A stretch of 64,000 nt of DNA from an uncultured Candidatus Saccharibacteria bacterium (GTDB lineage Bacteria; Patescibacteriota; Minisyncoccia; UBA6257; JAKLIH01). Below are positions 1 to 64,000 of the stretch, in pieces. How positions within the stretch are numbered: the first letter of the stretch is position 1; each line of letters begins with the position of its first letter. Below the pieces are notes generated by a model that saw only the letters and a program-made list of their open reading frames with translations, was not told the origin of the DNA and made no database searches. The position numbers and the translations under genes were made by a program. Where the stretch lies: assembly GCA_964618955.1 (NCBI GenBank), contig CAZUBO010000003.1:5250-69249 (forward strand). Direction: 5' to 3'.

Positions 1-2430
1 TTCTTAAATGCAATTTCTAAATTAGAAAAAGCTAGTGGTAAGAAATTTGATGATGAAAAGAATCCTTTACTCGTCTCTGTTCGTTCCGGAGCTAAGTTCT
101 CTATGCCAGGTATGATGGATACTATTTTAAACTTAGGCCTTAATGATAAAACTGTTGAAGCATTAGCAAAGAAATCCAACAATCCTCGTTTTGCCTATGA
201 CTCTTATCGTAGATTCATTATGATGTTTTCTGATGTTGTTTTAGAAATCGACAAAAAAGAATTCGAAGAATTACTTCATAAGATAAAAGAAGCTAAAGGT
301 TTAAAATATGATTATGAAGTATCATATATTGATTTAAAAGATTTGATTGAAAAATACAAAAAGATGGTTAAAGCCAGAATTGGCAAAGACTTTCCTCAAG
401 ATGTTTTGACTCAACTCAAAATGGCTAGAGACGCTGTATTCAAAAGTTGGAACAATCCTAGAGCTATTACTTATCGTCAGATAAATAAAATTCCTGATAA
501 TTTAGGAACTGCTGTTAACGTTCAAGCTATGGTCTTTGGTAATATGGGTGACGACTGTGCTACTGGCGTAGGCTTTACTCGTAATCCTGCTACTGGCAAA
601 AAAGAATTCTATGGTGAATACTTGATCAACGCTCAAGGTGAAGATGTTGTTTCAGGTGTTCGTACTCCAAAGCCAATCACTAATTTGAAAAACGACATGC
701 CAAAAGTCTATAAACAATTAGTTGAAGTCACTACTCGTTTGGAGAAGCACTATAAAGACATGCAAGATTTTGAATTCACAATTGAAAATGATATCTTATA
801 CATGCTTCAAACTCGTAGTGGTAAAAGAAGTATCAGAGCTGGTATCAAAATTGCTGTTGAGATGGTTAAAGAAAAATTAATTACCATTAACGAAGCTTTA
901 ATGCGTATTGATCCTAATCAAATCAATCAACTTCTTCATCCAATCATTGATCCTAAGGCTAAATTAGATATTATCGCTAAAGGTCTTCCTGCTTCTCCTG
1001 GAGCTGGTACTGGTAAAGTTGTCTTTGATCCTGATGAAGCTGTTGCTATGTCAGAAGCTGGTGAAAAAGTTGTTTTGGTTAGAGATGAAACTTCACCTGA
1101 TGATATCAATGGTATGAATGTCGCCCAAGGTATTCTAACTGCCAGAGGTGGTATGACGTCTCACGCAGCTGTAGTAGCTCGTGGTATGGGCAAATGTAGC
1201 GTTGTTGGCTGTGAAGACATCAAAATCGACATGGCTAAAAAATGTTTTTCTGCTGGGGATATTATCATCAAAGAAGGTGACTATATCACCTTAGATGGAA
1301 ATTCCGGTAATGTCATTTTGGGCAAAGCTAATACTATCATGCCTGAGATTGAAGGCGAATTCAAAACCTTCATGAAATGAGCTGATGAGATTGCTAAATT
1401 AAAAGTCAGAGCTAATGCCGATATTCCTCGGGATGCTAAAGTTGCTAGAAGCTTTGGCGCTGAAGGTATTGGTCTTTGTCGAACAGAGCATATGTTCTTT
1501 GATCCTCAAAGATTACCATATATGCAAGAAATGATTTTAGCTGATACGGAAGACGAAAGAATCAAGGCATTAGCCAAACTTCTTCCATTCCAAAAAGCTG
1601 ATTTTTATGGCTTATTCAAAGAAATGAAGGGATTTCCAGTAACTATCAGAACTCTTGATCCACCACTACATGAATTCCTTCCAAAAACAACTGAAGCTGC
1701 TAAAGAATTATCTTCTATTATCAATGTTCCTTTTGAAAAGATAATTAAAAAATCTCAAGAGCTTCATGAGCAAAATCCAATGCTTGGCCATCGTGGTTGT
1801 CGTTTGGGTATTACTTATCCAGAAATAACCGAAATGCAAGTTCGTGCTATCATGTCTGCTGCGTGTGAGATATATAAAAAGGATAAGATCAAAGTTGTTC
1901 CCGAAATCATGATTCCTTTAGTAGGGAATGTCAAAGAATTTATTGATCAAAGAGAATTATCAATCAAAACAATTGAAGCTGTATTAAAAGAATACAAAGT
2001 AAAGATTGATTACAAAATTGGTACTATGATTGAAGTTCCTCGTGCTGCTTTGACAGCTGATGAAATTGCATCCCAAGCTGAATTCTTCTCTTTTGGAACT
2101 AACGACTTAACTCAAATGGGTATGGGCTTCTCTCGTGATGATGCTGGTAAGTTTATCAAAATCTATTTGAACAAAAAGATTTTGGAAAATGATCCATTCC
2201 AAACTTTGGATCAAACGGGTATTGGCAAATTAATTGTTATGGCAATTAATCTCGGAAGAAAAGTTAAGAAGGATTTGAAATGTGGTATCTGTGGAGAACA
2301 TGGCGGTGATCCTGAAAGTGTAAAATTCTGTCATCGTTCAAACCTCAACTACGTCTCTTGTTCACCTTATCGTGTTCCTGTTGCTAAACTAGCTGCTGCT
2401 CAAGCAGTAATTGAAGAAAAGAAGAAATAG
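1..2430 (+). CDS. ppdK: pyruvate, phosphate dikinase (5' end lies outside the window)
   Basis: Frame 1 is open from base 1. Motifs: SMPGMMDTILNLGLND, GGMTSHAAVVARGMG, LCRTEHMFF, GICGEHGGDP. Track ORFs 103-1380 and 1492-2430 share a frame and join through TGA 1378-1380. Confidence 0.95.
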
Positions 2431-2442
2431 CAATACAATACA

Positions 2443-2475
2443 AAACCCACTGAATTCATCAGTGGGTTTTTGGTT
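2443..2475. terminator. intrinsic terminator between convergent ppdK and the AAA ATPase gene
   Basis: 11-bp stem aaacccactga/tcagtgggttt followed by a T-run. Confidence 0.7.
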
Positions 2476-2490
2476 TTAATTTTTTGATAA

Positions 2491-3672
2491 CTATAAATCA
2501 AAAAAATTAATATATTTTGAATTTGTTTTGTCTATATCTTTATTATAATAAATATAGTTTAAATCAATCTTCGGATACGTTTCGCTAAATTTCGAATAAT
2601 TTTTAGGAACTATTTTAGAAATTTTAAATTTGCTTTCGTAAGCTATTTTATTATCAACTACAAAGTCTACTTCATGCTTATCAGCTGTGCCTCAGTAATT
2701 AATAGTTATCTCGTCATTAGTTTCCAATAGCTTTTTATAAATCATATTTTCTAAAATTTCGCCTTTATCATCTCTATGTTCTAATTTTTCGAAATTATTT
2801 AACAGAACATTTCGCAATCCGAAATCATTAAAATATATTTTATTCATTTTGGTAAGTTCCTTACGTAAATTATTAAAATACGGACTTACTAAATTAATAT
2901 GAAAAGATTTCCTCATGATATATAGAAAGTTGTTTATAATTGTTTTAGAAACGTTCAAAGTATTAGCTAGCTCGTTAAGATTTATCGTTTTGCCTATTTG
3001 GTCAGCCAACAAGACAAAAAGCTTATAAAAAATCTCGTCTTTTTGAATCCCAGCATCATCAATATCTCTTTTAGTATAGGCATAGGCAATTTCATGCAAA
3101 ATCATTTTTTTCTCTTCAGTATCTTCAGTTAGGATTACTCTTGGATATCCACCATAAGTAACATATTCATTCATTAATTCTTTTTTGTCGTTTGTATTTA
3201 AATCTTTAATCTTTAATTTCTTAGCTAGCAAGAATTCTTCAAATGAAAATACATTAAGGAAAAAAATTCTTTTTCTTCCCGCTAAAGAATCTTTAAATTT
3301 TCTGTCGATATAAAAAGCTGAAGATCCAGTTACAATTAATTTAATTTTTCCTTTGTATTTGTCATAATTGAATTTAAGAAAATTCGAAGGATTCTTTAAA
3401 TATTGTATTTCATCTATAAAAACATATTTTTTATCCTTTTCCAATCCATCAATAACAGTTATTAAATTATCAGGATGTTCGTCCAATTTAGCTAACAGAG
3501 TAGGGTCTTCTAAACTAAAAAAGAAGCATTGTTTGCCTTCTTTTTTTAGTTTCTGATACATATGAAAAAGCATGGTTGTTTTGCCAGTTTGCCTAGGGCC
3601 AGTCATTAATGCTATCTCATCTGTATCCAAATAGTCTCAAACAGCATTGTATATTGTACGTTTTATAAACAT
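2491..3672 (-). CDS. AAA+ ATPase of the DUF4143/COG1373 type
   Basis: Walker A GPRQTGKTT. C-terminal Y-W-x5-EVDFVV becomes visible only when TGA 2692-2694 is read through. N-terminus extended to ATG 3672 across a second TGA. Stop is TAG at 2491. Confidence 0.8.
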
Positions 3673-3732
3673 AGTGATTAATTAGTATTTTTGTATAGTT
3701 ATATATTATCAGATAATTTGTACTTTGTCAAT

Positions 3733-3771
3733 GCCAAAAGTCCGTTTTATCGGATAAAACGGACTTTTGGC
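3733..3771. repeat. perfect 17-bp inverted repeat with 5-nt loop in a divergent promoter region
   Basis: gccaaaagtccgtttta / taaaacggacttttggc; no flanking T-run. Confidence 0.8.
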
Positions 3772-3905
3772 TTATCAAAAATCCTTTTTATCGAAATCAA
3801 ATATTTCAATATATTCTGTATAAATATTTGTTTTATAATCGTCTTTTGCATTATTTTCTTTTTTATGATATTATTTATATATAATTTAAATATTAAATAC
3901 AAAAT

Positions 3906-5180
3906 ATGATTAGTTCAAAACCACCTTCTGGTATGAGAGATACTCTCCCAAATGCCTTAAGACAAAAACAAAGAATTATAAATCAAATTAAACAAATCTT
4001 CGAGAAGTTTAATTATGACCCTATTGATACTCCAGTTCTGGAACGTATCGAGGTTTTAAATGGCAAATTTAGCAGTGAAGAAGAAAACGATAAATTAATT
4101 TTTCAAATTCAAAAACGTGGAGATAAATCTGAAGAAGGTTGTGACCTTGGTCTTCGCTATGATCTTACTGTTCCGCTATCGCGCTTCTATACTGAATATC
4201 AAAATGACTTACCTAAAGTTTTCAAACGCTATTGTATTGATAAAGTCTGACGAGCTGAACGAGCTGGCCGTGGTAGATATCGTGAATTCTATCAATGTGA
4301 TATTGATACTATCGGCTCATCTTCTAATCTAGTTGAAGCCGAGACTTTCTTAGCTTTAGCGCAAGCTTTAAAATGCTTTGATTTAAAGAATCTTTCTTTA
4401 AAAATCAGCTCTCGTGATTTCTTGAAGAAATTCTTAGAAAGTTTTGGCATTACTGATTTAAAAACTTTTATGACTTGTCTTGATAAGCAAGATAAGATTG
4501 GTCTTGATGGTGTTTTGGACGAATTAAAATCAAAAAGTTTTAACGAATCTACTTCTAAAAATATCTTAGATACTTTAAGTAATGATTCTGTTTTTGAATC
4601 TTATTGTAATTCTAAGCCAGAAATTATGGCTGTTATTAATCAAGTCAATAATATCATTGATTTAGTAAAGCCTTCCCTAACAGACATTAATGTATATTTT
4701 TGTAAGACCTTAGTAAGAGGGTTTGATTACTATACTAGCACTATTTTTGAATTCTATAGTCCTGAATTAGAATCCACCATTGCTGGTGGTGGCAGATATG
4801 ATAGCCTAACTAGTATTTTCAATGGTAACAAAACTCCTGCTTGTGGAGGTTCTATTGGTATTGAAAGAATCTTTGGGCTATTAGAAGGTAAAGAAATTAA
4901 AAATGAAAAACAATCAGTTTTAATTGCTTTGTTCGACGAATCTATGAAGTCAGATTGTTTAGAATTATTAAATTACTTAATTCAAAACAATATTAATTCC
5001 GAAATATATTTAGAAGCTGATAAATTGAGCGATCAAATTAAATACGCTTTATCAAAAGGTTGTAAATATTTAATTATCTATGGCCCTGACGAAAAGCAAA
5101 AGGGAATAGTAACAATTAAGAATTTAGAAACTAAAGAACAGCAAGAAGTATCCAGAGATGATTTAAAAGATTACGATTGA
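3906..5180 (+). CDS. hisS: histidyl-tRNA synthetase
   Basis: Class II motifs GMRD, GRGRYREFYQCDID, GGGRYD, GGSIGIERI. Track ORFs 3906-4250 and 4422-5180 share a frame and join through TGA 4248-4250, which aligns to an aromatic position. Confidence 0.9.
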
Positions 5181-5197
5181 TAATTTCAAAAATTGAA

Positions 5198-5224
5198 CTA
5201 GGCAGCCTTTTGGCTGCCTAGTTT
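5198..5224 (+). terminator. hisS intrinsic terminator
   Basis: 10-bp stem ctaggcagcc/ggctgcctag, tttt loop, then T-run. Confidence 0.75.
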
Positions 5225-5250
5225 GACTTTTAAATATTCTATGTTATCAT
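5223..5250 (+). promoter_or_regulatory. sigma-70-like promoter
   Basis: TTGACT, 16-nt spacer, TATCAT. No ORF lies downstream before the terminator at 5460-5490. Confidence 0.45.
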
Positions 5251-5256
5251 TGTATT

Positions 5257-5490
5257 AGTACGTTAAAAAAGTGCAAAGAACTTGATTATTCAAGTCAGGC
5301 ACAATGCATGCATATAGATGCTATTTTAACGCTTAAAGGATTTCCTGGCAGTTTAGTACCGGTGAGGGAAAAATGCTAGGGAAGCACAATATCGCTTCAA
5401 GAAACGAAGTGAATATTTATCCACTTCTACAAACACAAAATTTAATCTTCCTTGGAGTAAGCAACCTCGCTTATAGGTTGCTTTTCTCTT
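5257..5490 (+). ncRNA. candidate unclassified structured RNA (about 230 nt)
   Basis: Bounded by the 5223-5250 promoter and the aagcaacct/aggttgctt + T-run terminator (5460-5490). Locally GC-richer than its surroundings, several hairpins, no ORF with an RBS. Confidence 0.3.
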
Positions 5491-5497
5491 TATATTA

Positions 5498-5533
5498 ATA
5501 AAAACAGTGGCATATCGTCACGACATTCCACTG
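5498..5533 (-). terminator. recG intrinsic terminator
   Basis: Minus strand: cagtgg...ccactg stem followed by ttttt. Confidence 0.6.
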
Positions 5534-5625
5534 AGTTACTGAGTTTTTATGGTTTTTTGCTAAAAAGTTTAATAACCACCTCCTTTGTATTGAAAACTAA
5601 TACCAGTATAACACATAGTCATATA

Positions 5626-7782
5626 TTATTCCATATGTAGCTTTTCTACGAATTCTTTGTATCTTTTCAAAAACAAAGGATATTTTTTTAATTCTGAATC
5701 GGTAGCAAATATCAATTTTGCTTCTTCTTGAATATCTTTTAGTAATTTTGAATCTTTTAAGGCTGACATTGCTAAGTCCGGGAAGCCTGATTGATTCTTT
5801 CCAAACATCTCTCCTGGTCCTCTAAGTTTTAAATCAATTTCCGCTAATTTAAAACCATCATTACAATCTACCATAGCATTTAATCTCTCTCTGGTTGTTT
5901 TACTATTAGATTCAGTATACAAAAAACAATATGATTGGTAATTCCCCCTGCCAACTCTACCTCGGAATTGATGTAATTGCGCTAAACCAAATCATTCTGT
6001 TCCCATAATTAGCATTATCGTTGCATTAGGAATATCAACTCCAACTTCAATAACTGAAGTTGATACTAGCAGATTAGTTTCATTCCTACTGAATTTATTC
6101 ATTACCAATTCTTTTTCTTTTGGTTTCATTTTTCCATGAAGCATTTCAATATTGAATTCTGGAAAGATCTTCTTCATGGTCTCAACTTCTTTTTTAACAG
6201 CCTTTACTTCTGAATTTAACATCTGCTCAAATGAAAAAAGATTTTTGCCTTTAACTTCTCCTTCTTCTATAACTTCTTCAATTCTTGGACAAATTACAAA
6301 TACTTGTCTTCCGGATTTAATTTCTTTTCTAATAAATTCAAACATTGGTCCTTCTTTGGATTTTGTAATAATCTTTGTTATTATTTTCTTCCTATTCTTT
6401 GGCATTTCATCCAATATCGATAAATCCAAATCTCCATAGATTGATAAAGCTAAAGTTCTTGGGATTGGAGTTGCTGTCATTGAAAGGAAATGAGGAATTA
6501 ATTCATTTTGCTTACTTAATAATTCCTTTCTTTGTTTAATTCCAAATCGATGTTGTTCATCTATTATTACTAATCCTAATTTTGAAAAGTCAATATTCTT
6601 TTGAATCAAAGCATGGGTTCCAATAACTAATCATTCAGTACCTTCTGAAATACTTTTTAGTAAGTATTCTTTAGTGACTTTACCTTCAATAAATCCATCT
6701 TTAATTCTAACTCCTTCGCCAGTCATTAAGGCAACTTTAATCTCAAAACCTTCTAAGTATTTAATAAGGTTTTGGAAGTGTTGTTTGGCCAATACTTCAG
6801 TTGGGGCCATGAAGGCCACTTGATAGCCTTGAGTTACTGTTAAGAGGGATACAATAATTCCAATCATAGTTTTACCTGATCCAACATCGCCTTCTAGCAG
6901 TCTATTCATTGGTGATCCTTTTTCCATATCTTGCATTATCTCTCAGATAGCTTTCTTCTGTGAAGCGGTTAGAATAAAAGGCAAAGTACTTAAGAATTTC
7001 TTTACTAATTCAACATCCGCTTTTATCTTTGGGGCTTTGTTTTTCGCCATCTTGTTTTTAATATGCATTAAATGAAGCTGAGTTAAAAGCATTTCTTCAA
7101 AGATAAATCTTTTTCTGGCTAATTCGGCTTCCTGAATTGTATTCGGAAAATGTATTTTGTTTATTGCTTCTTTAAAACTCAAAAGTTTGTTTCTTTTTAA
7201 AGTATCATTTGACAATGAATCAACAAATTCATTTTGAAATGAATCTAATAGTCTTTTAATATATGTTCTTAGCATTTTGGAACTTACCCCACTAGTCTCT
7301 GGATATACTGGAATCAATCTTCCAGTATGTTTTAGTGTTGATATATCCACTTCTTCATTCTCATCGCCTTCTAGTATTTCAAAAGCTGGGCTTTGAAAAA
7401 CAAAATGTTTGCCTTTAATTTTTGGTTTGCCTGATACCGTAATTACCGTGCCTTCTTTCAATTGTTTAGAAATGAATGGTTGATTAAATCAAACAATATC
7501 CGCTTTACCGCTCTCGTCAATAATCTTGCCTTCAGTTAAAAGCATATGTCTGTGATATGTTCGATAACTTTTTAGAGTTCCAACTTTACCAATGATTGTG
7601 GAATTTTCACCTTCAACTAATTCACTGATAGATTTAATATTTGTAAAATCTTGATATCTAAAAGGGAAATGTCATAAAAGATCTTTTATGGTATTTATAT
7701 TCAATGATTTTAATTTGTCGTTGTAATATTTTCCAACTCCATAGAGATTAGAAATATTGTCTGTTAATTTTATATCATTCAT
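5626..7782 (-). CDS. recG: ATP-dependent DNA helicase RecG
   Basis: Five track fragments plus 7672-7881 share one frame (2157 nt) and join through in-frame TGAs. Motifs: GDVGSGKT, DEQHRFG, TATPIPRT, QLHQFRGRVGRG, and a wedge region with FPFRYQD and V-W-FNQPF. Confidence 0.9.
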
Positions 7783-7843
7783 TTTTCTTTTTTTATATAT
7801 TTGTATTTTATCAGATTTTTCAATTTTTGTCATTTTTTTTTGA

Positions 7844-7997
7844 CAAAAGAAAAAGACACCACGGCGGATGTCTATTTTCAAAAAAACGAATAATATATAA
7901 AGAACTAATTTTTAGTCGGGACCAAGGGGTCCCGCCAGGAGGTTTTGAGTATCACCCATAACCATTGTAATTATACCACATATTGATATAATGTCAA
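7844..7997 (-). promoter_or_regulatory. consensus promoter + GC-rich hairpin + intrinsic terminator unit upstream of recG
   Basis: Minus strand: TTGACA (7992-7997), 16-nt spacer, extended TGG-TATAAT (7970-7975). Hairpin cgggacc-cctt-ggtcccg. Terminator agacatc/ggtgtct + ttttctttt (7844-7873). Confidence 0.4.
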
Positions 7998-8049
7998 CGC
8001 AAGAATGTACTAATCAAAAATTTAAAGTAAGATAAAAAGCTTGTTATAG

Positions 8050-8077
8050 TTGACAATTATTTTTACAGGAGTATAAT
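8050..8077 (+). promoter_or_regulatory. sigma-70-like promoter
   Basis: TTGACA, 16-nt spacer, TATAAT. Confidence 0.6.
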
Positions 8078-8109
8078 ATTAATATTAATTATTTAATTAA
8101 AATATAATC

Positions 8110-8547
8110 ATGAGTTTATTAAATTTTATAAAAAAACCAAAAGAAAAGGTTGTTGATCATAAAAAATCAACAGAAACTATAATGGAACGACAACATAAAC
8201 TGGGACAGCAAATAAAAGATGCCGTCGACAAGGCTCTTTTAAAAAATGTTGTATATAATAATGATATTTGTGGAAAGTCAAAAACATCCGAAAGACCTAT
8301 TACATCTGTAATTGAGCGTGGTGGTTATTTTATAATTCTGGTTAAAAGCCCAGAAGATGAAAAGTTGATGGGCGGTGGAATTATTTTTGAAATAAATATT
8401 AATTTAAGCCATAAGGGTGAAGAGTTTCACATATTTCCAGCTCCAGCAGGAGATAATGGCTGTAGATCGCTTCAAGAGGCGGTTAATTTTCAAACGTTAG
8501 CTGTTAAAAAAGCAAGAACCTGTTCTAGATTTCATCAACAAGCTTAA
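8110..8547 (+). CDS. hypothetical protein (145 aa)
   Basis: Intact ORF with its own consensus promoter and terminator; no family recognised. Confidence 0.55.
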   Translation: MSLLNFIKKPKEKVVDHKKSTETIMERQHKLGQQIKDAVDKALLKNVVYNNDICGKSKTSERPITSVIERGGYFIILVKSPEDEKLMGGGIIFEININLSHKGEEFHIFPAPAGDNGCRSLQEAVNFQTLAVKKARTCSRFHQQA

Positions 8548-8556
8548 ACCTATCTA

Positions 8557-8586
8557 ATCTGCTCGCCCAAAAGACGAGCAGATTTT
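8557..8586 (+). terminator. intrinsic terminator
   Basis: Stem atctgctcg/cgagcagat followed by tttt. Confidence 0.75.
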
Positions 8587-8614
8587 AGCTCTTTTGAGTT
8601 TTCCACACCGTCTC

Positions 8615-8643
8615 TTGACAAAACAGGATGAAAGTGGTATAAT
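8615..8643 (+). promoter_or_regulatory. sigma-70-like promoter with extended -10
   Basis: TTGACA, 17-nt spacer, TGG-TATAAT. Confidence 0.6.
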
Positions 8644-8649
8644 TATAAT

Positions 8650-8839
8650 ATATTTAAAGATCAAGAAAGTCCTACTTTTTAGGTCTTTTTTCGTCTCTGA
8701 ATATATTGGACTTTAAATCATATATTTCTTCACTAACCACAAGGGGGCGTTTCACTTCGTATATATATCATATATTCGAAACATCCTAGAAATCCCCTTA
8801 TGGTTAGTGAAGAAAATAAATTTTTATTTGGAGGACAAC
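8650..8839 (+). promoter_or_regulatory. long structured 5' leader
   Basis: About 190 nt lie between the promoter and the ATG. A 19-nt inverted repeat (8728-8747 with 8794-8812, one G-U pair) encloses a nested gtttc/gaaac hairpin. Confidence 0.4.
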
Positions 8840-9127
8840 ATGGTTAAAAAAACCAAAGAAACGTTGAGTGGAATTATTGCTTCGCTGGTAATAATCATTT
8901 TGATTATGATTGGTGGGGCATTAACAAATCCATCACCACGAGAAGAAGCCAAGATGGCCATTTTTACAATGGCTAGAAATGGTTTATCTGAGGAGACAAT
9001 TGCCTCCTCTTATAAGTTCAGAGAATATCCATACAATCGGATATTTAAAGAACTTCAATCTTCGGGTGAGTTGGATAAGCTCATCGAAAAAGGATGGTCG
9101 TCACGATGACCATCAAAAAACCCCTAG
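8840..9127 (+). CDS. small single-pass membrane protein
   Basis: GGAGGA RBS 5 nt upstream of ATG 8840. One transmembrane segment. TGA 9107-9109 is read through to TAG 9125-9127, which lies inside the terminator stem. Confidence 0.55.
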
Positions 9128-9151
9128 TTGCAAATGTGACTAGGGGTTTTT
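9115..9151 (+). terminator. intrinsic terminator
   Basis: Stem cccctagt/actagggg followed by ttttt. Confidence 0.75.
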
Positions 9152-9233
9152 CATTTCCCCAATTTCTCTTGCATTTTTTTTCAATCCCTGATATAATATT
9201 TTGCGACATACTAAAAATATAATTTTTTAAACC

Positions 9234-10169
9234 ATGCTTTTAAAAAAATTACTAACTGATTATTTAAATTTCTTAGAGATTGAAAAAAATCGCAGTATTA
9301 ATACTCGCGATAATTATGAACGTTATTTAATTCATTTTTTAAAATGACTTTCTAGTTATCTTGGCAAGAGCTGAGAGACTTTAATTCCTAAAGATATTTC
9401 TTATGATGCTTTACGCGAATACCGTTTGTTTTTAAATCGTGAATTAATTGATAATGGTGAGCAAAGAAAAAAAAATACCCAAGGCTACTATATCATTGCC
9501 ATTCGTAATTTCTTTAAGTATTTGATTCGTCGTGACGTTGAGATTGTCTCGCCTGATAGAATTGATTTACCCAAGACTAGTGATAGGGAGATTACTATAG
9601 TATCCGAAAGTGAATTAATTAGACTTTTAGAAGCTCCTGACTTATCAAGTTTGAAAGGTATTCGTGATAAAGCTATTTTAGAATTACTTTTTTCTACCGG
9701 CCTTCGTGTGTCCGAACTTTGCTCACTAAACAAAGATAGTATCAACTTCCAAACCGGCGAATTCCCGATAAGAGGAAAAGGTAGAAAGATTAGAATTGTC
9801 TTTCTGTCTGATCGTGCTAAGAAATATGTTGAAGATTGATTAAAAGCTCGAAAGAATATTGTTGATGAACCTTTGTTTGTTGGCTTACCTAATGTTAAAA
9901 GCAAAACCTATACTCGCTTAACTTCTCGCTCTATTGAGCGTATGATAAGATTCTATTCTATTAAAGCTGGTATTACTAAGAAAGTAGTTCCTCATACTCT
10001 AAGACATTGCTTTGCTACTGATTTGCTTCAGAATGGCGCTGATATTCGTTCCGTCCAATCAATGCTTGGGCATTCTTCAATTGCTACGACTCAGATCTAT
10101 ACCCATCTTACGGATCGTGCTTTAAAAGAAACTTATCGAAAATTCCATGGTAAAGGAATGCATAATTAA
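9234..10169 (+). CDS. XerC/XerD-type tyrosine recombinase
   Basis: N-terminal SAM-like domain; catalytic region with [33 protein letters not shown]. Three in-frame TGAs join 9234-9425, 9426-9839 and 9873-10169. Confidence 0.85.
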
Positions 10170-10200
10170 AAAAATTACCTTTTAAAAGGTAATTCAATTG

Positions 10201-10274
10201 TGCCTCCGGAAGGATTCGAACCTTCAACCTCATGGTCCGAAGCCATGCACTCTATCCAGTTGCGCTACGGAGGC
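10201..10274 (-). tRNA. tRNA-Arg (anticodon TCG)
   Basis: Hand-folded cloverleaf: acceptor gcctccg/cggaggc, anticodon loop ct-TCG-ga, T arm gaagg-ttcgaat-ccttc. Confidence 0.85.
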
Positions 10275-10327
10275 CAAAATTCATCTTAAAATTATATTAA
10301 CATATTTTGTTTTTTAAGTAAAGGATT

Positions 10328-10852
10328 ATGAAAAAAATTAATTTAAATTTATTTTATAAAATTTACAAAAATCGTTCAAAAACTTTAAGTGTTGTTTCTT
10401 GAACTTTAAGTAACAAAGCTTTTTTGTTTTTGTTTTTTGGTATTATCTCTTTTGTTTTTTTAATTATAAAACATGATTGAAATTTAGTTTTTAAATTATC
10501 TTTTAATATTGTTTTAATTTTGTTTTTAGTTAAAATTGTTATCGATGATGTTATCAAGAAATATACCTATCATCCACGACCTTATTTAACTCAAACTGAT
10601 ATTGAGCCTTTAGGCAAAAAAGAACAGGGTAGTACTTCACCATCCGGTCATGTAACTGCTGTTACTGCTGCCGTCTTTACTCTTTGTTTTTATAGTCCTT
10701 GATTTGTTTTTCTTTTGCCTTTAATTCCTTTGATTATGTGATCCCGTGTATATAACGGTATGCATTGACCTTTGGATGTTTTTTTAGGATTAATTCTTGG
10801 AATTATCTTTTCAAACTTTAGTTATATGCTTGCTAGTTTGATTTTTAAGTAA
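10328..10852 (+). CDS. PAP2-family phosphatase (undecaprenyl-diphosphatase-like)
   Basis: Motifs KxxxxxxRP (KKYTYHPRP), PSGH and SRVYNGMH-W-PLDV; multi-pass membrane protein. Missed by the track because it contains five in-frame TGAs. Confidence 0.8.
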
Positions 10853-10894
10853 AATTAATATATAATTTATTTAATAAAAACATAAACAAAAAAT

Positions 10895-11881
10895 ATGGAC
10901 GACAAAAATATGGAATGTCCCTTTCTCATTTTTTCTGGTCGTAATTCTCAACCACTAACCGACAAAATTTGCGAATATTTAAAAGGCAAATTGCCTTTTG
11001 ATGTTTGTGGTCAAATCAATGCTGAGAATTTTTCTGATGGCGAGATTAGAGTTCAAATAAAGAACAATGTTCGTGGCAAAGAGGTTTTTGTGGTTCAATC
11101 CACCAATCCTCCAGCTGATAATCTTTTAGAATTACTTATCATTGTCGATGCTTTAAAAAGATCTTCCGCTGAAAAAATAACCGTCATTATTCCATATTTC
11201 GGTTATGCTCGCCAAGATCGTAAGACTCATGGTCGTGAACCAATCACTGCTAAATTAATGGCCAATGTCATTGAATCTGCCGGAGTTAACCGCGTAGTTT
11301 GTGTTGATTTACATGCCGGTCAAATTCAAGGATTCTTTAATGTTCCTATGGATGATTTAAAAACCGTTAAATTGTTTGCTGAACAGATTAAAAAAGATTT
11401 TTCAGATTTTAATAATTTAGTTATTGCTTCCCCTGACGCCGGTGGTGCCAAACGAGCTGAAAAATTAACTTCGTATATGCCCGGAAGTTCTTGGGTTATA
11501 TGTTATAAAAATCGTCACCATGATGGCAAAGATAGCGTTAGCGACTTTAAAATCTTAGGAGATGTTAAAGACAAAGATGTTGTTATTATTGACGATGTTA
11601 CTTCAACTTTTAGTACCATTAAAGGTGCCGCTACCGAGATATTAAATCAAGGTGCCAAAAGTGTTTCGGCTGGTATTGCCCACTGAGCTTGCCCAGACGA
11701 AGTTACCGATAGTCTTAAAGGTCATACTGATATTACTAATATATATATTACTAATACTTGTCCTAGAGCCACTTATCCAATATCATTGGGTGTTGCCAAA
11801 GAAATCGACGTATCCAAATTATTAAGTGAAACTATTCTACGTATTGTTAATCATGATTCTGTATCAGGGTTATTAGAATAA
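10895..11881 (+). CDS. prs: ribose-phosphate pyrophosphokinase
   Basis: Motifs FSDGEIRVQI, YFGYARQDRK, DLHAGQIQGFF and the PRPP loop VVIIDDVTST. Extended past TGA 11684-11686 to TAA 11879. Confidence 0.9.
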
Positions 11882-11936
11882 AAATTCAAAACACAAAAAC
11901 AACGTCCAAAATATGGTCGTTGTTTTTTGCTATCCG

Positions 11937-11965
11937 TTGAAAAAACAAAATTAATATGTTAATAT
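11937..11965 (+). promoter_or_regulatory. sigma-70-like promoter
   Basis: TTGAAA, 17-nt spacer, TAATAT. Confidence 0.5.
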
Positions 11966-11990
11966 ATTAATAGTTTTTGATCAATTACAC

Positions 11991-12236
11991 GGGGAAAAAG
12001 ATATTATATCCTGGCTTAATAAGTCTAGAAAGTGAAGAAGGAGGTAGTTCATCTATTAAAACGCGTGGCAGACATGTCCGTGTAACTCCGAATGGGGAAA
12101 CCTAATAAGCATTATTGCTTATTGCTCTGTCGGGTCTACTGTTTACCGAATTGGTTCCTAGTGGATGCCATATTGAAGAGAGCTTTCGAAATTAGATAAT
12201 ATCTTGCGGTGAGCGAGAGTTCACCGCACCCCCACC
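11991..12236 (+). ncRNA. candidate unclassified structured RNA (about 245 nt) with a tRNA-like end architecture
   Basis: 5' GGGG (11991-11994) pairs with CCCC (12229-12233). The 10-bp helix 11998-12007 pairs with 12196-12205. A 7-bp hairpin gcggtga/tcaccgc (12206-12227) lies between them. Own promoter; terminator at 12247-12277. Confidence 0.4.
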
Positions 12237-12246
12237 TTTAAAATTA

Positions 12247-12277
12247 AGAAGACCAACGTAAAAGGTCTTTTTATTTT
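12247..12277 (+). terminator. intrinsic terminator
   Basis: Stem aagacc/ggtctt followed by a T-run. Confidence 0.6.
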
Positions 12278-12333
12278 TCCCCTATTGAAAAATTACAATA
12301 AATGTAGTAGAATGATTTTATAAAATATTTGAA

Positions 12334-12407
12334 GCCCCCATAGCTCAGTTTGGTAGAGCAGTTGCCTCTTAAGCAAATGGTCGCAGGTTCAAATCCTGCT
12401 GGGGGCA
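12334..12407 (+). tRNA. tRNA-Lys (anticodon CTT)
   Basis: Acceptor gccccca/tgggggc, D arm gctc-agtttggt-agagc, anticodon loop ct-CTT-aa, T arm gcagg-ttcaaat-cctgc. Confidence 0.85.
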
Positions 12408-12448
12408 CAAAAGAAAAAACGCATTGAATGTGTTAAATTAAAAGAACT

Positions 12449-12476
12449 AGGGTTCCTAATATATATTAGGAACCCT
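12449..12476. terminator. perfect 28-nt palindrome, likely a bidirectional terminator
   Basis: agggttcctaatat/atattaggaaccct, between tRNA-Lys (+) and the convergent minus-strand gene. Confidence 0.55.
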
Positions 12477-12488
12477 TTCGAAAATATA

Positions 12489-12827
12489 TTAGATGTCGAT
12501 GATTGTCAACATCTCAATTGTATCAGCGGGGAAGCTTAAATGACACAAAGCTTTAAATTTTTCAAAGATAGTTTTTTCAATAATATGTCGGACAGTCTCT
12601 ATTTCAAAACTATCCATCGCGGTTGGACCTTTTTCTGAATGTAGAATTGTTACAATGTTCGGTTCATAAAATTGAATTTGAAGTTTATGAATCTTTTTTT
12701 GACAATTTATCATAAACTTTTTAAACATTTTCTCCATTTTCTCATTGTCACGTTTGTAAGATAAAGCACAAGGAGACAATGATACACATAATTTTAATAA
12801 ATATTGCTTACCTGGCTCTCCGTCCAT
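12489..12827 (-). CDS. hypothetical protein (112 aa)
   Basis: Start moved to MDGEPG because a GGAGG lies 7 nt upstream; no family recognised. Confidence 0.45.
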   Translation of the reverse strand: MDGEPGKQYLLKLCVSLSPCALSYKRDNEKMEKMFKKFMINCQKKIHKLQIQFYEPNIVTILHSEKGPTAMDSFEIETVRHIIEKTIFEKFKALCHLSFPADTIEMLTIIDI

Positions 12828-12929
12828 AAAAAACCTCCAATTGTTTTGCATAAATTACTAATTTAATACTAGCATATATTTATAAAAATTCAATACAAAA
12901 GGGTTCCCTTAATGGAACCCCAAAATATA

Positions 12930-13187
12930 TTATTTTTTTCATTTTTTCTCCTCGATTGGTTCTAAAATTAATTTCTCTTTTCCACAATTGCAATTGTGAA
13001 AGATATATGAATCTAGAGAATTTATCAAATCTTGATACGGGCCACCATATCCTATTAATAATACCATCTTGCCAGTTACGATATCTGGCAATTGCCAGCA
13101 CTTAATTTTGTCATTGAATTGTTTTCCGCGATTGATTGCCTTGGCCAGTTCTTTTGCAACCTTACCCTTTATCCTCCAAATTTTCAT
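12930..13187 (-). CDS. hypothetical protein (85 aa)
   Basis: GGAGG RBS before MKIWRIKG. TGA 12939-12941 is read through to TAA 12930. A terminator hairpin gggttcc/ggaaccc follows. Confidence 0.45.
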
Positions 13188-13390
13188 TATAAAACCCTCC
13201 AAAAATGAATTTTAACGCCATAAAAGAACAGTGTTCTTATCCTACCACACAGTCCCTCAAAAGACAAGTCTTTCTTTTTTTTTGACTTTTTCTTTTTTAT
13301 TTGCTAATATATCAGTACAAAAATACCCACTGAAAAACAGAGTATTTATTTCGTTTTTAAGCATTAAAGATACTTTTTGAAAAGAATGTT

Positions 13391-13918
13391 ATGACTAAAG
13401 AAAATTTTTCTAAAATTTATGACGATCATTCAAAAGAAATTTTTAACTTCCTGTATATCAGGACTCAGTCTTCTGACTTAGCAAGTGATATTGTGTCAGA
13501 AACTTTTTTCAAATTTTGAAAATCAAATTGTGATAAACCCGAAGACTATTTAAAAAATCCTCGTGCCTTTTTGTATCGTTTAGCCAAGAACTGCTTAGTT
13601 GATTCTTATCGTAAAAGCAATCATTATGAAATTATTTCAATTGATGCTAGCCTTGAAGATTCTGAAAATGAGAATGTTGCTGAAATTCAAATTCAGTCTA
13701 ATGAAGATATCAAGACTGATTATGCTGAATCCGAACAAAAACAAATGGTTTTAAATGCTATCAAGAAATTAAATCCTATGTATGCTAATGTTTTGATTTA
13801 TCATTACATTCAAGGCTTAGATTCTAAAGAAATTTCCATAATCATTGATCGTACTGAATCTAATACTAGAGTTATTATTCATCGTGCTTTAGAATCACTT
13901 AAAAAAGCATTAAAATAA
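13391..13918 (+). CDS. ECF-type sigma-70 family factor
   Basis: Region 2 (ETFFKF-W-K ... AFLYRLAKNCLVDSYRK) and region 4 HTH (LDSKEISIIIDRTESNTRVIIHRA). TGA 13517-13519 falls on the conserved region-2 Trp. Confidence 0.85.
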
Positions 13919-13922
13919 CAAT

Positions 13923-14561
13923 ATGCTTGAGAACGATCCCAATAATATTTTAAATGAATTATCTAAAAGTACTCCTAAAACAATTACATGAGATATTCAG
14001 ACAAAATTAAAACAAGGTGACGTCAATCCTGATGCTCCTACTTTTTATGACACCGAACATGACAAAAAGAATATGCAAAAATTAAAAGACCGATTTACTC
14101 AGATGGAATCACAAGAAGGTGCTTTTAAAAGTATCTATAAAAAATTTTGGAAAAGCTATTTACTAAATCAACCTAGTGATATCTTTCCAGATGAAATTTT
14201 AGATGCTTTTTTTAATAACAAAGCCACTAATTTAATAATTCAAAAGTCTTTTAAAAAAATAGACGAAGATATAATTATTCTGGACCAATTAAATAAGAAT
14301 GTTGGCGAACATGAAGTTATTAAAGAAAAAGATGTTATAAAATATCTAATTAAAAAAGAAACTATTATTGGTAAGAAATTTTGAAAAGATGTAGTGTCAA
14401 AGATTCAAAATGAAGCTCATCGTTTTGCTATTACCGCTAAAGAACAGAAGATTCCTTTCAATAGCGAATTATTACATTCTAAATTGACAATACTTGAGAA
14501 TAGTTTTTTAAATACTCTAGCTGATCTTTATTTAAAAAACAAAAAAGATCTTAAAAAATAA
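13923..14561 (+). CDS. hypothetical protein (212 aa) following the sigma factor
   Basis: Starts 5 nt after the sigma stop; two in-frame TGAs; no transmembrane segment seen. Confidence 0.5.
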
Positions 14562-14563
14562 CC

Positions 14564-15034
14564 ATGTTTGATATTCAAAACAAATCCAGAAATAGAATAA
14601 CTCTCAGCAGTTCTCTTTTGTCAATTGCTATTGGTATCTTTTTTCTAACCATTAATTTAAAATCAGAATTGTTAGAAAACAAATTTCTAATTTTTCAACT
14701 CTGTTCTAGTATTCCTATGTTTTTAACTGCTATTCTTTCGTACTCTAAAGCTGGCTACAGAGAGAAATACAAGTCCTGAGATGGTCTAGGTTGATTTACT
14801 TTTACCATTGGCTATGCCTTTATCATTAATGTTATTAGTATTCTAATTAATATAAAAATTAATCATTCAATCGCTATTTACTTTTTAATGGTTTCAGCCT
14901 TAGGAGCTTTTCTTTATTCAATAGTAGATATCAAAGGTGATAGTGGAACTTTTAAAGAGAGATTTTGCAAAGATTCTTTTTTCTTTAGTATTCTTATCTT
15001 TCTAGGGTTATTTGTAGTTTTAGGCATTTATTAA
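14564..15034 (+). CDS. multi-pass membrane protein
   Basis: Hydrophobic segments throughout; two in-frame TGAs; terminator hairpin atcaatc/gattgat + T-run follows. Confidence 0.5.
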
Positions 15035-15113
15035 AATCAATCTTACGATTGATTTTTTTTAAATTCTACTTTATACTATTATCAATATGTTAATAAAAAT
15101 TCATTTTCAAATT

Positions 15114-17231
15114 ATGAAAAAATTATTTTTAATATTAGTTTTCTTCTTGTTTAACATCAATATCTTTAATGCTAAAGCCGTAACCGAAAGTGGTTTTAAT
15201 AATTTTAATTCCTCTTTGAATATTGGTAACTATATCCAAACTACTTACTATCGTTGAAAATGTAATTCTAATAATAAGTGTGAAAAAACCCAAACCAAAA
15301 CTGATGGCGATTTCGATTCTGAAAGTAAATGTTTAAGTAATTGTCCTTCAAAGACAACAGCTTACACTTCTTCTAACATTAACAATAATTTTAATTTCAA
15401 CTTTACAACAACTTCCACTACTAAAGCTTCTTTTAATTCATATAATTCTAGCAATTTAAATGTTGGTAGTTTTAAAACCACAACTAATACAATAACTACA
15501 TTACCAACAGCTTCTACTGATAGCTTGTCAGGCTTTAATTTTTCAGCTTCCAATCTTCAAACATTAAATTCTAAAACTACTACTCCTTCTGCAACTCAAA
15601 ATACTGCTTTTATACAACCAACTATTAAATCAGATTCTGTAGAAGATTTAGAGCCAGCAACGATTGGCAAAAGTATTTTCAGTAATTTATTACAAGGGTT
15701 GGGTATTATACAGCCAAATTCAACATTAAACAATGGTAATATTTTAACTATCCCTAAACCAGGATCAGGTGATGTTGCTCCTATGGATATTAAAGATGTT
15801 CATTATCAACCTTGCGAAATCAAAAACTTGAAATTATTAGATCCGGACAAAAATTATAAATATGGTGATTATATTACTTTCCAATTTGGTGCCCAATGCG
15901 ATTATCAAAGCTATCAATCCTATGTTCAATTAAAATATAAGCTAACTAATGATAAGTATACATATATGTATGAGTTAATAAATATCTCTACTAGCAATAA
16001 TCTTGAGGTTTCTTTTCTTTTATCACCAGATGATCTAAAAATTATTAATAATAAATTACAATTGAATATTGATATTCATCAATGTCGATATATTAATGAT
16101 GATGGCAAAGTTGAACCCGATCCTTTTTGCCTGGATACTTTTAAAAACAATCAAAACGACTTAGATAGTACTTCTTCAAAAAACTTTTATTTAAAGTTTC
16201 CAAATTCCTTAGAGGCTTCTAATAAATGTAGCTATTCTATTATTTCTCCAGAGAATAATACTACTTTTGTCGAAGAAGGCAAATTAAAGGATTCGCAAAT
16301 AGAAACGAAGCTTTTGGTAAAATGCCCTAAGATTCCCGATAATGTTAAAGCCAATAACGATACTAAAGATATTGTAATCTGAGAAAATGTTTTTTGTAAA
16401 TATAATCTTACTGGGTCTTGAATGCAAATTGGCAGAGATAAACCCTACCAGCAAAGGTCTTATCGGCTAGGAGAAACTACTGAAATTAATATCAATAAGT
16501 ACTATTTTTATCTAGAAGGGATCTTTAATCAGGGCGATATTAAAGATTGCTATATAAAATCAATAATTTCCGAAATGGACTCTAATGGTTTGTTATTAGG
16601 GAGTAAAGAATTCATTACTAACTTTGGTATTCAGAAATGCAAGATCGAAATAAAATTAGACTCTGCAGAGATAAATGATATTAATCATCCGTATTATACT
16701 TCCAAAACACCCAGCATACCTTTAAAAATGATTTTTTATTGTAATCGTGACTCAACCTCACCTCAACCATATTGAGTCCAATGGTATTTTAAAACGGGTC
16801 ATAAAGTTTATGATCAATACTATGGTGGTAGAGTTATGTTCCTTCCAATTTCGAAAGATAGAATTACTAAAATTAGCGATAAAGAATATTTGTTAAAAGC
16901 CAATTTACCATTATCTAGTATAGCTGAGATTATGGAGATAAAAGAAAATGCTCAGTCACCTAGTTATATAAACGTTTTTGTTGGATCTTATGCTACTATC
17001 GAAACCGATAGTAATGGCGATCATTATTTTATTAGTAATAATCTTATAGAACCGACTAAAGATGCTAAAATATATTTTTATTATGATGGTGAAACTCCAT
17101 CAGATAATCCTGATATTCAACCTGGACCTACAACTTCTACTACCAAAGGAGAAAAGGGAGGAGATGATAATTCTCCAAAACCGGGTATCTTAAAACGTAT
17201 TCTAAATTTCTTTGGTATTAATCTAAGGTAA
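15114..17231 (+). CDS. large secreted Cys/Asn/Thr-rich protein (705 aa), paralog of 38392-41733
   Basis: Signal peptide MKKLFLILVFFLFNINIFNA. The N-terminal AVT-x-SGF and C-x5-C ... C-x3-C module is shared with the 38392 protein. Four track fragments share one frame and join through TGAs. Confidence 0.7.
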
Positions 17232-17488
17232 TAAAACAGGGCACTTAATAGTGCTCTGTTTAATTGCATTTTTCATCAAACTATACTGTTCATTATTCTC
17301 AACGTCAATGTCCAGTACCACTAACATCGTTGACTGGGAATATTCTAGTTTTAAGAACTGACCAATAAGGGGGAAATGCAATGGTTTAGTTATACGAAAA
17401 AGTGTAGTATGAATGAGGTTAATTACGATTTTGTAGTGATTTCGTAGTTGTTTTACTTTGTAAATAATAAAAACACTAGTTTTTTTAC

Positions 17489-17516
17489 TTGACAAATAAA
17501 AAAAATTTGGTATAAT
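17489..17516 (+). promoter_or_regulatory. sigma-70-like promoter with extended -10
   Basis: TTGACA, 16-nt spacer, TGG-TATAAT. Confidence 0.6.
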
Positions 17517-17555
17517 TTCTTTAACATACTCTTAACGGTATTTTAAAGAAACAAT

Positions 17556-18176
17556 ATGAATACAATCATGGACTTTGCAAATACATTTAAGAATACAGTC
17601 ATTATATCATTAAGTGACATAAACAAGGAGTTTCCTAAGTTTTATCGCCATCGTTTGACTGAATGACAAAATCAAGGATATATCAAGAAAATTATCCGTG
17701 GTTTTTATATTTTATCCGATTTAGATTTGAATGAATTCACGTCTTTTGCTATTGCTAATAGAATCTATGAACCATCATATATTTCTTTAGAATCAGCCTT
17801 AAGATACTATAACTTCATTCCTGAACAAACTTTTGCTGTGACTTCTATATCTACCCTCAAGACCAAGACATTCAATACTTGAATGGATAGATTTGTTTAT
17901 AGTAGTATTATTCCCAATCTATTCTTTGGTTATGAAATAGTTCATTTCAAGAATTTTGTTTTTAAGATTGCCAATCGAGAGAAGGCAATCTTAGATTATT
18001 TGTATTTTCATCGCCATTTTAAAACCGAAAAGGATATTGAAGAATTGAGATTCAATATTGAAGAGATCAAGAATACATTAAATACTGATAGATTAAAGGA
18101 CTATCTATCAAAGTACAATAACAAGTCTTTTGAAAAAATAATTAATAATTTTTTAAACTATATTTATCATGATTAG
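17556..18176 (+). CDS. AbiEi-like antitoxin/transcriptional regulator (copy 1)
   Basis: N-terminal wHTH-like RLTE-W-QNQGYIKKIIRGFYIL and AbiEi_4-like core YEPSYISLESALRYYNFIPE. Overlaps the downstream toxin gene by 8 nt. Confidence 0.75.
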
Positions 18177-18945
18177 TTTACAAGAGCTCATAAAAGAATA
18201 CCCTAGTAATCTGGCCAGTAGAAGCAGGGCTATTCTTAGAGAATATCTTCAATACAAGATATTAAATATCATTTTTAATTCAAAATTCTTATCTAAATTA
18301 TCCTTTATTGGCGATACTGCTCTTAGAATTGTCTATAATAATCAAAGATTCTCCGAAGATCTTAATTTTGATAATTTCGGCTTAACTATTGAAGAATTCG
18401 AAGAATTAATGAAGATAATAGCTAATAAACTGGAATTAGATGGCTATAATATAGAATACAATGTATCTGAAAAGGGTGCTTTTAGGGGCAACATCAAGTT
18501 TTTAAACCTTCTTAGTCAATTAGATTTAGCTGTTTGTGATACCGAAAAGCTTCTAATTCAAATCGATACCGCTCCTCATAGCTTCTCATATAAGCCAGAT
18601 CTAAAACTAATTCAAAAGTTTGATGTTCTTACAAAAATAAATGTAACGCCTATTAATATTCTTCTTTCTCAGAAGATTAGAGCTTTATTCGAACGTAATC
18701 GTGTTCTTGGTAGGGACGTCTATGATATCATTTTTCTGATATCAAAAACTAAACCCAATTATGATTATCTAAGAACAAAATTAAACATCAATAATAACAT
18801 TGAATTAAAAAATAAATTACAAGAGTTTTTTAAAACTATTGATTTATCAGAATTAGAAAAAGATATTTCAGGTTTTGTCTTTAATCAGGATGAGCTTAAA
18901 AAGCTATCTGTCTTTAAAGATAATATCTCTGAATTCGAATTCTAA
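18169..18945 (+). CDS. AbiEii-like nucleotidyltransferase toxin (copy 1, catalytic motifs degenerate)
   Basis: DUF1814-like. Has IGDTALR and RFSEDLNFD where copies 2 and 3 have GGTALR and RFSEDLDF. Confidence 0.75.
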   Translation: MISLQELIKEYPSNLASRSRAILREYLQYKILNIIFNSKFLSKLSFIGDTALRIVYNNQRFSEDLNFDNFGLTIEEFEELMKIIANKLELDGYNIEYNVSEKGAFRGNIKFLNLLSQLDLAVCDTEKLLIQIDTAPHSFSYKPDLKLIQKFDVLTKINVTPINILLSQKIRALFERNRVLGRDVYDIIFLISKTKPNYDYLRTKLNINNNIELKNKLQEFFKTIDLSELEKDISGFVFNQDELKKLSVFKDNISEFEF

Positions 18946-19012
18946 CTGTTCAAGGAGTTTAAAGATTTATTCTTTCTCAATATAATATAATTAATATGTA
19001 ACAAAACGACCA

Positions 19013-19054
19013 CTCCATACGTCTTATTCTATATATAGAATAAGACGTATGGAG
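19013..19054. repeat. perfect 42-nt palindrome
   Basis: ctccatacgtcttattctata / tatagaataagacgtatggag with no loop and no T-run, between AbiEii-1 and the GHKL gene. Confidence 0.85.
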
Positions 19055-19067
19055 TAATACTAAAATA

Positions 19068-19913
19068 ATGAAAAATATTCTTGTTAGCGATCCCACAAGC
19101 AAATCATTTCAATCGCAATTAATTGCCTTATTGAAAGTCTTTTCTAATTTACAACCTAATGAACAAGTATGCTTTGATTTATCTAATATAAATTGAATAT
19201 GTCCAGTTTTATTATTGCCAATTTGTGCATATATTTATGAAACTAATAGTAAATATACATTACCCATAAATAATAGCGTTAAATCATACATTAATACTAT
19301 TAATTTTCCAAACGGTGTTCAAACTATATTAAATGATCAAAAATATCATACATATATTCCTATAGTTTTCTTGCAAAAAATCAACAGTGTCGATGGAAAA
19401 GAAAAATTAGAATCATGATTTCAAGAATTAGTCTATAATAATATGAAGATTGAGGGTAATAAGAGCGTTATTTTTGCTCCTATAACAGAATTAATCACAA
19501 ATATATTTGAACATAGTGGAAAAAACCATGGTTGAATCTTAGCTCAAATCTATCCGTTTCAGAATTATGTAGATGTTTGCATTGTTGATACTGGTAGAGG
19601 TATTAAACAATGCTACGAAGAGGAATTGAATATGATATTAAATAATCATTTAGAGGCATTTGAAATGCTTGCCAACCGAGAATCGTCAAAATCAAAGACA
19701 GAAAGAGGTTTTGGTGTATATATGTCCAAGGAATTAATCTGTAAAGCTTTGAACGGTAATTTTGTACTTTTATCTGGTAACGCCGGTTGAAATATCGATT
19801 TGGATATTAGTAATATGACCGAAATATCTAATTTCTATTGGCAAGGGGTTATTGCTAGCTATAGAATTAATTTTCCAAACAAGCAAGTTGACTTTTATAA
19901 TTTTTTAGAGTAA
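19068..19913 (+). CDS. GHKL-fold ATPase (RsbW/anti-sigma kinase-like) with about 130-aa N-terminal extension
   Basis: N box ITELITNIFEHS, G1 box VDTGRGI, G2 box ERGFGV. Four in-frame TGAs. Confidence 0.65.
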
Positions 19914-19935
19914 TATATAACTAATAACATACAAT

Positions 19936-20289
19936 ATGAAACATATCAAATTAGATCTGCAAAAAATAATAGCTCCAATTATAACCTCTAGAGATGCTAT
20001 TAATAAGCTAGAAGCTATGATTAAAAAATCTTGATTCAATGAAGTTGAATTAGATTTTTCTGATATTCAGTTTATTTCAAGATCAGCTACTCATGAATTA
20101 TTGCTTATGAAAGAAAGATTCTATAACAGAATGTTTTTAAAGAAAAGTATTATATTTTCTAATATGAATATTGATGTATCAGAAATGATACGCACAGTAG
20201 CTGCTAATAGAGTAGCTCCTAAAAAACATACCGATGAGCAAAAAAGTAAGATTGTGAGTGTTGAACAATTCTTATCCCAAAAGAGCTAG
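19936..20289 (+). CDS. STAS-like protein (DUF4325-type)
   Basis: 117 aa. VELDFSDIQFISRSATHELL matches the STAS/DUF4325 pattern. One in-frame TGA. Confidence 0.55.
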
Positions 20290-20311
20290 AATCAGAATCT
20301 TACTCACCCTA

Positions 20312-20339
20312 TTGACAAATATAAAATCTATGCTAATAT
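20312..20339 (+). promoter_or_regulatory. sigma-70-like promoter
   Basis: TTGACA, 16-nt spacer, TAATAT; about 180 nt upstream of the next ATG. Confidence 0.5.
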
Positions 20340-20521
20340 ATAGACAGTTAAGAATTGATACTCTAGTAGTAATACTTCTGAATTAATGCTTAACTACTGA
20401 AAGAAACAATTTGAGCAATCAGGTTGTTTTTTTCTTTGTCTGACTTTTACACTCCTAGGTGTAACAAAATCAGACTTTCTACGTCTTACTAAGTGAAAGC
20501 ATAATATTAAAGCGAAAAACA

Positions 20522-21388
20522 ATGAAAAATCAAGGTTTTACAAACGAAGAGCTTTCTACAATCCTTCGATCCTTAAAGAACGAGGGTATTTCTAGTTTTA
20601 ACCAATCCAAGGTTAAGGCTAGCGTTTATAATAAAATAACTAATGATGAGGTGACTTTGAACAAGCCAGTTCTCTTATCATTCTCCCGATACATGACAAT
20701 ATTCAAACCAGTTATGGCTGTATTGGCTTTAGCTTTATTTGGTTATAGTGGCATTAGATTTGCTTCTGGCATTTCTCCTTTAAGCCCTCTATATGTAATT
20801 AAAGAAAAAGCTAATGGAATTACTTTATCAGTTCTTCCTGAGAACAAGAAGCTTGAAAAGAAATTCGAAATAACTAATGAGAAGTTAGCAGCTATCAAAA
20901 GTCCTAGTGCTAGCAAAGAGCAGGTTACTAAGTTATCAGCTTCAGTCAAGAACGACTTAACCAACTTATCTACTGATGTTAAGAATATCAAAGATGCTAA
21001 AAAGTTAGTAGCCTTATCAGAGACTTTAGAGACCCAAACAGCTACTTTACAAAAAGAAACTAATCAGTCTTTAGCTGTAACAACTACCCCTACTTTACCG
21101 TCTGATATAAAGGAGACTATTAATAAAGTAACTTCCGAAATCTTAGCAGTAGTCTATGAAGCTCAATCCAAGTCTGACAACTGTCCAAAGTATGTTGCTG
21201 AGAAGATGACTGCTTTAACAGCTAATACAGATCTAAATTACTTTATTCCTTCCAAATATTCTGAAGTCGTTAGTCTTCTAAAAGATGCTAAGACCAAATT
21301 AGAAAATGATGATTGTCTTGGTGCTTTAGCCGCTATCGATACTGTTGAAAGCTACAAATTGAATATAGTAATTCAACCTTCAAAATAA
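20522..21388 (+). CDS. single-pass membrane protein with helical ectodomain (DUF5667-like)
   Basis: Cytoplasmic N-terminus, one transmembrane segment (VMAVLALALFGYSGI), then a long Ser/Thr/Lys-rich helical region. Confidence 0.5.
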   Translation: MKNQGFTNEELSTILRSLKNEGISSFNQSKVKASVYNKITNDEVTLNKPVLLSFSRYMTIFKPVMAVLALALFGYSGIRFASGISPLSPLYVIKEKANGITLSVLPENKKLEKKFEITNEKLAAIKSPSASKEQVTKLSASVKNDLTNLSTDVKNIKDAKKLVALSETLETQTATLQKETNQSLAVTTTPTLPSDIKETINKVTSEILAVVYEAQSKSDNCPKYVAEKMTALTANTDLNYFIPSKYSEVVSLLKDAKTKLENDDCLGALAAIDTVESYKLNIVIQPSK

Positions 21389-21390
21389 TC

Positions 21391-21642
21391 ATGAAAAAGA
21401 CATACGAATATACTGCGATATTTAAGAAAGAAGAGAAGGGAAAAAGATATACTGTTTCTTTTCCAGCCCTACCAGGATGTTTTACCTTTGGAAACAATTT
21501 AAAACATGCCAAAAAAATGGCGCAAGAAGTATTGGAACTATGGTTGGAAGTATTATCTGATGAATTTATGCCAATACCAATAGAAAATAAATCAGAAAAT
21601 GTCCATATCTGTAAAATGAAAGCAACTTTAAAAAATAATTAA
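21391..21642 (+). CDS. HicB-family antitoxin-like protein (orphan)
   Basis: YTVSFPALPGCFTFGNNLKHAKKMAQEVLELWLE matches the HicB/UPF0150 core. No hicA found on either side. Confidence 0.7.
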   Translation: MKKTYEYTAIFKKEEKGKRYTVSFPALPGCFTFGNNLKHAKKMAQEVLELWLEVLSDEFMPIPIENKSENVHICKMKATLKNN

Positions 21643-21886
21643 ACCTTTGTCATTCTGTTAGAGCTTATATTCTGTAATTTCTAACAGAATGATAATGATT
21701 CTGAAAAAGCAAACACAAAACTCAGAAAAGTTCATTTTAATTCTGCTAATTGAGCCCAGTAATTAAGGGCTTACAATTAGACCGTTGGTCTTCTGTATAT
21801 CTAAAGAGAAGATGGTCGATAAATGGCTTGCGTTCATTTAAAGGATGAACAAAAACAATAATAAAAAATTTAAAATAATTTATATA

Positions 21887-23749
21887 ATGAAAAAATTACT
21901 CGCAATCGTTTTAGTTGCATCATTTGCTTTAGTTGGTGCCGTTAATGCTAGCGCAGTTACCGTTGAGGAATTACAAGCTCAAATAGCTACATTACTTCAA
22001 CAAATTGCTGCTCTATCAGGTACTACTACAACAACTACAACTACAACAACAACCGCTACTTTTTCAACCGACCTTTCACAAGGCATGACAAGTAACGATG
22101 TCAAAAATTTACAAGCAAGACTTGGTGTTAGCCAAACCGGTTACTTTGGTCCTTTGACCTTAGCAGCTGTTAAAGCTTATCAAGCTTCAAAAAATATTCC
22201 AGCTACTGGTTATGTTGGACCTTTGACAAGAGCTGCTTTAAATTCTTCAGCAACTCCAACTTCAACAGTTCCAGGTTGTGCTGCTGGTGCATTATTTAGT
22301 GCAACAACAGGTGCTTCTTGTACTGGTACAACTACCACTACAACAACTACAACAACCTCAACAACTACCGAAGGTACATTAACCGCCGTATCATCCCCAA
22401 CTTTTGTTGAAACAACATTAAAGAAAGGTGACACACAAAAAGCTATCTTAGCTACAAAATTGGAAGCTAAAAATTCCGATATCGCTATTAAGAGAATGGA
22501 TGTCGAAATTAGTGGTACTACAGTTCAACCATGAAAATCATTTTCATCTTTTGAATTGTATGTAAATGGAACCTTAATTAAAGGTATTCCAGCTATTAAA
22601 GAGAACTTCATTGAAAATAGCTATGCTATTAACTACACCTTAAGATTTGATAATATGTCCTTTACAGTTGCCAAAGGTACTACAGCTGATGTAGTGTTAA
22701 AGACAACAGTCCCATCAAATCCAGAAAATGTTACAGGAGTTTATACATTTAAATTCTTACAAACAAATTCTATTCGTGGTGTAGATACAGCAGGTATTGA
22801 TCAATATGCTCCAGCTACTACTCTTGCAAGCGCTGCATTTGACTCTTCAACTTGAACAGCTACAGCTGGCACATTAACTCTTTCTCTTAATGCTAATTCT
22901 CCAAAATTAGGATATATTTTTGGAAATACAACCGCAACAACATCTGATGTTGTACTAGGTTCAATAGATTTTAAGGGTGAGAATAGAGATACAACAATTA
23001 AGACATTAAAAGTTACTATGACTGATGCTGCTACTATTGCAAGCGCCGTCAAATTATATGATGGTTCTACATTATTAGCTAGTGTTGCTGGTGCTAACGG
23101 AGAGATCACTTTCTCTAACTTAGCTATCTTAATTGCTAAAGATACAACCAAGACTTTAACACTCAAGGCTGATCTTAAACCTATTGCAGGTGGATTAATT
23201 GGTGGTTCCATCTTAGGAACAATCACAGCTAACGCTTCTAAAGTTGTTGCCGTTGATTCCAACGATGATGTAGCTACAATTACAGCCGGTACAATTGCTA
23301 CAAAAGCATTGACCGCTTATGTCAAAGCTCCAGTTATTACTTTAGTTTCAACAAACATTGTTAAAACTACACAAGCTGGATCTTCTGATATTGCTGATGC
23401 TACAATCACATTTAATATCACTGCTACTGGTGGAGATATTTATTTGAAGAAAGCAGGTAACTTAACATCCGATACTGATAATGCTCCTGCCGCTGAAGGA
23501 TATAACTATACATCAACAGCCGACGCTTTCGATGGCAATTATTATATCATCAGAAGTGGTGAAACAAAATCAGTTACTGCTACAGGTCATTTAACTGGCG
23601 CAGATGCATTTGTTAAGATGTACTTGAAGGACTTCAAGTGAAATATTACCAATGCTACAGGTGATGCTACAGAAGTTCAAGTTACAACTTCAACTTATGA
23701 TTTGAGCACTTTCGTAACAAGCTCAATCTGATTAGAAACACTTCCTTAG
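21887..23749 (+). CDS. secreted peptidoglycan-binding surface protein (620 aa)
   Basis: Signal peptide; coiled VEELQAQIATLLQQIAAL; two poly-Thr linkers; PG_binding_1-like LQARLGVSQTGYFGPLTLAAVKAYQ and a second half repeat; beta-rich C-terminal region. Four in-frame TGAs. Confidence 0.75.
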
Positions 23750-23792
23750 TTCTTACTAAGCAATTGTCTAGTCGTGTTATGGCAACATAACA

Positions 23793-23825
23793 AAAAACCC
23801 GTCACATTTATGTGGCGGGTTTTTG
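23793..23825 (+). terminator. intrinsic terminator
   Basis: Stem acccgtcacat/atgtggcgggt followed by ttttt. Confidence 0.75.
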
Positions 23826-23884
23826 ATTGAGGAATATCTTTTTGTATGTTATAATTATTTAATTAGATTAATTAAAAATTTAAT

Positions 23885-24391
23885 TTGAATAATATAGATA
23901 ATAAAAAAACAATTCTTTGACAATTTTTTCTTCCGATAACAATATCTATTATAGGAATGATTATCACGATATTTTTATCGTACAAGACTTTAAAAGAAAC
24001 GCGCATTATCAAATCAGCTGAATTTATGCTAGAATTTAATAAAGAATTAAATGAAAAAACTATCTATAATATCTTAGATAGGGCGTCTAATAATTTACCT
24101 ATTTTAATAAATAATGGTGGGCCTTATACTAGCAACGACCTGAATGATGTTTTGGGAATTTTTGAAGATATTAATATTATAAAACAAAATAATATTTTAA
24201 CAGAAGATATGATTTATGAGTGATATGATGACGATCTTGAATCTATATGCGGTAATAAAGAATTTCAAAATTATATAAAATCAGAACAAAGTAAAGATCA
24301 AGAGTTGTGGTCGGGTGTTATTAATCTTGGTATAGAGATAATTCCTAATAACAAAAGCCACTGTCAATTTTTTCACCAATTCTCAAAATAA
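23885..24391 (+). CDS. hypothetical N-terminally anchored protein
   Basis: TTG start is tentative. One transmembrane segment (ITISIIGMIITIFLSY). Two in-frame TGAs. Confidence 0.4.
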
Positions 24392-24634
24392 CTATTTGCT
24401 ATATATCCTAAATATACATTTTTGGCAATCTATAAAAAAATATCCTCCAAACACTTGATTTTTTTTAAAAAATACTTTATATTATACATAACAAAATAAT
24501 TTATACTTGGTCGACGATTTATACCAAATATTTATTTATAAATGCATAATAAATAAATACAAAATATTAAATCGATTGTATAAATGATTTAGTTTTTAGC
24601 TTTATATAAATAAAATAAAAAATAAGAAAATAAT

Positions 24635-26134
24635 ATGAAAAAATTTTTATCTATTTTAACAGTCCTGCTTTTTGTTTTTGCATTTAGTGCAAACTTGACA
24701 CATGCCGCTGCTATTGCTGATGTAGTTTATACACCAACAACATCTGTTGTAGGCAGTTCACCTGCAACAAGTGCAACTTTGACAACTTTTACTACAACAA
24801 CAGCTGTTGTAGGTGGTCATTATATTGTATTAACATTTCCTACTGGTACAGTTTTAAATTCAGCCAACATTGTTAAAGGTGATTTTACAATTCAAGAGAC
24901 TGGTGCTGGATCAGCTGCTACTGCCCCTGTAGCCGTAACAACGGATGCTGGTGCTAGAACACTTACATTTATTGTTCACCCATCTTCTATCTCATCTGAT
25001 ACGCCAGGTATTGGTGTATTTACAATTGCCTTGTCTGGTACTGCTGAGGGAAATGAAATTGTTCATCCAACAACCAAAACTACTACTGGGTCATTTTCAG
25101 TAGCTACTGAAGCTGGTGATAGTGGTGCTGATGCCGATGTAACTTTTGTGGCTGGTAATATGACTCATTGAGATGTTGCTCCTGCAGCTGTTACTGCTGG
25201 CTCAGCTTTCAATGTTGTTATTACTGCTCACGATGTATATAACAATCAAACTACTAAACAAACAGATGGTACGGCTTTGGGTGATGAAGCCTTAACAATC
25301 ACATCTACTGCTACAGCTATCGGTGCCAATATTCCAACTTACAATGGTAACGATTTGAGAGATGGTGAAGCTGTTACTATTAATTTTGCCACTGGTCAAG
25401 GAACTGCTACTAATTTCATTTTCTACAAAGCTACAGAAACTCCAACAATAACAATTGCTTCAAGTTCAGTTGCAGCTATGACCGGAACTTCAACCGCTAT
25501 AACAGTAGCCACTGGAGTAAAAGATGAAGTTTTAATTTCGTCTGTTAAACCAACTATTGGTTATATTTATCAAAATATTTCTCCACAATTATCGGCTAAA
25601 TTAGTTGATGCTTATGGTAACACAGTAACATCTGATGATACTTCAGAAATTACCTTCAAGGCTTATACTTCAGCTGATTGTCTTACAACTGCTGCCAATC
25701 CAGATTTAACTGGAACTAAAGTGGTCGCCGTTACTGATGGTGTAGCTACTTTTCCTGGATTAAGATATAATACTGTTAATACAACAGGTATTTATATTCG
25801 AGCATCACACGATTTAGATACTAGTGGTACAATTTTAGTTGGTACTCCAAAAGAATATGATTGTACAAACTTAATTAAGGTTTATGCTAATGGTGGACAG
25901 ACTGTTACAAGTAGTTATTCAGGAACTACAACAACAACTACTACTCCAACTACTACAGTTACAACAGCTCCTGCTACTACAACAACTACCGCTCCAGCTT
26001 TTCAAGGCAAGATGCCAGTTGCTTCAAAAGCAATTAGCGCTATGACCCTAACTGAAAAGAATTCATACATTATGGAACTTCAAACATTCTTAATTCAATT
26101 GTTAACTCAATTATTAACATTAATGAAGAAATAG
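24635..26134 (+). CDS. secreted surface protein with Ig-like (invasin/Big-type) repeats (499 aa)
   Basis: Signal peptide. Segments such as DVAPAAVTAGSAFNVVITAHDVYNNQ and LSAKLVDAYGNTV resemble Big-type domains. Poly-Thr/Pro linker. C-terminal LQTFLIQLLTQLLTL helix. Confidence 0.6.
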
Positions 26135-26150
26135 TAGTTCTTAAAAATTA

Positions 26151-26175
26151 AAAAAGACTCGAAAGGGTCTTTTTT
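26151..26175 (+). terminator. intrinsic terminator with GAAA tetraloop
   Basis: Stem agactc/gggtct followed by tttttt. Confidence 0.7.
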
Positions 26176-26217
26176 AATTTGCTTAATCTTCACATCTTTG
26201 ATATATTAAATAATATT

Positions 26218-26778
26218 ATGGAAGACCAAAATATACAAAATATAATACAATTCAAACAAGGCAATCCTAATGCTTTTAATATTTTAGTAAAAGACAATTT
26301 AAAATCAGTTTTAAACTTTGTTTATCGGTATATTTATGATACTGAATTAGCAGAAGATATTACTCAAGAAGTTTTTATCAAAGTTTGAAAAAATATATCA
26401 AAATTTGATACTTCCAAGAACTTCAAACCTTGATTATTCAAAATTGCCAGAAATACTGCTTTGGATTTTATTAAAAAAAGAAAATTAATTCCATTTTCAA
26501 GTTTTGAAAATGATAATGAAGAAAATCATTTTATCAATAATTTAGAAGATCAATCCAAAACTCTTTTAGAAGAAATTAATCTTCAAGAACAAAAAGAGTT
26601 CTTAAATGACTTTCTTCAAGAGCTCAAACCAAACCAGCAATTAGTTTTCTTCTTGTATTACTATGAAGAACTGACTTTCAAAGAGATTTCTGAAACTTTA
26701 AGTATTTCCATAAATACCATTAAAAGTCGTCATCTTCGAGGTCTTGAAAAATTAAAAGCCATAATGCACCAAAATTAA
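26218..26778 (+). CDS. ECF-type sigma-70 family factor
   Basis: QEVFIKV-W-K ... FKP-W-LFKIARNTALDFIKKRK (region 2) and LTFKEISETLSISINTIKSRHLRG (region 4). Both TGAs (26386, 26431) fall on conserved Trp positions. Confidence 0.85.
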
Positions 26779-26806
26779 TAAATCAATCGTATTAAATATA
26801 TATACC

Positions 26807-27208
26807 ATGAAATACAATATTATAAATCCTTCTACTAATCTTTATGATCGTATCATTTTGGCGATTAAGAAGGAACAAGAGACTCGAAAAACAAAAAAAT
26901 TGTTTTTACTATTATCAGTAATTTTTGTTTTGTCTTTTACTATTACAATTGTTTCAATTGTTCTTTTTATTAAAGAATTCAATGCTAGTGGTACTATCTA
27001 TGTTATTAAAACTGCCTTGTCAGACCTAAGTCTTTTTAAAACTCTTTGACAGTACTTTTTCTTAGCCTTTATCGAGCTTTTACCTATAACCAATATTATT
27101 CTTTTCTTAATCTGCCTGTTTATCACTATCTTTGCCTTAAGACTCTTAATGTACAAAAAATACCTATTAATAAAAACTTTATTAAATTATTCTCATGGAA
27201 CTAGATAA
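26807..27208 (+). CDS. small membrane protein in the anti-sigma position
   Basis: Short cytoplasmic N-terminus followed by transmembrane segments, immediately after the sigma gene. One in-frame TGA. Confidence 0.45.
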
Positions 27209-27692
27209 AAAATATTTTAAAATTAGTGAAGAATTTTTAAAGCCATTTCTTATGGTTTTGTTTTTGATTGTTTTTGGCTTTGCTATGTTTCAATTTGGTA
27301 CCAATCTTGGTTCTAATCGTGGTCGTTTTGCTTGTAATTGAGCCAAAAATTATCAAAATAACTTTGGTGGCCCTAGATTTGGCTTTGGTCAAGATCAGCC
27401 CTTTAATGATTTTGTTGATGGTCATGGCATTTTTGGTGAAATTATCAAAATTAATAAAACTGATATTGTGGTTACTAGCAAAGAAGGTGTTGAAAAAATT
27501 ATCAATATATCTGACAAAACTATTATCAAATCCTTTGAAAAAGATATAACAATTGAAAATCTCAAACTCAATGATCGTCTTATGATTATTGGTGACCCTA
27601 ATGATCAAGGGCAAATCGATGCTAAACTAATCAGAATTTTTAATAAACCAACTTCCATGAATTTTAAACCTTTTAATTATGACAAAAATTAA
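27195..27692 (+). CDS. membrane-anchored beta-rich protein, domain shared with 31306-31746
   Basis: Overlaps the previous gene by 14 nt. The C-terminal pattern (G-x-I ... ITIENLKLNDRLMIIGDPNDQGQIDAKLIRI) recurs in the 31306 protein. Confidence 0.5.
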
Positions 27693-29334
27693 TTTTAAAA
27701 AGCTCCTAAGCAACAAGAAGTTTATTATTGTTTTTATCCTTGTAATTTCTCTTCTTATTTATTTCATTTTTAAAGCAACGTCTTCAAAAAATCAACAACC
27801 TACTTATACTACTGTTCAAGCTGAAAAGGGGACTCTTATCAGTAGTGTCTCTGGTAGTGGTCAGATTGTTGCTTTTGATGAAATCGAAATCAAACCAAAA
27901 ATTTCAGGTAAAGTCACCTATATTAATTTAAAAAATGGTAAAAAAGTCAATCAAGGCGATCTTTTAATTCAGCTCGATTCAACCGAAGCTCAAAAAAATG
28001 TTTGGGATGCTAAAATTAATTTAGCTAATGCCAAACTTTCTTCCAAAGATCTTAGCCAAGAATCCAATGATTCTCTAGCTGTTGCTTACAATAATACTTT
28101 AAATTCTTTAACTTCTAATTACAAAGACATTTCTACTTTACTCCCCAATATTCGTCCACTTTTTGAACAAAGTAGTTACAATTCTTCTGAAGAAGACAAC
28201 AATGATGCTGACTATTATCTAAGATTAGTTAGATTTATCCAAAAAAATCGTAATGTTGGGATTGATTTGTCTTACTGAACCAAAACAGTTGAAAAACAAT
28301 ATTTAGATATTGAAGGTAAGTATTCAACCATTCAATCAACTGCCTGAGCTTTGAATAATAGCTCTGATAGAACTCAAATTGAAGATATTTTAAACCAAAC
28401 TTATTCGCTCGATCAAGAATTCTTAGATTTAATTCGTCAAACTTTAAATCTTACCCAGAAATATCAATATCTAATTAATACCGAGAATATCTCAACTCCA
28501 ATTGCAACTTCAACTACTACAAATCAAATAGCAAAATTATCAGAATTAAATTCTTCCTTGATCTCTCATGTCAATGATTTAAAATCAGTCAAAGATGCTT
28601 TGACTACTGCCAAAGATACTTTTAAAAAGGTTGAAGTTAATTCTGAAACCCAAGAATTAACTATCAAACAGAAAGAATTAGATTTAAAATCAGCCAACGA
28701 AACTTTAAATTCCAACTTTATCTATGCTACTTTAACTGGTGTCTTAACTTCCATTAATGCCCAATTAAAAGTTGGTGATACCGTTTCTAATTCAACTTCA
28801 ATTGCTACTCTAGCCACTAATCAACAAATTGCTGAGATTACTTTAAATGAAGTTGACGTTGCCAAAGTAAAACTTGATCAAAAAGCCAGCATAACTTTTG
28901 ATGCCATCGAAGATTTAACTTTAACTGGTAAGGTCATCGAAGTTGACGATGTTGGTACTACTGATCAAGGTGTAGTAACTTATGGGGTTAAAATTGCTTT
29001 TGATGAACAAGACGGCCGTATCAAACAAGGCATGAGTGCTAGTGTTGAAATCATTACTGATATCAAAACTGATATTTTTGTAGTTTCTTCTAGTGCTATC
29101 AAAAACGATTCTACTGGTAACTATATTGAAATTCTCAATACTGACCAAACTATTTCTAAAAAATATATTACTGTAGGTATCTCTAATGATACCCAAACAG
29201 AAATTCAAAGTGGTCTTACTGGTAATGAAACTATCATTATTAAAACTTCTGCTTCAACTAGTAAAAAAACCAGTACTACTTCAGCTACAAAAAATGCTTT
29301 TTCTATTCCTGGTATGGGGGGTGGCCCTCGTTAG
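27679..29334 (+). CDS. MacA/HlyD-family membrane fusion protein
   Basis: N-terminal transmembrane segment; lipoyl-like KVTYINLKNGKKVNQGDLLIQLD; long coiled coil; beta-barrel C-terminus. Two in-frame TGAs. Confidence 0.75.
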
Positions 29335-29357
29335 CTATTAATATCTAAAACTATACA

Positions 29358-30035
29358 ATGATTGAAGTAAAAAATTTAGTAAAAATATATAGAACTGGAG
29401 AAGTTGAAACCAGAGCATTGGACAATATTTCTTTTAAAGTTAATAAAGGCGAATTTGTTGCTATCATTGGTCCTTCAGGTTGTGGCAAATCAACTTTAAT
29501 GCATATTCTGGGTTGCTTAGATACTCCCACAACAGGCAAATATTTTTTAGATCAAAAAGACGTTTCACTTCTAAATGATAATGAATTAGCTGAGATTAGA
29601 GCTACTCAAATTGGTTTTGTTTTTCAATCTTTTAATCTTCTACCTCAAATTACTGTTTTGAGAAATACCATGTTACCTTTAATCTATACCAATACTCCTA
29701 AAAGCCAAAGAGAGTCTATTGCTAGGGGTATTTTAAAAGAAGTTAATTTCGAAGAAAATCATATTTATCATTTTTCTAATCAACTTTCTGGTGGCCAAGT
29801 TCAGCGAGCTGCTATTGCCAGAGCTCTAATCAACAATCCTTCTATTATTCTGGCTGATGAACCTACTGGCAATCTTGATAGCAAGAATAGCGAAATCATT
29901 TTGAAAACTTTTAAAGATTTGAATCAACTTGGTCATACTATCATTTTAATCACTCATGACCAAGATATTGCTAATCAAGCTGGTCGTATAATTTCAATCA
30001 AAGATGGAAAAATAATCAAAGATATTAAAAATTAA
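29358..30035 (+). CDS. MacB/LolD-type ABC transporter ATPase
   Basis: Walker A GPSGCGKST, signature LSGGQVQR, Walker B ILADEPTGNLD, H-loop ITHD. Confidence 0.9.
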   Translation: MIEVKNLVKIYRTGEVETRALDNISFKVNKGEFVAIIGPSGCGKSTLMHILGCLDTPTTGKYFLDQKDVSLLNDNELAEIRATQIGFVFQSFNLLPQITVLRNTMLPLIYTNTPKSQRESIARGILKEVNFEENHIYHFSNQLSGGQVQRAAIARALINNPSIILADEPTGNLDSKNSEIILKTFKDLNQLGHTIILITHDQDIANQAGRIISIKDGKIIKDIKN

Positions 30036-30039
30036 TTTT

Positions 30040-31263
30040 ATGCTAATTTCCGACTTAATTCAAGAAACTTATTCTGCTATCTTTGCTAACAAAGTCAGAT
30101 CTGGTCTTACTATTTTAGGTATTGTCATTGGTATTGGTTCAGTTGTAGCTATGATTTCTATTGGTCAAGGCGCCAAAGGTAGTATTGAAAAAAGTATTCA
30201 ATCTATTGGCTCTAATTTAATTATGGTCTATCCTGGTTCCCAACAAAAAGTTGGTACTCAGGTTAGAGGTGGTTTTGGTTCAGCTCAAACTTTAACCAAA
30301 GCTGATGCCGAGGCTATCGAAAAAGAAGTTTCTAATATTGAATATGTTGCTCCAGAAATATCTAAACGCTATCAAATAACTTCCAAGGGAACCAATAGTA
30401 ATGTTAGTGTAGTTGGTGTTACTTCAGTCTACAATACTGTAAAAAATATTGAACTTGATTCTGGATCTTTTGTATCCGATCAACAGCTGAATAGCTTATC
30501 AAAAGTTGCAGTTTTGGGACCAAATACCAATACAGAACTTTTCGGTGAAGGCATTAATTCTATTGGTAAAAAAATTCGTATCAATAGAATTGATTTTACC
30601 ATTATTGGTATTACCAAAGCCAAAGGAGGTACTGGCTTTGGTAGTCAAGATGATATTGTATATATTCCTTTGACTACTGCTCAAAAGTTTTTAACTGGTA
30701 AAGACTATGTTTCTACTATCAATGTTCAAACTATAGATCAAAAGTCAATGGCACAAGCCCAAGAAGATATTACTTCTTTGCTTCTAGCTCGTCATGATAT
30801 CTACAATGCCGATTTAGCTGATTTTACTGTATATAATCAAAATGATATTGTTGCCGCAGCTTCGTCAGTTACCAATACTTTTACCGTTCTTTTAGCTGCT
30901 ATAGCTAGTATTTCACTATTAGTTGGCGGCATTGGTATAATGAATATGATGCTAACTTCAGTTGCTGAGCGCACTAACGAAATTGGTCTTCGTAAATCCA
31001 TTGGTGCCAAAAAACAAGATATCAATTTGCAATTTTTGGCCGAATCAACCCTTCTAACAATTGTCGGTGGTATTCTTGGAATAATTTTTGGTTGAATTGC
31101 TGCTTTTTGTATGACTTACTTTGCTAAAATCACTACCAGTGTTTCCATTTCTTCAATTCTTCTAGCTTTTGGTGTATCTTTTGTCATTGGTCTTGCTTTT
31201 GGCTATTATCCTGCTTCTAGAGCTGCTAATTTAAATCCAATAGACGCTTTAAGAAGACAATAA
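30040..31263 (+). CDS. MacB/FtsX-type ABC permease
   Basis: MacB periplasmic domain plus FtsX motifs GGIGIMNMMLTSVAERTNEIGLRKSIGA. Extended past TGA 31093-31095; C-terminal YYPASRAANLNPIDALRRQ. Confidence 0.85.
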
Positions 31264-31305
31264 AATATTTAAATTAATAATTAAAAAAATATTAAACTTT
31301 GTATT

Positions 31306-31746
31306 ATGAATAAAAAAACAATGTTAACTTATGGCATAACTACTTTGCTTGTAATCATTTCTTTTGTTGCTGGTATGCAAACTGGCAAATCAAGAAATAC
31401 CAACAAAGCTTTTGGTAATAGAAACATTCCTAATGGTATGAATCAAAACTTCAATAAAGGTACTGGTATGAATATTCGTTCTGGCGCTAGCAACATTATG
31501 GGTGAAGTACTCTCTAAAGACGAAAATTCTTTAACCATTAAATCCAAAACTGGTTCTAAAATAGTCATCGTTTCTAAGTCAACAGAAGTTTTCAAAACTA
31601 TCACTGGCAGTATCGCTGATATTGCTGTTGGTACTAATGTTGTGATTACTGGTAAAGAAGGCGATGGCAATTCTACTGTAGCAGATAGTATTAGAATTGT
31701 TGATAAAGTTACTATGCCTCAATTATCACCCACTAAACAAGATTAA
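31306..31746 (+). CDS. small secreted/anchored beta-rich protein
   Basis: N-terminal transmembrane segment or signal; C-terminal domain resembles that of 27195-27692. Confidence 0.5.
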   Translation: MNKKTMLTYGITTLLVIISFVAGMQTGKSRNTNKAFGNRNIPNGMNQNFNKGTGMNIRSGASNIMGEVLSKDENSLTIKSKTGSKIVIVSKSTEVFKTITGSIADIAVGTNVVITGKEGDGNSTVADSIRIVDKVTMPQLSPTKQD

Positions 31747-32050
31747 ATTCAAACTATAAAGCAAAAAGAGAGTCGTAAAAACGACTCTCTATATAAATTC
31801 TAATTAACAATACCTTCTATGCTATTTACGAAGAACCATACGGAGCCCCACATATATAAGGATTTACTTGTTATATATATATTATAGTAAATAATTTATT
31901 AAAGTCAATAGTATTCTTAAATATTCTTTGTTGGAAAATATTAATCTTTTTAATATTTAAATATTAAACTATTTGACTTTTTTTGTGAATTATTATATAT
32001 TAAACATGATAGCAAAAGTCAATTATAAATAATTTTAATTTATAATTATT

Positions 32051-32881
32051 ATGCGCAGAATAAAATCTCACACAATGCAAAAACTGGAATATATTCAAAA
32101 ATATATTAGTGCTTATACAGTTGCAACAAAAAAGTTGCCCTTCAAATATTATATTGATGCTTTTGCTGGAAGTGGATTATGTATTTTGTGCGATGAAAAA
32201 TGTAAATCACGAGGGAAAAATAAATGTAGCAAATGCAGTCGAGGAAAGATAGTAAGCGGTTCTGCTATAATTGCATGTAATATCTTAAATCGTTTTCAGA
32301 GATATATTTTTATAGATCTAGATAAGAATTGTATCAAAGAATTAAAAAATGCTATTAAGTCGTTCGATGAACCATTACAAAATATTATTAGAATAGAACA
32401 AGGCGATGCCAATGTAATATTAAAAGATTTCTACAAAAATGCGTCTAGATTTAACGGCTATTTAGTATTACTTGATCCTGAGGGTCCAGAACTTAAATGA
32501 AAAACTATTGAAGCGTTAGCCAAAATACCTAAGATAGATCTTCTTATACTATATCCTTATGACATGGCAATCGTAAGATTGACAAAAGAGTACATAGAAT
32601 TATTAGATGAATTTTATGGCGATAAGGCTTGGATAGATATCTATAGGGATAAAAATAATTGCACGGCAGAGAAAAGAAAGACAGCGTTGTTAAATTTTTA
32701 TATCTCTAATTTAAATAAGTTAGGTCTTGGGCAGGTTGTTTATAAACAAATCCGCAAAAATATTAGAGATGGACATCCTCTTTATCATTTGATATTAGCC
32801 AGTCGTAATTCGGTTGCCAAAAATATAATGAATGATATTTTTGGCAAGGAATTAGACGGTCAAGAAAAATTAAAATTTTAA
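32051..32881 (+). CDS. TcmP-like (three-Cys-motif partner protein) with methyltransferase-like fold and a zinc-ribbon insert
   Basis: HTMQKLEYIQKYI ... YYIDAFAGSG (SAM motif I-like), insert C-x2-C-x14-C-x2-C, then LLDPEGPE. Track ORFs 32051-32500 and 32564-32881 join through TGA 32498. Confidence 0.55.
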
Positions 32882-32892
32882 AGAATAATATT

Positions 32893-33738
32893 ATGAAAAA
32901 AATAATGCGAAAAACATTATTGTATAAAACTAAGGTTGAATATGGTGATTGAACAATCAACCATATTTTAGGTTGCTCTCATGGCTGTAATTTTCCTTGC
33001 TATGCAATGCTTATGGCCAAAAGATTCGGCTGAATTAAGAGCTATAACGACTGAAGAAAACCGCAAATAGTAGAAAACGCTTTAGAATTATTAGAAAAAG
33101 AAATACCATTATACAAAGATAAAATAAAATTTGTGCATTTATGCTTTATGACAGACCCATTCATGTATGATGATAAAACAAAGAAATTAATTCCTGAAAT
33201 TAAAGAATTAACTACAAAAATAATAGAAAGATTGAATAAAGATAAAATAAAAGTTACTACTTTGACAAAAGGTCTCTATCCTAAAGAGATTGCATCAAAT
33301 AAGAAGCTTTTAAAATCTAATGAATATGGTATTACCCTGGTGTCTTTAAACAAAAACTTCAAAGATAAATTTGAACCATTCTCTTCTCCTTATAGAGCAA
33401 GAATTAATTCTTTAAAAAAATTAGCGGATGCTGGATTAAATACTTGGGTAAGTATGGAACCATATCCAATACCAGAATACGATAATGATGCTGAAAACAT
33501 AGAAAAGGTATTAAATGAAATTAAATTTGTTAAAAAGATAGTTTTTGGAAAGTTAAATTACAAAAAATTAACTATGGAAAAATCATTAGATTCTAATAGC
33601 TGAGCTAATAGCGATGATTTTTACAGAGCTATGTCTCAAAAGGTTATTGATTTTTGTAAAAAGAACAAAATACAATATCATATTAAAATTGGTACCCCAT
33701 TGAGCACGGAAAAGCCAAACAAGCTTTTTAGTAAGTAA
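32893..33738 (+). CDS. radical-SAM-like protein (SplB/COG1533-like) with non-canonical CX3CX3C motif
   Basis: INHILGCSHGCNFPCYAM, followed by a TIM-barrel-like alternation of strands and helices. Four in-frame TGAs. Starts 12 nt after the TcmP-like stop. Confidence 0.55.
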
Positions 33739-33813
33739 TTATTAGTTGTAATTTATGCTCTTATTGACTTGAATATCAAAGTTTGTTAAACTATAGCCAT
33801 AATATAGACTAAT

Positions 33814-35352
33814 ATGAAATACTGAAAACCAACATTTAAAAACCTTTTCAAAACACTAGTATCTTGCTTGTTAATTTTTCTAACAAGCAGTATTGGTGTT
33901 TTTGCTTTTGATGCTAATTCTAAAATCAATATCTATAAAACCAGCGATAGTGAATATCGTGATCAAATCAATGTTAGCAATATCAAAAACACTAACTATA
34001 TTAATTTTTATGTAGATCAATATTGGTGAAGTAAACAAACCTTTACCGACCAAGATAAAGTCTCTAATTTTGCTATTGCTCTTGGCTCTGAATTTGAATA
34101 CAATATCTATCCAAAATTAGTCAAAGTTTTGCCTAATATTACTTCTTGACTTTCCTATAATCAAAAATTAAATATTATTCTAACTCCAATGAATGGTGGT
34201 ATTCAAGGGTATATCCGCCCAGAAGATTTCAATAGTAAAACTCAAAACAATACTTCTAACAGTGGTACTATTGTTTATCTTAATGCTAATAATATTTTGA
34301 ACCCTAGCATATCCAACAATATTTTGTTTTCTTTCTTCGCTCATGAATTTATGCATATCATTACTTTTCGAGAAAAAAATATCTATTTTAACGTATCAGA
34401 AGATACTTGATTGGAAGAATTGCGTAGCGAGTATTTAGCTAATTATCTTGGCTACAATAAGTCTGCTGATTCCTATTTAAATTTTCGTTTGCAAAACGGT
34501 GTTAGTTTAACGGATATTAATTTAATCAATTGAAATAATGCTAGCAATAGTTATTCTTTAATTAATCTTTTTAGTATTTATTTGGTCCAAAGATATTCTT
34601 CAGATATTATCTTTAGTACTCTAGCCTCTAAAGCTACTGGCATTGATTCCATCAATAATTATCTTTCTCAACATGGCTTTAAAGAAAGATTCAAAGATAT
34701 TTATCAGGATTGAGTTATTGCTAATATTATAAATAATTGCGAAACAAATACAAACTATTGCTATAAAGATATTGATATTCAAATTAATATTCCTGGTACT
34801 AGTTTCTATTTACCAATCAATAATGATAGTGTGCTTTCGATTAGTGATTCTTTAACAAACTACCAAACTAAGTATCAGAAGATTGTTGGCGGCTCTGACA
34901 ATTTAGAATTAACTCTTGAAAATACCAAAAACAATATTTATCAAAAGATTCCATATATTTTGGTTGATAAAAACAATCAAAAATCTTTAAGCTTTTTTAG
35001 TTTTAATACAACTACCGAACAACGAATTGTTATCAAAAATTATTCCAAATCTTATGCTAATATTATTATTATTCCAATGTTCGCCGATAAGGCTGGAAAT
35101 AATTCCCAGATCTTTAAATGAAATATTAATAGTACTAAAAGTTTTCATGTAATTCCTGGTACCAAACCAACTACTACTAAATCAGTTGCTACAACTAAGT
35201 CAAGAAGTGTGACTACCACAACTACTAATCCTCAGTTTGGTACGGCAACTCCTATAGTTATCAATATTAATGCTCCAACTAAACCATCTTGATTCTCAAG
35301 GATTACGTTTAGTATCGTCTTCTTCCTTCAAAGAATTTTTCAGAAAAAATAG
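33814..35352 (+). CDS. secreted putative zinc metallopeptidase (HEXXH)
   Basis: Signal/anchor, FAHEFMHII (HEXXH), Thr-rich tail and a C-terminal hydrophobic segment. About eight in-frame TGAs join four track fragments. Confidence 0.5.
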
Positions 35353-35443
35353 CCTAATTATAAAGTCAGTAGCTCAGCTATTGACTTTTTCAATAAAATG
35401 CCCTATAATATACTCATATTAACAAATTCATTTTTTACGGGAT

Positions 35444-36049
35444 ATGACCAATAAACTGAACTGGCAACTTGTGGCCGAAAAACTCCAAGATAAGAAAATA
35501 ACCTTGTTTACACCAAGTATCTTTTTGGGTTTATTTAATGCATCTGAAAGCGCCAGCAAAAGCCTTTTAAACACATATACCAAAAAGGGTTTTTTCATAA
35601 AACTAAAAAATGGCTTCTATATCTCAAAGACGTCTAGCCATAATGATTTCGAGATAGCTAATAAGATATATAAGCCTTCCTATGTTTCTTTTGAAACAGC
35701 TTTGTCTTATCATAATATACTCCCTGAAACAGTATATTCTATTACTTCAGCCACTACTAAGGCTAGCAGAAGCTATATAATATTAAATAAATATTTTACT
35801 TATCATAAGATGAAAAAAGAATTGTTTTTTGGTTATGATGTTCTTAATATCAATGGTCAAACAATATGAATGGCTGATAAAGAAAAGGCTTTATTAGATT
35901 ATGTTTATTTTGTCACTATGAAAAAGAAACCTGACAATGATAGATTAAATATCAAGGACATATCGGTAATTAAAATAAAAAAATATTTAAAACAATACAA
36001 TAATCCTTTATTGGAATCTAAAATTAAGAAATTATTAATAAATAAATAA
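35444..36049 (+). CDS. AbiEi-like antitoxin (copy 2)
   Basis: YKPSYVSFETALSYHNILPE core. TAATG overlap with the downstream toxin gene. Confidence 0.7.
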
Positions 36050-36771
36050 TGATTAATCCAGACACTATTCAATTATTAGCTACAAAATTACAAACTCGAG
36101 ATATTAATATAGCTAGGGAATACATTCAAAATCTTTTTCTTTCTTTTTTCTATGAGCAAAAAGAATCTCGAAATATCTTATTCAAGGGTGGTACAGCCTT
36201 GAGAATTGTATTTCAAAGCCCCCGTTTCTCTGAAGATCTAGATTTTTCAACCGACAAGTTCTTTTCTTTAAAAGAAATTGAACAAATAATTATTAAAACC
36301 ATAAGTAATATTGAGAATTTGGGTATTAAAACAGATATTAAGGAATCCAAAGCTACTACTGGTGGTTATTTAGGAATTATTAATTTTAAATTCCTTGAAT
36401 ATAATATAGATATTTATTTAGAAATTTCTTTTAGGAAAAAAGTCGGAATAAAAGGGGAAGCTGTTGTTATCAATAATTCTTTTACTCCTTCCTATGTATT
36501 AATTATCTTATCTCAAGATCAGATGATTGCCGAAAAAATTCAAGCCACACTTACCAGACAAAAACCTAGGGATTTTTTTGATATCTACTTTCTTTTACGG
36601 GGAAACATGATTACTGCAGTTAATAAAGCATCTCTTAAATCAATCAGAGATACTATTAAAAAAACAAAAGTTAACTTTAGTAATGAACTTAAAACATTTC
36701 TTCCAGTTCGCCAACATCTAGTTATCAAAGACTTCAAAAACAACTTGTTAAAAGAAATGGATAGAATTTAA
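36049..36771 (+). CDS. AbiEii-like nucleotidyltransferase toxin (copy 2)
   Basis: FKGGTALRIVFQSPRFSEDLDFS; C-terminal KPRDFFDIYFL. Confidence 0.8.
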   Translation: MINPDTIQLLATKLQTRDINIAREYIQNLFLSFFYEQKESRNILFKGGTALRIVFQSPRFSEDLDFSTDKFFSLKEIEQIIIKTISNIENLGIKTDIKESKATTGGYLGIINFKFLEYNIDIYLEISFRKKVGIKGEAVVINNSFTPSYVLIILSQDQMIAEKIQATLTRQKPRDFFDIYFLLRGNMITAVNKASLKSIRDTIKKTKVNFSNELKTFLPVRQHLVIKDFKNNLLKEMDRI

Positions 36772-36813
36772 ATTAATATCTTAGTGTTATTTTATATTGC
36801 GCAATGCGAACAT

Positions 36814-36842
36814 TTGACAAAAACTACAAAGTTTGCTATATT
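36814..36842 (+). promoter_or_regulatory. sigma-70-like promoter
   Basis: TTGACA, 17-nt spacer, TATATT. The palindrome ttgcgcaa lies just upstream. Confidence 0.5.
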
Positions 36843-36903
36843 GTATGTAATCAATCATGTTATTTACGCTTTTTAGTAAATAGCATGCATAAAACGTATA
36901 ATA

Positions 36904-37524
36904 ATGGTAAAAATACTAGATTTTATCAAAAAATTAAGCAAAATCATCGTCTTTTCTAAAAAGGATTTAGAGAAGATGTTTTCAAATATCTATCCAGCCA
37001 GATTAACCGAATGACAAAACAAGGGTTATATCAAGAAGATAACTAATAATTTTTATATTATTTCTGATTTAGAGATTAACGAAAACTCAATGTTTTTAAT
37101 TGCTAACAAGATTTATGAGCCAGCCTACATTTCCGTAGAAACGGCATTGAGTTATTATGGAATTATTCCTGAACAAGTTTTTAGTATCGTATCTTTAACA
37201 ACTAATAGAAGCAAAACCTTTGACACTCCTTTAGGGAAGTTTTTTTATAAAACTATTCCTTTTGATCTTTTTTTCGGTTATGAGACTATAAAATACAAAG
37301 ATTTTAATTTTAAGATTGCTGATAAAGAAAAGGCTATTCTAGACTACATGTATTTACATCGACATCTTAAAACAATAGTTGATTTTGAATCTGTAAGATT
37401 TAATATTTCTGATCTTAAGTCTAGTATTAACAAAGATAAGATCTTGTTCTATTTGTCTAAGTATAGAAGCAAGGCCTTTGTTAAAACCATTAATAAATTA
37501 CTAAAATATATTTATCATGCTTAG
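36904..37524 (+). CDS. AbiEi-like antitoxin (copy 3, close paralog of copy 1)
   Basis: RLTE-W-QNKGYIKKI and YEPAYISVETALSYYGIIPE. Same length (206 aa) and same 8-nt overlap as copy 1. Confidence 0.75.
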
Positions 37525-38293
37525 TCTAGATTCTATTGTAAAAAATTACCCTGAAAATCTAAGAGCTTTTAAGAAGAATATAATTAGAGAATATTTACAA
37601 TACAAGATATTGTATCATATCTTTAATTCTCCTTTTTCTAATAAATTATCTTTTATTGGCGGTACCGCTCTAAGAATTGCCTATGATAATCAAAGATTCT
37701 CTGAAGATCTTGATTTTGATAATTTTGGTCTATCCATTACTGATTTTGAAAGTTTAATTGACTTTGTACAGAAGAAGTTAACTCAAGAAGGTTTTGATAT
37801 TGAATTTAAAGTTACTAATAAGGGTGCTTTTAGGGCTGATATTAAATTCAAATCCATTTTAGAATTCTACGGTATTGCTGTTATGGAAACCGAAAAATTA
37901 CTTATCCAAGTTGATACCGCTCCTCATAATTTTGTTTATCAGGCTCAAGAGCATATACTTAACAAGTTCGATGTCTTTTCAATAATCTTAACAACCCCAC
38001 CAGATATTCTTTTGTCTCAGAAAATCAGAGCTTTTTTTGAAAGAAAAAGAACATTAGGTAGAGATATTTTTGATATAATATTCCTTTCGTCCAAAACCAA
38101 ACCCAACTATGATTATTTAAAAGATAAATTGAACATTGACAATAGTAAAGATCTCAAATCTAGAATTTCCAAATTTGTATCAACTCTTGATATTAAAACT
38201 CTTAAACAAGATTTAAGATATATGCTTTTTAACGAAAATAGTGTTAACCAAATTGATACTTTCGTTGAACATATTGATAAACTTAACTTCTAA
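37517..38293 (+). CDS. AbiEii-like nucleotidyltransferase toxin (copy 3, motifs intact)
   Basis: FIGGTALRIAYDNQRFSEDLDFD; long identical runs with copy 1. Confidence 0.8.
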   Translation: MLSLDSIVKNYPENLRAFKKNIIREYLQYKILYHIFNSPFSNKLSFIGGTALRIAYDNQRFSEDLDFDNFGLSITDFESLIDFVQKKLTQEGFDIEFKVTNKGAFRADIKFKSILEFYGIAVMETEKLLIQVDTAPHNFVYQAQEHILNKFDVFSIILTTPPDILLSQKIRAFFERKRTLGRDIFDIIFLSSKTKPNYDYLKDKLNIDNSKDLKSRISKFVSTLDIKTLKQDLRYMLFNENSVNQIDTFVEHIDKLNF

Positions 38294-38391
38294 TATTGAG
38301 TTTGTTAAAATCAACAGTTACCCTGTTGACTTTTTTCATTTTATTGTATAAAATATACCCAACAATTAATTATTTTAATAAACTTTTCAAT

Positions 38392-41300
38392 ATGAAGAAA
38401 ACTCTTTTATTACTTCTATCTTTAGCGGTATTGCTAACTATAGGAGCTTTTGCAGTTAAAGCTGTTACCCAAAGCGGGTTTGATACTAATAGCTTTAATT
38501 TTAGCGGTGCTAATTTTAATAACTATGTTCAAGATGATGTCTATAAATACATCTGTAAGAGTGGTGAATGTGTTTCAGTAAAACAAGCTACTCTAAAACC
38601 ATCTGATGCTTACTATAATTCAAAATCTGATTGTGTCAATAAATGCGGCAACAATCCAGCCAATGTAAATACCAGTGGTAGTGCTTCTGGTAGTTTTAAC
38701 TTTAATTTTAATGGTACATATAATGCTCCAGCTCAATCTAAACCAGTTGCTAATTTAAATACTGGCAGTAATTTGAATGGTGTAAGTTTTAATGCTCCTA
38801 CTATTAAACCTTCGGGAACTCCTGCTCCTAGTGCTACTGGTGGCATAGCTCCTTCTACTAATTTTGGTGGTGTAAATTTTAAAGACACTACGGTTAAGAC
38901 TCCCGGAGTTGCCCAGAGTTCTTTATTTGGAACCGATGTAAAATACAATCCTAGTACTAGCCTTACTCCTCAAGGGGGCGCAGCTGGTGAAGGGAATAAA
39001 GTTACATTCTTTGGAAGCTTATTGCAAAAATTTGGTATTACTGGTGCTAAGACCGACACCATAACTCCCCAAGATAGTAAAATTCCTCCGAAAGAAGATG
39101 ATAATGGCGAGGGTGAAGTTACTGGTGATATCGCTTTTACTTATTCACCGGAAAAGATTTATGGTAAAGGCGAAGCTATAAAAATTAAGATAATTAAACC
39201 AACCAATATTTCTGCTTATGATAGTTTTTGATATGATTTATCAGTTGATTGAAAAAATACCCCTGAAGATAAGTCTGATGATATATTAAAAGAAGCCAAT
39301 GAAATTACCAAATCAGAATTTGAAATTAAAACCGATGGCTATTATAGAATAGAACTAACTATTAAAGGTTTTAAAGCTGGCAAGACTCAATCCTTAGACA
39401 AATGGACAACTTCCAAAACAGTAGTTTTGGAATATAATGAGGTTAAAAAAGCTGGAACTGAAACTATAAAGAATGACTGTTGGCTAGATATTACTGGTTT
39501 TAAACCAAGTATTAACAATAAGATTGGTTTTACTGCTGATAAGCCTGAGGCTGTCACTGTTGACTTTAAATTAAATTGTACTAGCTACGATGCTAAGTAT
39601 TTCGATGTCAGACCAATAAGCGTTAGTGCCTATATCGACGTTCCGGCACTAAGAACTATTGATAAGGATATTTTTGCTTGTGAAACTAAAACTATTTCTG
39701 GTGATACAATTTACAAGACAACCGATACTTATACCGTAACTTGTTCAAAAGAAAAAGTTACCGAAGCTTTAAAGAAAGAAAGTGCCGAAGATACTCGTAA
39801 TAGATTCTTAATGGTAGATATGTATTATATGACTAATAAACACACTAATACCCATAATGGCGAAGCTTATTCTGCTAGATTTATTTCTACCAAAGATAAG
39901 ATATCAATGCCAAAACCAATAACTAATCCTGGAGAACCAGGCGATAAACCTGATGATACAAAACCATCTGAAACTGATGGTAGAGAAATGAAAATAGAAG
40001 CAATAGTTACTCCTGGAAAAGATAGAACTTTTGAGACCTGTAAAGGCGGTAAAGTAAAAGTTGTATGATCTTCAAAGGGTTACGATAGTTGTAGCATTAG
40101 CTCTGATACTTTAGTATATATCGATGGTAGTGGCAAAGAAGGTACAAAAGATTTTAATGTAGGTAAAAATACCAAAGATGATGTTGTCAGTAATAAAATA
40201 AAATTAATTTGTACCTATCTTAAAGATAACAAACCAACAAAAGACGAAAAGATTGTTCAGATAAATACTCCAGAGTGTGAAGGCACTCAACCTCCAGCTA
40301 GCGAAGAACAAGCCGGTACTATAAAAGAGAAATGCGATAAAAATAAATGTTCTGCTACTTTTAGTTTAGATGATAAGGCGGTTTTAAAGATGAATGATAA
40401 AAAAGTTTTAAATGCTAGTGCATTAAAATTTGGTGTTAATCTTTCAGGAACTACTTGTGATCTAGGTATTTTCCAAAAGACTTTTGCTCGTATTAAAATT
40501 GATGGCAAGATTGTTCAAGATATAACAATCCCTGCTAATACCAAGGCTAGAGAATACACTATTGGTAATGTTTGAACTCAACTTTCCGAACAAACCAGAA
40601 AGAATATTGAAAATACTTTAGCAAAATATGATGGGGCTAAAATTAAAGTAGAATTAGAAGCTTGAAGTACTTTCGATGAGACTAAAGGAAAAACTTGAAA
40701 TTGCAACTGAAGTTCAATATCAAAAGAGATTACTTTTGTAAAAGGAGGATTAAAGAATAATTCTGGTTCCGGAGAAACCGAGTTATCTTCAATAGAAAAA
40801 TGTAAAAAACAATGCGATGATGATGCTAATAATCCATCAATTTCAGAGAAATATTTAATATTAATGTATGGTGGTAAAAGTAAGAATGAGGCTCGTCAGA
40901 ATTGTATCGCCAAATGTGAAGGCAAGCCTATCCCTTATCCTTCTGATAGTAACACCGAAACATTTAAACCTGTTAAATCTGGTGGCATAACTAGCGGTAC
41001 TAATGTTGGTATGTGCGCTACTGGCTATCCAAAATTTGTTTATGGTACTCTTCATACCCCAGACAATAGTTATGGTATTGCTGCTGTGCAAATTGATTAT
41101 AGTGGTTGTTGTTTTAAAGACTTAGTTAGAGGCTATGGAGTAAAATATCAAAACAATCCTTCATCTATAAAAGTTACAAGCTTAAATAGCAAGGGAGCAG
41201 TTGACACTAGGGCTTATTTCGGCACTGATAGTACTGGTAATGTAACTTATGAAGCTAACACTACTCTTTGTATTGGCGATGCTAAAAAGATCGGTAATTC

Positions 41301-41733
41301 TTGTGAAAGATATTGTATATATTCCAATAGTAACGGAAAAACAACTGAAAACTGTAATTTTGATACTAATTATCAAAATTCATGTCCAACAAATTATCCA
41401 ATAGTAGAATATGGTACTTTATCAAATGGAGGTACATGTGTTAAAACTGATTTTAGCAAATGTCAAATTCAAGGAAAAGGAGTAACTGGATCGGTAATTT
41501 TAAGCGATTCTCCAGTAGGAGCCTTAGAGGCTTACAACAAAGACAAAACCTATTGTTTGTTAACATTAACTAAGGTATATTCAAAGACAAATATCACAGC
41601 TTGATTCTATAATCAGCCTCAATTACATTGCGAATATACTAATATTGATGGTAAACTTTCACGTTCCTGCTTTAACATACACACGTGTAATATGGAGCAA
41701 TCAGATGGTACCGGTGGCGGTGGATTTAATTAA
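38392..41733 (+). CDS. giant secreted Cys-rich protein (1113 aa), paralog of 15114-17231
   Basis: Signal peptide MKKTLLLLLSLAVLLTIGAFA. Shared N-terminal module. Track ORFs 38296, 39427, 40390 and 40864 share one frame and join through about ten TGAs. Stop is TAA at 41731. Confidence 0.75.
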
Positions 41734-41750
41734 AAATATTATGTATTTTT

Positions 41751-41782
41751 ACAACCATCCTCATTTGAGGGTGGTTGTTTTA
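41751..41782 (+). terminator. intrinsic terminator
   Basis: 12-bp stem acaaccatcctc/gagggtggttgt followed by tttt. Confidence 0.75.
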
Positions 41783-41831
41783 ATTCAAACTTTATGATAA
41801 ATTAAAGTTATTAATAATTTAAACTAATATT

Positions 41832-42050
41832 ATGAAACAATACAAAATAATTCAACAACGTGATAAATGCGTTGGCTGTGGTCATTGTCAAATGTTATGT
41901 CCAGAGAATTGAGAAATGGACGATGAAGATTTTTTAGCCAAGCCTAAAAAAACAATTATTGATGAAACTGAATATCCTAAAAATCAAGAAGTTGCTGAAG
42001 GTTGCCCAACACAATGTATTCAAATAGAAGAAATTAAAGAAAATATTTAA
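41832..42050 (+). CDS. small single-cluster ferredoxin (72 aa)
   Basis: CVGCGHCQMLCP (CxxCxxCxxxCP) plus a distal GCPTQC. One in-frame TGA. Not in the track. Confidence 0.7.
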
Positions 42051-42113
42051 TTTCTATTATCTTGACCATATATTCTGTAAAAGGGTGTTTTTATTTAGAT
42101 GCAATTTAACTAG

Positions 42114-42144
42114 CAAGGGGTTGAACCCAACCCCTTGTTTTTTA
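42114..42144 (+). terminator. intrinsic terminator
   Basis: Stem caaggggtt/aaccccttg followed by a T-run. Confidence 0.75.
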
Positions 42145-42221
42145 TTAATTCTATGTTAGTATATTACCGTTCTAAATTTGTTCTTAATTAAATGAAAGGA
42201 GGTCCATCCAGGTCTAACCAA

Positions 42222-42250
42222 CAAAGGGGGTAATCCAGCCCCCTTGTTTT
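42222..42250 (+). terminator. second, sequence-related intrinsic terminator
   Basis: Stem caa(a)ggggg/cccccttg followed by tttt, about 80 nt after the first. Confidence 0.65.
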
Positions 42251-42327
42251 ATTAAAGAAGCTGCTTGATTAATTCTTGATTCTTTGTTATTCTATTACTA
42301 TACTTTAAATATTCTAAACTATATACT

Positions 42328-43056
42328 ATGAATGATAAGAAATTTTTACAAATACCAGCAACTATCTTAGGAAGTTGTCTCATTCTCTGTGTTTTAATCC
42401 TTGGAAGTTTTATGTATAAGATTCAAGCGTTAAACAACACCCTAACTGTTACTGGCTCAGCTCGTCAAAAGGTAGTGTCTGATACTGGCAAGTTAGTTGG
42501 TAGATTTACAAGAACTGTTAGCATTAATGAATTAAAAACTGGCTATCAATTAATGAAGTCTGATAATACTAAGGTATTGAATTTTTTTAAATCCCAAGGA
42601 ATTAATGTTGAAGATATCAAGATTTCCCCAGTATTTCAAAGTGAGATTTGAAAACAAAATGAATATGATGACCGTCCCAAGCAATATACCTTGCAACAAA
42701 CTGTTGAAATCAACTTAAATAATGTTCAAAAAATAGAAGCAATCTCAAAAGATTTTTCTAAACTTATTGACCAAGATGTTCTTTTCTCTCTAGATAGAGC
42801 AGAATATTTTTATTCTAAACTGCCTGAGGCTAGAATTTCAATGCTTTCTGATGCCATTAAAGATGCCAAAGCCAGAGCCGAGAAGATCGCAAATTCTTCT
42901 GGAAAAAGAGTTGGTGTTATCAAGTCTGCTTCTATGGGTGTAGTTCAAGTTCTATCACCTAATTCCGTAGATGTCTCCGACTATGGTACTTACGATACTT
43001 CTACAATCAATAAAGAGATTATGGTAACTGTTAGGGCTTTATTTACTATTAGATAA
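42328..43056 (+). CDS. SIMPL/DUF541-family protein
   Basis: N-terminal anchor; LTVTGSA start and the AIKDAKARAEKIANSSGKRVGVI core are typical of SIMPL. One in-frame TGA. Confidence 0.65.
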
Positions 43057-43059
43057 TAC

Positions 43060-43092
43060 AAAAATCGAACAACTAATTTGTTCGATTTTTAA
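43060..43092. terminator. bidirectional terminator between convergent genes
   Basis: Stem aatcgaacaa/ttgttcgatt with A/T runs on both sides. Confidence 0.7.
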
Positions 43093-44301
43093 TTAAATTA
43101 ATTTTTGTTTTTCGGCTCAATCTATAAATTTTTGAGGATTCTTAAATTTAATATCTTCGGTAACCAATTTCTTAGTTATAGAACTAATTAATGACACGGT
43201 AATTGATTTGTCTTTGTTTATTTGGACTTCCATTATTATATTCTCGTTTCGGTTTTTAATATTAAAAATATTTACCGCCAGATTTATCTTGCTATTTATT
43301 TTTCATTCATTAGTTAATGGTTCTTTTGACAACTGTGCTTGTACTCACTCGTTGAATGTCTTGAAATTATTAAATTTAGTCATCTTACTATCATTTTCAA
43401 TTAAAGTTATTTCTTCATCACCAGTTCCGTTATTATTAAATAAATAATTATATTTATCATCTTGTTTGTTTTGAGCGTTTAAATCTTTAATAAGAGATTC
43501 AATAGTTTCAATTGTAATCTTGTATTTTTTATCGAAATCGTCTATAGGTTCTTTTATTTCATACCCTGATTGCAAAAACCTTTCCTCTTGATTGAGCATA
43601 CAATCGAGTTGTTTAATAGTCATTTCAAAATCATAACACAAAATTTCATTTTCATGGCCATTAAACATTGTATCTAAAACAAATATACCATCTACACTAA
43701 TGCATGGAATAATACAGTCGCTATCGGCCGATAATCTATTTATGGCCTGTATTTTTTCTTTTATTACTTGTCATTGTTCTTTAGAAAAGAAATCATCTTC
43801 AAAGAGTTCAAGTCAATTTAAAAATTCCATAACAGCTTCAAAATCATTAAAATTATGTATTTCTGGATTGAGATAATTGTCGCCATTATATACCGATATT
43901 AATATTGTTTTATCAAACGAAATAGCAAGGGTTTTTTCAACACCTTTTATTTTAAAACGATCATTAATTGTTTTTATGGCTGAATTTAATTCTTCTCGAT
44001 CATCTAAAGATAGCTCATTTTCAATATTTACCGTTTGTTTTAAGCAAGAATCAAGCTCATTTTCCCAAGAAGCTATTCATTCTAAAATTTCTTTTTCACT
44101 GTGTTTTAAAGAAAATTTTTCATCTTTTTTTGTTGTCACTATTCTTTTTGTATTTAATATATCAATAATTAAACTACCTCCGGCCGGTATATTATGACTT
44201 TTATACATTGATGCTATTGTTTTGTATTTCACATTAAAATTTTTTAATTTTGCGATGATTTCTTTAGATGGTTCTTGTGGTGGTATATTATGATTTCTCA
44301 T
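43093..44301 (-). CDS. hypothetical cytoplasmic protein (402 aa)
   Basis: Minus-strand fragments 44077-44301 and 43345-43668 plus untracked stretches form one 1209-nt frame joined by about seven TGAs. Stop is TAA at 43093. No family recognised. Confidence 0.6.
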
Positions 44302-44421
44302 ATTCTTAATTTAATATTATACCAATATTATAGCACAAAAATCATTTTAATCAAATTAAATATATATTTGCTTTTTTGACAAATATTTGATATATTTTAG
44401 ATATTAATAAAAAACTAAAAA

Positions 44422-45393
44422 ATGTTTATGTTGAAAATTCTAACTGACAGAAAACATCAATTGATTCTAGGAGTTTTAGCTGTAATTATTCTTGGTTCTA
44501 TTTTAACCCAGGGATTTACAAACTTTACTCTAGCATCAAAAAATGCAATAGCTCAAAAGGGAATTGCTTTTATTACTGAACAAGTCAAAAAGCAAAATCC
44601 TAGCGCTAAGATTGTTTTAGGAGAAGTTGAAAAGTATCATGGTATGATCAAAGCTAACGTTGATATCGATGGTGAAAAAATAGAACTATACTTAACTATT
44701 GATGGCAAAATTGCTTTTGTTCAACCAATAATTATTGATAAAACAGTTACTGCCAAAGAAGCTGCTAAAAAAGCAGTTAAGAGAGACAAGGTGGATGTAA
44801 AATTATTCACTATGTCCTATTGTCCTTTTGGCAATGAAGCTGAAAACGCTATGCTTCCCGTTGAAGCCCTTCTAAGAAATGATGTTGAGATTGAACCCCA
44901 TTATGTTATTTATTCAAATTATCCTTCCAAAGCCGAACAGGCTGGCTACTGCTGAGACGCTGCTGGCAAATACTGCTCCATGCATGGTATTAATGAATTA
45001 CGTCAGGATGTTAGAGAATTATGTATATACAAATACAATAAAACTAGCTATTGAGATTATATTAAGCTAGTTAATGCTAATTGTACGGTTGACAATATTG
45101 AGTCTTGCTGGAAAAAACCAGCTACTACCTTAAAAATCGATATTGCTAAGATCGAAACCTGTCTTAAATCCGAAGGTTTAAAGATCTTGGCTGATGAAAA
45201 AGCTCTTAATGACAAATATACCGTTCAGGGCTCTCCAATGTTGTTAATCAACGAAGCCGAATATGAAGGAGATAGAAGCTCTGAGGGATATAAAGCTGGT
45301 ATTTGTGGTGGTTTCAAAAAACAGCCAAAATCCTGTTCTCAGAAGTTAACAATTACTGATTCTAAACCCATACCTGCTGGTTCTTGTAAATAG
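44422..45393 (+). CDS. membrane-anchored thioredoxin-fold (DsbA-like) protein with CPFG motif
   Basis: N-terminal transmembrane segment; FTMSYCPFGNEAE; Cys-rich C-terminal half. Two in-frame TGAs. Confidence 0.55.
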
Positions 45394-45404
45394 AATTTAA
45401 ATTA

Positions 45405-45436
45405 AATACCTGACAATTTTGTCAGGTATTTTTTAT
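45405..45436 (+). terminator. intrinsic terminator
   Basis: Stem aatacctgac/gtcaggtatt followed by tttttt. Confidence 0.8.
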
Positions 45437-45529
45437 TAAAATTATTTTTTTAGAAAATATTTTTAAAACACTTGATTTTTTTAAAAAAATATTCTATACT
45501 AATATTATATAAATATTTAAAAAATTAAA

Positions 45530-45859
45530 ATGATAATTATGTTAACATTTTTTGCACTTTTAATTCTATGATTTCTTTTCTTTATCTATAATAAATTTAA
45601 TATTGTTGCTTTGAAAGATTACTTACTATTTTTTTATAAGATAAATCTTAATAATCTTGAAAGGGCCAATATTATTTTAATTTTATTAGATTTTTTGCTT
45701 GTTTTAACTTTTGTTATTTTTTTGATAGTTAAGATTGTTGATTGTAAAAAATCAACCCAAAAGATTATTAAAAAACCTGTTGCTAAGAAGAAAACAGTCC
45801 GTAAGGTTAAAAAAACAGCTACTACTAACAAGAAGAAGGAAGCTACTAAAAATAAATAA
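45530..45859 (+). CDS. small membrane protein with Lys-rich tail
   Basis: Two hydrophobic segments, then KKPVAKKKTVRKVKKTATTNKKKEATKNK. Confidence 0.45.
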
Positions 45860-45937
45860 TTACATATTTAAAATGCCTTAAACGGCATTTTAAATTGACA
45901 AATATATTGTTCTTTGCTAAAGTATAGCCATTAATAT

Positions 45938-46198
45938 ATGATAAATATGAAAAGTATGAAAAACTTAAAAGATGATTTCGATCACCATATTGTAGGTATT
46001 ACTACGGTTAGTGAACGCGGTCAGATCGTTATTCCCAAGAATATTCGCGATCAATTAAAAATTGATAAAGGTAGTCAATTTCTAATGATTTTTAATGGTG
46101 ATGGCTTGATGCTAGTAACCCTCGAATCAATGAGAAAACTATCCAATCATTTGTCCAAAGAAATTAAAAAAGTTAATAAACTTATTAAAAGAAACTAA
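45938..46198 (+). CDS. AbrB/MazE/SpoVT-family DNA-binding protein
   Basis: TTVSERGQIVIPKNIRDQLKIDKGSQF swapped-hairpin motif. Its stop lies 1 nt before the membrane-fusion-protein gene start. Confidence 0.7.
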   Translation: MINMKSMKNLKDDFDHHIVGITTVSERGQIVIPKNIRDQLKIDKGSQFLMIFNGDGLMLVTLESMRKLSNHLSKEIKKVNKLIKRN

Positions 46199-46199
46199 T

Positions 46200-47810
46200 A
46201 TGTCAAATTTATTTAAAAAATTGTATTCAAAATTACCAAAAAAATTACAAAGATTATTTAAAAATAAAAGATTTTTAATTTCTTTTTCCGTAATTGTAAT
46301 TTTGGTTTTGTTAATTCTCTCTAGTTCCAACAAGAATAAAAAGCAACCAGAAGTATTTACTGTTGTAAAGGGAACAGTAATTCAAGAAGTTAGTTTGACG
46401 GGTAGTGTCAAACCTACTCAGAATATTGATTATGCCTTTGATCGCTCTGGTCGTATTTCTAAGATCTATGTAAAGACTGGCGATATCGTTGAGACTAATA
46501 CCTCTTTAATATCATTAGACAATGCTGATACTTATGCTCAATATCAGCAAGCTTTGGCAGCTTTACGTATTCAGCAAATTAAATTAGATAATTATCGTAA
46601 GGGAACTAGAATCGAAGATCTTCAAATTGCTCAAAATCAATTTGATGATGCTGATCAAAAGTTAGCTATAGCTTATAAAAATATGTATAGCTATTTGTTC
46701 AGTCACTATAATTTAATTGAAAAATTAGTTGTTACTGATATGAACTCTATCTTTAACTATATGGGTGCTTGAAATGTTCAAACCCCAATCTATAATTCAA
46801 CTTTTAAAACCTGTCATAATGTTAATTTTAATTCTCCTTTAATTTTACGCAAGAATTTTGAAAATTCTTTGAATACTTGAAAGGCTGAATTAAATTCAAT
46901 TTCTAGCTTAGATCGTTCTGCTATATATGGCGAAAGTTTGAAAGTAAAAGTCTATTTAGATGAAGCTTATGATTTAATCGCTAGTATCAATAATATTATT
47001 GACCCTAATTGTAATCTTCAATCTGGAACCGACCGAACTACTATCGAAACTCATAAGACTAATGCGCTAGCTATTCAAACTTCTATTGAGACAGTTCGCA
47101 ATACTTTTTTGCAGAACAAAAGTTCTTTAGATACTTTGACTTTAGCATATAATTCAGCCAAACAGAATCTAGATATTAAGAAAAATCCATATACTATTGA
47201 TGATATCATGACCCAAGAGGCAATTGTTGCTCAATCCCAAGCTAGTGCTGATAGTGCTTTAGCTAACTATAATAAGACTATCTTAAAAGCTCCTTTTGCT
47301 GGCAAGATTACTAAGATTATTCCTGGATTAGGCGATATTATTAGCCCTAATTCACCAGTAATTTCTTTAATTGGAGATGATACTTATCAGATTGAAGTAA
47401 ATATCTCTGAGGCTGATATTGCTAAAATTAAAGTTGGCAATACTGCCAAAGTCAATTTGGATGCTTATTCAAGTGATATTATCTTCCCAGCTTCAATTGT
47501 TCAAGTTGATTTATCGGCTAGTATAATTGATGGTGTTGCTAATTACCATTCAATTGTAAAATTCAACAACAAAGATCCTCGTATTATGCCAGGTATGACT
47601 GCTAATATCGATGTTTTGGCTTTGAAAAAAGACAATGTCATTTTAGTTCCTAGTAGAGCCGTTACCACTAAAGACGGCAAGAAGTTCATCAAAGTTGTAA
47701 AAGGCAAAGAAAATGTTTTGACAAATGTCATAACTGGTATTCGTGGTTCCAATGGTAATACCGAAATTTTGTCAGGCGTTAAAGTTGGCGACAAAATAGT
47801 TTCTCAATAA
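46200..47810 (+). CDS. MacA/HlyD-family membrane fusion protein (second copy)
   Basis: Transmembrane anchor, lipoyl-like ISKIYVKTGDIVETNTSLISLD, coiled coil, beta-barrel. Two in-frame TGAs. Confidence 0.75.
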
Positions 47811-47825
47811 TTCTAAATTTGCACT

Positions 47826-48548
47826 ATGTCATTAATTACAATCAAAAATTTAACCAAAATCTATTCCAGTGAAGGTATTGATACCAATGCCTTAAACGGT
47901 GTTAATCTTAATATCTCTGAGGGGGAGTTTGTAGCTATCATGGGGCCTTCTGGATCTGGTAAGTCTACCTTGTTACAAATCCTTGGCTGTTTAGAGCGTA
48001 TTACAACTGGTCAATATTTTTTTGAAGACAAAGAATTAAATACCTATACTGATGATGAATTGGCTAATATTCGTAATCGTAAGATGGGGTTTGTTTTTCA
48101 ATCTTTTAATTTATTACCTCGTTTAACAGTTTTTGAAAATGTTAAGTTACCCCTAATCTATACTGAAGAGATGAAAGAAGTTGAAAAATGCAATCGCGCT
48201 AAGAAATTGATCTCTCTAGTTGGTTTAGAAGAAAGAAGTAATTACAAATCTACCAAATTATCTGGTGGTCAAAAACAAAGAGTCGCTATTGCTAGAGCTC
48301 TAATTAATGAACCTAAAGTTATCTTTGCCGATGAACCTACTGGTAGTTTGGATTCAAAATCTGGTGAGACTGTATTACGTTTTTTACAAGATTTAAATGA
48401 TTCCGGGAAGACTATCATTCTTGTTACTCACGAATCCGAAGTAGCTGAGTCAGCCAAAAGAATCATTCATATCAAAGATGGTCTTATCGATAAGGATGAG
48501 CTTGTGCTTAATCGTCGTATTATTGCTTCTCAAGGTTTTAATAAATAA
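47826..48548 (+). CDS. MacB/LolD-type ABC ATPase (second copy)
   Basis: GPSGSGKST, LSGGQKQR, IFADEPTGSLD. Confidence 0.9.
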   Translation: MSLITIKNLTKIYSSEGIDTNALNGVNLNISEGEFVAIMGPSGSGKSTLLQILGCLERITTGQYFFEDKELNTYTDDELANIRNRKMGFVFQSFNLLPRLTVFENVKLPLIYTEEMKEVEKCNRAKKLISLVGLEERSNYKSTKLSGGQKQRVAIARALINEPKVIFADEPTGSLDSKSGETVLRFLQDLNDSGKTIILVTHESEVAESAKRIIHIKDGLIDKDELVLNRRIIASQGFNK

Positions 48549-48557
48549 TTTTTTAAT

Positions 48558-49796
48558 ATGAATATCAAAGATAATATTAAAATGGCCTATAAAGATATTA
48601 TAGCGTATAAATCTCGTTCAGTTCTAACTGTACTAGGTATTGCTATTGGTATTACTGCCATTATCTTAGTTATGGCTATTGGTAATAGCGCTAAGAAGTC
48701 CATAACTAGCCAAATTCAAAGTTTAGGACCAACTAATGTATATATTATTCCTGGTAAGATGTCCGAGATGATGCAGGGTGGTGGTTCTGGCCAAGATAGT
48801 TTAAAAGACAAAGATTTAGATGATTTGAAAAAGAAATCTAATGTTCCGAATCTAGTAAATGTTGTTCCGATCATTTCTAATATGGGGAATGCCAGCTTTG
48901 AATCAGAAGATTATCGTGTTACCATAATCGGCAGTGGTCCGGAAGCTTTTGATCTAATGAAATTAAAAATTATTGAAGGTTCGATATTTATGCAAGAAGA
49001 TGTCGATAGCATGTCTTCTGTTGCTGTTATTGGTTTTAAAGTCAAAGATAAGCTTTTTGGGTCCGACGATGCTATTGGCAAAAAGATTAAATTAAAAGAA
49101 AAATATTTTAGAGTTATTGGTGTTACTGAGGCTAAAGGTCAGGGAATGGGTGGTGTAAATTATGATAATACTGTTACCGTACCCTATACTACATTACAAA
49201 GAAAAATTCTTGGTATTAAATATTTTCAAGAATTAATTGTTAAGATTGATACTGAAGCTAATATTAAAACTGCTATTTCTGATATGGAATTAGTTCTTAG
49301 GAATAATCATAACATTAATGATCCTTCCAAAGATGACTTTTCAATTCAAACTCAAGAAGACGTTGTAAAATCAGTTAATAGCATTTTAGGGGTTTTAACT
49401 ATCTTACTTTCGTCAGTAGCAGCTATCTCTTTAGTCGTTGGTGGTGTCGGGGTTATGAATATGATGTTGACTTCCGTTACTGAAAGAACCCGAGAAATTG
49501 GTCTTCGTAAAGCTCTGGGGGCTACGAATAAACATATTCTTTATCAATTCTTAACTGAGGCAATTCTCTTAACTTTTGGTGGTGGGCTTTTTGGAATCTT
49601 CTTTGGTTTTGTTCTAAGTTTGGGATTAATTACAGCATTTAATATATCTGGAACTTTTGATTTTGTTTTTTCTTTTCCTTTTTCCGGAGCTTTTATGGGG
49701 GTGTTGGTTTCTAGTATTGTTGGTTTTACTTTCGGTATTTACCCAGCTTACCAAGCTTCTAAGAAAAGCCCAATGGATGCTCTGCGATATGAATAG
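48558..49796 (+). CDS. MacB/FtsX-type ABC permease (second copy)
   Basis: GGVGVMNMMLTSVTERTREIGLRKALGA; YPAYQASKKSPMDALRYE. Confidence 0.9.
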   Translation: MNIKDNIKMAYKDIIAYKSRSVLTVLGIAIGITAIILVMAIGNSAKKSITSQIQSLGPTNVYIIPGKMSEMMQGGGSGQDSLKDKDLDDLKKKSNVPNLVNVVPIISNMGNASFESEDYRVTIIGSGPEAFDLMKLKIIEGSIFMQEDVDSMSSVAVIGFKVKDKLFGSDDAIGKKIKLKEKYFRVIGVTEAKGQGMGGVNYDNTVTVPYTTLQRKILGIKYFQELIVKIDTEANIKTAISDMELVLRNNHNINDPSKDDFSIQTQEDVVKSVNSILGVLTILLSSVAAISLVVGGVGVMNMMLTSVTERTREIGLRKALGATNKHILYQFLTEAILLTFGGGLFGIFFGFVLSLGLITAFNISGTFDFVFSFPFSGAFMGVLVSSIVGFTFGIYPAYQASKKSPMDALRYE

Positions 49797-49903
49797 TTCT
49801 AAATTTAATTTAAAACAATCGAAATGGTTTTTTACCGATTTCGGTTGTTTTTTTATTTAAAAAGTGATATATTTTTAATATATTTAAAAGTTAAAAACAA
49901 ATT

Positions 49904-50548
49904 ATGAAAAATAAAATATATATCTATTTCTCTTTAGCCTTAATTATTCTAAGCTTTTGCTTGGGAAGTATAGCTTATCCACTTTTGCCTTCTAGAATAG
50001 CTTCTCATTGAAACTATTTAGGTCAAGTCGATGGTTATTCTTCAAAGTTTTGGGGTATATTTCTATTACCAATAGTAATGCTTATTGCTTTTGTTTTTAT
50101 GAAATTTTTTCAAAAACTAGATCCTAAATCAGAAAATATTAAAAAATTTGAAACAAGCTATAACAGTTTTCTTTTTGTTTTCAATATTTTCTTTTTTGTT
50201 ATCTTTTCGTTTACTTTACTTTGAAGTTTAGGTATTTATTTGTATATCAATAAATTAATGGCTTTGTTGTTAGCCTTTTTGTTTTATTTCGTTGGCAATC
50301 TTCTCAAAGTTACCCAACAAAACTATTTTATTGGTATTCGCACTCCTTGAACTCTTCATAGCGAAATTGTTTGAAACAAAACTAATGCTTTAGGTGGTAA
50401 GCTTTTTCAAGTTGTAGCGGGTTTAAGTTTGATTGGTTTGCTTTATCCTAATTATTGATTAGCTTTAGTTTTCATTCCTTTGTTTTTTGTTATATTCTAT
50501 ATCTACATTTATTCTTATCTTGAATTTAAAAAACTTCAAAATCATTAA
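49904..50548 (+). CDS. SdpI/YhfL-family membrane protein (DUF1648 + SdpI)
   Basis: IASH-W-NYLGQVDGY and FIGIRTP-W-TLHSEIV-W-NKTN. Absent from the track because of six in-frame TGAs. Confidence 0.7.
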
Positions 50549-50577
50549 TATCATTAATAATTTTTTAAAAAAATTTT

Positions 50578-51255
50578 ATGAAAAACAAAAAAATATATTT
50601 TCTTTCTTTGCTAGTCCTAATTATCATTGGTATTGTTCTAGCCCTTCGTTTTTCAACTAATGAAGACACTTGGCTTTGTAAGAATGGTATTTGGGAAAAA
50701 CATGGTAATCCTTCAGCTCCAAAACCAACTACTGGTTGTGATAATCAAACTAATGTTAATCAAGAAGAAAATCTAATTGTTAAAGACAATGATGGTAAAG
50801 TTGTTACTGATGATTTTGAAATCAATTTACCTTATGGTTGATACAAATTAGACAATCCTATTCCGGGAGTAACTTTAATGGTTGTTAATGGTAGTGAACA
50901 ACCTCAAGATACAATTACTAAAAAAATTAATTTTCATTCATATTTTGCCATAACTTACGATACTACCTCCAAAACTTTAAATGACTTTTTACCAGAATAC
51001 GAAAACAAAATTAAAAGTACTATTCCTAATGCTAAGATTGAAAATATTAATGATGTTACTATTAATGGCTATCAAGCCAAAGCTTTCGAAATATTAACTT
51101 CTCAACAAAATGTTAACATGCGTGTCTTTGTTGCTATCATAAAAGGCAATAACAATGATATTTGAGTTTTTACTCTGAATACCACTGAACAACTTTGAGC
51201 TAATTACCAAACTTTCATTCCTGACATTCTAAATACCTTCAAAATCAAAAAATAA
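50578..51255 (+). CDS. secreted/anchored hypothetical protein
   Basis: N-terminal transmembrane segment; three in-frame TGAs; no family recognised. Confidence 0.5.
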
Positions 51256-51258
51256 CCC

Positions 51259-51294
51259 AAACAGCTAGCAGATATGATTGCTAGCTGTTTTCTT
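51259..51294 (+). terminator. intrinsic terminator
   Basis: Stem aacagctagc/gctagctgtt followed by tt. Confidence 0.65.
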
Positions 51295-51355
51295 GATTTT
51301 AAAGTTAATATGTGATAGATTTGTATTAGTAATTCAAATTTAAAGGAGGAATATA

Positions 51356-51550
51356 ATGATTACACTGGGTGATGTTTTGTGCTTTGCTTTTGTCTTGATA
51401 GACGAACTATTATACGATATAGCCAACGTAGTTATTGTTGCCGTGATGCTATTATTATCTCCGATCATAATAGCAATTGTTATTCCTTTCGCTATACTGT
51501 GCCTAATGGACACAAGCAAAACTGCCGATCATTATTGACGGCAGTTTTAA
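51356..51550 (+). CDS. small two-helix membrane protein
   Basis: AAAGGAGG RBS. TGA 51536-51538 lies in the terminator loop, and TAA follows three codons later. Confidence 0.5.
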
Positions 51551-51620
51551 ATTGTTTTGTATTTTTCCAACCCTTGATTTTTAAAGTTTTTTTTGGTAGT
51601 ATATCTAAGTAAAAATATAT

Positions 51621-51692
51621 TCCGCGGTAGTTGAGTGGTACAACGCCTCCCTGTTAAGGAGGATTTCGTAGGTCCGAGTCCTACCCGCGGAG
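51621..51692 (+). tRNA. tRNA-Asn (anticodon GTT)
   Basis: Acceptor tccgcgg/ccgcgga, anticodon stem cctcc/ggagg with loop ct-GTT-aa, T arm gtagg-tccgagt-cctac. The overlapping minus-strand track ORF 51547-51831 is spurious. Confidence 0.85.
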
Positions 51693-51726
51693 CTAGCACA
51701 CATTTTAAATTCAAGGAGGTCCTATA

Positions 51727-51828
51727 ATGGGCGGACAAGTTAAAGGAGAGAGAGAAAAGAAAAAGAAAAAAACCAACGGGAAAGGACAAAAAGTTTGGGT
51801 AAACCAACATCCGAAAAAGAAGCGCTAA
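51727..51828 (+). CDS. candidate 33-aa highly basic peptide
   Basis: AAGGAGG lies 7 nt upstream of the ATG. Sequence MGGQVKGEREKKKKKTNGKGQKVWVNQHPKKKR. A hairpin follows. Too short for the track. Confidence 0.35.
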   Translation: MGGQVKGEREKKKKKTNGKGQKVWVNQHPKKKR

Positions 51829-51941
51829 CACAAGCTAGGAGCTAAAGCCCTCCTGGCTTTACTCGTTTCTATATATTTTTGTTTGCAAAATTCTTATAAA
51901 ATATGATATAATAAAGATAATAAATACTTTAATTAATTATT

Positions 51942-52598
51942 ATGAAAACAGCTATTATTACCGGAGCAAGTGATGGACTTGGGCTAAAAATTTCTGAAAA
52001 ACTTTTAAAAAATGGTTGGAAAATTATTGGATTATCAAGAACTAAACCTAATCTTGATATTGAGTATATCAAAACAGACTTAACCAAAGAAAGTGATATT
52101 AATAATGCTATTAATAAGATAAAAGAAAGATATTCATTGTTTGATTGTTTGATTAACTGCGCTGGTATTATGAGTGTTCAAAAAATGAAAGATCTGGATT
52201 ATTCTGAGATTGATAACTTATTTAAGATAAATGTTTTAACACCAATCAAACTTACTTCTGGTTTGATAGAAAATATTAAAGCGAATGAATCTGATATTGT
52301 TAACGTTGGTTCAACAGTTGGTTTTAAGGCATATAAAGACCAGTGCGCCTATGGCTCATCAAAATGGGCTCTTCGCGGGGTAACTGAAAATTTACAACTT
52401 GAATTAAAGGGAACTAAATGTCGTGTAATTGGCTTTAACCCAGGTGGTTTCAAATCTAGAATTTTTGAAAAAGCTACTGGGATAAAACCAAATTTAGATG
52501 CCTATATGGATCCTGAACATTTAGCTAATCTTTTAGTCTATCTACTCGAAATGCCAAAAACTTTAGAAGTTTCTCAAATAATAATAAATAGAAAATAA
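51942..52598 (+). CDS. short-chain dehydrogenase/reductase
   Basis: TGASDGLG, NCAG, S...YGSSK catalytic motif. Confidence 0.85.
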   Translation: MKTAIITGASDGLGLKISEKLLKNGWKIIGLSRTKPNLDIEYIKTDLTKESDINNAINKIKERYSLFDCLINCAGIMSVQKMKDLDYSEIDNLFKINVLTPIKLTSGLIENIKANESDIVNVGSTVGFKAYKDQCAYGSSKWALRGVTENLQLELKGTKCRVIGFNPGGFKSRIFEKATGIKPNLDAYMDPEHLANLLVYLLEMPKTLEVSQIIINRK

Positions 52599-52610
52599 TT
52601 AAAAAATTAT

Positions 52611-53057
52611 ATGAAAAATATTCATCTTAATGCCAAATGGCTTATAAAGGCTCCTCTATCAGAAGTATTTAATATAATGACTGACTTTGAGAAATGGCCT
52701 GAGTATTTTCCAAAAGTTGCTGAATCAATACAAGTCATAAAGCGCGAAGGAAATAATTTGGAAATGAATGTGACTATTAATTCGTTTGGCCAAAAGTTTC
52801 CAGCAAAAATGAAAACCCAAATCCTCCCTGGAAAGGGGTTCATTTCAGATAATGAAAGCCCTAAATTTGGAACTTCTGGACATGAAGAATTATTACTCTC
52901 TGAACACCCAGAAGGAACCATGATTGATTATACTTATCAAGTTATTATCCATAAACGTTGACTCCGTGTAATTGCACGACCACTAATTGGTTGGTTTTCT
53001 ATGAAATACTGACAAAAAGCCGTTATAGATGAACTAAGAAAAAGACTTGAGAGATAA
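52611..53057 (+). CDS. SRPBCC (polyketide cyclase/START-like) protein
   Basis: APLSEVFNIMTDFEKWPEYFP pattern. Two C-terminal in-frame TGAs. Confidence 0.6.
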
Positions 53058-53169
53058 AAGACTGGGGGTACATTATGTTGTTATCGTTTAATAAGTATAA
53101 GACTTCTAATTTGCAAATTTCATATAAACTATGATATAATAGACGTAACAAAGATTTTAATTAATCAAT

Positions 53170-54339
53170 ATGAAAAATAAAAATATTTTAATAGCTTTGT
53201 TGTTAATTTTAATAACGTTTACATTTTTTATTTTATGGTTAAAAAATATCGATAAGTCAATTACTGTAAAAAATAAAACAATAGTAACTGAAATTATTAA
53301 TTCCCCTAATATAGCAATAGATTATGATAGTTTGCCCGATATTGATACAATTGACACTAATACTGGAAAAAATATTTTTCAAGGTGTGGCGTATGAAATA
53401 CGGACAGATAAGACAACTAATAGTATTGATTTGGGTATTTCTAATACACGATCAAATATATCATATTATCTAACAGCCAAATTACAAGATATACAAATAT
53501 TAAGTAACGATGGTATTTTGATAAATGCAGCGTGAGATGATCTACAGGAAGGATCAATTGCTAAAGTAATTGGTGGACAAGCAGATGCAACTGGCGGATG
53601 TTGTTCCTCTATTATAGAAAATTTTGAACAAGTTATATTACTGTCAAAACCTACATTAGGTATGGAGAAAACTTTTACTGGAACTTTTACTGGAGCTGCA
53701 TCGGATGTCTACAGTTTTATTTTAGACAGTAATCAAGGTTTAAAAATTGACAAAGGTTTTGATAATGAACCTAATTTTATTAAGGTAACTCGACCACAAA
53801 AATATTATCTGAAATTGAAAAATATGACCGAAGCTTTATTGTTACCAAATAATTATTTTGGCCAAAATGTTCTTTATGCTGGAAAGTCAGCTATCTCAGG
53901 GATTGCTGTTTGTCCAACGGAAAATTACCCTTGTTTTATCAAATCTGACAAAATTAGTTTTTTAGCCTTAAAGAATACAAATCCTAATGATAAATTCAAT
54001 GTCAAGGGAAAATTATCATATAAATTCGATGGCGATGAATCTAATATCTTATTAAAAATTCCAAAATCCGATGGATCTTTTTCCGATTCTGAATTTTTAG
54101 ATATTAATTCTTCAACAAAAATATATTTATATGATAATAATTATAAACAAAATATTACCTTTGACGAATATAAAACAATGAAATTTCCAAACCTAGATAA
54201 ACCAGCTGACAAATTAACAACAACGGTTGAAGCTAACGGAACTTTTGTTTGTCCCCCATTAACTGCTATTGCTAATGGATCTAAAAATTTTGTAAATTGT
54301 AACTATATATTAGATACATTAGTATTAAAAAATAATTAA
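53170..54339 (+). CDS. secreted/anchored hypothetical protein (389 aa)
   Basis: N-terminal transmembrane segment; one in-frame TGA; no family recognised. Confidence 0.5.
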
Positions 54340-54493
54340 AACACAATTGTTTTTAGTTTAAATTTTAATCTTTTTATAATACAAAATTTCAAAAGTGTTT
54401 AGTAACGGGAGATAAAAAATTCAAGGATTTCTGTTGTAAAATATAACTAAAGGTGATATACTATTTATATAACAAAAAGATTAAAATATTAAT

Positions 54494-54637
54494 ATGAAAA
54501 AAACTAATTGATTGGGATTTCTAGGATTTTTAGGTTTCTTAGGGTTTCTGGGTTTTCAAAAAGGAGTTAGCCCTTGAGTATTTTTTAATTTCTTTCACTT
54601 CTTCCATTTCTTAAGATTTTTATCTAAGAAAAACTAA
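54494..54637 (+). CDS. 47-aa hydrophobic peptide with a (GFL)4 repeat
   Basis: MKKTN-W-LGFLGFLGFLGFLGFQKG...; two in-frame TGAs. Confidence 0.4.
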
Positions 54638-54651
54638 TAAAAATATTTAAT

Positions 54652-54879
54652 ATGGAAAATTCAAATAACGAAAAAGGCTGTTGCCAAGATTACAAGAAAT
54701 GTCATTGTGGTAATAACAATTGTGCTTCCAATGCTATTTATGGCCTTGGCTTAATTGGCTCCTTAGTATATTTCTTACAAAATTCACATAATTTTGGTGC
54801 TATACTACTTGGTATTGGCAAAGCAATTATTTGACCAGCAATTTTAATATTCAAATTTTTGTCTTTATTAAAACTATAA
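54652..54879 (+). CDS. 75-aa protein with Cys-rich N-terminus and two transmembrane helices
   Basis: GCCQDYKKCHCGNNNC, then YGLGLIGSLVYF ... GIGKAII-W-PAILIF. Confidence 0.5.
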
Positions 54880-54902
54880 TTTTCAAGAATAGCTCTCTTT
54901 TG

Positions 54903-54931
54903 AAAACAACACCCTAACGAGTGTTGTTTTT
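54903..54931 (+). terminator. intrinsic terminator
   Basis: Stem aacaacac/gtgttgtt followed by ttt. Confidence 0.7.
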
Positions 54932-54999
54932 AATATGCGAATTAAAACAATATACAAAAATCATCATTATCTATTGACTTTTTAACATTTGTATGATAG

Positions 55000-55019
55000 C
55001 ATTGTATTATAATACAATG
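55000..55019. promoter_or_regulatory. perfect 20-nt palindrome (candidate operator) with a third half-site at 55033-55043
   Basis: cattgtatta/taatacaatg; cattgtattat is repeated 14 nt downstream; 50 nt upstream of ATG 55072. Confidence 0.5.
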
Positions 55020-55071
55020 ATAACATACAAACCATTGTATTATGATGACATAAATGCAATAAAATCATAAA

Positions 55072-56331
55072 ATGAATCAAAAATTGCTGGATATAGTAAA
55101 AAGACAAAAGATTAGCCGAGACGATTTTTTAAGCAGACAATACGTACCCAGAACTCAACTTAAAGAAAAAGAAGAGCTTTTAAAGCCTAGTTTGATTAAA
55201 ATAATAACAGGTCCTAGGCGTGCTGGCAAATCAATTTTTCTTTTCCTTTTACTGAAGGGAACAGACTTTATGTATGCCAATTTTGATGATGAAGAGTTAT
55301 TAAGAAGCATAGACAGCAAAGAAGAATTTTTAGATGCCCTTCAGCTAGTTTATGGCCCCATAAAAACTATTTTATTAGATGAAATACAAAACCTAAGTAA
55401 TTGAGATTTGTTCTTAAATAAATTACAAAGGTATGGCTATAATGTCTTTGTCACTGGTTCCAACTCTAATTTATTAAGCAGTGAGTTTGCCAGTTCTTTA
55501 ACTGGTCGTTACAGAACTTTAGAAATATTACCATTTAGCTATGAAGAAAGTTTAAAAATTTTAAATATAGATCCAGATAATAATACTCAGCAAGTATTTA
55601 CCGTTGAATCATTATTAAAACATGGAGGTTTCCCGGAAATATTAATTAATAAAACTGATCTAGAAACTTTCATGGATAATTTGATATTTTCCATAATTTA
55701 TAAAGATATTACCAAAAGATATAAAATACGAGAGCCTAAAAAAATAGAATTATTAATAAACTATTTAATAGCTAATACCTGTAAGAATTTAAGTCATTCG
55801 AAGATTTCTTTTGCTACTCGCATAAAAAATTATCGTACTGTTGACAAATATTTAAATTTTGCAGAGAACAGTTATTTGTTTTTCTTTCTTTCCAGATTTA
55901 ATACCAAACCTTCTTCTAGATTAGCTTCTAATAAAAAAACATATATTATAGACAATGGTTTTTTGTCTTACAGAAATTTATTTATTTCTCCTAATTCCAG
56001 CATTTATTTAGAAAATTTAGTTTTTACCGAATTGCTCAAAAAAGGTTTTAGTTCTAATGCCAATTTGTTTTATTATAAAACTAAGACTAATAAAGAAATA
56101 GATTTTGCCGTAAAAGGCAATCAAACTGGTATAATACAATTAATTCAGGTTTGTTTTGATATCAGTAGCGAACAAACTGAAAAAAGAGAAACCCAAGCGT
56201 TAGTAGAGGCTAGTAATGAATTAAATTGTAATGATTTGATAATAATTACCATGTATGACGAAAAAGAAAAGATGATAGGCGGTAAAAAAATAAAGTTTGT
56301 ACCGTTCTGAAAATGAGCAACTAATCAATAA
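55072..56331 (+). CDS. AAA+ ATPase of the DUF4143/COG1373 type (second copy)
   Basis: GPRRAGKS, LLDEIQ, C-terminal YYKTKTNKEIDFAV. Three in-frame TGAs. Confidence 0.8.
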
Positions 56332-56333
56332 AT

Positions 56334-56370
56334 ACAAAAACACTATATTTTAAAATGGTGTTTTTGTATT
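56334..56370 (+). terminator. intrinsic terminator
   Basis: 10-bp stem acaaaaacac/gtgtttttgt. Confidence 0.6.
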
Positions 56371-56429
56371 GTAAAATAAAAGCAAAGGTGATATAATATC
56401 AATATAATTAAAAATTTAAATCTATTAAC

Positions 56430-56735
56430 ATGAAAAAACTTATTTATTGGTTACCACGTATTTTAGCAATATTTTTTATTCTTTTCATAAGCATATTCGC
56501 CTTTGATGTTTTTGGAAAGTCTCAATGATTTTTAGCTCTTCTAATTCATCTTATTCCTAGCTTTATTTTAATCATACTAACTATTATTGCTTGAAAACAT
56601 ACTCTTATCGGTGGTTTCCTGTTTTTATTAATGGGTTTATTGTCTATTGTTTCTTTTCAATCAGTTATAGTCATTCCTTCTCTTGTAATTGGTATAATTT
56701 TCTTACTAGAAAAATATTCATTAAAAAAATATTAA
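56430..56735 (+). CDS. small multi-pass membrane protein
   Basis: Three hydrophobic segments; two in-frame TGAs; absent from the track. Confidence 0.5.
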
Positions 56736-56744
56736 ATTTAAATT

Positions 56745-57332
56745 ATGGCAAACAAACTTAAAATTTTAAGCATTTGTGGTAGCCCTAGACAAGGCAATTC
56801 TGAGACCATTTTAAATTATTTAAAACAATATTTAAAAGAATTTAAAATTGATAATGAAATCGTTTTATTAAGAAAATTAAATATTAACCAATGTCATGGT
56901 TGTGTTGAATATTGTAATCATAAACATAATTGTTGTCAAAAAGACGATGCTATAAAACTATTAAAAAAAATGGAGCAAGCTGATGGTTATATTTTTATTT
57001 CTCCTAACTATTTTAAAATGCCTTCTGGCTTATTTAAAACTTTCATTGATCGCACTAGTATTTTCTTTACAAATCAAACTGACTTTAGCAAAAAACGTGC
57101 TTTAGTTTTTGCTGTTGGGGCTGATAAAGTTTCTGAAATCAACAAATGTTTAAAAAACATGACTGATAATTTCTGTAAAACTTTAGGAATTAAAGTTGTT
57201 GCTAGCAAAAGCTATCATAGTAATAGTGAATTAAAGGGGAATTTAAATGATATTTTTATTAATTCTAGCAACAAGAATATTAAAACCGAACTTCAAACAA
57301 TGGCTAAAGAATTAATTAATGCTTTTAAATAA
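56745..57332 (+). CDS. flavodoxin-like NAD(P)H-dependent FMN reductase / iron-sulfur flavoprotein-like
   Basis: ILSICGSPRQGNSE, a Cys cluster CHGCVEYC...C, and ISPNYFKMPSG. Confidence 0.65.
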   Translation: MANKLKILSICGSPRQGNSETILNYLKQYLKEFKIDNEIVLLRKLNINQCHGCVEYCNHKHNCCQKDDAIKLLKKMEQADGYIFISPNYFKMPSGLFKTFIDRTSIFFTNQTDFSKKRALVFAVGADKVSEINKCLKNMTDNFCKTLGIKVVASKSYHSNSELKGNLNDIFINSSNKNIKTELQTMAKELINAFK

Positions 57333-57342
57333 CCAAATATAT

Positions 57343-58227
57343 ATGAAAAAAATTCTTATAGATGTCGGCTCATCAACCGTCAAAGTATATGAATTTTTTA
57401 ATGAACAGTTAACCTTAATATTTCAACAGAGTATTCTTTTTAAAAACGATTTTGATTCAGAAAAAGGAATTTCTCAGCAATCAAAACAAGAACTTTTTGA
57501 AGTATTAAAAACTATCAAATTAAAAAATCCCGAAATTTCAATTGAAATTTATGCTACCGAAATTTTTAGAAAACTATCTCCAATAATTCAACAAGAATTT
57601 ATCAAAGAAGTTTTGCAAACAACTGGTTTGCATTTTAATATTATTAGCCAAGAGCAAGAGAGTCGTTTTTTAACCAAAGCGTTGATTGATAAATGCACTT
57701 TAAATGATCCAATTTTGATTATTAATATTGGTGGTGGCTCGACCGAGTTGATTATTATACAAAACAAACAAGTTTTAGAAAAACATAATATCAATTTTGG
57801 AGTTGGTACCATTATTACTCAATTTCCTAATATCAATGATTCTTTTTCAACGGTTCCAGTTGCAACAGTTATTAATTATATCAAAGAATTATTACCAAGC
57901 CTCGAGAATAATCCCAAAATAGCTTTCTATACTGGTGGGGAATTAAACTATATGACTTTAGCCAAATATCCCTTAAAACCAAATAGTTTGTTCAATGATA
58001 ACGATCATCCTTCAGTTATTACCTTAGAAGACTTTCAAATAAAAAATCAAGAAATTTTTGAAAAAATTACTTTTAAAGAATTAGAAGATCTAATGCCTCA
58101 AAATCCAAAATGAATGTATGGTGCCAGGACTTGCTGTGCTATTGCCCAGGCTATTTGTGAAAAATATATGGTACTTACTCTCATTCCTTCAAATTCTAAC
58201 ATTATCAATGGGGTCGTAAGAGAATAA
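57343..58227 (+). CDS. Ppx/GppA-family (ASKHA fold) phosphatase-like protein
   Basis: ILIDVGSSTVKVY and INIGGGSTELI phosphate-binding loops. Extended past TGA 58111. Confidence 0.6.
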
Positions 58228-58488
58228 AAGCTATCTTGAAAATACCTTTGTTATATGCTAGTATTCTGATAGACATTTCTGAGAAAGGAGGAAAGATGAA
58301 TAAAAAGGTATATAAATACGCAATCTTTGTTTCTTTAGCAATCATTGCGTTTTTAATCTTCATCTTAATAAAATATTGCGGATGAAGATTAAAACACCCC
58401 TGGTATTGTATATTGTATATCAGGGGTTTTTATTTGTTTTTAATTTTTAAGTATGATATATTAAAGATATATAATTAAAATATTAACT

Positions 58489-61419
58489 ATGATTTTTAAT
58501 GATTATTACAATCAATTAAATACAGAACAAAAATTAGCCGTTAATAGTATTGAGGGCCCAGTGATGGTAGTTGCTGGTCCTGGTACTGGCAAAACTCAAA
58601 TTCTAACCCTTCGTATCGCTAATATTCTTAATAAAACTGATATTGAAGCTGAAAATATTTTAGCTCTTACTTTTACTGATTCAGGTGCCATGTCTATGAA
58701 AAGAAGATTAATTAGTATTATCGGTAACGATGCTTACAGAGTCAATATCAGTACTTTTCATAGCTTTTGTAATGATATTATCCAGCAATACCCAGAATAT
58801 TTTTCTAATATCGCTGGCTTTACCAATATTGATGAAATAAAACAAACGCAAATTCTAAGAAAAGTTTTAGATAGTATGAAATTAACTTATCTTTCGACTT
58901 TTAATAATCAGTATTTCTATATCAAAGAAATAAAACATGCTATTGAAGAATTAAAAAAGGAAAGTGTTGATTTTAAAGAATTGAGAACTAAGGCTGAGCA
59001 AGCTAAACTCGATTTCTTAAATAATACTGATAACTATAATTCTAAAACCGATAAAGTCAAAACTGCTCAATTGCCAATTCTAAAAACTATAGAAAAGAAT
59101 ATTGAATTAAGTTTTGTTTATGAAGCTTATCAACAAGAGCTTAAACAAAATCTCTTCTATGATTATTCTGATATGATCATTGAAGTTTTAAATACTTTAA
59201 AGTCAAACGAAGAATTACTTTTGATTTTGCAAGAACAATATCAATACATTTTAGTTGACGAATATCAAGATACCAATACCAGCCAAAACAAAGTTTTGGA
59301 ATTGCTTTGTAATTTTCATAAAAATCCTAATATTTTTATAGTCGGTGATCCCAAACAAGCTATCTACAGGTTTCAAGGAGCTAGTATTCAAAACTTTGAA
59401 TTTTTTAAACAACTTTATCCTAAAGCTGTTTTAATTGACTTAATTAATAACTACCGTTCTTCTCAATTAATTCTTGATTCAGCTTTTTCTTTAATTCAAA
59501 AAGACAAAAAGCTTCAAAGCAATACTAATTATGAAGATAAAAAAATTCAAGTTTTTTCTCTTTCTAATCCTGAAAAAGAAGCCTACTTTGTTGTTAAAAA
59601 AATCCAAGAATTATTGAAAAATGGTATTGCTAGTAACGATATCGCTGTTTTATATCGTAACCATCGTGATGCTGATAATACTATAGAATTATTAGACAAG
59701 TTCAATATTCCTTTTAGTGTTAGAAAAAAAATTAATATTTTCAACGACGTTGATATTCAAAAACTACTTTTGATTTTAAACACTGTCTACAACTATGGTA
59801 ATGATGAATACTTGTTCAAATGTTTGCATATTGATTTTTTAGGAATTGATCCACTCGATGTCTACAAAATCATTAATTATTGTAATCAAAACCATGTTAA
59901 TGGTTATGAGTTTTTGAATTCTAAGTCTAATTTAGAATTAACTTCTAGTAAGCAAATCGAAGATTTTAATATTAAACTTAAACAATGAAGTATTGCTGCT
60001 AACAATGATCTTTTCATCAATCTTTTCGAAACCATCATTAAAGATGTCTCTTTTTATGAATATATTCAAAAGTGCGACAACATTGTTGACAAAATTGATA
60101 AAATTGATGGCCTGTTTGACCAAATTAAAAAACTAGCTCAGATTGACAAAACTTTCTTTCTAGCTGACTTCATAAAATATCTTAATATTGTCTTTGAAAG
60201 CGGTATTGATGTCAATCGTGATTCTCTTTTGGGGGATCTATCGGGCGTAAAACTTATGACTGCTCATAGTGCCAAAGGTTTAGAATTTGAATATGTTTTT
60301 ATCATTGGCGCTACTAGCAACAACTGAGAGGGGAAAAGAACTATTAATAAATTAAAATTAATTTCTGAGGTTTACAATCTCAAAGACGAAATTACTGATG
60401 ACAGCGAAGAGCGCAATCTCTTCTTTGTTTGTCTTACTCGTGCCAAAAAACAATTGTTTGTTACTTTTTACGAAACCCAAGCTGATGGTAAAAGTGTTGT
60501 TGAAAGTGCTTTTATCAATGAAATCAAAATTGAGTACAAAGATTTTGAAAAACTTAATCTAGAAGGAGATTTTAAAAAAGAACATCTTCATTTTATTACT
60601 TCCAAAACTAAAGAAGCTAGTATCAAAGACAAAGAATTAATAAAAACAATTTTTACAAAAAATGGTTTGTCAGTCACTGCTTTTAATAATTATCTAGAAT
60701 GTCCTTGAAAATATTTCTATCGTAATCTTTTTCGTTTACCCGAAGTTATGAATAAGTCTTTAATTAAAGGTAATGCTATTCATTCAGCTTTAAAAGATTT
60801 TTTCAATTCATATAAAGCCGAAGGTCGTCCTTCTAAAGAATTCTTGCAATTACGATTTGAATTTTATTTAAATACTTATCCTTTAAGCCTTAAAGATTAT
60901 GAACAACTTCTTTCTGAAGGGAAAACAATTCTTGCTTCCTACTATGATGCTTATCCAGAATTTCATGAAAATGTTTTAACTGAATTTTCAATTTCTGGTA
61001 TTAGTCTTGACGACAATATCTGCTTAACTGGCAAACTAGACAAAGTTGAAATTCTTAATAACAATCATGTTAATGTTGTTGATTATAAAACTGGCAAACC
61101 TAAAAGCGAAAATGAAATTTTGGGCCTTACCCAGTCTAGTGATGAGAATTACTATAATCAATTAAAATTCTATGGCTTACTATTAAAATATTACCAAAAT
61201 GGTAAATATATTATGGACAAAGGTATTATTGATTTTATTGAACCTAGCGAGAGTGGTAAGCCAGTTAGACGTTCTTTTATCATTTCTGAAGACGAGATCA
61301 AAGCTTTAGAAATTAAAGTTAAAGAAGTAGGGAATGAAATTTTAAATCTTTCTTTTTGGGATAAGTATTGTGATGATCCTAAATGTGAATTTTGCAAATT
61401 AAGAAAAATGATGAATTAA
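58489..61419 (+). CDS. UvrD/PcrA-type SF1 helicase fused to a C-terminal Cas4/AddB-like PD-(D/E)xK nuclease with four Cys
   Basis: AGPGTGKT, LVDEYQDTN, GDPKQAIYRFQGA, MTAHSAKGLEF, RNLFFVCLTRAKK; then C...GKLDKVE...VVDYKTGK...QLKFY...C-x5-C-x2-C. Three in-frame TGAs. Confidence 0.85.
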
Positions 61420-61548
61420 AATATTATTGAAGAGAAAAATCGGAAATTCCAATTTTAGGTTAAAGCTCTATTCGAAAAAGAAATTTGAACTATTAGAAAT
61501 TTCCTAATAGTTGCAAAATAACTTAATAAATACTTAAAAGTTATTGTT

Positions 61549-62235
61549 ATGACAAAAAATGAAATTTTTAATTTTAAATGCTATATTTTTGATTTTGATG
61601 GTACTATCGCTGATTCCCAAAAACTTCATGCTTTTGTGGAAAGCCGTTTAATGAAAACTTTTTTTAATATTGCTATTGATCCTGATGGCATTACTAGTAA
61701 GTATGCTGGTATTAGTACTCGTAAGGTTTTTAAACAGATTCTTTCTGAAAACAATATCTCGGTATCAGACGAAGAAATAAACAATTTAAACAATTCTAAA
61801 TGAAATATTTTAAATTCTTTATCTCCAACTAAGAATTTAAACAATAATTTTTGCTTTAAAGTTGATTTAATTCCTGGAATTGATAAATTTTTGAAAAACT
61901 TAGTTAATCATAACAAACTTTTAAGTATTGGTACAGCTTCTCAAAAGATTTATGTTTCTAACGTTATTGAATACTTTGATTTTGACAAATATTTTTCTAA
62001 AGAAAATATTGTATCTGCCGATGATGTTTTAAATGGCAAACCGGCTCCGGATATATTTTTGGAATGTGCTAGAAGGCTAGGGGTAGATCCTAAGGATTGT
62101 ATTGTCTTTGGCGATGGTTCTTCGGATAATCAGTCAGCTATCGCTGCTAATATGCAATTCGTTGGAGTTGTTAATACCGACTTAATCCCAACTTCAGACT
62201 ATTTTATTAAGGATTTTACAGAATTGCTTTTTTAA
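61549..62235 (+). CDS. HAD-superfamily hydrolase (beta-phosphoglucomutase-like)
   Basis: FDFDGTIADS, GTAS, GKPAPDIF, FGDGSSD. One in-frame TGA. Confidence 0.8.
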
Positions 62236-62310
62236 CTCTTAGTACTGTTTATTTTTTAATATTGTGATATAATATATTTAATAATAAAACCAATTTTATT
62301 TTTTGTTATT

Positions 62311-62880
62311 ATGCCTAATTGTAAAAAAATTTGTGTTTTTATCGACGCATCTAATGTTTGAGAGGTTCAAAAGACTAAAGGAAGATTTTTTGACTATGAA
62401 AAATTGCAAAAATTTCTTATAAAAAACTTTAGTGCCTTAGAATTAAAGGTTTTTTATTATACTGCTTATCCTAAAGAAGGAACTAGAAAATATAATTTAG
62501 ACGGAAAACATAAGTTTTATACATTTCTTAACAAAGGGTTAGGATTTATTGTTCGTAAAAAAGAATTAAAAAGAATACACGTAGTCACTGGTGATGGACA
62601 GTCAATTGAATAAAAAGGTAATATGGACGTAGAGATAACGATAGATGCTATGTATTATAGTTCACAATATGACGAAGCAATATTTTTCTCTGGTGACTCT
62701 GATTTCATGGCTCTGGTAACTCATTTAAGGTTGCAAGGTAAAAAAGTATATATTTTTTCGTCAAAAAACAATGTCTCGGAGGAACTAAGGACCGGCGCAG
62801 ATGGATATTACAATATTTTAGATAATAATATTGGAAATATATGGGGTAGAGAGCTTAAACACAGGCCAAATAAATATTAA
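62311..62880 (+). pseudogene. NYN-domain (LabA/DUF88-like) gene interrupted by an in-frame TAA
   Basis: VFIDASNV ... then TAA at 62611-62613 directly before KGNMDVEITIDAM ... FFSGDSDF ... GKKVYIFS. Both halves share one frame. Confidence 0.55.
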
Positions 62881-63028
62881 CTAAAAAGTCACCCTTCGTT
62901 AGAAAGGTGGCCCTAGGATGTAATACCCTCCCACTTATACAAGTGGAAGACAATAGAAGTATACAAAATTTTATATAAAAAGTCAATAGGCCATCCTATA
63001 AATTAATCAAAATATTAAACTAATCATT

Positions 63029-63475
63029 ATGCGTAAAAAAATCATTTTTGTTATAGTTCTTTGTATTTTTTTATTTCTTATTTTCTATTATCTCAAACCT
63101 TTTAAAAACAATACTATTGATTCTACTACCACAACAACTGCATTAGTAGTTGGAGGTGATGAGGATAGTCATGGTTGCTTAGTTGGTGCTGGCTATAGCT
63201 GATGCCCTAGTGCTAAAGCGTGCCAACGCTTATGAGAAGACACTTGTTCTCCTGATTTTATCAAAACCGTTCATTTTGTAGAAACTAAAGATGAAAAAGT
63301 AATTTTCTATGAAGAACCTGGCAAACCAGCTATTACTAGTAGATATATTTTTCATGGCAAATGCAAAGTCAATAATACTTATTGTAGTGAATTAGAAATT
63401 AAAAGTGGTACTAAAGCCGATATCAAGGGTATCACCCTTGATAATGAGATTTTAATAACTGATATTAAATTCTAA
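63029..63475 (+). CDS. small secreted Cys-rich protein
   Basis: Signal/anchor, poly-Thr, then GGDEDSHGCLVGAGYS-W-CPSAKACQRL-W-EDTC. Confidence 0.55.
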
Positions 63476-63477
63476 TT

Positions 63478-64000
63478 ATGGGAAGACATAAAAAACCAAA
63501 ACATCCAAATGGAATTTGATGAATTGTTTTTATTGTTTTTTGTGTATTTTGCTATTTAGTCTATAAAGAATATAGTAATAAATATTTCAAAACTACCACA
63601 ACCACTAAGGCTGTAGCTAGTTCTACTAAACCTAATTCAATAACTTATTCTGCTAAAGTTACTAAAGACGAACAAGATAAATATATAATTAATATATCTT
63701 ATCCTTATTTTAAAATTAATTTTGTTGATAATAATATTGGGAATTTTATTGATTCTTCAGTTTCTAATTTCAAAAATGATATTAAGGATTATGAAGTCTT
63801 TAATGATAATAAGAATAGCTTAGATATCTTTTTTGAACCATATTTAATTTCTGCTAATACTATTAGTTTAAAGTTTGTAACTAGTACCTATACTGGTGGA
63901 GCTCATGGTAATCAAATAATTACTACTAAGAATTTTGATTTAACTTCTAATAGGGAAGTGGAACTAAAAGACTTATTCAAAAAAGATGGTTATTTAAATA
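63478..64000 (+). CDS. membrane-anchored DUF3298/DUF4163-like protein (3' end lies outside the window)
   Basis: N-terminal anchor; YTGGAHGN ... FDL ... ELKDLFKK pattern. Confidence 0.6.

Follow-up and report, generated by a model that had tools for sequence, protein, structure and literature searches.

Introduction

Translation table 4, in which UGA is read as tryptophan, is used by the Mycoplasmatales and Entomoplasmatales, and by a group listed as reduced endosymbionts (Hodgkinia, Zinderia, Nasuia, Stammera, Ca. Providencia siddallii, the Verrucomicrobiota symbionts of ciliates, and genera of the Eggerthellaceae). The machinery expected with this code is a tRNA-Trp with the anticodon UCA, together with loss of RF2. 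A different meaning of the same codon, glycine (table 25), is found in the CPR class JAEDAM01 (Absconditabacterales/SR1 and BD1-5, formerly 'Gracilibacteria').

Reassignment of UGA to tryptophan in the family JAKLIH01 (Patescibacteriota, Minisyncoccia, UBA6257) was reported in NAR in April 2026 (PMC13092985) and also, in May 2026, in the gTranslate preprint (bioRxiv 10.64898/2026.05.24.727570). In four JAKLIH01 genomes, UGA accounted for 0% of stops, 150-303 Codetta columns supported tryptophan, RF2 was absent, and tRNA(UCA) was found in two of the four, while in the sister families UGA made up 3.9-9.7% of stops (PMC13092985). Among 12 JAKLIH01 genomes, most had tRNA-Trp(UCA) and none had prfB (bioRxiv 10.64898/2026.05.24.727570), and RF2 is present in the standard-code relatives of the family (PMC13092985; bioRxiv 10.64898/2026.05.24.727570).

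In this study, we report the analysis of a 64-kb stretch of DNA (hereafter, the window) with a GC content of 30%. We hold with high confidence that the window is part of the chromosome of an uncultivated CPR bacterium from the Patescibacteriota, class Minisyncoccia, order UBA6257, in or immediately beside the family JAKLIH01, and that it is translated by table 4, with UGA as tryptophan and with UAA and UAG as the sole terminators. Minisyncoccia is the class formerly called Parcubacteria/Paceibacteria.

Results

Taxonomic placement and decoding of UGA

The 80 best RecG relatives of the window all came from Patescibacteria; their loci carried either labels of the Parcubacteria/Paceibacteria type or generic CPR labels, and none of the 80 was labeled SR1 or Gracilibacteria. 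In a neighbor-joining tree of RecG, the window and five relatives (L001, L002, L003, L012, and L018) formed a monophyletic recoded clade in 50 of 50 bootstraps, with the window nested among L001, L012, and L018, and the standard-code loci L004-L008, UBA6257 among them, were placed as its sister with a support of 44/50. L018 is contig JAKLIH010000006.1 from the assembly that gave the family its name (WGS prefix JAKLIH01). The window therefore groups with the name-giving assembly and leaves the other UBA6257 families outside, and its nearest standard-code neighbors in this single-gene tree, which include UBA6257, argue against membership of JAEDAM01.

The gene order from ppdK to a sigma factor gene is common to the window and its relatives over approximately 20 kb, and the proteins of the window are 60-88% identical to those of L018 and the other recoded relatives. 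The family assignment is based on one gene tree, synteny, and these identities, not on bac120 placement; the window contains only a handful of the 120 marker genes. Since none of the retrieved relatives is identical to the window, and the closest RecG match among them has 78% identity, the window probably stems from a further species or genus within JAKLIH01.

The predicted gene products include a secreted protein with a PG_binding_1 domain (21845..23749, plus strand; four in-frame TGAs) and a PAP2 phosphatase, as well as proteins with Sigma70_r2/r4 and MacB_PCD and FtsX domains, all of which had been anticipated in a sequence-only reading of the same DNA, as had a CPR-type, wall-bearing host. 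The PG_binding_1 domain is evidence for a cell wall and, together with PAP2, agrees with a wall-bearing nature of this tiny organism.

Three tRNA genes are encoded in the window, tRNA-Arg(UCG) (10200..10274, minus strand), tRNA-Lys(CUU) (12334-12408), and tRNA-Asn(GUU) (51621-51693), and no tRNA with the anticodon UCA was found either among them or in the loci of the relatives. Because the 64 kb contain no tRNA(UCA), and a fragment cannot show the absence of prfB, the decoding machinery was taken from the literature on relatives. By the published analyses of JAKLIH01 and the example of other code-4 bacteria, a tRNA-Trp with the anticodon UCA would read both UGA and UGG, and RF2 would have been lost in this organism.

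Alternatively, UGA could be read as tryptophan by tRNA-Trp(CCA), without a dedicated tRNA(UCA), through relaxed wobble or a structural variant of this tRNA, as has reportedly been proposed for Ca. Zinderia. The absence of tRNA(UCA) from the window fits such decoding, and so does its detection in only two of the four JAKLIH01 genomes (PMC13092985) and 'mostly' in the gTranslate set. However, the JAKLIH01 genomes are all incomplete MAGs, in which the lack of a tRNA gene says little; the ordinary tRNA-Trp(CCA) of JAKLIH01 is reported to have a 5-bp anticodon stem and not the 4-bp variant (PMC13092985); and TGA makes up approximately 80% of the tryptophan codons in the window, a share usual where a cognate UCA tRNA is encoded. 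We regard as unlikely both such decoding and the more specific reading that the organism is a JAKLIH01 member truly devoid of tRNA(UCA), in which tRNA-Trp(CCA) reads UGA by virtue of a modification or a structural change. If the latter were true, there would be a second route to code 4, driven by RF2 loss, inside one family. A separate and similarly unlikely reading is that the window comes from a genus not yet described, by which the recoded clade would be broadened.

UGA as a sense codon

When only TAA and TAG were taken as stops, the window was tiled by 69 ORFs that do not overlap and have a minimum length of 80 amino acids, 53 of them with at least one in-frame TGA, and these ORFs contained 123 TGA versus 37 TGG codons. 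In the cleaned gene set, 111 in-frame TGAs were distributed over 46 of 58 genes; about 80% of the genes in the window use UGA in sense. Coverage of the window by ORFs of at least 150 amino acids rose from 52% under code 11 to 83% with TGA as sense, a gap that, for the 75 relatives with the standard code, mostly amounts to a few points and at most to about 12. A clear gain in long ORFs together with TGA/TGG exchange at aligned codons was observed only in the window and the five members of the recoded clade. The in-frame TGAs are spread evenly along the genes, with 7 to 15 per decile, and the largest TGA-free piece of a TGA-bearing gene has a median of 60% of the gene length. No other reassigned codons were apparent in a check of the remaining codons.

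These counts bear out the sequence-only reading, which took TGA for a sense codon throughout, in about 50 of roughly 75 genes, and noted the parallel use of TGG; all nine TGAs that it placed by coordinate are in frame and lie in the sequence contexts it described. It also had the rejoined genes ending in TAA or TAG, which they do (42 and 12 genes, respectively) because the ORFs were defined in that way; independently of this definition, alignments with homologs pass through the TGAs to normal C-termini, in RecG to residue 735 and in PpdK to residue 808. Within the window, UGA does not behave as a terminator.

A residual stop function, with UGA mostly read as tryptophan but still terminating in some genes or contexts, could be suspected at the 3' end of the histidyl-tRNA synthetase gene hisS (3906..5183, plus strand). 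This gene ends in GAT TGA TAA, where the last sense codon TGA (5178-5180) is directly followed by TAA, and the pair (5178-5183) could be a relic TGA stop with a TAA backup. The HisRS proteins of relatives, however, end with phenylalanine at or near the position of 5178, no gene of the window shows extra C-terminal sequence that would be lost if TGA were a stop, and the published JAKLIH01 genomes have neither UGA stops nor RF2 (PMC13092985). Ambiguous decoding of this kind appears very improbable.

Tryptophan as the meaning of UGA

Each TGA was replaced by one of eight residues (W, Y, F, L, C, S, R, or G) and the resulting proteins were scored against Pfam. In the first set (six proteins with 18 TGAs, seven TGA-bearing families), the summed scores were 614.6 bits for W, 567.9 for L, 558.9 for C, 552.1 for S, 548.1 for R, and 538.3 for G; tryptophan was the best residue in all seven families and exceeded glycine by 76 bits. 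Tyrosine and phenylalanine were scored with a shorter construct in six of the seven families (the HisRS family being absent) and reached 449.1 and 443.3 bits, the matching six-family sums of the first-set run being 473.0 for W and 400.4 for G. Glycine was the lowest of the eight residues tested. In a second protein set, W was ahead of G by only about 10 bits (396.5 versus 386.9).

The TGA of ppdK (1..2430, plus strand, 5' end cut by the window; TGA at 1378-1380) is also TGA in the four relatives in which ppdK is present (L001, L003, L012, and L018; 79-88% amino acid identity), and both TGAs of a gene for an AAA_14/DUF4143 ATPase (2491..3672, minus strand; plus-strand coordinates 3637-3639 and 2692-2694) are kept as TGA in L001 and L018. 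At the hisS codon 4248-4250, tryptophan scores 3.7 bits over glycine in tRNA-synt_His. The recG gene (5626..7833, minus strand) has five TGAs, starting at 7672, 7489, 6943, 6631, and 5992: residue 115 (7489-7491) is tryptophan in 75 of 75 standard-code homologs, and at residues 54 and 297 aromatic residues or tryptophan prevail. In the XerC/D-type tyrosine recombinase gene (9234..10169, plus strand), the TGAs starting at 9345 and 9837 correspond to TGG or TGA in relatives, and the one at 9372 mostly to tyrosine codons, with GAA in L003.

Among the remaining genes, all on the plus strand, that of the PAP2 phosphatase (10328..10852) contains five TGAs starting at 10400, 10478, 10700, 10739, and 10766, and its domain (PF01569) scores 6.7 bits higher with W than with G. 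Two ECF-type sigma factors (13391..13918 and 26218..26778) together reach 100.4 bits in Sigma70_r2 with W and 75.0 with G; the region 2 TGA of the former (13517-13519) aligns with tryptophan in standard-code homologs, and those of the latter do so in three of five (26386-26388) and five of five homologs (26431-26433). The TGA at 31093-31095 in the gene for a MacB-type permease (MacB_PCD and FtsX; 30040..31263) corresponds to tryptophan in three of three standard-code homologs, and FtsX scores 74.2 bits with W versus 70.6 with G. For the DUF1648/SdpI membrane protein (49904..50548; TGAs starting at 50009, 50222, 50348, 50372, and 50456), the scores were 54.0 versus 36.5 in SdpI and 61.1 versus 53.0 in DUF1648.

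Overall, at 22 aligned TGA positions, tryptophan was the most frequent residue of the standard-code relatives at 10 and an aromatic residue at about five more, while none of the 22 had a glycine majority. Conserved tryptophans, as expected for table 4, are found at the TGA positions of sigma region 2, MacB, and XerC. Opposite the TGAs of the window, the five syntenic recoded relatives have TGA 49 times, TGG 13 times, and TAT, TAC, TTT, or TTC eight times, and never GGN; the 13 swaps are what synonymous exchange between UGA and UGG would produce.

Decoding of UGA as glycine under table 25, as in JAEDAM01, had to be considered for a low-GC CPR host, since this was the sole recoding described in Patescibacteriota until 2026. 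Counting TGA with GGN would also raise glycine from 5.1% to 5.7%, nearer the 6.0% of the relatives. It would, however, leave tryptophan at 0.15% of codons (TGG alone), compared to 1.1-1.2% in standard-code relatives, whereas TGG and TGA (0.59%) together give 0.74%. With profile scores, homolog columns, and codon exchange all against it, and with the nearest RecG relatives in UBA6257 and not in JAEDAM01, the glycine reading is effectively refuted. The sequence-only reading had preferred tryptophan to both stop and glycine, as do the Pfam scores, the tryptophan or aromatic columns, and the TGG swaps. Its further statement that no TGA falls on an invariant glycine is correct in general, with one soft exception in the ribose-phosphate pyrophosphokinase gene prs (10895..11881, plus strand), whose TGA at 11684-11686 falls where PRPP synthetases have their H-[G/P] motif position and scores 4.2 bits better as G than as W. 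This is the sole TGA that leans towards Gly/Pro in homologs, and it is TGA in L001 and TTT in L003. Two other TGAs on non-tryptophan columns lie in recG, at residue 401 (Asp/Asn in homologs) and at residue 614 (Arg in 66 of 75 homologs, Ser or Cys in clade members).

For selenocysteine, the cysteine proxy scored 56 bits under W, and 111 UGAs in 46 genes contrast with the few UGAs, at active-site positions equivalent to cysteine and each with a SECIS element, that would be expected. The standard code, which would make the TGAs genuine stops of pseudogenes, errors of sequencing or assembly, sites of programmed readthrough, or selenocysteine codons, has nothing in its favor but the default expectation for bacteria, and its probability is close to nil given TGAs in most genes, including ppdK, hisS, recG, and prs, the TGA or TGG that five independent assemblies have at these positions, their even spread with homology running on through them, and the lack of any gene in the window that requires a TGA stop. 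All tests favor the reading of UGA as tryptophan and speak against glycine, stop, and selenocysteine.

Discussion

The recoding of the window matches that published for JAKLIH01 in codon, meaning, and clade, as well as in stop usage (TAA far more frequent than TAG, no TGA) and low GC content; tRNA(UCA) and RF2 loss are documented there, whereas the genome of the window is known from 64 kb only. The reassignment of UGA to tryptophan in this lineage is correct and unusual, but already known since 2026, and the novelty implied in the sequence-only reading does not stand.

With the known table 4 bacteria, the organism shares UGA as tryptophan, an AT-rich reduced genome, and an excess of UGA over UGG, and the same machinery would be expected in it; it differs in phylum and in the independent origin of the code. 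Unlike mollicutes, it has cell-wall genes (PG_binding_1 and PAP2), and it is not an endosymbiont of insects or ciliates. JAEDAM01 resembles it in phylum, low GC content, reduced genome, and a codon freed from stops, but UGA means glycine there and tryptophan here, and since the classes differ (Minisyncoccia versus JAEDAM01), the two recoding events are independent.

A likely scenario is that UGA stops grew rare in an AT-rich, reduced genome, that RF2 then became dispensable, and that a tryptophan tRNA captured UGA; AT pressure may since have turned most UGG codons into UGA. Rare use of UGA as a stop is seen in the standard-code sisters of the recoded clade, where TGA accounts for 7 of 70 stops (approximately 10%) in loci L004-L008.

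UGA is a sense codon in the window organism

The window has a GC content of 30% and, when TAA and TAG are taken as the sole stop codons, it is tiled by 69 non-overlapping open reading frames (ORFs) of at least 80 amino acids. At least one in-frame TGA is present in 53 of these ORFs, which together contain 123 TGA versus 37 TGG codons. After doubtful short ORFs were dropped and each gene was trimmed to its first ATG, a cleaned set of 58 genes retained 111 in-frame TGAs in 46 genes. ORFs of at least 150 amino acids cover 83% of the window with TGA as sense versus 52% under the standard code; the same gap is a few percentage points in most of 75 standard-code relatives and about 12 points at most. 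The TGA positions are evenly distributed along the genes, which is the behaviour of a sense codon and differs from that of decaying pseudogenes or readthrough sites. Stop codons in the window are TAA (42) and TAG (12). All nine TGA triplets that the sequence-only reading had assigned to tryptophan positions proved to be in frame and in the contexts it described. We conclude that UGA is a sense codon in this organism.

UGA encodes tryptophan

UGA means tryptophan in the window organism. The sequence-only reading had chosen tryptophan over glycine, and this choice is backed by Pfam substitution scores, by standard-code homologues, and by the exchange of TGA with TGG among close relatives. In a Codetta-like test, six proteins containing 18 TGAs were joined end to end, all TGAs were replaced by one residue at a time, and the resulting sequences were compared with curated Pfam families using hmmscan. 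Tryptophan was top-scoring in 7/7 TGA-bearing families, with a summed score of 614.6 bits, the sums for the other residues being 567.9 for leucine, 558.9 for cysteine, 552.1 for serine, 548.1 for arginine, and 538.3 for glycine. Among individual families, Sigma70_r2 scored 100.4 bits with tryptophan versus 75.0 with glycine, and SdpI 54.0 versus 36.5. Phenylalanine and tyrosine were scored on a shorter construct without the HisRS family (six families), which gave 449.1 bits for tyrosine and 443.3 for phenylalanine; the sums for these six families in the first construct are 473.0 for tryptophan and 400.4 for glycine. In a second set comprising RecG, Prs, MacB, a radical-SAM protein, and a HATPase protein (15 TGAs), tryptophan reached 396.5 bits versus 386.9 for glycine, with the RecG wedge domain as the main source of the gain (+11 bits).

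A RecG scan of GTDB species representatives yielded 80 loci, all from Patescibacteria, and the window proteins, with X at each TGA, were aligned to the ORFs of the 75 standard-code loci. Tryptophan is the commonest residue at 10 of the 22 aligned TGA positions, aromatic residues prevail at about five more, and at none of the 22 does glycine form a majority. RecG residue 115 is tryptophan in all 75 standard-code homologues and residue 297 is tryptophan in 33 and phenylalanine in 29, while tryptophan also occupies one sigma region 2 position (5/5 homologues) and a MacB position (3/3). In a codon-by-codon alignment of the window with its five closest loci (L001, L002, L003, L012, and L018), window TGAs stand opposite TGA 49 times, TGG 13 times, and tyrosine or phenylalanine codons eight times, and in no case opposite GGN. 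Counting TGG alone gives a tryptophan content of 0.15%, and counting TGG plus TGA gives 0.74%, versus 1.1-1.2% in standard-code relatives.

Changes in other sense codons (CGG, CGA, AGG, ATA) were also considered and rejected, since every codon with data decodes normally; all 64 codons were checked against conserved columns, with no further deviation found. CGG is nearly absent from the window as a whole (0.3 per 1000 codons), and the conserved columns offer no information on what it encodes.

The TGAs that fit tryptophan poorly are individual divergent positions, with no pattern towards another amino acid. RecG residue 614 (TGA 5992-5994, minus strand) lies in the ERFGL motif and is arginine in 66/75 standard-code homologues; other members of the clade have serine or cysteine there, so the conserved arginine has been lost clade-wide. 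At RecG residue 401, TGA falls on a variable Asp/Asn column. The sole TGA leaning towards glycine or proline in homologues is that of Prs (11684-11686), which coincides with H-[G/P] in PRPP synthetases and for which Pfam favours glycine by 4.2 bits. Glycine was rejected here because PDB homologues have proline and clade member L003 has phenylalanine (TTT), as expected of a divergent position; L001 has TGA.

The reassignment is derived and shared by one clade

A clear gain in long ORFs with TGA as sense, together with TGA/TGG exchange, was found only in the window and the five loci closest to it, whose RecG proteins are 69-78% identical to that of the window and which all share the gene order of window positions 1 to ~21,000. 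Loci L004-L008 (~53% RecG identity), which include the metagenome-assembled genome UBA6257, look standard by coding density, and so do nearly all other loci, which either gain little or have no in-frame TGAs in those conserved genes that were inspected. In a neighbour-joining tree of RecG (81 sequences, 696 columns, 50 bootstraps), the six recoded sequences form one clade (50/50), in which the window groups with L001, L012, and L018 and whose sister is L004-L008 (44/50). Reading UGA as tryptophan is a derived trait shared across this clade. The window organism is a further member of the clade and, with a best RecG identity of 78%, probably represents a different species or genus. Proteins of L018 (contig JAKLIH010000006.1) are 60-88% identical to those of the window, and the GTDB placeholder family name JAKLIH01 derives from the WGS prefix of this assembly. 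The guess from sequence alone that this is a wall-bearing CPR-type organism was correct, given the Patescibacteria affiliation of all RecG loci and a PG_binding_1 protein in the window; the PAP2 protein, ECF sigma factors (two), and MacAB pumps (MacB_PCD and FtsX permeases) that it had named were likewise recovered.

Known cases and a probable route to reassignment

Real as the phenomenon is, two 2026 papers had already reported it in family JAKLIH01. The first (PMC13092985) reported 0% UGA stops and 150-303 Codetta columns for tryptophan in four JAKLIH01 genomes, tRNA(UCA) in two of them, RF2 in none, and a UGA share of stops of 3.9-9.7% in sister families; it also stated that public annotations of such genomes are wrong owing to default code-11 calling. 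The second, the gTranslate preprint of May 2026 (bioRxiv 10.64898/2026.05.24.727570), covered 12 JAKLIH01 genomes and 10 of genus GCA-2747955, with tRNA-Trp(UCA) in most and prfB in none, and described Patescibacteriota as the first phylum with tables 4, 11, and 25. In the accessible portion of the 2021 Codetta screen, UGA-to-tryptophan is given only for Mycoplasmatales/Entomoplasmatales and four insect symbionts, and UGA-to-glycine for Absconditabacteria and Gracilibacteria, with no other Patescibacteria among the candidates listed. UGA-to-glycine is still the only recoding mentioned in a review of Patescibacteriota from May 2026, and the phylum is absent from a preprint on a k-mer screen. 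The sequence-only reading was right that tryptophan, and not glycine, is noteworthy here, but the case is not new, and the window adds one more clade member. Both broader implications, that UGA was reassigned twice within one phylum to two different amino acids and that code 4 extends beyond wall-less or intracellular bacteria, are already stated in the 2026 papers. In practice, default code-11 gene calling shreds genomes of this family, and the contig needs to be annotated with table 4, neither with table 11 nor with table 25, which is a tempting choice for a CPR bacterium.

The reassignment probably proceeded by codon capture in an AT-rich lineage in which UGA stops were already rare; TGA terminates 7/70 genes in the standard-code sister loci, which, like the stop usage of the window (TAA 42, TAG 12), fits this scenario. 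A tRNA-Trp(UCA) would decode both UGA and UGG, RF2 would have been lost, and AT pressure would later have moved ~80% of tryptophan codons from UGG to UGA. By tRNA and Rfam scans, the window encodes only tRNA-Arg(UCG), tRNA-Lys(CUU), and tRNA-Asn(GUU), and tRNA(UCA) was found neither there nor in ten related loci, so the tRNA and RF2 steps draw on the published family analyses. The hisS gene ends with GAT TGA TAA (5178-5183), TGA being the last codon read as sense and TAA the stop that follows immediately; in relatives the protein ends with phenylalanine. This TGA may be what is left of an older TGA stop for which TAA served as backup.

Other features of the window and its relatives

The RecG proteins of L012 (~11305-11737) and L018 (~11300-11780) carry an in-frame insertion of ~145-160 amino acids (...HDEIGRFCRERQYGDLL...ADFIIE.KIIVELK...) between helicase motifs II (DEQHRFG) and III (SMTATPIPRT), which the window RecG lacks. 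The insertion presumably resembles a small PD-(D/E)XK or GxxExxY-type domain and may have entered this essential helicase as a mobile domain or in the manner of an intein.

The 1.4-kb region 11882-13360 has no convincing gene except tRNA-Lys(CUU). A noncoding RNA was considered there and rejected, as Rfam matches the tRNA alone and nothing else up to E 1; conservation across relatives is confined to the tRNA with its close flanks and, in L001 alone, a further ~70 nt upstream of the sigma gene.

Cysteine and Thr/Asn/Ser are abundant in a pair of very large secreted proteins of 714 and 1113 amino acids (15087-17231 and 38392-41733), whose N-terminal regions are similar; one of the two has no Pfam match, and the L018 homologue of the 714-residue protein is 28% identical. 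Three two-gene cassettes (17556-18945, 35444-36771, and 36904-38293) resemble an AbiEi antitoxin with an AbiEii nucleotidyltransferase toxin, the Pfam AbiEii match coming from 18169-18945 and the other two cassettes being called paralogous by eye. Finally, two separate MacA/MacB-type ABC efflux operons (27679-31263 and 46200-49796) each encode a periplasmic adaptor, an ATPase, and a MacB_PCD/FtsX permease.

Follow-up and report, generated by a model that had tools for sequence, protein, structure and literature searches.

In the genome of an uncultured Candidatus Saccharibacteria bacterium, an RNA gene unit that consists of a predicted promoter, a ~246-nt RNA (11991-12236) and a terminator is located on the plus strand between prs and the tRNA-Lys(CTT) gene (all positions are those of the window, that is, the whole stretch of 64,000 nucleotides that was analyzed). 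The core of this RNA is a diverged paralogue, or structural copy, of helices H7-H13/14 in domain I of 23S rRNA, in which the bases of the H7/H11-12 junction are selectively retained and the peripheral helices are changed via compensatory substitutions. Among the relatives examined, the RNA is found in only one lineage. The interpretation that we favor, with a probability of about 0.45, is that the locus is an accessory, lineage-specific RNA gene of 23S origin which would display the domain I junction as a decoy or binding platform.

Likeness of the core to domain I of 23S rRNA

The relationship to 23S rRNA was examined with two models, namely R1, a covariance model of the 23S sub-domain H7-H13 derived from 10 Saccharimonadales 23S genes, and R2, a model of the whole 246-nt RNA. 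With all filters off, R1 aligns end to end at 12030-12125 with a score of 47.1 bits (E 5.5e-8, a rough value because the calibration of both models was shortened), and no non-canonical pair is flagged in this alignment; the next best R1 match in the 64-kb window scores 13 bits. A sequence-only profile made from the alignment of R1 yields 24.2 bits over 61 nt, so that approximately half of the R1 score comes from structure and the extended alignment. In the LSU consensus of Rfam, a GA-rich junction is followed by the 4-bp H7, hairpins H8 and H9/10, UCCGAAU, GGG-GAAA-CCC (H12), H13 and H14, and the elements of the minimum free energy (MFE) fold of the candidate come in the order of this consensus (Table 1). 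The counterpart of the core, with which it shares this order of elements, is the H7-H14 portion of 23S domain I (nt ~46-180 in E. coli; ~45-180 in Rfam LSU_rRNA_bacteria), and the 23S-like core probably spans 12030-12125 and extends to about 12187. A putative closure of GAAA with UUUC sits where the 23S sub-domain is closed. When the rest of the RNA was compared with 23S using nhmmer, similarity remained confined to the core, and a 9-mer, GUGGAUGCC, in the H14-like arm is estimated to be within chance expectation.

Table 1. Features of the RNA, its transcription signals and its neighbors, in window coordinates
Feature	Positions	Strand	Basis or remarks
prs	10895-11881	+	Upstream neighbor gene
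prs intrinsic terminator	11896-11928	+	Hairpin -12.7 kcal/mol, z -6.1, then U-run
Predicted sigma-70-type promoter TTGAAA-17-TAATAT	11937-11965	+	Consensus scan, 9/12 matches, TG before -10
P1, 5' strand GGGG	11991-11994	+	Pairs with CCCC 12230-12233; MFE and centroid
P2, 5' strand, 10-bp long-range helix	11998-12007	+	Pairs with 12196-12205; MFE and centroid
P3 hairpin GGCUU-AAU-AAGUC	12013-12025	+	Fold; R2 alignment
Possible 4-bp closure GAAA/UUUC	12028-12031 / 12184-12187	+	Read from sequence; putative
23S domain-I-like module	12030-12125	+	Covariance model R1, sequence profile, pair and invariant-base counts
J-GAAGGA junction	Within 12030-12125, first element	+	Module part
H7-like 4-bp helix	~12040-12043 with 12086-12089	+	Module part
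H8-like hairpin	12044-12056	+	Module part
H9/10-like hairpin, shortened	12061-12083	+	Module part
UCCGAAU	Between the H9/10-like and H12-like elements	+	Module part
H12-like element GGG-GAAA-CCU	12094-12103	+	Module part
8-bp hairpin containing UAAUAA, H13-like	12104-12123	+	MFE and centroid
Long hairpin at the 23S H14 position, enlarged to 60 nt	12124-12183	+	MFE and centroid; position via Rfam LSU consensus
P2, 3' strand	12196-12205	+	MFE and centroid
9-bp hairpin, GAGA (GNRA) tetraloop	12206-12227	+	MFE and centroid; no T-loop motif
P1, 3' strand (C run), then ACC tail	12229-12236	+	MFE and centroid pairing of 12230-12233
Intrinsic terminator of the RNA	12245-12278	+	10-bp stem, 9-nt loop, UUUUUAUUUUU; -11.6 kcal/mol, z -4.4
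Separate tRNA-Lys promoter TTGAAA-17-TAGAAT and tRNA-Lys(CTT)	12285-12408	+	Neighbors, outside the RNA
tRNA-Lys(CTT) gene	12334-12408	+	tRNA gene finding

Conservation within the core is uneven. When invariant columns are defined over 13 Saccharimonadales 23S sequences, the H7/junction/H12 part keeps 24 of 27 invariant bases, including 20 consecutive ones, UCCGAAUGGGGAAACCUAAU, a stretch that is identical in the 23S consensus of the order, whereas H8, J8/9 and H9/10 keep 10 of 27, with 10 deleted. In the model-guided alignment, where pair counts lean toward structure because the alignment was fitted to the model, 22 of the 23 pairs are canonical, the lone A.G is also A.G in all 13 23S sequences and, compared with any single 23S, 5-9 pairs are changed on both sides yet still paired. 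Taken together, the 47.1 bits of R1, the 22/23 pairs and the 24/27 invariants place the RNA among structural homologues or mimics of 23S H7-H13. Within the kept stretch, the RNA has the ACCUAAU of other families in the order, and the 23S genes of the examined congeners have ACCCAAU; this variant argues against a recent gene conversion with the resident 23S (the 23S gene of the host itself is unassembled).

The RNA differs from 23S rRNA in being free-standing, with its own promoter, terminator, closing stems (P1 and P2) and GNRA hairpin, as well as in the shortened H9/10, the enlarged H14 and the changes at positions of the H8 loop and J8/9 where the 23S sequences of the order are invariant. 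Given that bases invariant in all 13 Saccharimonadales 23S sequences are altered, the RNA is not a fresh copy of such a working rRNA. A bona fide 23S gene or a recent pseudogene fragment was likewise rejected: the Rfam LSU model gave no match at the locus even at E <= 10, only 10 of the 27 invariants are present in H8-H10, and the closest 23S among the searched genomes is 83% identical over 41 nt. The R1 score is far under those of real 23S genes, which reach at least 54 bits in the phylum and at least 88 bits in the order. BLAST against relatives produced only 20-41-nt matches, all at ~nt 105-140 of real 23S genes. With R2, a search of 11 genomes from the family and 150 from the order retrieved only 23S 5' ends, these matches in other genomes having 19-32 bits and being collinear from ~nt 1; in the R2 alignment, P3 corresponds to the GAUGCCUUGGCAUC segment at the 5' end of the relatives' 23S. 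As a separate observation, the 23S gene of one congener (L005, G005:C6) carries a ~60-nt insertion at LSU model position ~225, in domain I.

Predicted transcription unit, fold and known RNA families

The earlier note, made from the sequence alone, had described the region as a structured RNA just 5' of tRNA-Lys that lacks a plausible ORF and is bracketed by a TTGAAA-17-TAATAT promoter and an intrinsic terminator. This layout is borne out (Table 1); the ORFs in the RNA region do not exceed 42 aa, and none of them has a ribosome-binding site. The promoter was called by consensus match alone and places the predicted start site at ~11972, which implies a leader of ~19 nt ahead of the GGGG. The terminator hairpin was missed by the consensus terminator scan because its loop is 9 nt long. 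On the two sides of the unit, the prs terminator is also kept in relatives and the tRNA-Lys promoter is conserved in relatives that do not have the RNA, in which the prs terminator abuts tRNA-Lys or its promoter. The sequence TTGAAAAA is found at both edges of the extra DNA.

The MFE of 11991-12236 is -80.9 kcal/mol (z -4.72), and none of 200 shuffled sequences folds as well; together with the terminator, the RNA folds at -91.3 kcal/mol (z -6.08). The fold of the reverse strand is unremarkable (z -0.75), so that, with z of -4.7 to -6.1 on the plus strand, the structure is strand-specific. The pairing of the 5' GGGG with CCCC followed by ACC and the 10-bp long-range helix, both proposed in the earlier note, are recovered by the MFE and centroid folds at the positions described, exactly so for the helix, and the UAAUAA indeed lies within an 8-bp hairpin. 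The hairpin that had been noticed next to the closing helix is present as well, but has 9 bp and a GAGA loop rather than 7 bp. The RNA is known from one sequence, and P1, P2, the H14-like arm and the GNRA hairpin are single-sequence predictions; for the A/U-rich P2, a rough estimate of the probability of chance origin is p ~0.1.

Searches against 4227 Rfam families, with gathering thresholds on the whole window and with E <= 10 on the locus, returned only tRNA matches; among the families without a match are those that the earlier note had put forward for comparison (tmRNA, RNaseP_bact, 6S, SRP and ROOL/GOLLD/raiA). As had been suggested, the locus encodes a structured non-coding RNA outside the known families which is probably transcribed independently.

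Several families were considered individually and rejected. RNase P RNA possesses a P4 pseudoknot and the conserved regions CR-I to CR-V; neither RF00010 nor RF00011 matches at the locus, and the candidate of this genome is on contig C5 (C5:35138-35580), with 64.9 bits and E 5e-20 for the type A model, the cut-off of which is 100, and 27 bits for the type B model. Judged by these scores, the C5 sequence is a divergent RNase P RNA. SRP and 6S RNAs (RF00169, RF01854 and RF00013) have no match at the locus, and the RNA is absent from congeners; given this absence from close relatives, it cannot be a housekeeping RNA. The small-SRP model detected no SRP RNA in 12 genomes of the family, including this one, and neither the large-SRP model nor the 6S model gave a match in this genome. 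Elsewhere in the window, a promoter-to-terminator unit (5223-5490) may encode a divergent SRP RNA. ROOL, GOLLD, raiA, OLE and HEARO were dismissed since none of their Rfam models matched, whether with gathering thresholds or with E <= 10, and a ribosomal-protein autoregulatory leader was dismissed because the RNA lies between prs and tRNA-Lys and is followed by a terminator of its own before any gene is reached.

Distribution, the tRNA-Lys site and competing explanations

BLAST searches of 40 relatives and of 400 genomes each from the order and the phylum detected no homologue of the RNA; the matches span only 20-65 nt and are all within real 23S genes. R1 was run on 150 genomes from the order and on 150 from the phylum, and apart from the RNA itself it matched only genuine bacterial or contaminating archaeal rRNA genes. 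Archaeal 16S/23S contigs are present in two Patescibacteria MAGs (G050:C69 and G050:C31; G530:C44), which indicates contamination of these bins. Phage and plasmid collections contained no match to the RNA, and exact-pattern scans of the genome and viral contigs with three different segments of the RNA found nothing. Three congeners, whose prs genes are 79-84% identical, do not carry the RNA at the syntenic site, and neither do contigs from metagenomes, ENA and JGI in which the identity of prs reaches 95%; when prs orthologues were collected from GTDB genomes, JGI metagenomes, ENA and Logan contigs, the RNA was found only in identical copies of the strain. Since the identical locus is present in two other run assemblies (L090 and L091), which are possibly source runs of the MAG itself, a one-off misassembly is unlikely.

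The site itself is variable. Next to prs, several congeners have the tRNA-Lys(CTT) gene in inverted orientation, and the small orphan ORFs that flank it differ (11880-13210 in the window; loci L020-L022, L049-L052, L088 and L089), which points to a recombination hot spot. The convergent ORF at 12489-12851 has one homologue, with 81% identity, on an ENA contig (L088, sample ERZ27249449) where tRNA-Lys has the same orientation as in this genome; this contig ends inside the tRNA, so that the upstream region is beyond its edge. No Pfam, PHROG or PADLOC match was obtained for this ORF, and its low-confidence structural model (pLDDT 60) has a ferredoxin-like topology and no significant PDB match. 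At another locus (L049), the flanking ORF, of ~95 aa, is unrelated to it.

The host genome (0.79 Mb in 44 contigs, 98% complete) lacks an assembled 23S gene. This bacterium reads TGA as a sense codon, most likely for Trp (translation table 4), judging from the genes and tRNAs: ORFs in the window are about twice as long under table 4, with genes intact only when TGA is a sense codon; at a prs position where one congener has TGA, this genome and a second congener have TGG; and a tRNA(UCA) with a tRNA-Trp-like body (C6:18095-18172) is present alongside tRNA-Trp(CCA). A literature search yielded no report of UGA as a Trp codon in Saccharibacteria.

The main rival of the decoy reading, considered somewhat less probable than it, is that the RNA is a non-functional passenger, i.e., foreign or old 23S rDNA that was captured at the tRNA-Lys hot spot and is slowly decaying there, either untranscribed or transcribed accidentally from a duplicated -35 box of the tRNA promoter. 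The restriction to a single lineage, with absence even from the metagenome relative that has a 95% identical prs, speaks for this scenario, as do the inversion of tRNA-Lys among congeners and the differing small ORFs at a site where debris could collect, and the TTGAAAAA sequences at the two edges. However, such a passenger is weakened as an explanation by the conservation pattern, the compensatory changes, the strand-specific fold and the transcription signals: the decay is non-uniform (24/27 invariants in the junction vs. 10/27 in H8-H10), helices are preserved through double changes, none of the searched 23S genes comes closer than 83% over 41 nt, and closing helices that are foreign to 23S occur along with a matched promoter and terminator in a 0.79-Mb genome.

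It is improbable that the RNA acts in cis, as a structured 3' UTR of prs or as a processing or stabilizing element in the upstream part of the tRNA-Lys transcript. The element is on the same strand as both neighbors, and read-through of a weak terminator is possible, but a strong prs terminator precedes the promoter of the RNA, tRNA-Lys keeps its own conserved promoter after the terminator of the RNA, and relatives express both genes without it.

Even less support exists for the divergent tmRNA or other tRNA-like RNA that the earlier note had entertained. Under this interpretation, the GGGG/CCCC-ACC closure and the adjacent hairpin, placed where a T-arm would be, would imitate an acceptor/T minihelix on which RNase P and the CCA-adding enzyme act, and stacking of the 4-bp P1 on the 9-bp hairpin would result in a minihelix of ~13 bp with a 3' ACC. 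A tmRNA is normally encoded by one gene per genome and contains a tRNA-like domain in which an acceptor stem is combined with a T-arm/T-loop. The RNA resembles it in the pairing of 5' GGGG with 3' CCCC-ACC, in the hairpin beside the closing stem and in its size class. The tRNA-like layout nevertheless does not hold up: ARAGORN identified neither a tmRNA nor a tRNA-like gene at 11937-12277, Rfam was negative as well, and the supposed T-arm is a GNRA hairpin that has no T-loop. A G.U at stem position 3, a reading frame for a tag and a pseudoknot pattern are all lacking, and the predicted start site is ~19 nt upstream of the GGGG. The genuine tmRNA of this genome is on contig C14 (C14:13918-14269, 149.6 bits, tag VKQYQPAYALA*), so that identity with tmRNA (RF00023) is refuted, and the broader tRNA-like reading appears very improbable.

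The least plausible alternative, that the host 23S has lost H7-H14 and the RNA supplies them in trans as a ribosome component, would fit the lack of an assembled 23S gene in the host genome and the nature of the module as a self-contained sub-domain of domain I, but the 23S genes of congeners have intact H7-H14 and no accompanying RNA, the relative with the 95% identical prs has no RNA at the site, and the altered order-invariant bases of H8 and J8/9 and the cut-down H9/10 are unexpected in a working part of the ribosome.

Possible role and significance

Under the decoy reading, the RNA would be transcribed and kept for displaying the H7/H11-12 rRNA junction in trans, with the core enclosed by the RNA's own stems (P1, P2 and the GNRA hairpin), and would thereby offer a decoy or binding platform to a protein whose usual target is this part of nascent 23S rRNA. 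Such a partner might be found among the proteins of the tunnel exit and of early assembly (uL24, uL29 and uL23), or might be an assembly factor or else an enzyme or toxin directed at rRNA. A recent assembly study places H7 with uL24 and uL22 in the earliest folded 50S core and reports that the H5, H8-16 block is organized by uL29 (with H6) and uL23/uL29 (with H9) (PMC12274283); given these roles in early assembly of domain I, uL24, uL29 and uL23 would be natural candidates.

The divergence from every examined 23S, combined with the absence from near relatives, suggests that the RNA was acquired horizontally, at the recombination hot spot next to tRNA-Lys. In such a scenario, the RNA would have been subject to constraints of its own over a long period before it reached this genome. 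A broader and rather speculative extension, to which we assign a low probability, is that free-standing, horizontally mobile decoy RNAs derived from rRNA domains may form a class in the ultra-small CPR/Patescibacteria, the present one titrating an early-assembly or tunnel-exit ribosomal protein and thereby tuning ribosome production, or absorbing an rRNA-targeting toxin or phage factor.

Two kinds of known systems are relevant for comparison. The L1, L10, L20 and S8 operon leaders and the 23S-methyl motif are cases in which a non-ribosomal RNA reproduces a protein-binding rRNA junction. Such autoregulatory leaders of ribosomal proteins are short and act in cis, from the 5' UTR of the mRNA that they regulate, whereas the RNA described here is stand-alone, terminated and ~246 nt long, has no downstream coding gene and contains a whole multi-helix sub-domain. 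The eukaryotic 5.8S, the chloroplast 4.5S and the fragmented organellar rRNAs are naturally separate pieces of LSU rRNA, which this RNA resembles in being a small RNA homologous to a 23S segment. However, these pieces replace their segment and keep the invariant bases, whereas the present copy has lost some of them and the 23S genes of congeners are intact.

To our knowledge, rRNA mimicry has so far been known mainly in the form of short cis-acting operators in ribosomal-protein mRNAs. If the decoy reading is correct, a stand-alone, multi-helix mimic of 23S, with an exact junction core and drifting arms, would represent a different use of the same principle, and would clearly exemplify the origin of a small-RNA gene in a fragment of rRNA. 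The RNA is hosted by a Saccharibacteria genome of less than 0.8 Mb, in which non-coding DNA is scarce. Even if it turns out to be untranscribed debris, it documents the capture of rRNA fragments at hot spots adjacent to tRNA genes. The finding raises the question of whether rRNA decoys may serve episymbionts in controlling the assembly of their ribosomes or in protecting them.

Follow-up and report, generated by a model that had tools for sequence, protein, structure and literature searches.

The two adjacent genes at the centre of the stretch analysed here (64,000 nucleotides in all, referred to below as the window) encode a TcmP, or three-Cys-motif partner protein, and a radical SAM protein. 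Our tentative reading, to which we would give a probability of roughly 0.45, is that the two are subunits of one self-contained enzyme that modifies bases in nucleic acid, most likely in DNA, and that belongs to the sphere of defence and restriction-modification. The window pair is a variant of known, uncharacterised pairs of TcmP with a Cys-motif protein. The family memberships, predicted folds, conservation of motifs, adjacency, fusions and embedding among restriction-modification genes are established here; what the pair acts on, by what chemistry and to what biological end is what we infer. The genes and the signals that flank them upstream are as follows.

32051 to 32881, + strand: gene 1, TcmP, 276 aa, predicted RlmJ-like methyltransferase fold (TIGR04474, PDC-M41A, AF2, Foldseek).
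32893 to 33738, + strand: gene 2, radical SAM protein, 281 aa, predicted spore-photoproduct-lyase-like fold (PF04055, phrog_13321, AF2, Foldseek).
31767 to 31790, no strand: GC-rich terminator-like hairpin closing the upstream efflux operon (terminator scan: 10-bp stem, 5 G-C pairs).
31973 to 32001, + strand: promoter-like sequence TTGACT-17-TATATT, roughly 50 nt upstream of gene 1 (consensus scan, 10/12 positions; a consensus match only).

Both reading frames depend on the genetic code. Gene 1 and gene 2 are intact only when TGA is read as Trp, the window using genetic code 4; under table 11, the bacterial code, both are split, and the ORF list shows fragments at 32051-32500, 32564-32881 and 33133-33603. 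With TGA as sense the translations run to 276 and 281 aa (NCBI-style calls place the start of gene 2 at the ATG at 32905, giving 277 aa). The coordinates and lengths of the first-pass annotation stand, with both ORFs on the + strand; it did not mention the recoding on which its frames depend. There is one in-frame TGA in gene 1 and there are four in gene 2.

32498 to 32500, + strand: TGA = Trp150 of gene 1; W150 is an invariant column of the TcmP alignment.
32950 to 32952, + strand: TGA = Trp20 of gene 2; W in close homologues (EYGNWTINH).
33031 to 33033, + strand: TGA = Trp47 of gene 2; W in the closest homologues (KFGWVKDY).
33052 to 33054, + strand: TGA = Trp54 of gene 2; W54 is an invariant column of the gene 2 homologue alignment.
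33601 to 33603, + strand: TGA = Trp237 of gene 2; W in the closest homologues (SQTWKNN).

All five therefore fall opposite conserved Trp in alignments of homologues, and in the HisRS of the window a TGA likewise lies on an invariant Trp. Over the code-4 ORFs of the whole window there are 111 TGA codons to 32 TGG, and the length covered by long ORFs rises from 33.7 kb to 56.8 kb once TGA is read as sense; recoding of UGA to Trp has, moreover, already been reported for the Patescibacteriota class Minisyncoccia. Against this evidence the idea that both genes are broken pseudogenes, their in-frame TGAs being real stops and no functional product being made, as their fragmentation under table 11 might suggest, is rejected. 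Reading UGA as Gly (code 25) was also ruled out, as the TGAs that were checked all lie at conserved Trp positions, and as only 0.17% of codons would then be left for Trp. No gene for tRNA-Trp(UCA) lies within the 64,000-nt window. Five of the seven Trp codons of the cassette are TGA, in line with the genome-wide ratio, which marks it as resident in this genome. For any expression work on the pair, five TGA codons would need to be recoded to TGG.

That gene 1 is of the TcmP type, as had been recognised by eye, is borne out by the TIGR04474 model, against which it scores 150.3 bits (cut-off 53), its residues 7-267 covering positions 2-262 of the 263 in the profile. The type also calls for a neighbour with a three-Cys motif, and gene 2, carrying C28, C32 and C36, starts 11 nt downstream (the stop codon of gene 1 ends at 32881 and the ATG of gene 2 is at 32893; the gap had previously been given as 12 nt). 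The structural check proposed in the first-pass annotation came out in favour of a methyltransferase fold: the AF2 model has a pLDDT of 88.9, and its best match in a Foldseek search of the PDB is RlmJ (E 1.9e-9, TM 0.54), followed by Trm1, Hen1, TYW4 and MnmM, all of them RNA-modifying methyltransferases. A sequence search of the PDB returned a marginal RsmD-like match alone (2fhp, E 0.014). Residues K11, D36, G40, G42, N121, D142, P143 and W150 are invariant in the TcmP alignment. The three motifs originally picked out in gene 1, namely the HTxxK...Y helix, YIDAFAGSG and LLDPEGPE, are all present, and together with a Cys-rich insertion they are located as follows.

32069 to 32104, + strand: N-terminal helix H7-T-x-x-K11-x6-Y18; K11 invariant in the family alignment.
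32150 to 32176, + strand: SAM-binding motif I, YIDAFAGSG (residues 34-42); D36, F38, G40 and G42 invariant; aligned by hhalign with YLDTHAGAG of RlmJ.
32180 to 32236, + strand: five-Cys insertion C44, C47, C51, C59, C62, a putative zinc ribbon (from sequence).
32468 to 32491, + strand: motif IV-like LLDPEGPE (residues 140-147); D142-P143 invariant; aligned by hhalign with LIDPPY of RlmJ.

The identity to RlmJ (the 23S rRNA m6A2030 methyltransferase, DUF519) is about 14%. The two proteins can be aligned at motif I and at the Asp-Pro of motif IV, which puts D142 opposite the catalytic D164 of RlmJ, in an hhalign match that is weak overall (E 0.001, probability 21%). Each has a Lys conserved within its N-terminal helix; the position of K11 resembles that of Lys18 in motif X of RlmJ (PMC3814359), an equivalence drawn from position and not from alignment. 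In both, too, motif I is followed by an insertion, at a matching place, but in RlmJ this is a helical subdomain whereas in the window TcmP it is a Cys-rich element, modelled with low local confidence (pLDDT about 60). This element had been described as a CxxC-x14-CxxC zinc ribbon; the two CxxC pairs are indeed there, but the spacing is C44-x2-C47-x3-C51-x7-C59-x2-C62, i.e. CxxC-x11-CxxC with a fifth Cys, and the insert is limited to the closest relatives, more distant TcmPs being without it. The two proteins differ further in motif IV, which is DPPY in RlmJ and DPEG in the window, so that of the DPP(Y/F) pattern the D-P alone is shared, and in their circumstances, RlmJ being a housekeeping enzyme that acts alone while TcmP is paired. 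DPEG is a minority variant of motif IV, TcmP partners elsewhere having mostly DP[FY][GA]; because it lacks the aromatic residue found there and in m6A methylases (DPPY), methyl transfer by the window TcmP is uncertain. Judged by its model and motifs the protein looks like a nucleic-acid amino-methyltransferase, and the active site of RlmJ is reported to resemble those of DNA m6A methyltransferases (PMC3814359).

Gene 2 was proposed at the outset to be a radical SAM enzyme, and it passes the Pfam threshold for that superfamily (PF04055, 38.2 bits against a gathering threshold of 29.5, residues 22-203). Its AF2 model (pLDDT 90.6) shows the alternating strands and helices of the partial TIM barrel, for which a test had been proposed, and its top PDB matches in Foldseek are radical SAM enzymes throughout. 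The best of these is spore photoproduct lyase, SPL (4fhc: E 7.9e-7, TM 0.66, rmsd 5.0, identity about 12%), which is to be taken as a resemblance and not as membership; viperins, the RiPP maturases SuiB and SkfB, and MqnE follow as weaker matches. The viral models searched with Foldseek yielded generic radical SAM matches. Among PHROGs, which gave families of unknown function only, phrog_13321 matches with E 8.7e-24. A sequence search of the PDB with gene 2 yielded chance matches only. Its Cys motif is located as follows.

32974 to 33000, + strand: CX3CX3C motif C28-SHG-C32-NFP-C36, presumed [4Fe-4S] ligands; the three Cys are invariant in 40/40 aligned homologues.

As had been noticed from the start, this is one residue longer than the canonical CX3CX2C of the radical SAM superfamily, and the longer form is conserved across the family, occurring in all 113 close matches and in all 148 related loci; the canonical form is kept by 17 more distant representatives. 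Relative to the latter (CSHGCNYCYA) there is one extra Pro, placed after the aromatic residue, a variant that a large subfamily carries throughout. To our knowledge there is no characterised radical SAM enzyme with CX3CX3C, and there are other radical SAM enzymes whose Cys spacing departs from CX3CX2C while fold and family are kept; CX3CX3C is a putative cluster-binding spacing, the role of C28, C32 and C36 as ligands being presumed from sequence conservation.

As to where gene 2 belongs, its resemblance to SplB/COG1533 holds at the level of fold but not of family. The models for the SplB-like proteins PA0069 (NF033668) and Rv2578c (NF038135) match weakly, at 44.7 and 49.2 bits, far under their cut-offs of 360 and 430. 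SPL is tied to a sporulation context that is absent for gene 2; it has the canonical CX3CX2C and works without a TcmP-like partner. A closer relative appears to be DUF5131 (PF07505, Gp37/Gp68), the protein that TcmP is usually paired with; gene 2 scores 25.6 bits on its model, short of the threshold of 28.9, and matches over residues 12-93 (profile positions 1-85 of 243). DUF5131 and gene 2 share an N-terminal hEW/YxDxTxNxxxGC...CYA region together with SD.F and S.EP motifs, and RadicalSAM.org places both SPL and DUF5131 in megacluster 5. They differ in length, gene 2 having about 40 residues more, in that gene 2 exceeds the Pfam Radical_SAM cut-off while failing that of DUF5131, and in the Cys motif, which is GC-x3-C-x3-CYA in gene 2 and GC-x6-C-x2-CYA in two TcmP-linked DUF5131 proteins (GCTKLSPGCAHCYA in L153 and GCSKKSTGCQHCYA in L155). 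By these sequence comparisons gene 2 represents a family that is sister to DUF5131, being neither DUF5131 itself nor COG1533/PA0069 proper, and its model and relatives make it look like a DNA-acting radical SAM enzyme. The likeness extends to the pairs, as at L153 and L155 the order is again TcmP followed by the Cys-motif protein; these pairs, like those of the window type, occur near restriction-modification genes, and both kinds are uncharacterised. Their TcmPs differ from that of the window, which has the five-Cys insertion, and DPEG in place of DP[FY][GA].

In other genomes, too, the two genes are conserved neighbours, a point which the first-pass annotation had put forward for checking. 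The count covers loci with enough upstream sequence, with TcmP called by the curated TIGR04474 model so as to include long 375-aa partners: in 60 of 68 loci from genomes and in 60 of 65 from viral contigs, the gene is preceded directly, on its own strand, by TcmP or is fused to it. Overlaps between the two genes, or short spacers, are common, and fusions occur in two architectures, one of about 590 aa (L007, L010, L012-L016, L018-L022) and one of 634-681 aa (L025, L061, P0223). Beside relatives with the canonical CX3CX2C motif TcmP was lacking in both of the two cases checked. Because of the conserved adjacency and the gene fusions, the two proteins probably work together, as one enzyme. The family is patchy in its distribution, members with 45-70% identity being found in Patescibacteria, DPANN archaea and Omnitrophota and on prophage-like contigs, and it is sporadic: a collection of about 185,000 species genomes contains at least 590 related stretches. 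On the prophage-like contigs the homologues adjoin repressor and integrase modules, and among GenBank phages there is one homologue of nearly full length, from a record without annotation, together with weak PA0069-like matches.

Several observations link these pairs to DNA and defence. In 37 of 143 loci, or about a quarter as a raw count, restriction-modification genes lie within 4 ORFs of the pair, in layouts of several independent kinds: TcmP-rSAM-type III Mod-Res, fused forms directly preceded by a SNF2 helicase and a type IIG enzyme, and others with small N4/N6 methylases or Dam. The radical SAM proteins of the type III group have a median identity of 73%, and this group may have originated in a few ancestral events. 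About three quarters of the loci have no restriction-modification neighbour, and the closest Patescibacteria relatives (L002, L042, L047, L077, L080) have no adjacent methylase or nuclease, their neighbours being unrelated and in several cases apparently housekeeping. Two PADLOC models, PDC-M41A and PDC-M30A, match TcmP proteins, both systems being candidate defence systems; gene 1 matches PDC-M41A nearly over its full length (E 6.5e-39), and gene 2 matches component B of PDC-M41 (E 8.3e-8, 29.9 bits) over profile positions 3-92 of 241 only. As PADLOC lists TcmP with DUF5131-like proteins under PDC-M41 and PDC-M30, the pairing is not entirely new to annotation. The first-pass statement that it has no experimentally assigned function agrees with the literature: no functional study of TcmP, DUF5131, PDC-M41/M30 or SplB-like pairs, and no biochemical or genetic work on any family member, was found in the searchable literature.

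In the window itself the setting is as first described, with a MacAB-like efflux operon upstream and AbiEii genes downstream at 36049-36771 and 37517-38293. The supposed AT-rich accessory stretch, however, is not distinct in composition (30.1% GC in gene 1 and 27.7% in gene 2, against 30.0% for the whole window), and repeat searches over 29-39 kb gave nothing convincing as mobile-element borders. A role in nucleic-acid modification or defence is backed by the repeated embedding among restriction-modification genes seen elsewhere. No DNA methylase or nuclease was found among the family-searched neighbours in the window, and none was obvious in ORF translations over 17-45 kb, so that the combination of methyltransferase and nuclease in one locus that marks a restriction-modification system is not seen here; the window cassette stands alone, with its own promoter-like site, beside AbiE toxin-antitoxin modules, in the genome of a member of the Patescibacteria.

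On the base-modifying reading preferred here, TcmP, with a Rossmann-type SAM-binding fold of the RlmJ/N6-adenine-methyltransferase kind, would recognise the target nucleotide, flip it out and possibly methylate it. Its radical SAM partner would hold a [4Fe-4S] cluster by C28, C32 and C36 and cleave a second SAM to a 5'-deoxyadenosyl radical; by this a hydrogen atom would be taken from the base of that nucleotide or from one next to it, leaving a modified base or reversing a modification. A consideration against a DNA target is that the best structural relatives of TcmP modify RNA.

The alternative that survives best, unlikely though it seems to us, is reversal of DNA damage, in which the splitting or reversal of a base lesion or crosslink would fall to the SPL-like radical SAM protein, TcmP being no methyltransferase but a catalytically altered subunit for lesion recognition and base flipping. 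This would accord with SPL being the closest solved fold to gene 2, with DPEG instead of an aromatic motif IV in the window TcmP, and with other SplB-like families, which gene context has tied to genes of the SOS response and of repair, and to NreA, a partner of archaeal PCNA (PMC3765255, PMC4929162); in one locus, L047, the pair is also followed by a 250-aa ORF whose N-terminus is exonuclease III-like, as judged by eye. A general repair function would not be expected to show so patchy and mobile a spread, over prophage-like contigs and restriction-modification operons, the SAM-binding residues of TcmP are conserved, and SOS, polymerase or ligase genes do not recur as neighbours in the 143 loci.

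More doubtful than this is a bolder form of the DNA-modifying reading, in which the pair would carry out a base chemistry that has not been described. Here an amino-methylated base, for example m6A, would be put in place or recognised by TcmP, and the radical SAM protein, taking hydrogen from the base or its methyl group, would convert it to a hypermodified base or erase it, CX3CX3C being a functional new mode of holding the cluster. The pair would then be a portable add-on, widespread in Patescibacteria, DPANN archaea and prophages, that alters the discrimination of self from foreign by restriction-modification.

Modification of rRNA or tRNA, with TcmP acting like RlmJ on structured RNA and the radical SAM protein adding a second step as in tRNA hypermodification, we consider slightly less probable again. 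The top structural matches of TcmP are, as already noted, all RNA methyltransferases; the radical SAM protein is conserved to an unusual degree, with 55-70% identity between bacteria and archaea, which fits a universally conserved substrate; some Patescibacteria genomes have housekeeping-looking neighbours (judged from N-terminal sequences), and one DUF5131 pair adjoins def-fmt-rsmB. Such a role is difficult to reconcile with the sporadic occurrence of the family, with its presence on viral contigs and embedding in restriction-modification operons, and with a neighbourhood that differs among close relatives.

It is improbable, finally, that the product is a small molecule, whether a modified nucleotide that blocks phage in the manner of viperin or a modified peptide or cofactor; radical SAM defence acting on nucleotides is known (prokaryotic viperins, Ophion), and viperins, SuiB, SkfB and MqnE do appear among the fold matches of gene 2, but these are weaker than SPL, no conserved precursor peptide, transporter or nucleotide-metabolism gene lies nearby, and the nearest relatives of TcmP act on bases within nucleic-acid polymers.

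TcmP and its Cys-motif partners have hitherto been names given by annotation pipelines and candidates for defence, and for these there is now a two-subunit model that can be tested. The conserved CX3CX3C motif, one Pro away from the canonical form, offers a clean test case for variation in the cluster loop of radical SAM enzymes. If the pair does make or remove a modification of DNA bases, this would be new chemistry for bacterial and archaeal epigenetics and for defence against phage, and the small-genome Patescibacteria and DPANN lineages, in which the family is common, would be affected most.

When the region is translated with the standard bacterial code, the ORF listing yields only the fragments 32051-32500, 32564-32881 and 33133-33603; translation shows one in-frame TGA in the first gene of the cassette and four in the second. 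If TGA is taken as sense, two complete reading frames result:

32051-32881, forward strand: TcmP (three-Cys-motif partner protein) gene, 276 aa
32893-33738, forward strand: radical SAM protein gene, 281 aa

The first-pass annotation placed these as close neighbours, as indeed they are, though the spacer is 11 nt rather than 12. Identical database entries exist for both proteins (P0121, P0001), with Trp at the TGA positions. In alignments all five TGAs of the pair lie opposite Trp in homologues, and those encoding W150 of TcmP and W54 of the radical SAM protein fall in invariant columns; likewise, in the histidyl-tRNA synthetase (HisRS) gene of the window (3906-5183) the TGA at 4248-4250 falls on an invariant Trp. 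Once TGA is allowed as sense, the share of the window covered by long ORFs rises from 33.7 kb to 56.8 kb, and the window ORF set contains 111 TGA against 32 TGG codons. Given the position of TGAs on conserved Trp, the gain in coverage and this codon ratio, the genome uses code 4, with UGA read as Trp. Reading TGA as Gly can be set aside, since with TGA outnumbering TGG to this extent Trp would become implausibly rare. The first case of UGA being reassigned to Trp within Minisyncoccia, a class of Patescibacteriota, was described in a preprint of May 2026 (10.64898/2026.05.24.727570). No tRNA-Trp(UCA) was found within the window. The nearest HisRS relatives show 72-96% identity, one bearing the name Candidatus Paceibacterota, and the truncated HisRS database entries P0388-P0392 (274-284 aa) may come from genomes of this kind miscalled under code 11. 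The MacB-like permease gene at 30040-31263 also holds a TGA, at 31096-31098.

Recognition of the first gene as TcmP is borne out by the NCBIfam model for that protein, TIGR04474, which it matches over the entire length at 150.3 bits (cut-off 53); its product also matches PDC-M41A, the TcmP component model of a PADLOC candidate defence system (E 6.5e-39), while a Pfam search gave zero matches. An alignment of 41 relatives shows K11, D36-x-F-x-G-x-G42, G70, F82, N121, D142-P143, W150 and T152 to be invariant. The motifs originally listed are present, except that the Cys insert reads C-x2-C-x3-C-x7-C-x2-C and not CxxC-x14-CxxC; in the alignment this insert is limited to the closest relatives. The DPEG motif is a minority form, TcmPs paired with this radical SAM family having mostly DP[FY][GA]. 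AlphaFold2 models the protein with confidence (pLDDT 88.9, pTM 0.88), and the expected methyltransferase fold finds support in the top PDB match of this model, the E. coli methyltransferase RlmJ (E 1.9e-9, TM 0.54), followed in order by Trm1, Hen1, TYW4 and MnmM. Compared profile to profile, TcmP and RlmJ match weakly (E 0.001), yet in a structurally sensible way: YLDTHAGAG, GSPLIA and LIDPPY of RlmJ align with YIDAFAGSG, GSAIIA and LLDPEG of TcmP, D142 falls opposite the catalytic D164, and the Cys-rich insert takes the place of the RlmJ helical subdomain. RlmJ is the 23S rRNA m6A2030 methyltransferase; it requires its N-terminal Lys18 as well as Asp164, and its active site resembles those of DNA m6A methyltransferases (PMC3814359). 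The invariant D142 of TcmP fits this pattern, as the invariant K11 may by its position.

The product of the second gene passes Pfam Radical_SAM (38.2 bits, cut-off 29.5) and matches phrog_13321, of function not known (E 8.7e-24); DUF5131, the usual Cys-motif partner of TcmP, is matched at the N-terminus only and below threshold (25.6 against 28.9). Its initial description as an SplB/COG1533-like radical SAM enzyme holds for the superfamily and the fold, the AlphaFold2 model (pLDDT 90.6) having as its nearest structure spore photoproduct lyase (4fhc; E 7.9e-7, TM 0.66), ahead of SuiB, MqnE, SkfB, lipoyl synthase and viperins, but not for the family, as it scores far under the cut-offs of the SplB-like NCBIfam families. 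With 3,849 database proteins at E <= 0.001, at least 590 stretches in the species-genome collection, 178 clusters (50% identity, E <= 1e-30) and a mean column identity of 61% between bacterial and archaeal members, the family is, by these comparisons, large and unusually conserved.

The cysteine motif, first noted as one residue longer than the canonical one, proves to be widespread. It takes the form GC-x-HGC-x-[FY]-P-CYA (CX3CX3C) in 40/40 aligned relatives, and CX3CX3C occurs in 113/113 close matches having the N-terminus, in 148/148 loci and in 76 of the 93 complete 50%-identity representatives, the remaining 17 being canonical CX3CX2C (e.g. CSHGCNYCYA). The longer motif is therefore the canonical one with a single inserted Pro, later fixed, which supports the three Cys as putative cluster ligands. 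DUF5131 proper, found beside more distant TcmPs, has GC-x6-C-x2-CYA, and since its N-terminal region and several motifs further downstream recur in the present protein, the two are sister families; RadicalSAM.org assigns spore photoproduct lyase to the same megacluster as DUF5131. Among the representatives, one entry of 1002 aa, P0228, carries its radical SAM domain at the C-terminus (residues 747-995), and the 740 residues before it have no Pfam, NCBIfam or TcmP match.

The pairing was followed through 80 genome and 65 viral-contig loci with relatives of the second gene, searched with HMMs built from matches found in this analysis; genome counts refer to 68 non-redundant loci that have 900 nt or more of upstream sequence. 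Among these, TcmP lies directly upstream on the same strand in 39, shares a single ORF of about 590 aa with the radical SAM domain in 13, and lies downstream in 1. Seven of the 15 apparent exceptions are also partnered: a 375-aa upstream protein (L041, 100 bits) and a 645-aa fusion (L061, 177 bits) exceed the curated TcmP cut-off, L026, L046, L073 and L085 cluster with L041, and L024 gives a weak match to the custom TcmP model (E 2.4e-5). The total is thus 60/68. In viral contigs TcmP is directly upstream in 56/65, and four more (L098, L125, L145, L146) have a long TcmP (L125, 97 bits on TIGR04474), making 60/65; the pair is therefore conserved as neighbours elsewhere. There are two fusion architectures, with short and with long TcmP (the latter in P0223, L025 and L061). 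Two canonical-motif relatives have no TcmP and are located in small integrase/primase elements (L157:4001-4804 and L156:1458-2285, neighbours being a primase-like AAA_25 protein, Zn-finger proteins and integrases), and these two cases hint that Pro insertion and TcmP partnership may go together. Also lacking TcmP are L006 (archaeal MAG, ~2500-7800), where the radical SAM gene adjoins Dam, an N6_N4 methylase and a DndB-like gene, and L063:1354-2193, where an N4/N6 methylase overlaps its start. Given their fusion, tight linkage and co-inheritance, the two proteins very likely (probability about 0.9) work as a single enzyme.

Clustering of ORFs up to four positions from the pair in 143 loci revealed a restriction-modification neighbour in 37 (26%), in several independent layouts. 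A type III Mod methylase occurs in 18 loci (directly downstream in 15) and a type III Res helicase-nuclease, two genes downstream, in 11; small N4/N6 methylases and Dam are recurrent. A type IIG restriction-methylase of 1,200-1,300 aa, following an SNF2 helicase, lies directly upstream of fused forms, often overlapping them. Such fused genes are seen in L012, L013, L015, L018 (5086-6852), L025 and L061. The SNF2 helicase is encoded upstream of the type IIG gene in L013, L015 and L018, and in L025 a PLD-SNF2 protein is encoded downstream of it; with its embedded module, this arrangement recalls systems of the Hma or DISARM type. Viral contigs have repressor, ImmA/IrrE and recombinase genes nearby. 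A four-gene layout of TcmP, radical SAM, Mod and Res is common to L117, L123, L132-L135, L139, L140, L143, L145 and L146, with prophage repressor and ImmA/IrrE genes near it. In the closest Patescibacteria relatives, by contrast, the pair has unrelated neighbours, of which several are apparently housekeeping genes, and no third gene is common to these loci; in the window no methylase or nuclease is next to it. The pair is thus a self-contained cassette, often but not always inside restriction-modification operons.

The flanks are as originally described, with a MacAB-type efflux operon upstream and AbiEii genes downstream, but the surrounding stretch is not distinctively AT-rich, the two genes having 30.1% and 27.7% GC against 30.0% for the window. 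Three AbiEi/AbiEii-like toxin-antitoxin pairs are present, the AbiEii domain being confirmed by Pfam in all three:

17556-18945: first pair, with the third AbiEii gene at 18169-18945
35444-36771: second pair, AbiEii toxin gene at 36049-36771, downstream of the cassette
36904-38293: third pair, AbiEii toxin gene at 37517-38293, downstream of the cassette

The first and third are close paralogues. Beside an AbiE pair, the stretch 19068-20289 encodes a HATPase_c protein of 281 aa and, after it, an ORF of 117 aa; the two may be a switch of the serine-kinase/antagonist type. The next gene after the cassette (33814-35352) encodes 512 aa, with an N-terminal signal-like segment, HEFMH (HExxH), a Thr-rich tail, 8 TGA codons and no Pfam match. 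The adjacent short ORFs 62311-62613 and 62623-62880 together resemble one NYN/LabA-like gene that a stop or frameshift has interrupted.

TcmP with a three-Cys partner is already named and already listed as a defence candidate; PADLOC arrived at its PDC systems through 'guilt by embedding', and the majority of the PDC systems that belong to the core defensome of a 2026 survey await validation (PMC12988326). The variant in the window has a code-4 Patescibacteria host, a partner from a distinct spore photoproduct lyase-like family with fixed CX3CX3C and a TcmP with a Cys-rich insert and DPEG motif. A literature search turned up no study on the function of any member, in line with the initial view that the pairing is without experimentally assigned function.

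As to what the enzyme acts upon, a nucleic acid is likely, because the nearest characterised relative of each subunit acts on a nucleic-acid base. Lesion reversal, a general repair role that the resemblance to spore photoproduct lyase might suggest, is less favoured than a defence-related one in view of a distribution that is mobile and patchy and of the restriction-modification contexts. RNA modification, as in RlmJ, is somewhat less probable than action on DNA in the light of the same contexts, and a small-molecule product fits poorly with the nearest relatives of both subunits. In the simplest scheme TcmP would provide SAM-dependent recognition or methylation, while a 5'-deoxyadenosyl radical generated by its partner would abstract hydrogen; the restriction-modification contexts and mobile distribution favour DNA as the probable substrate and a defence-related role for the pair.
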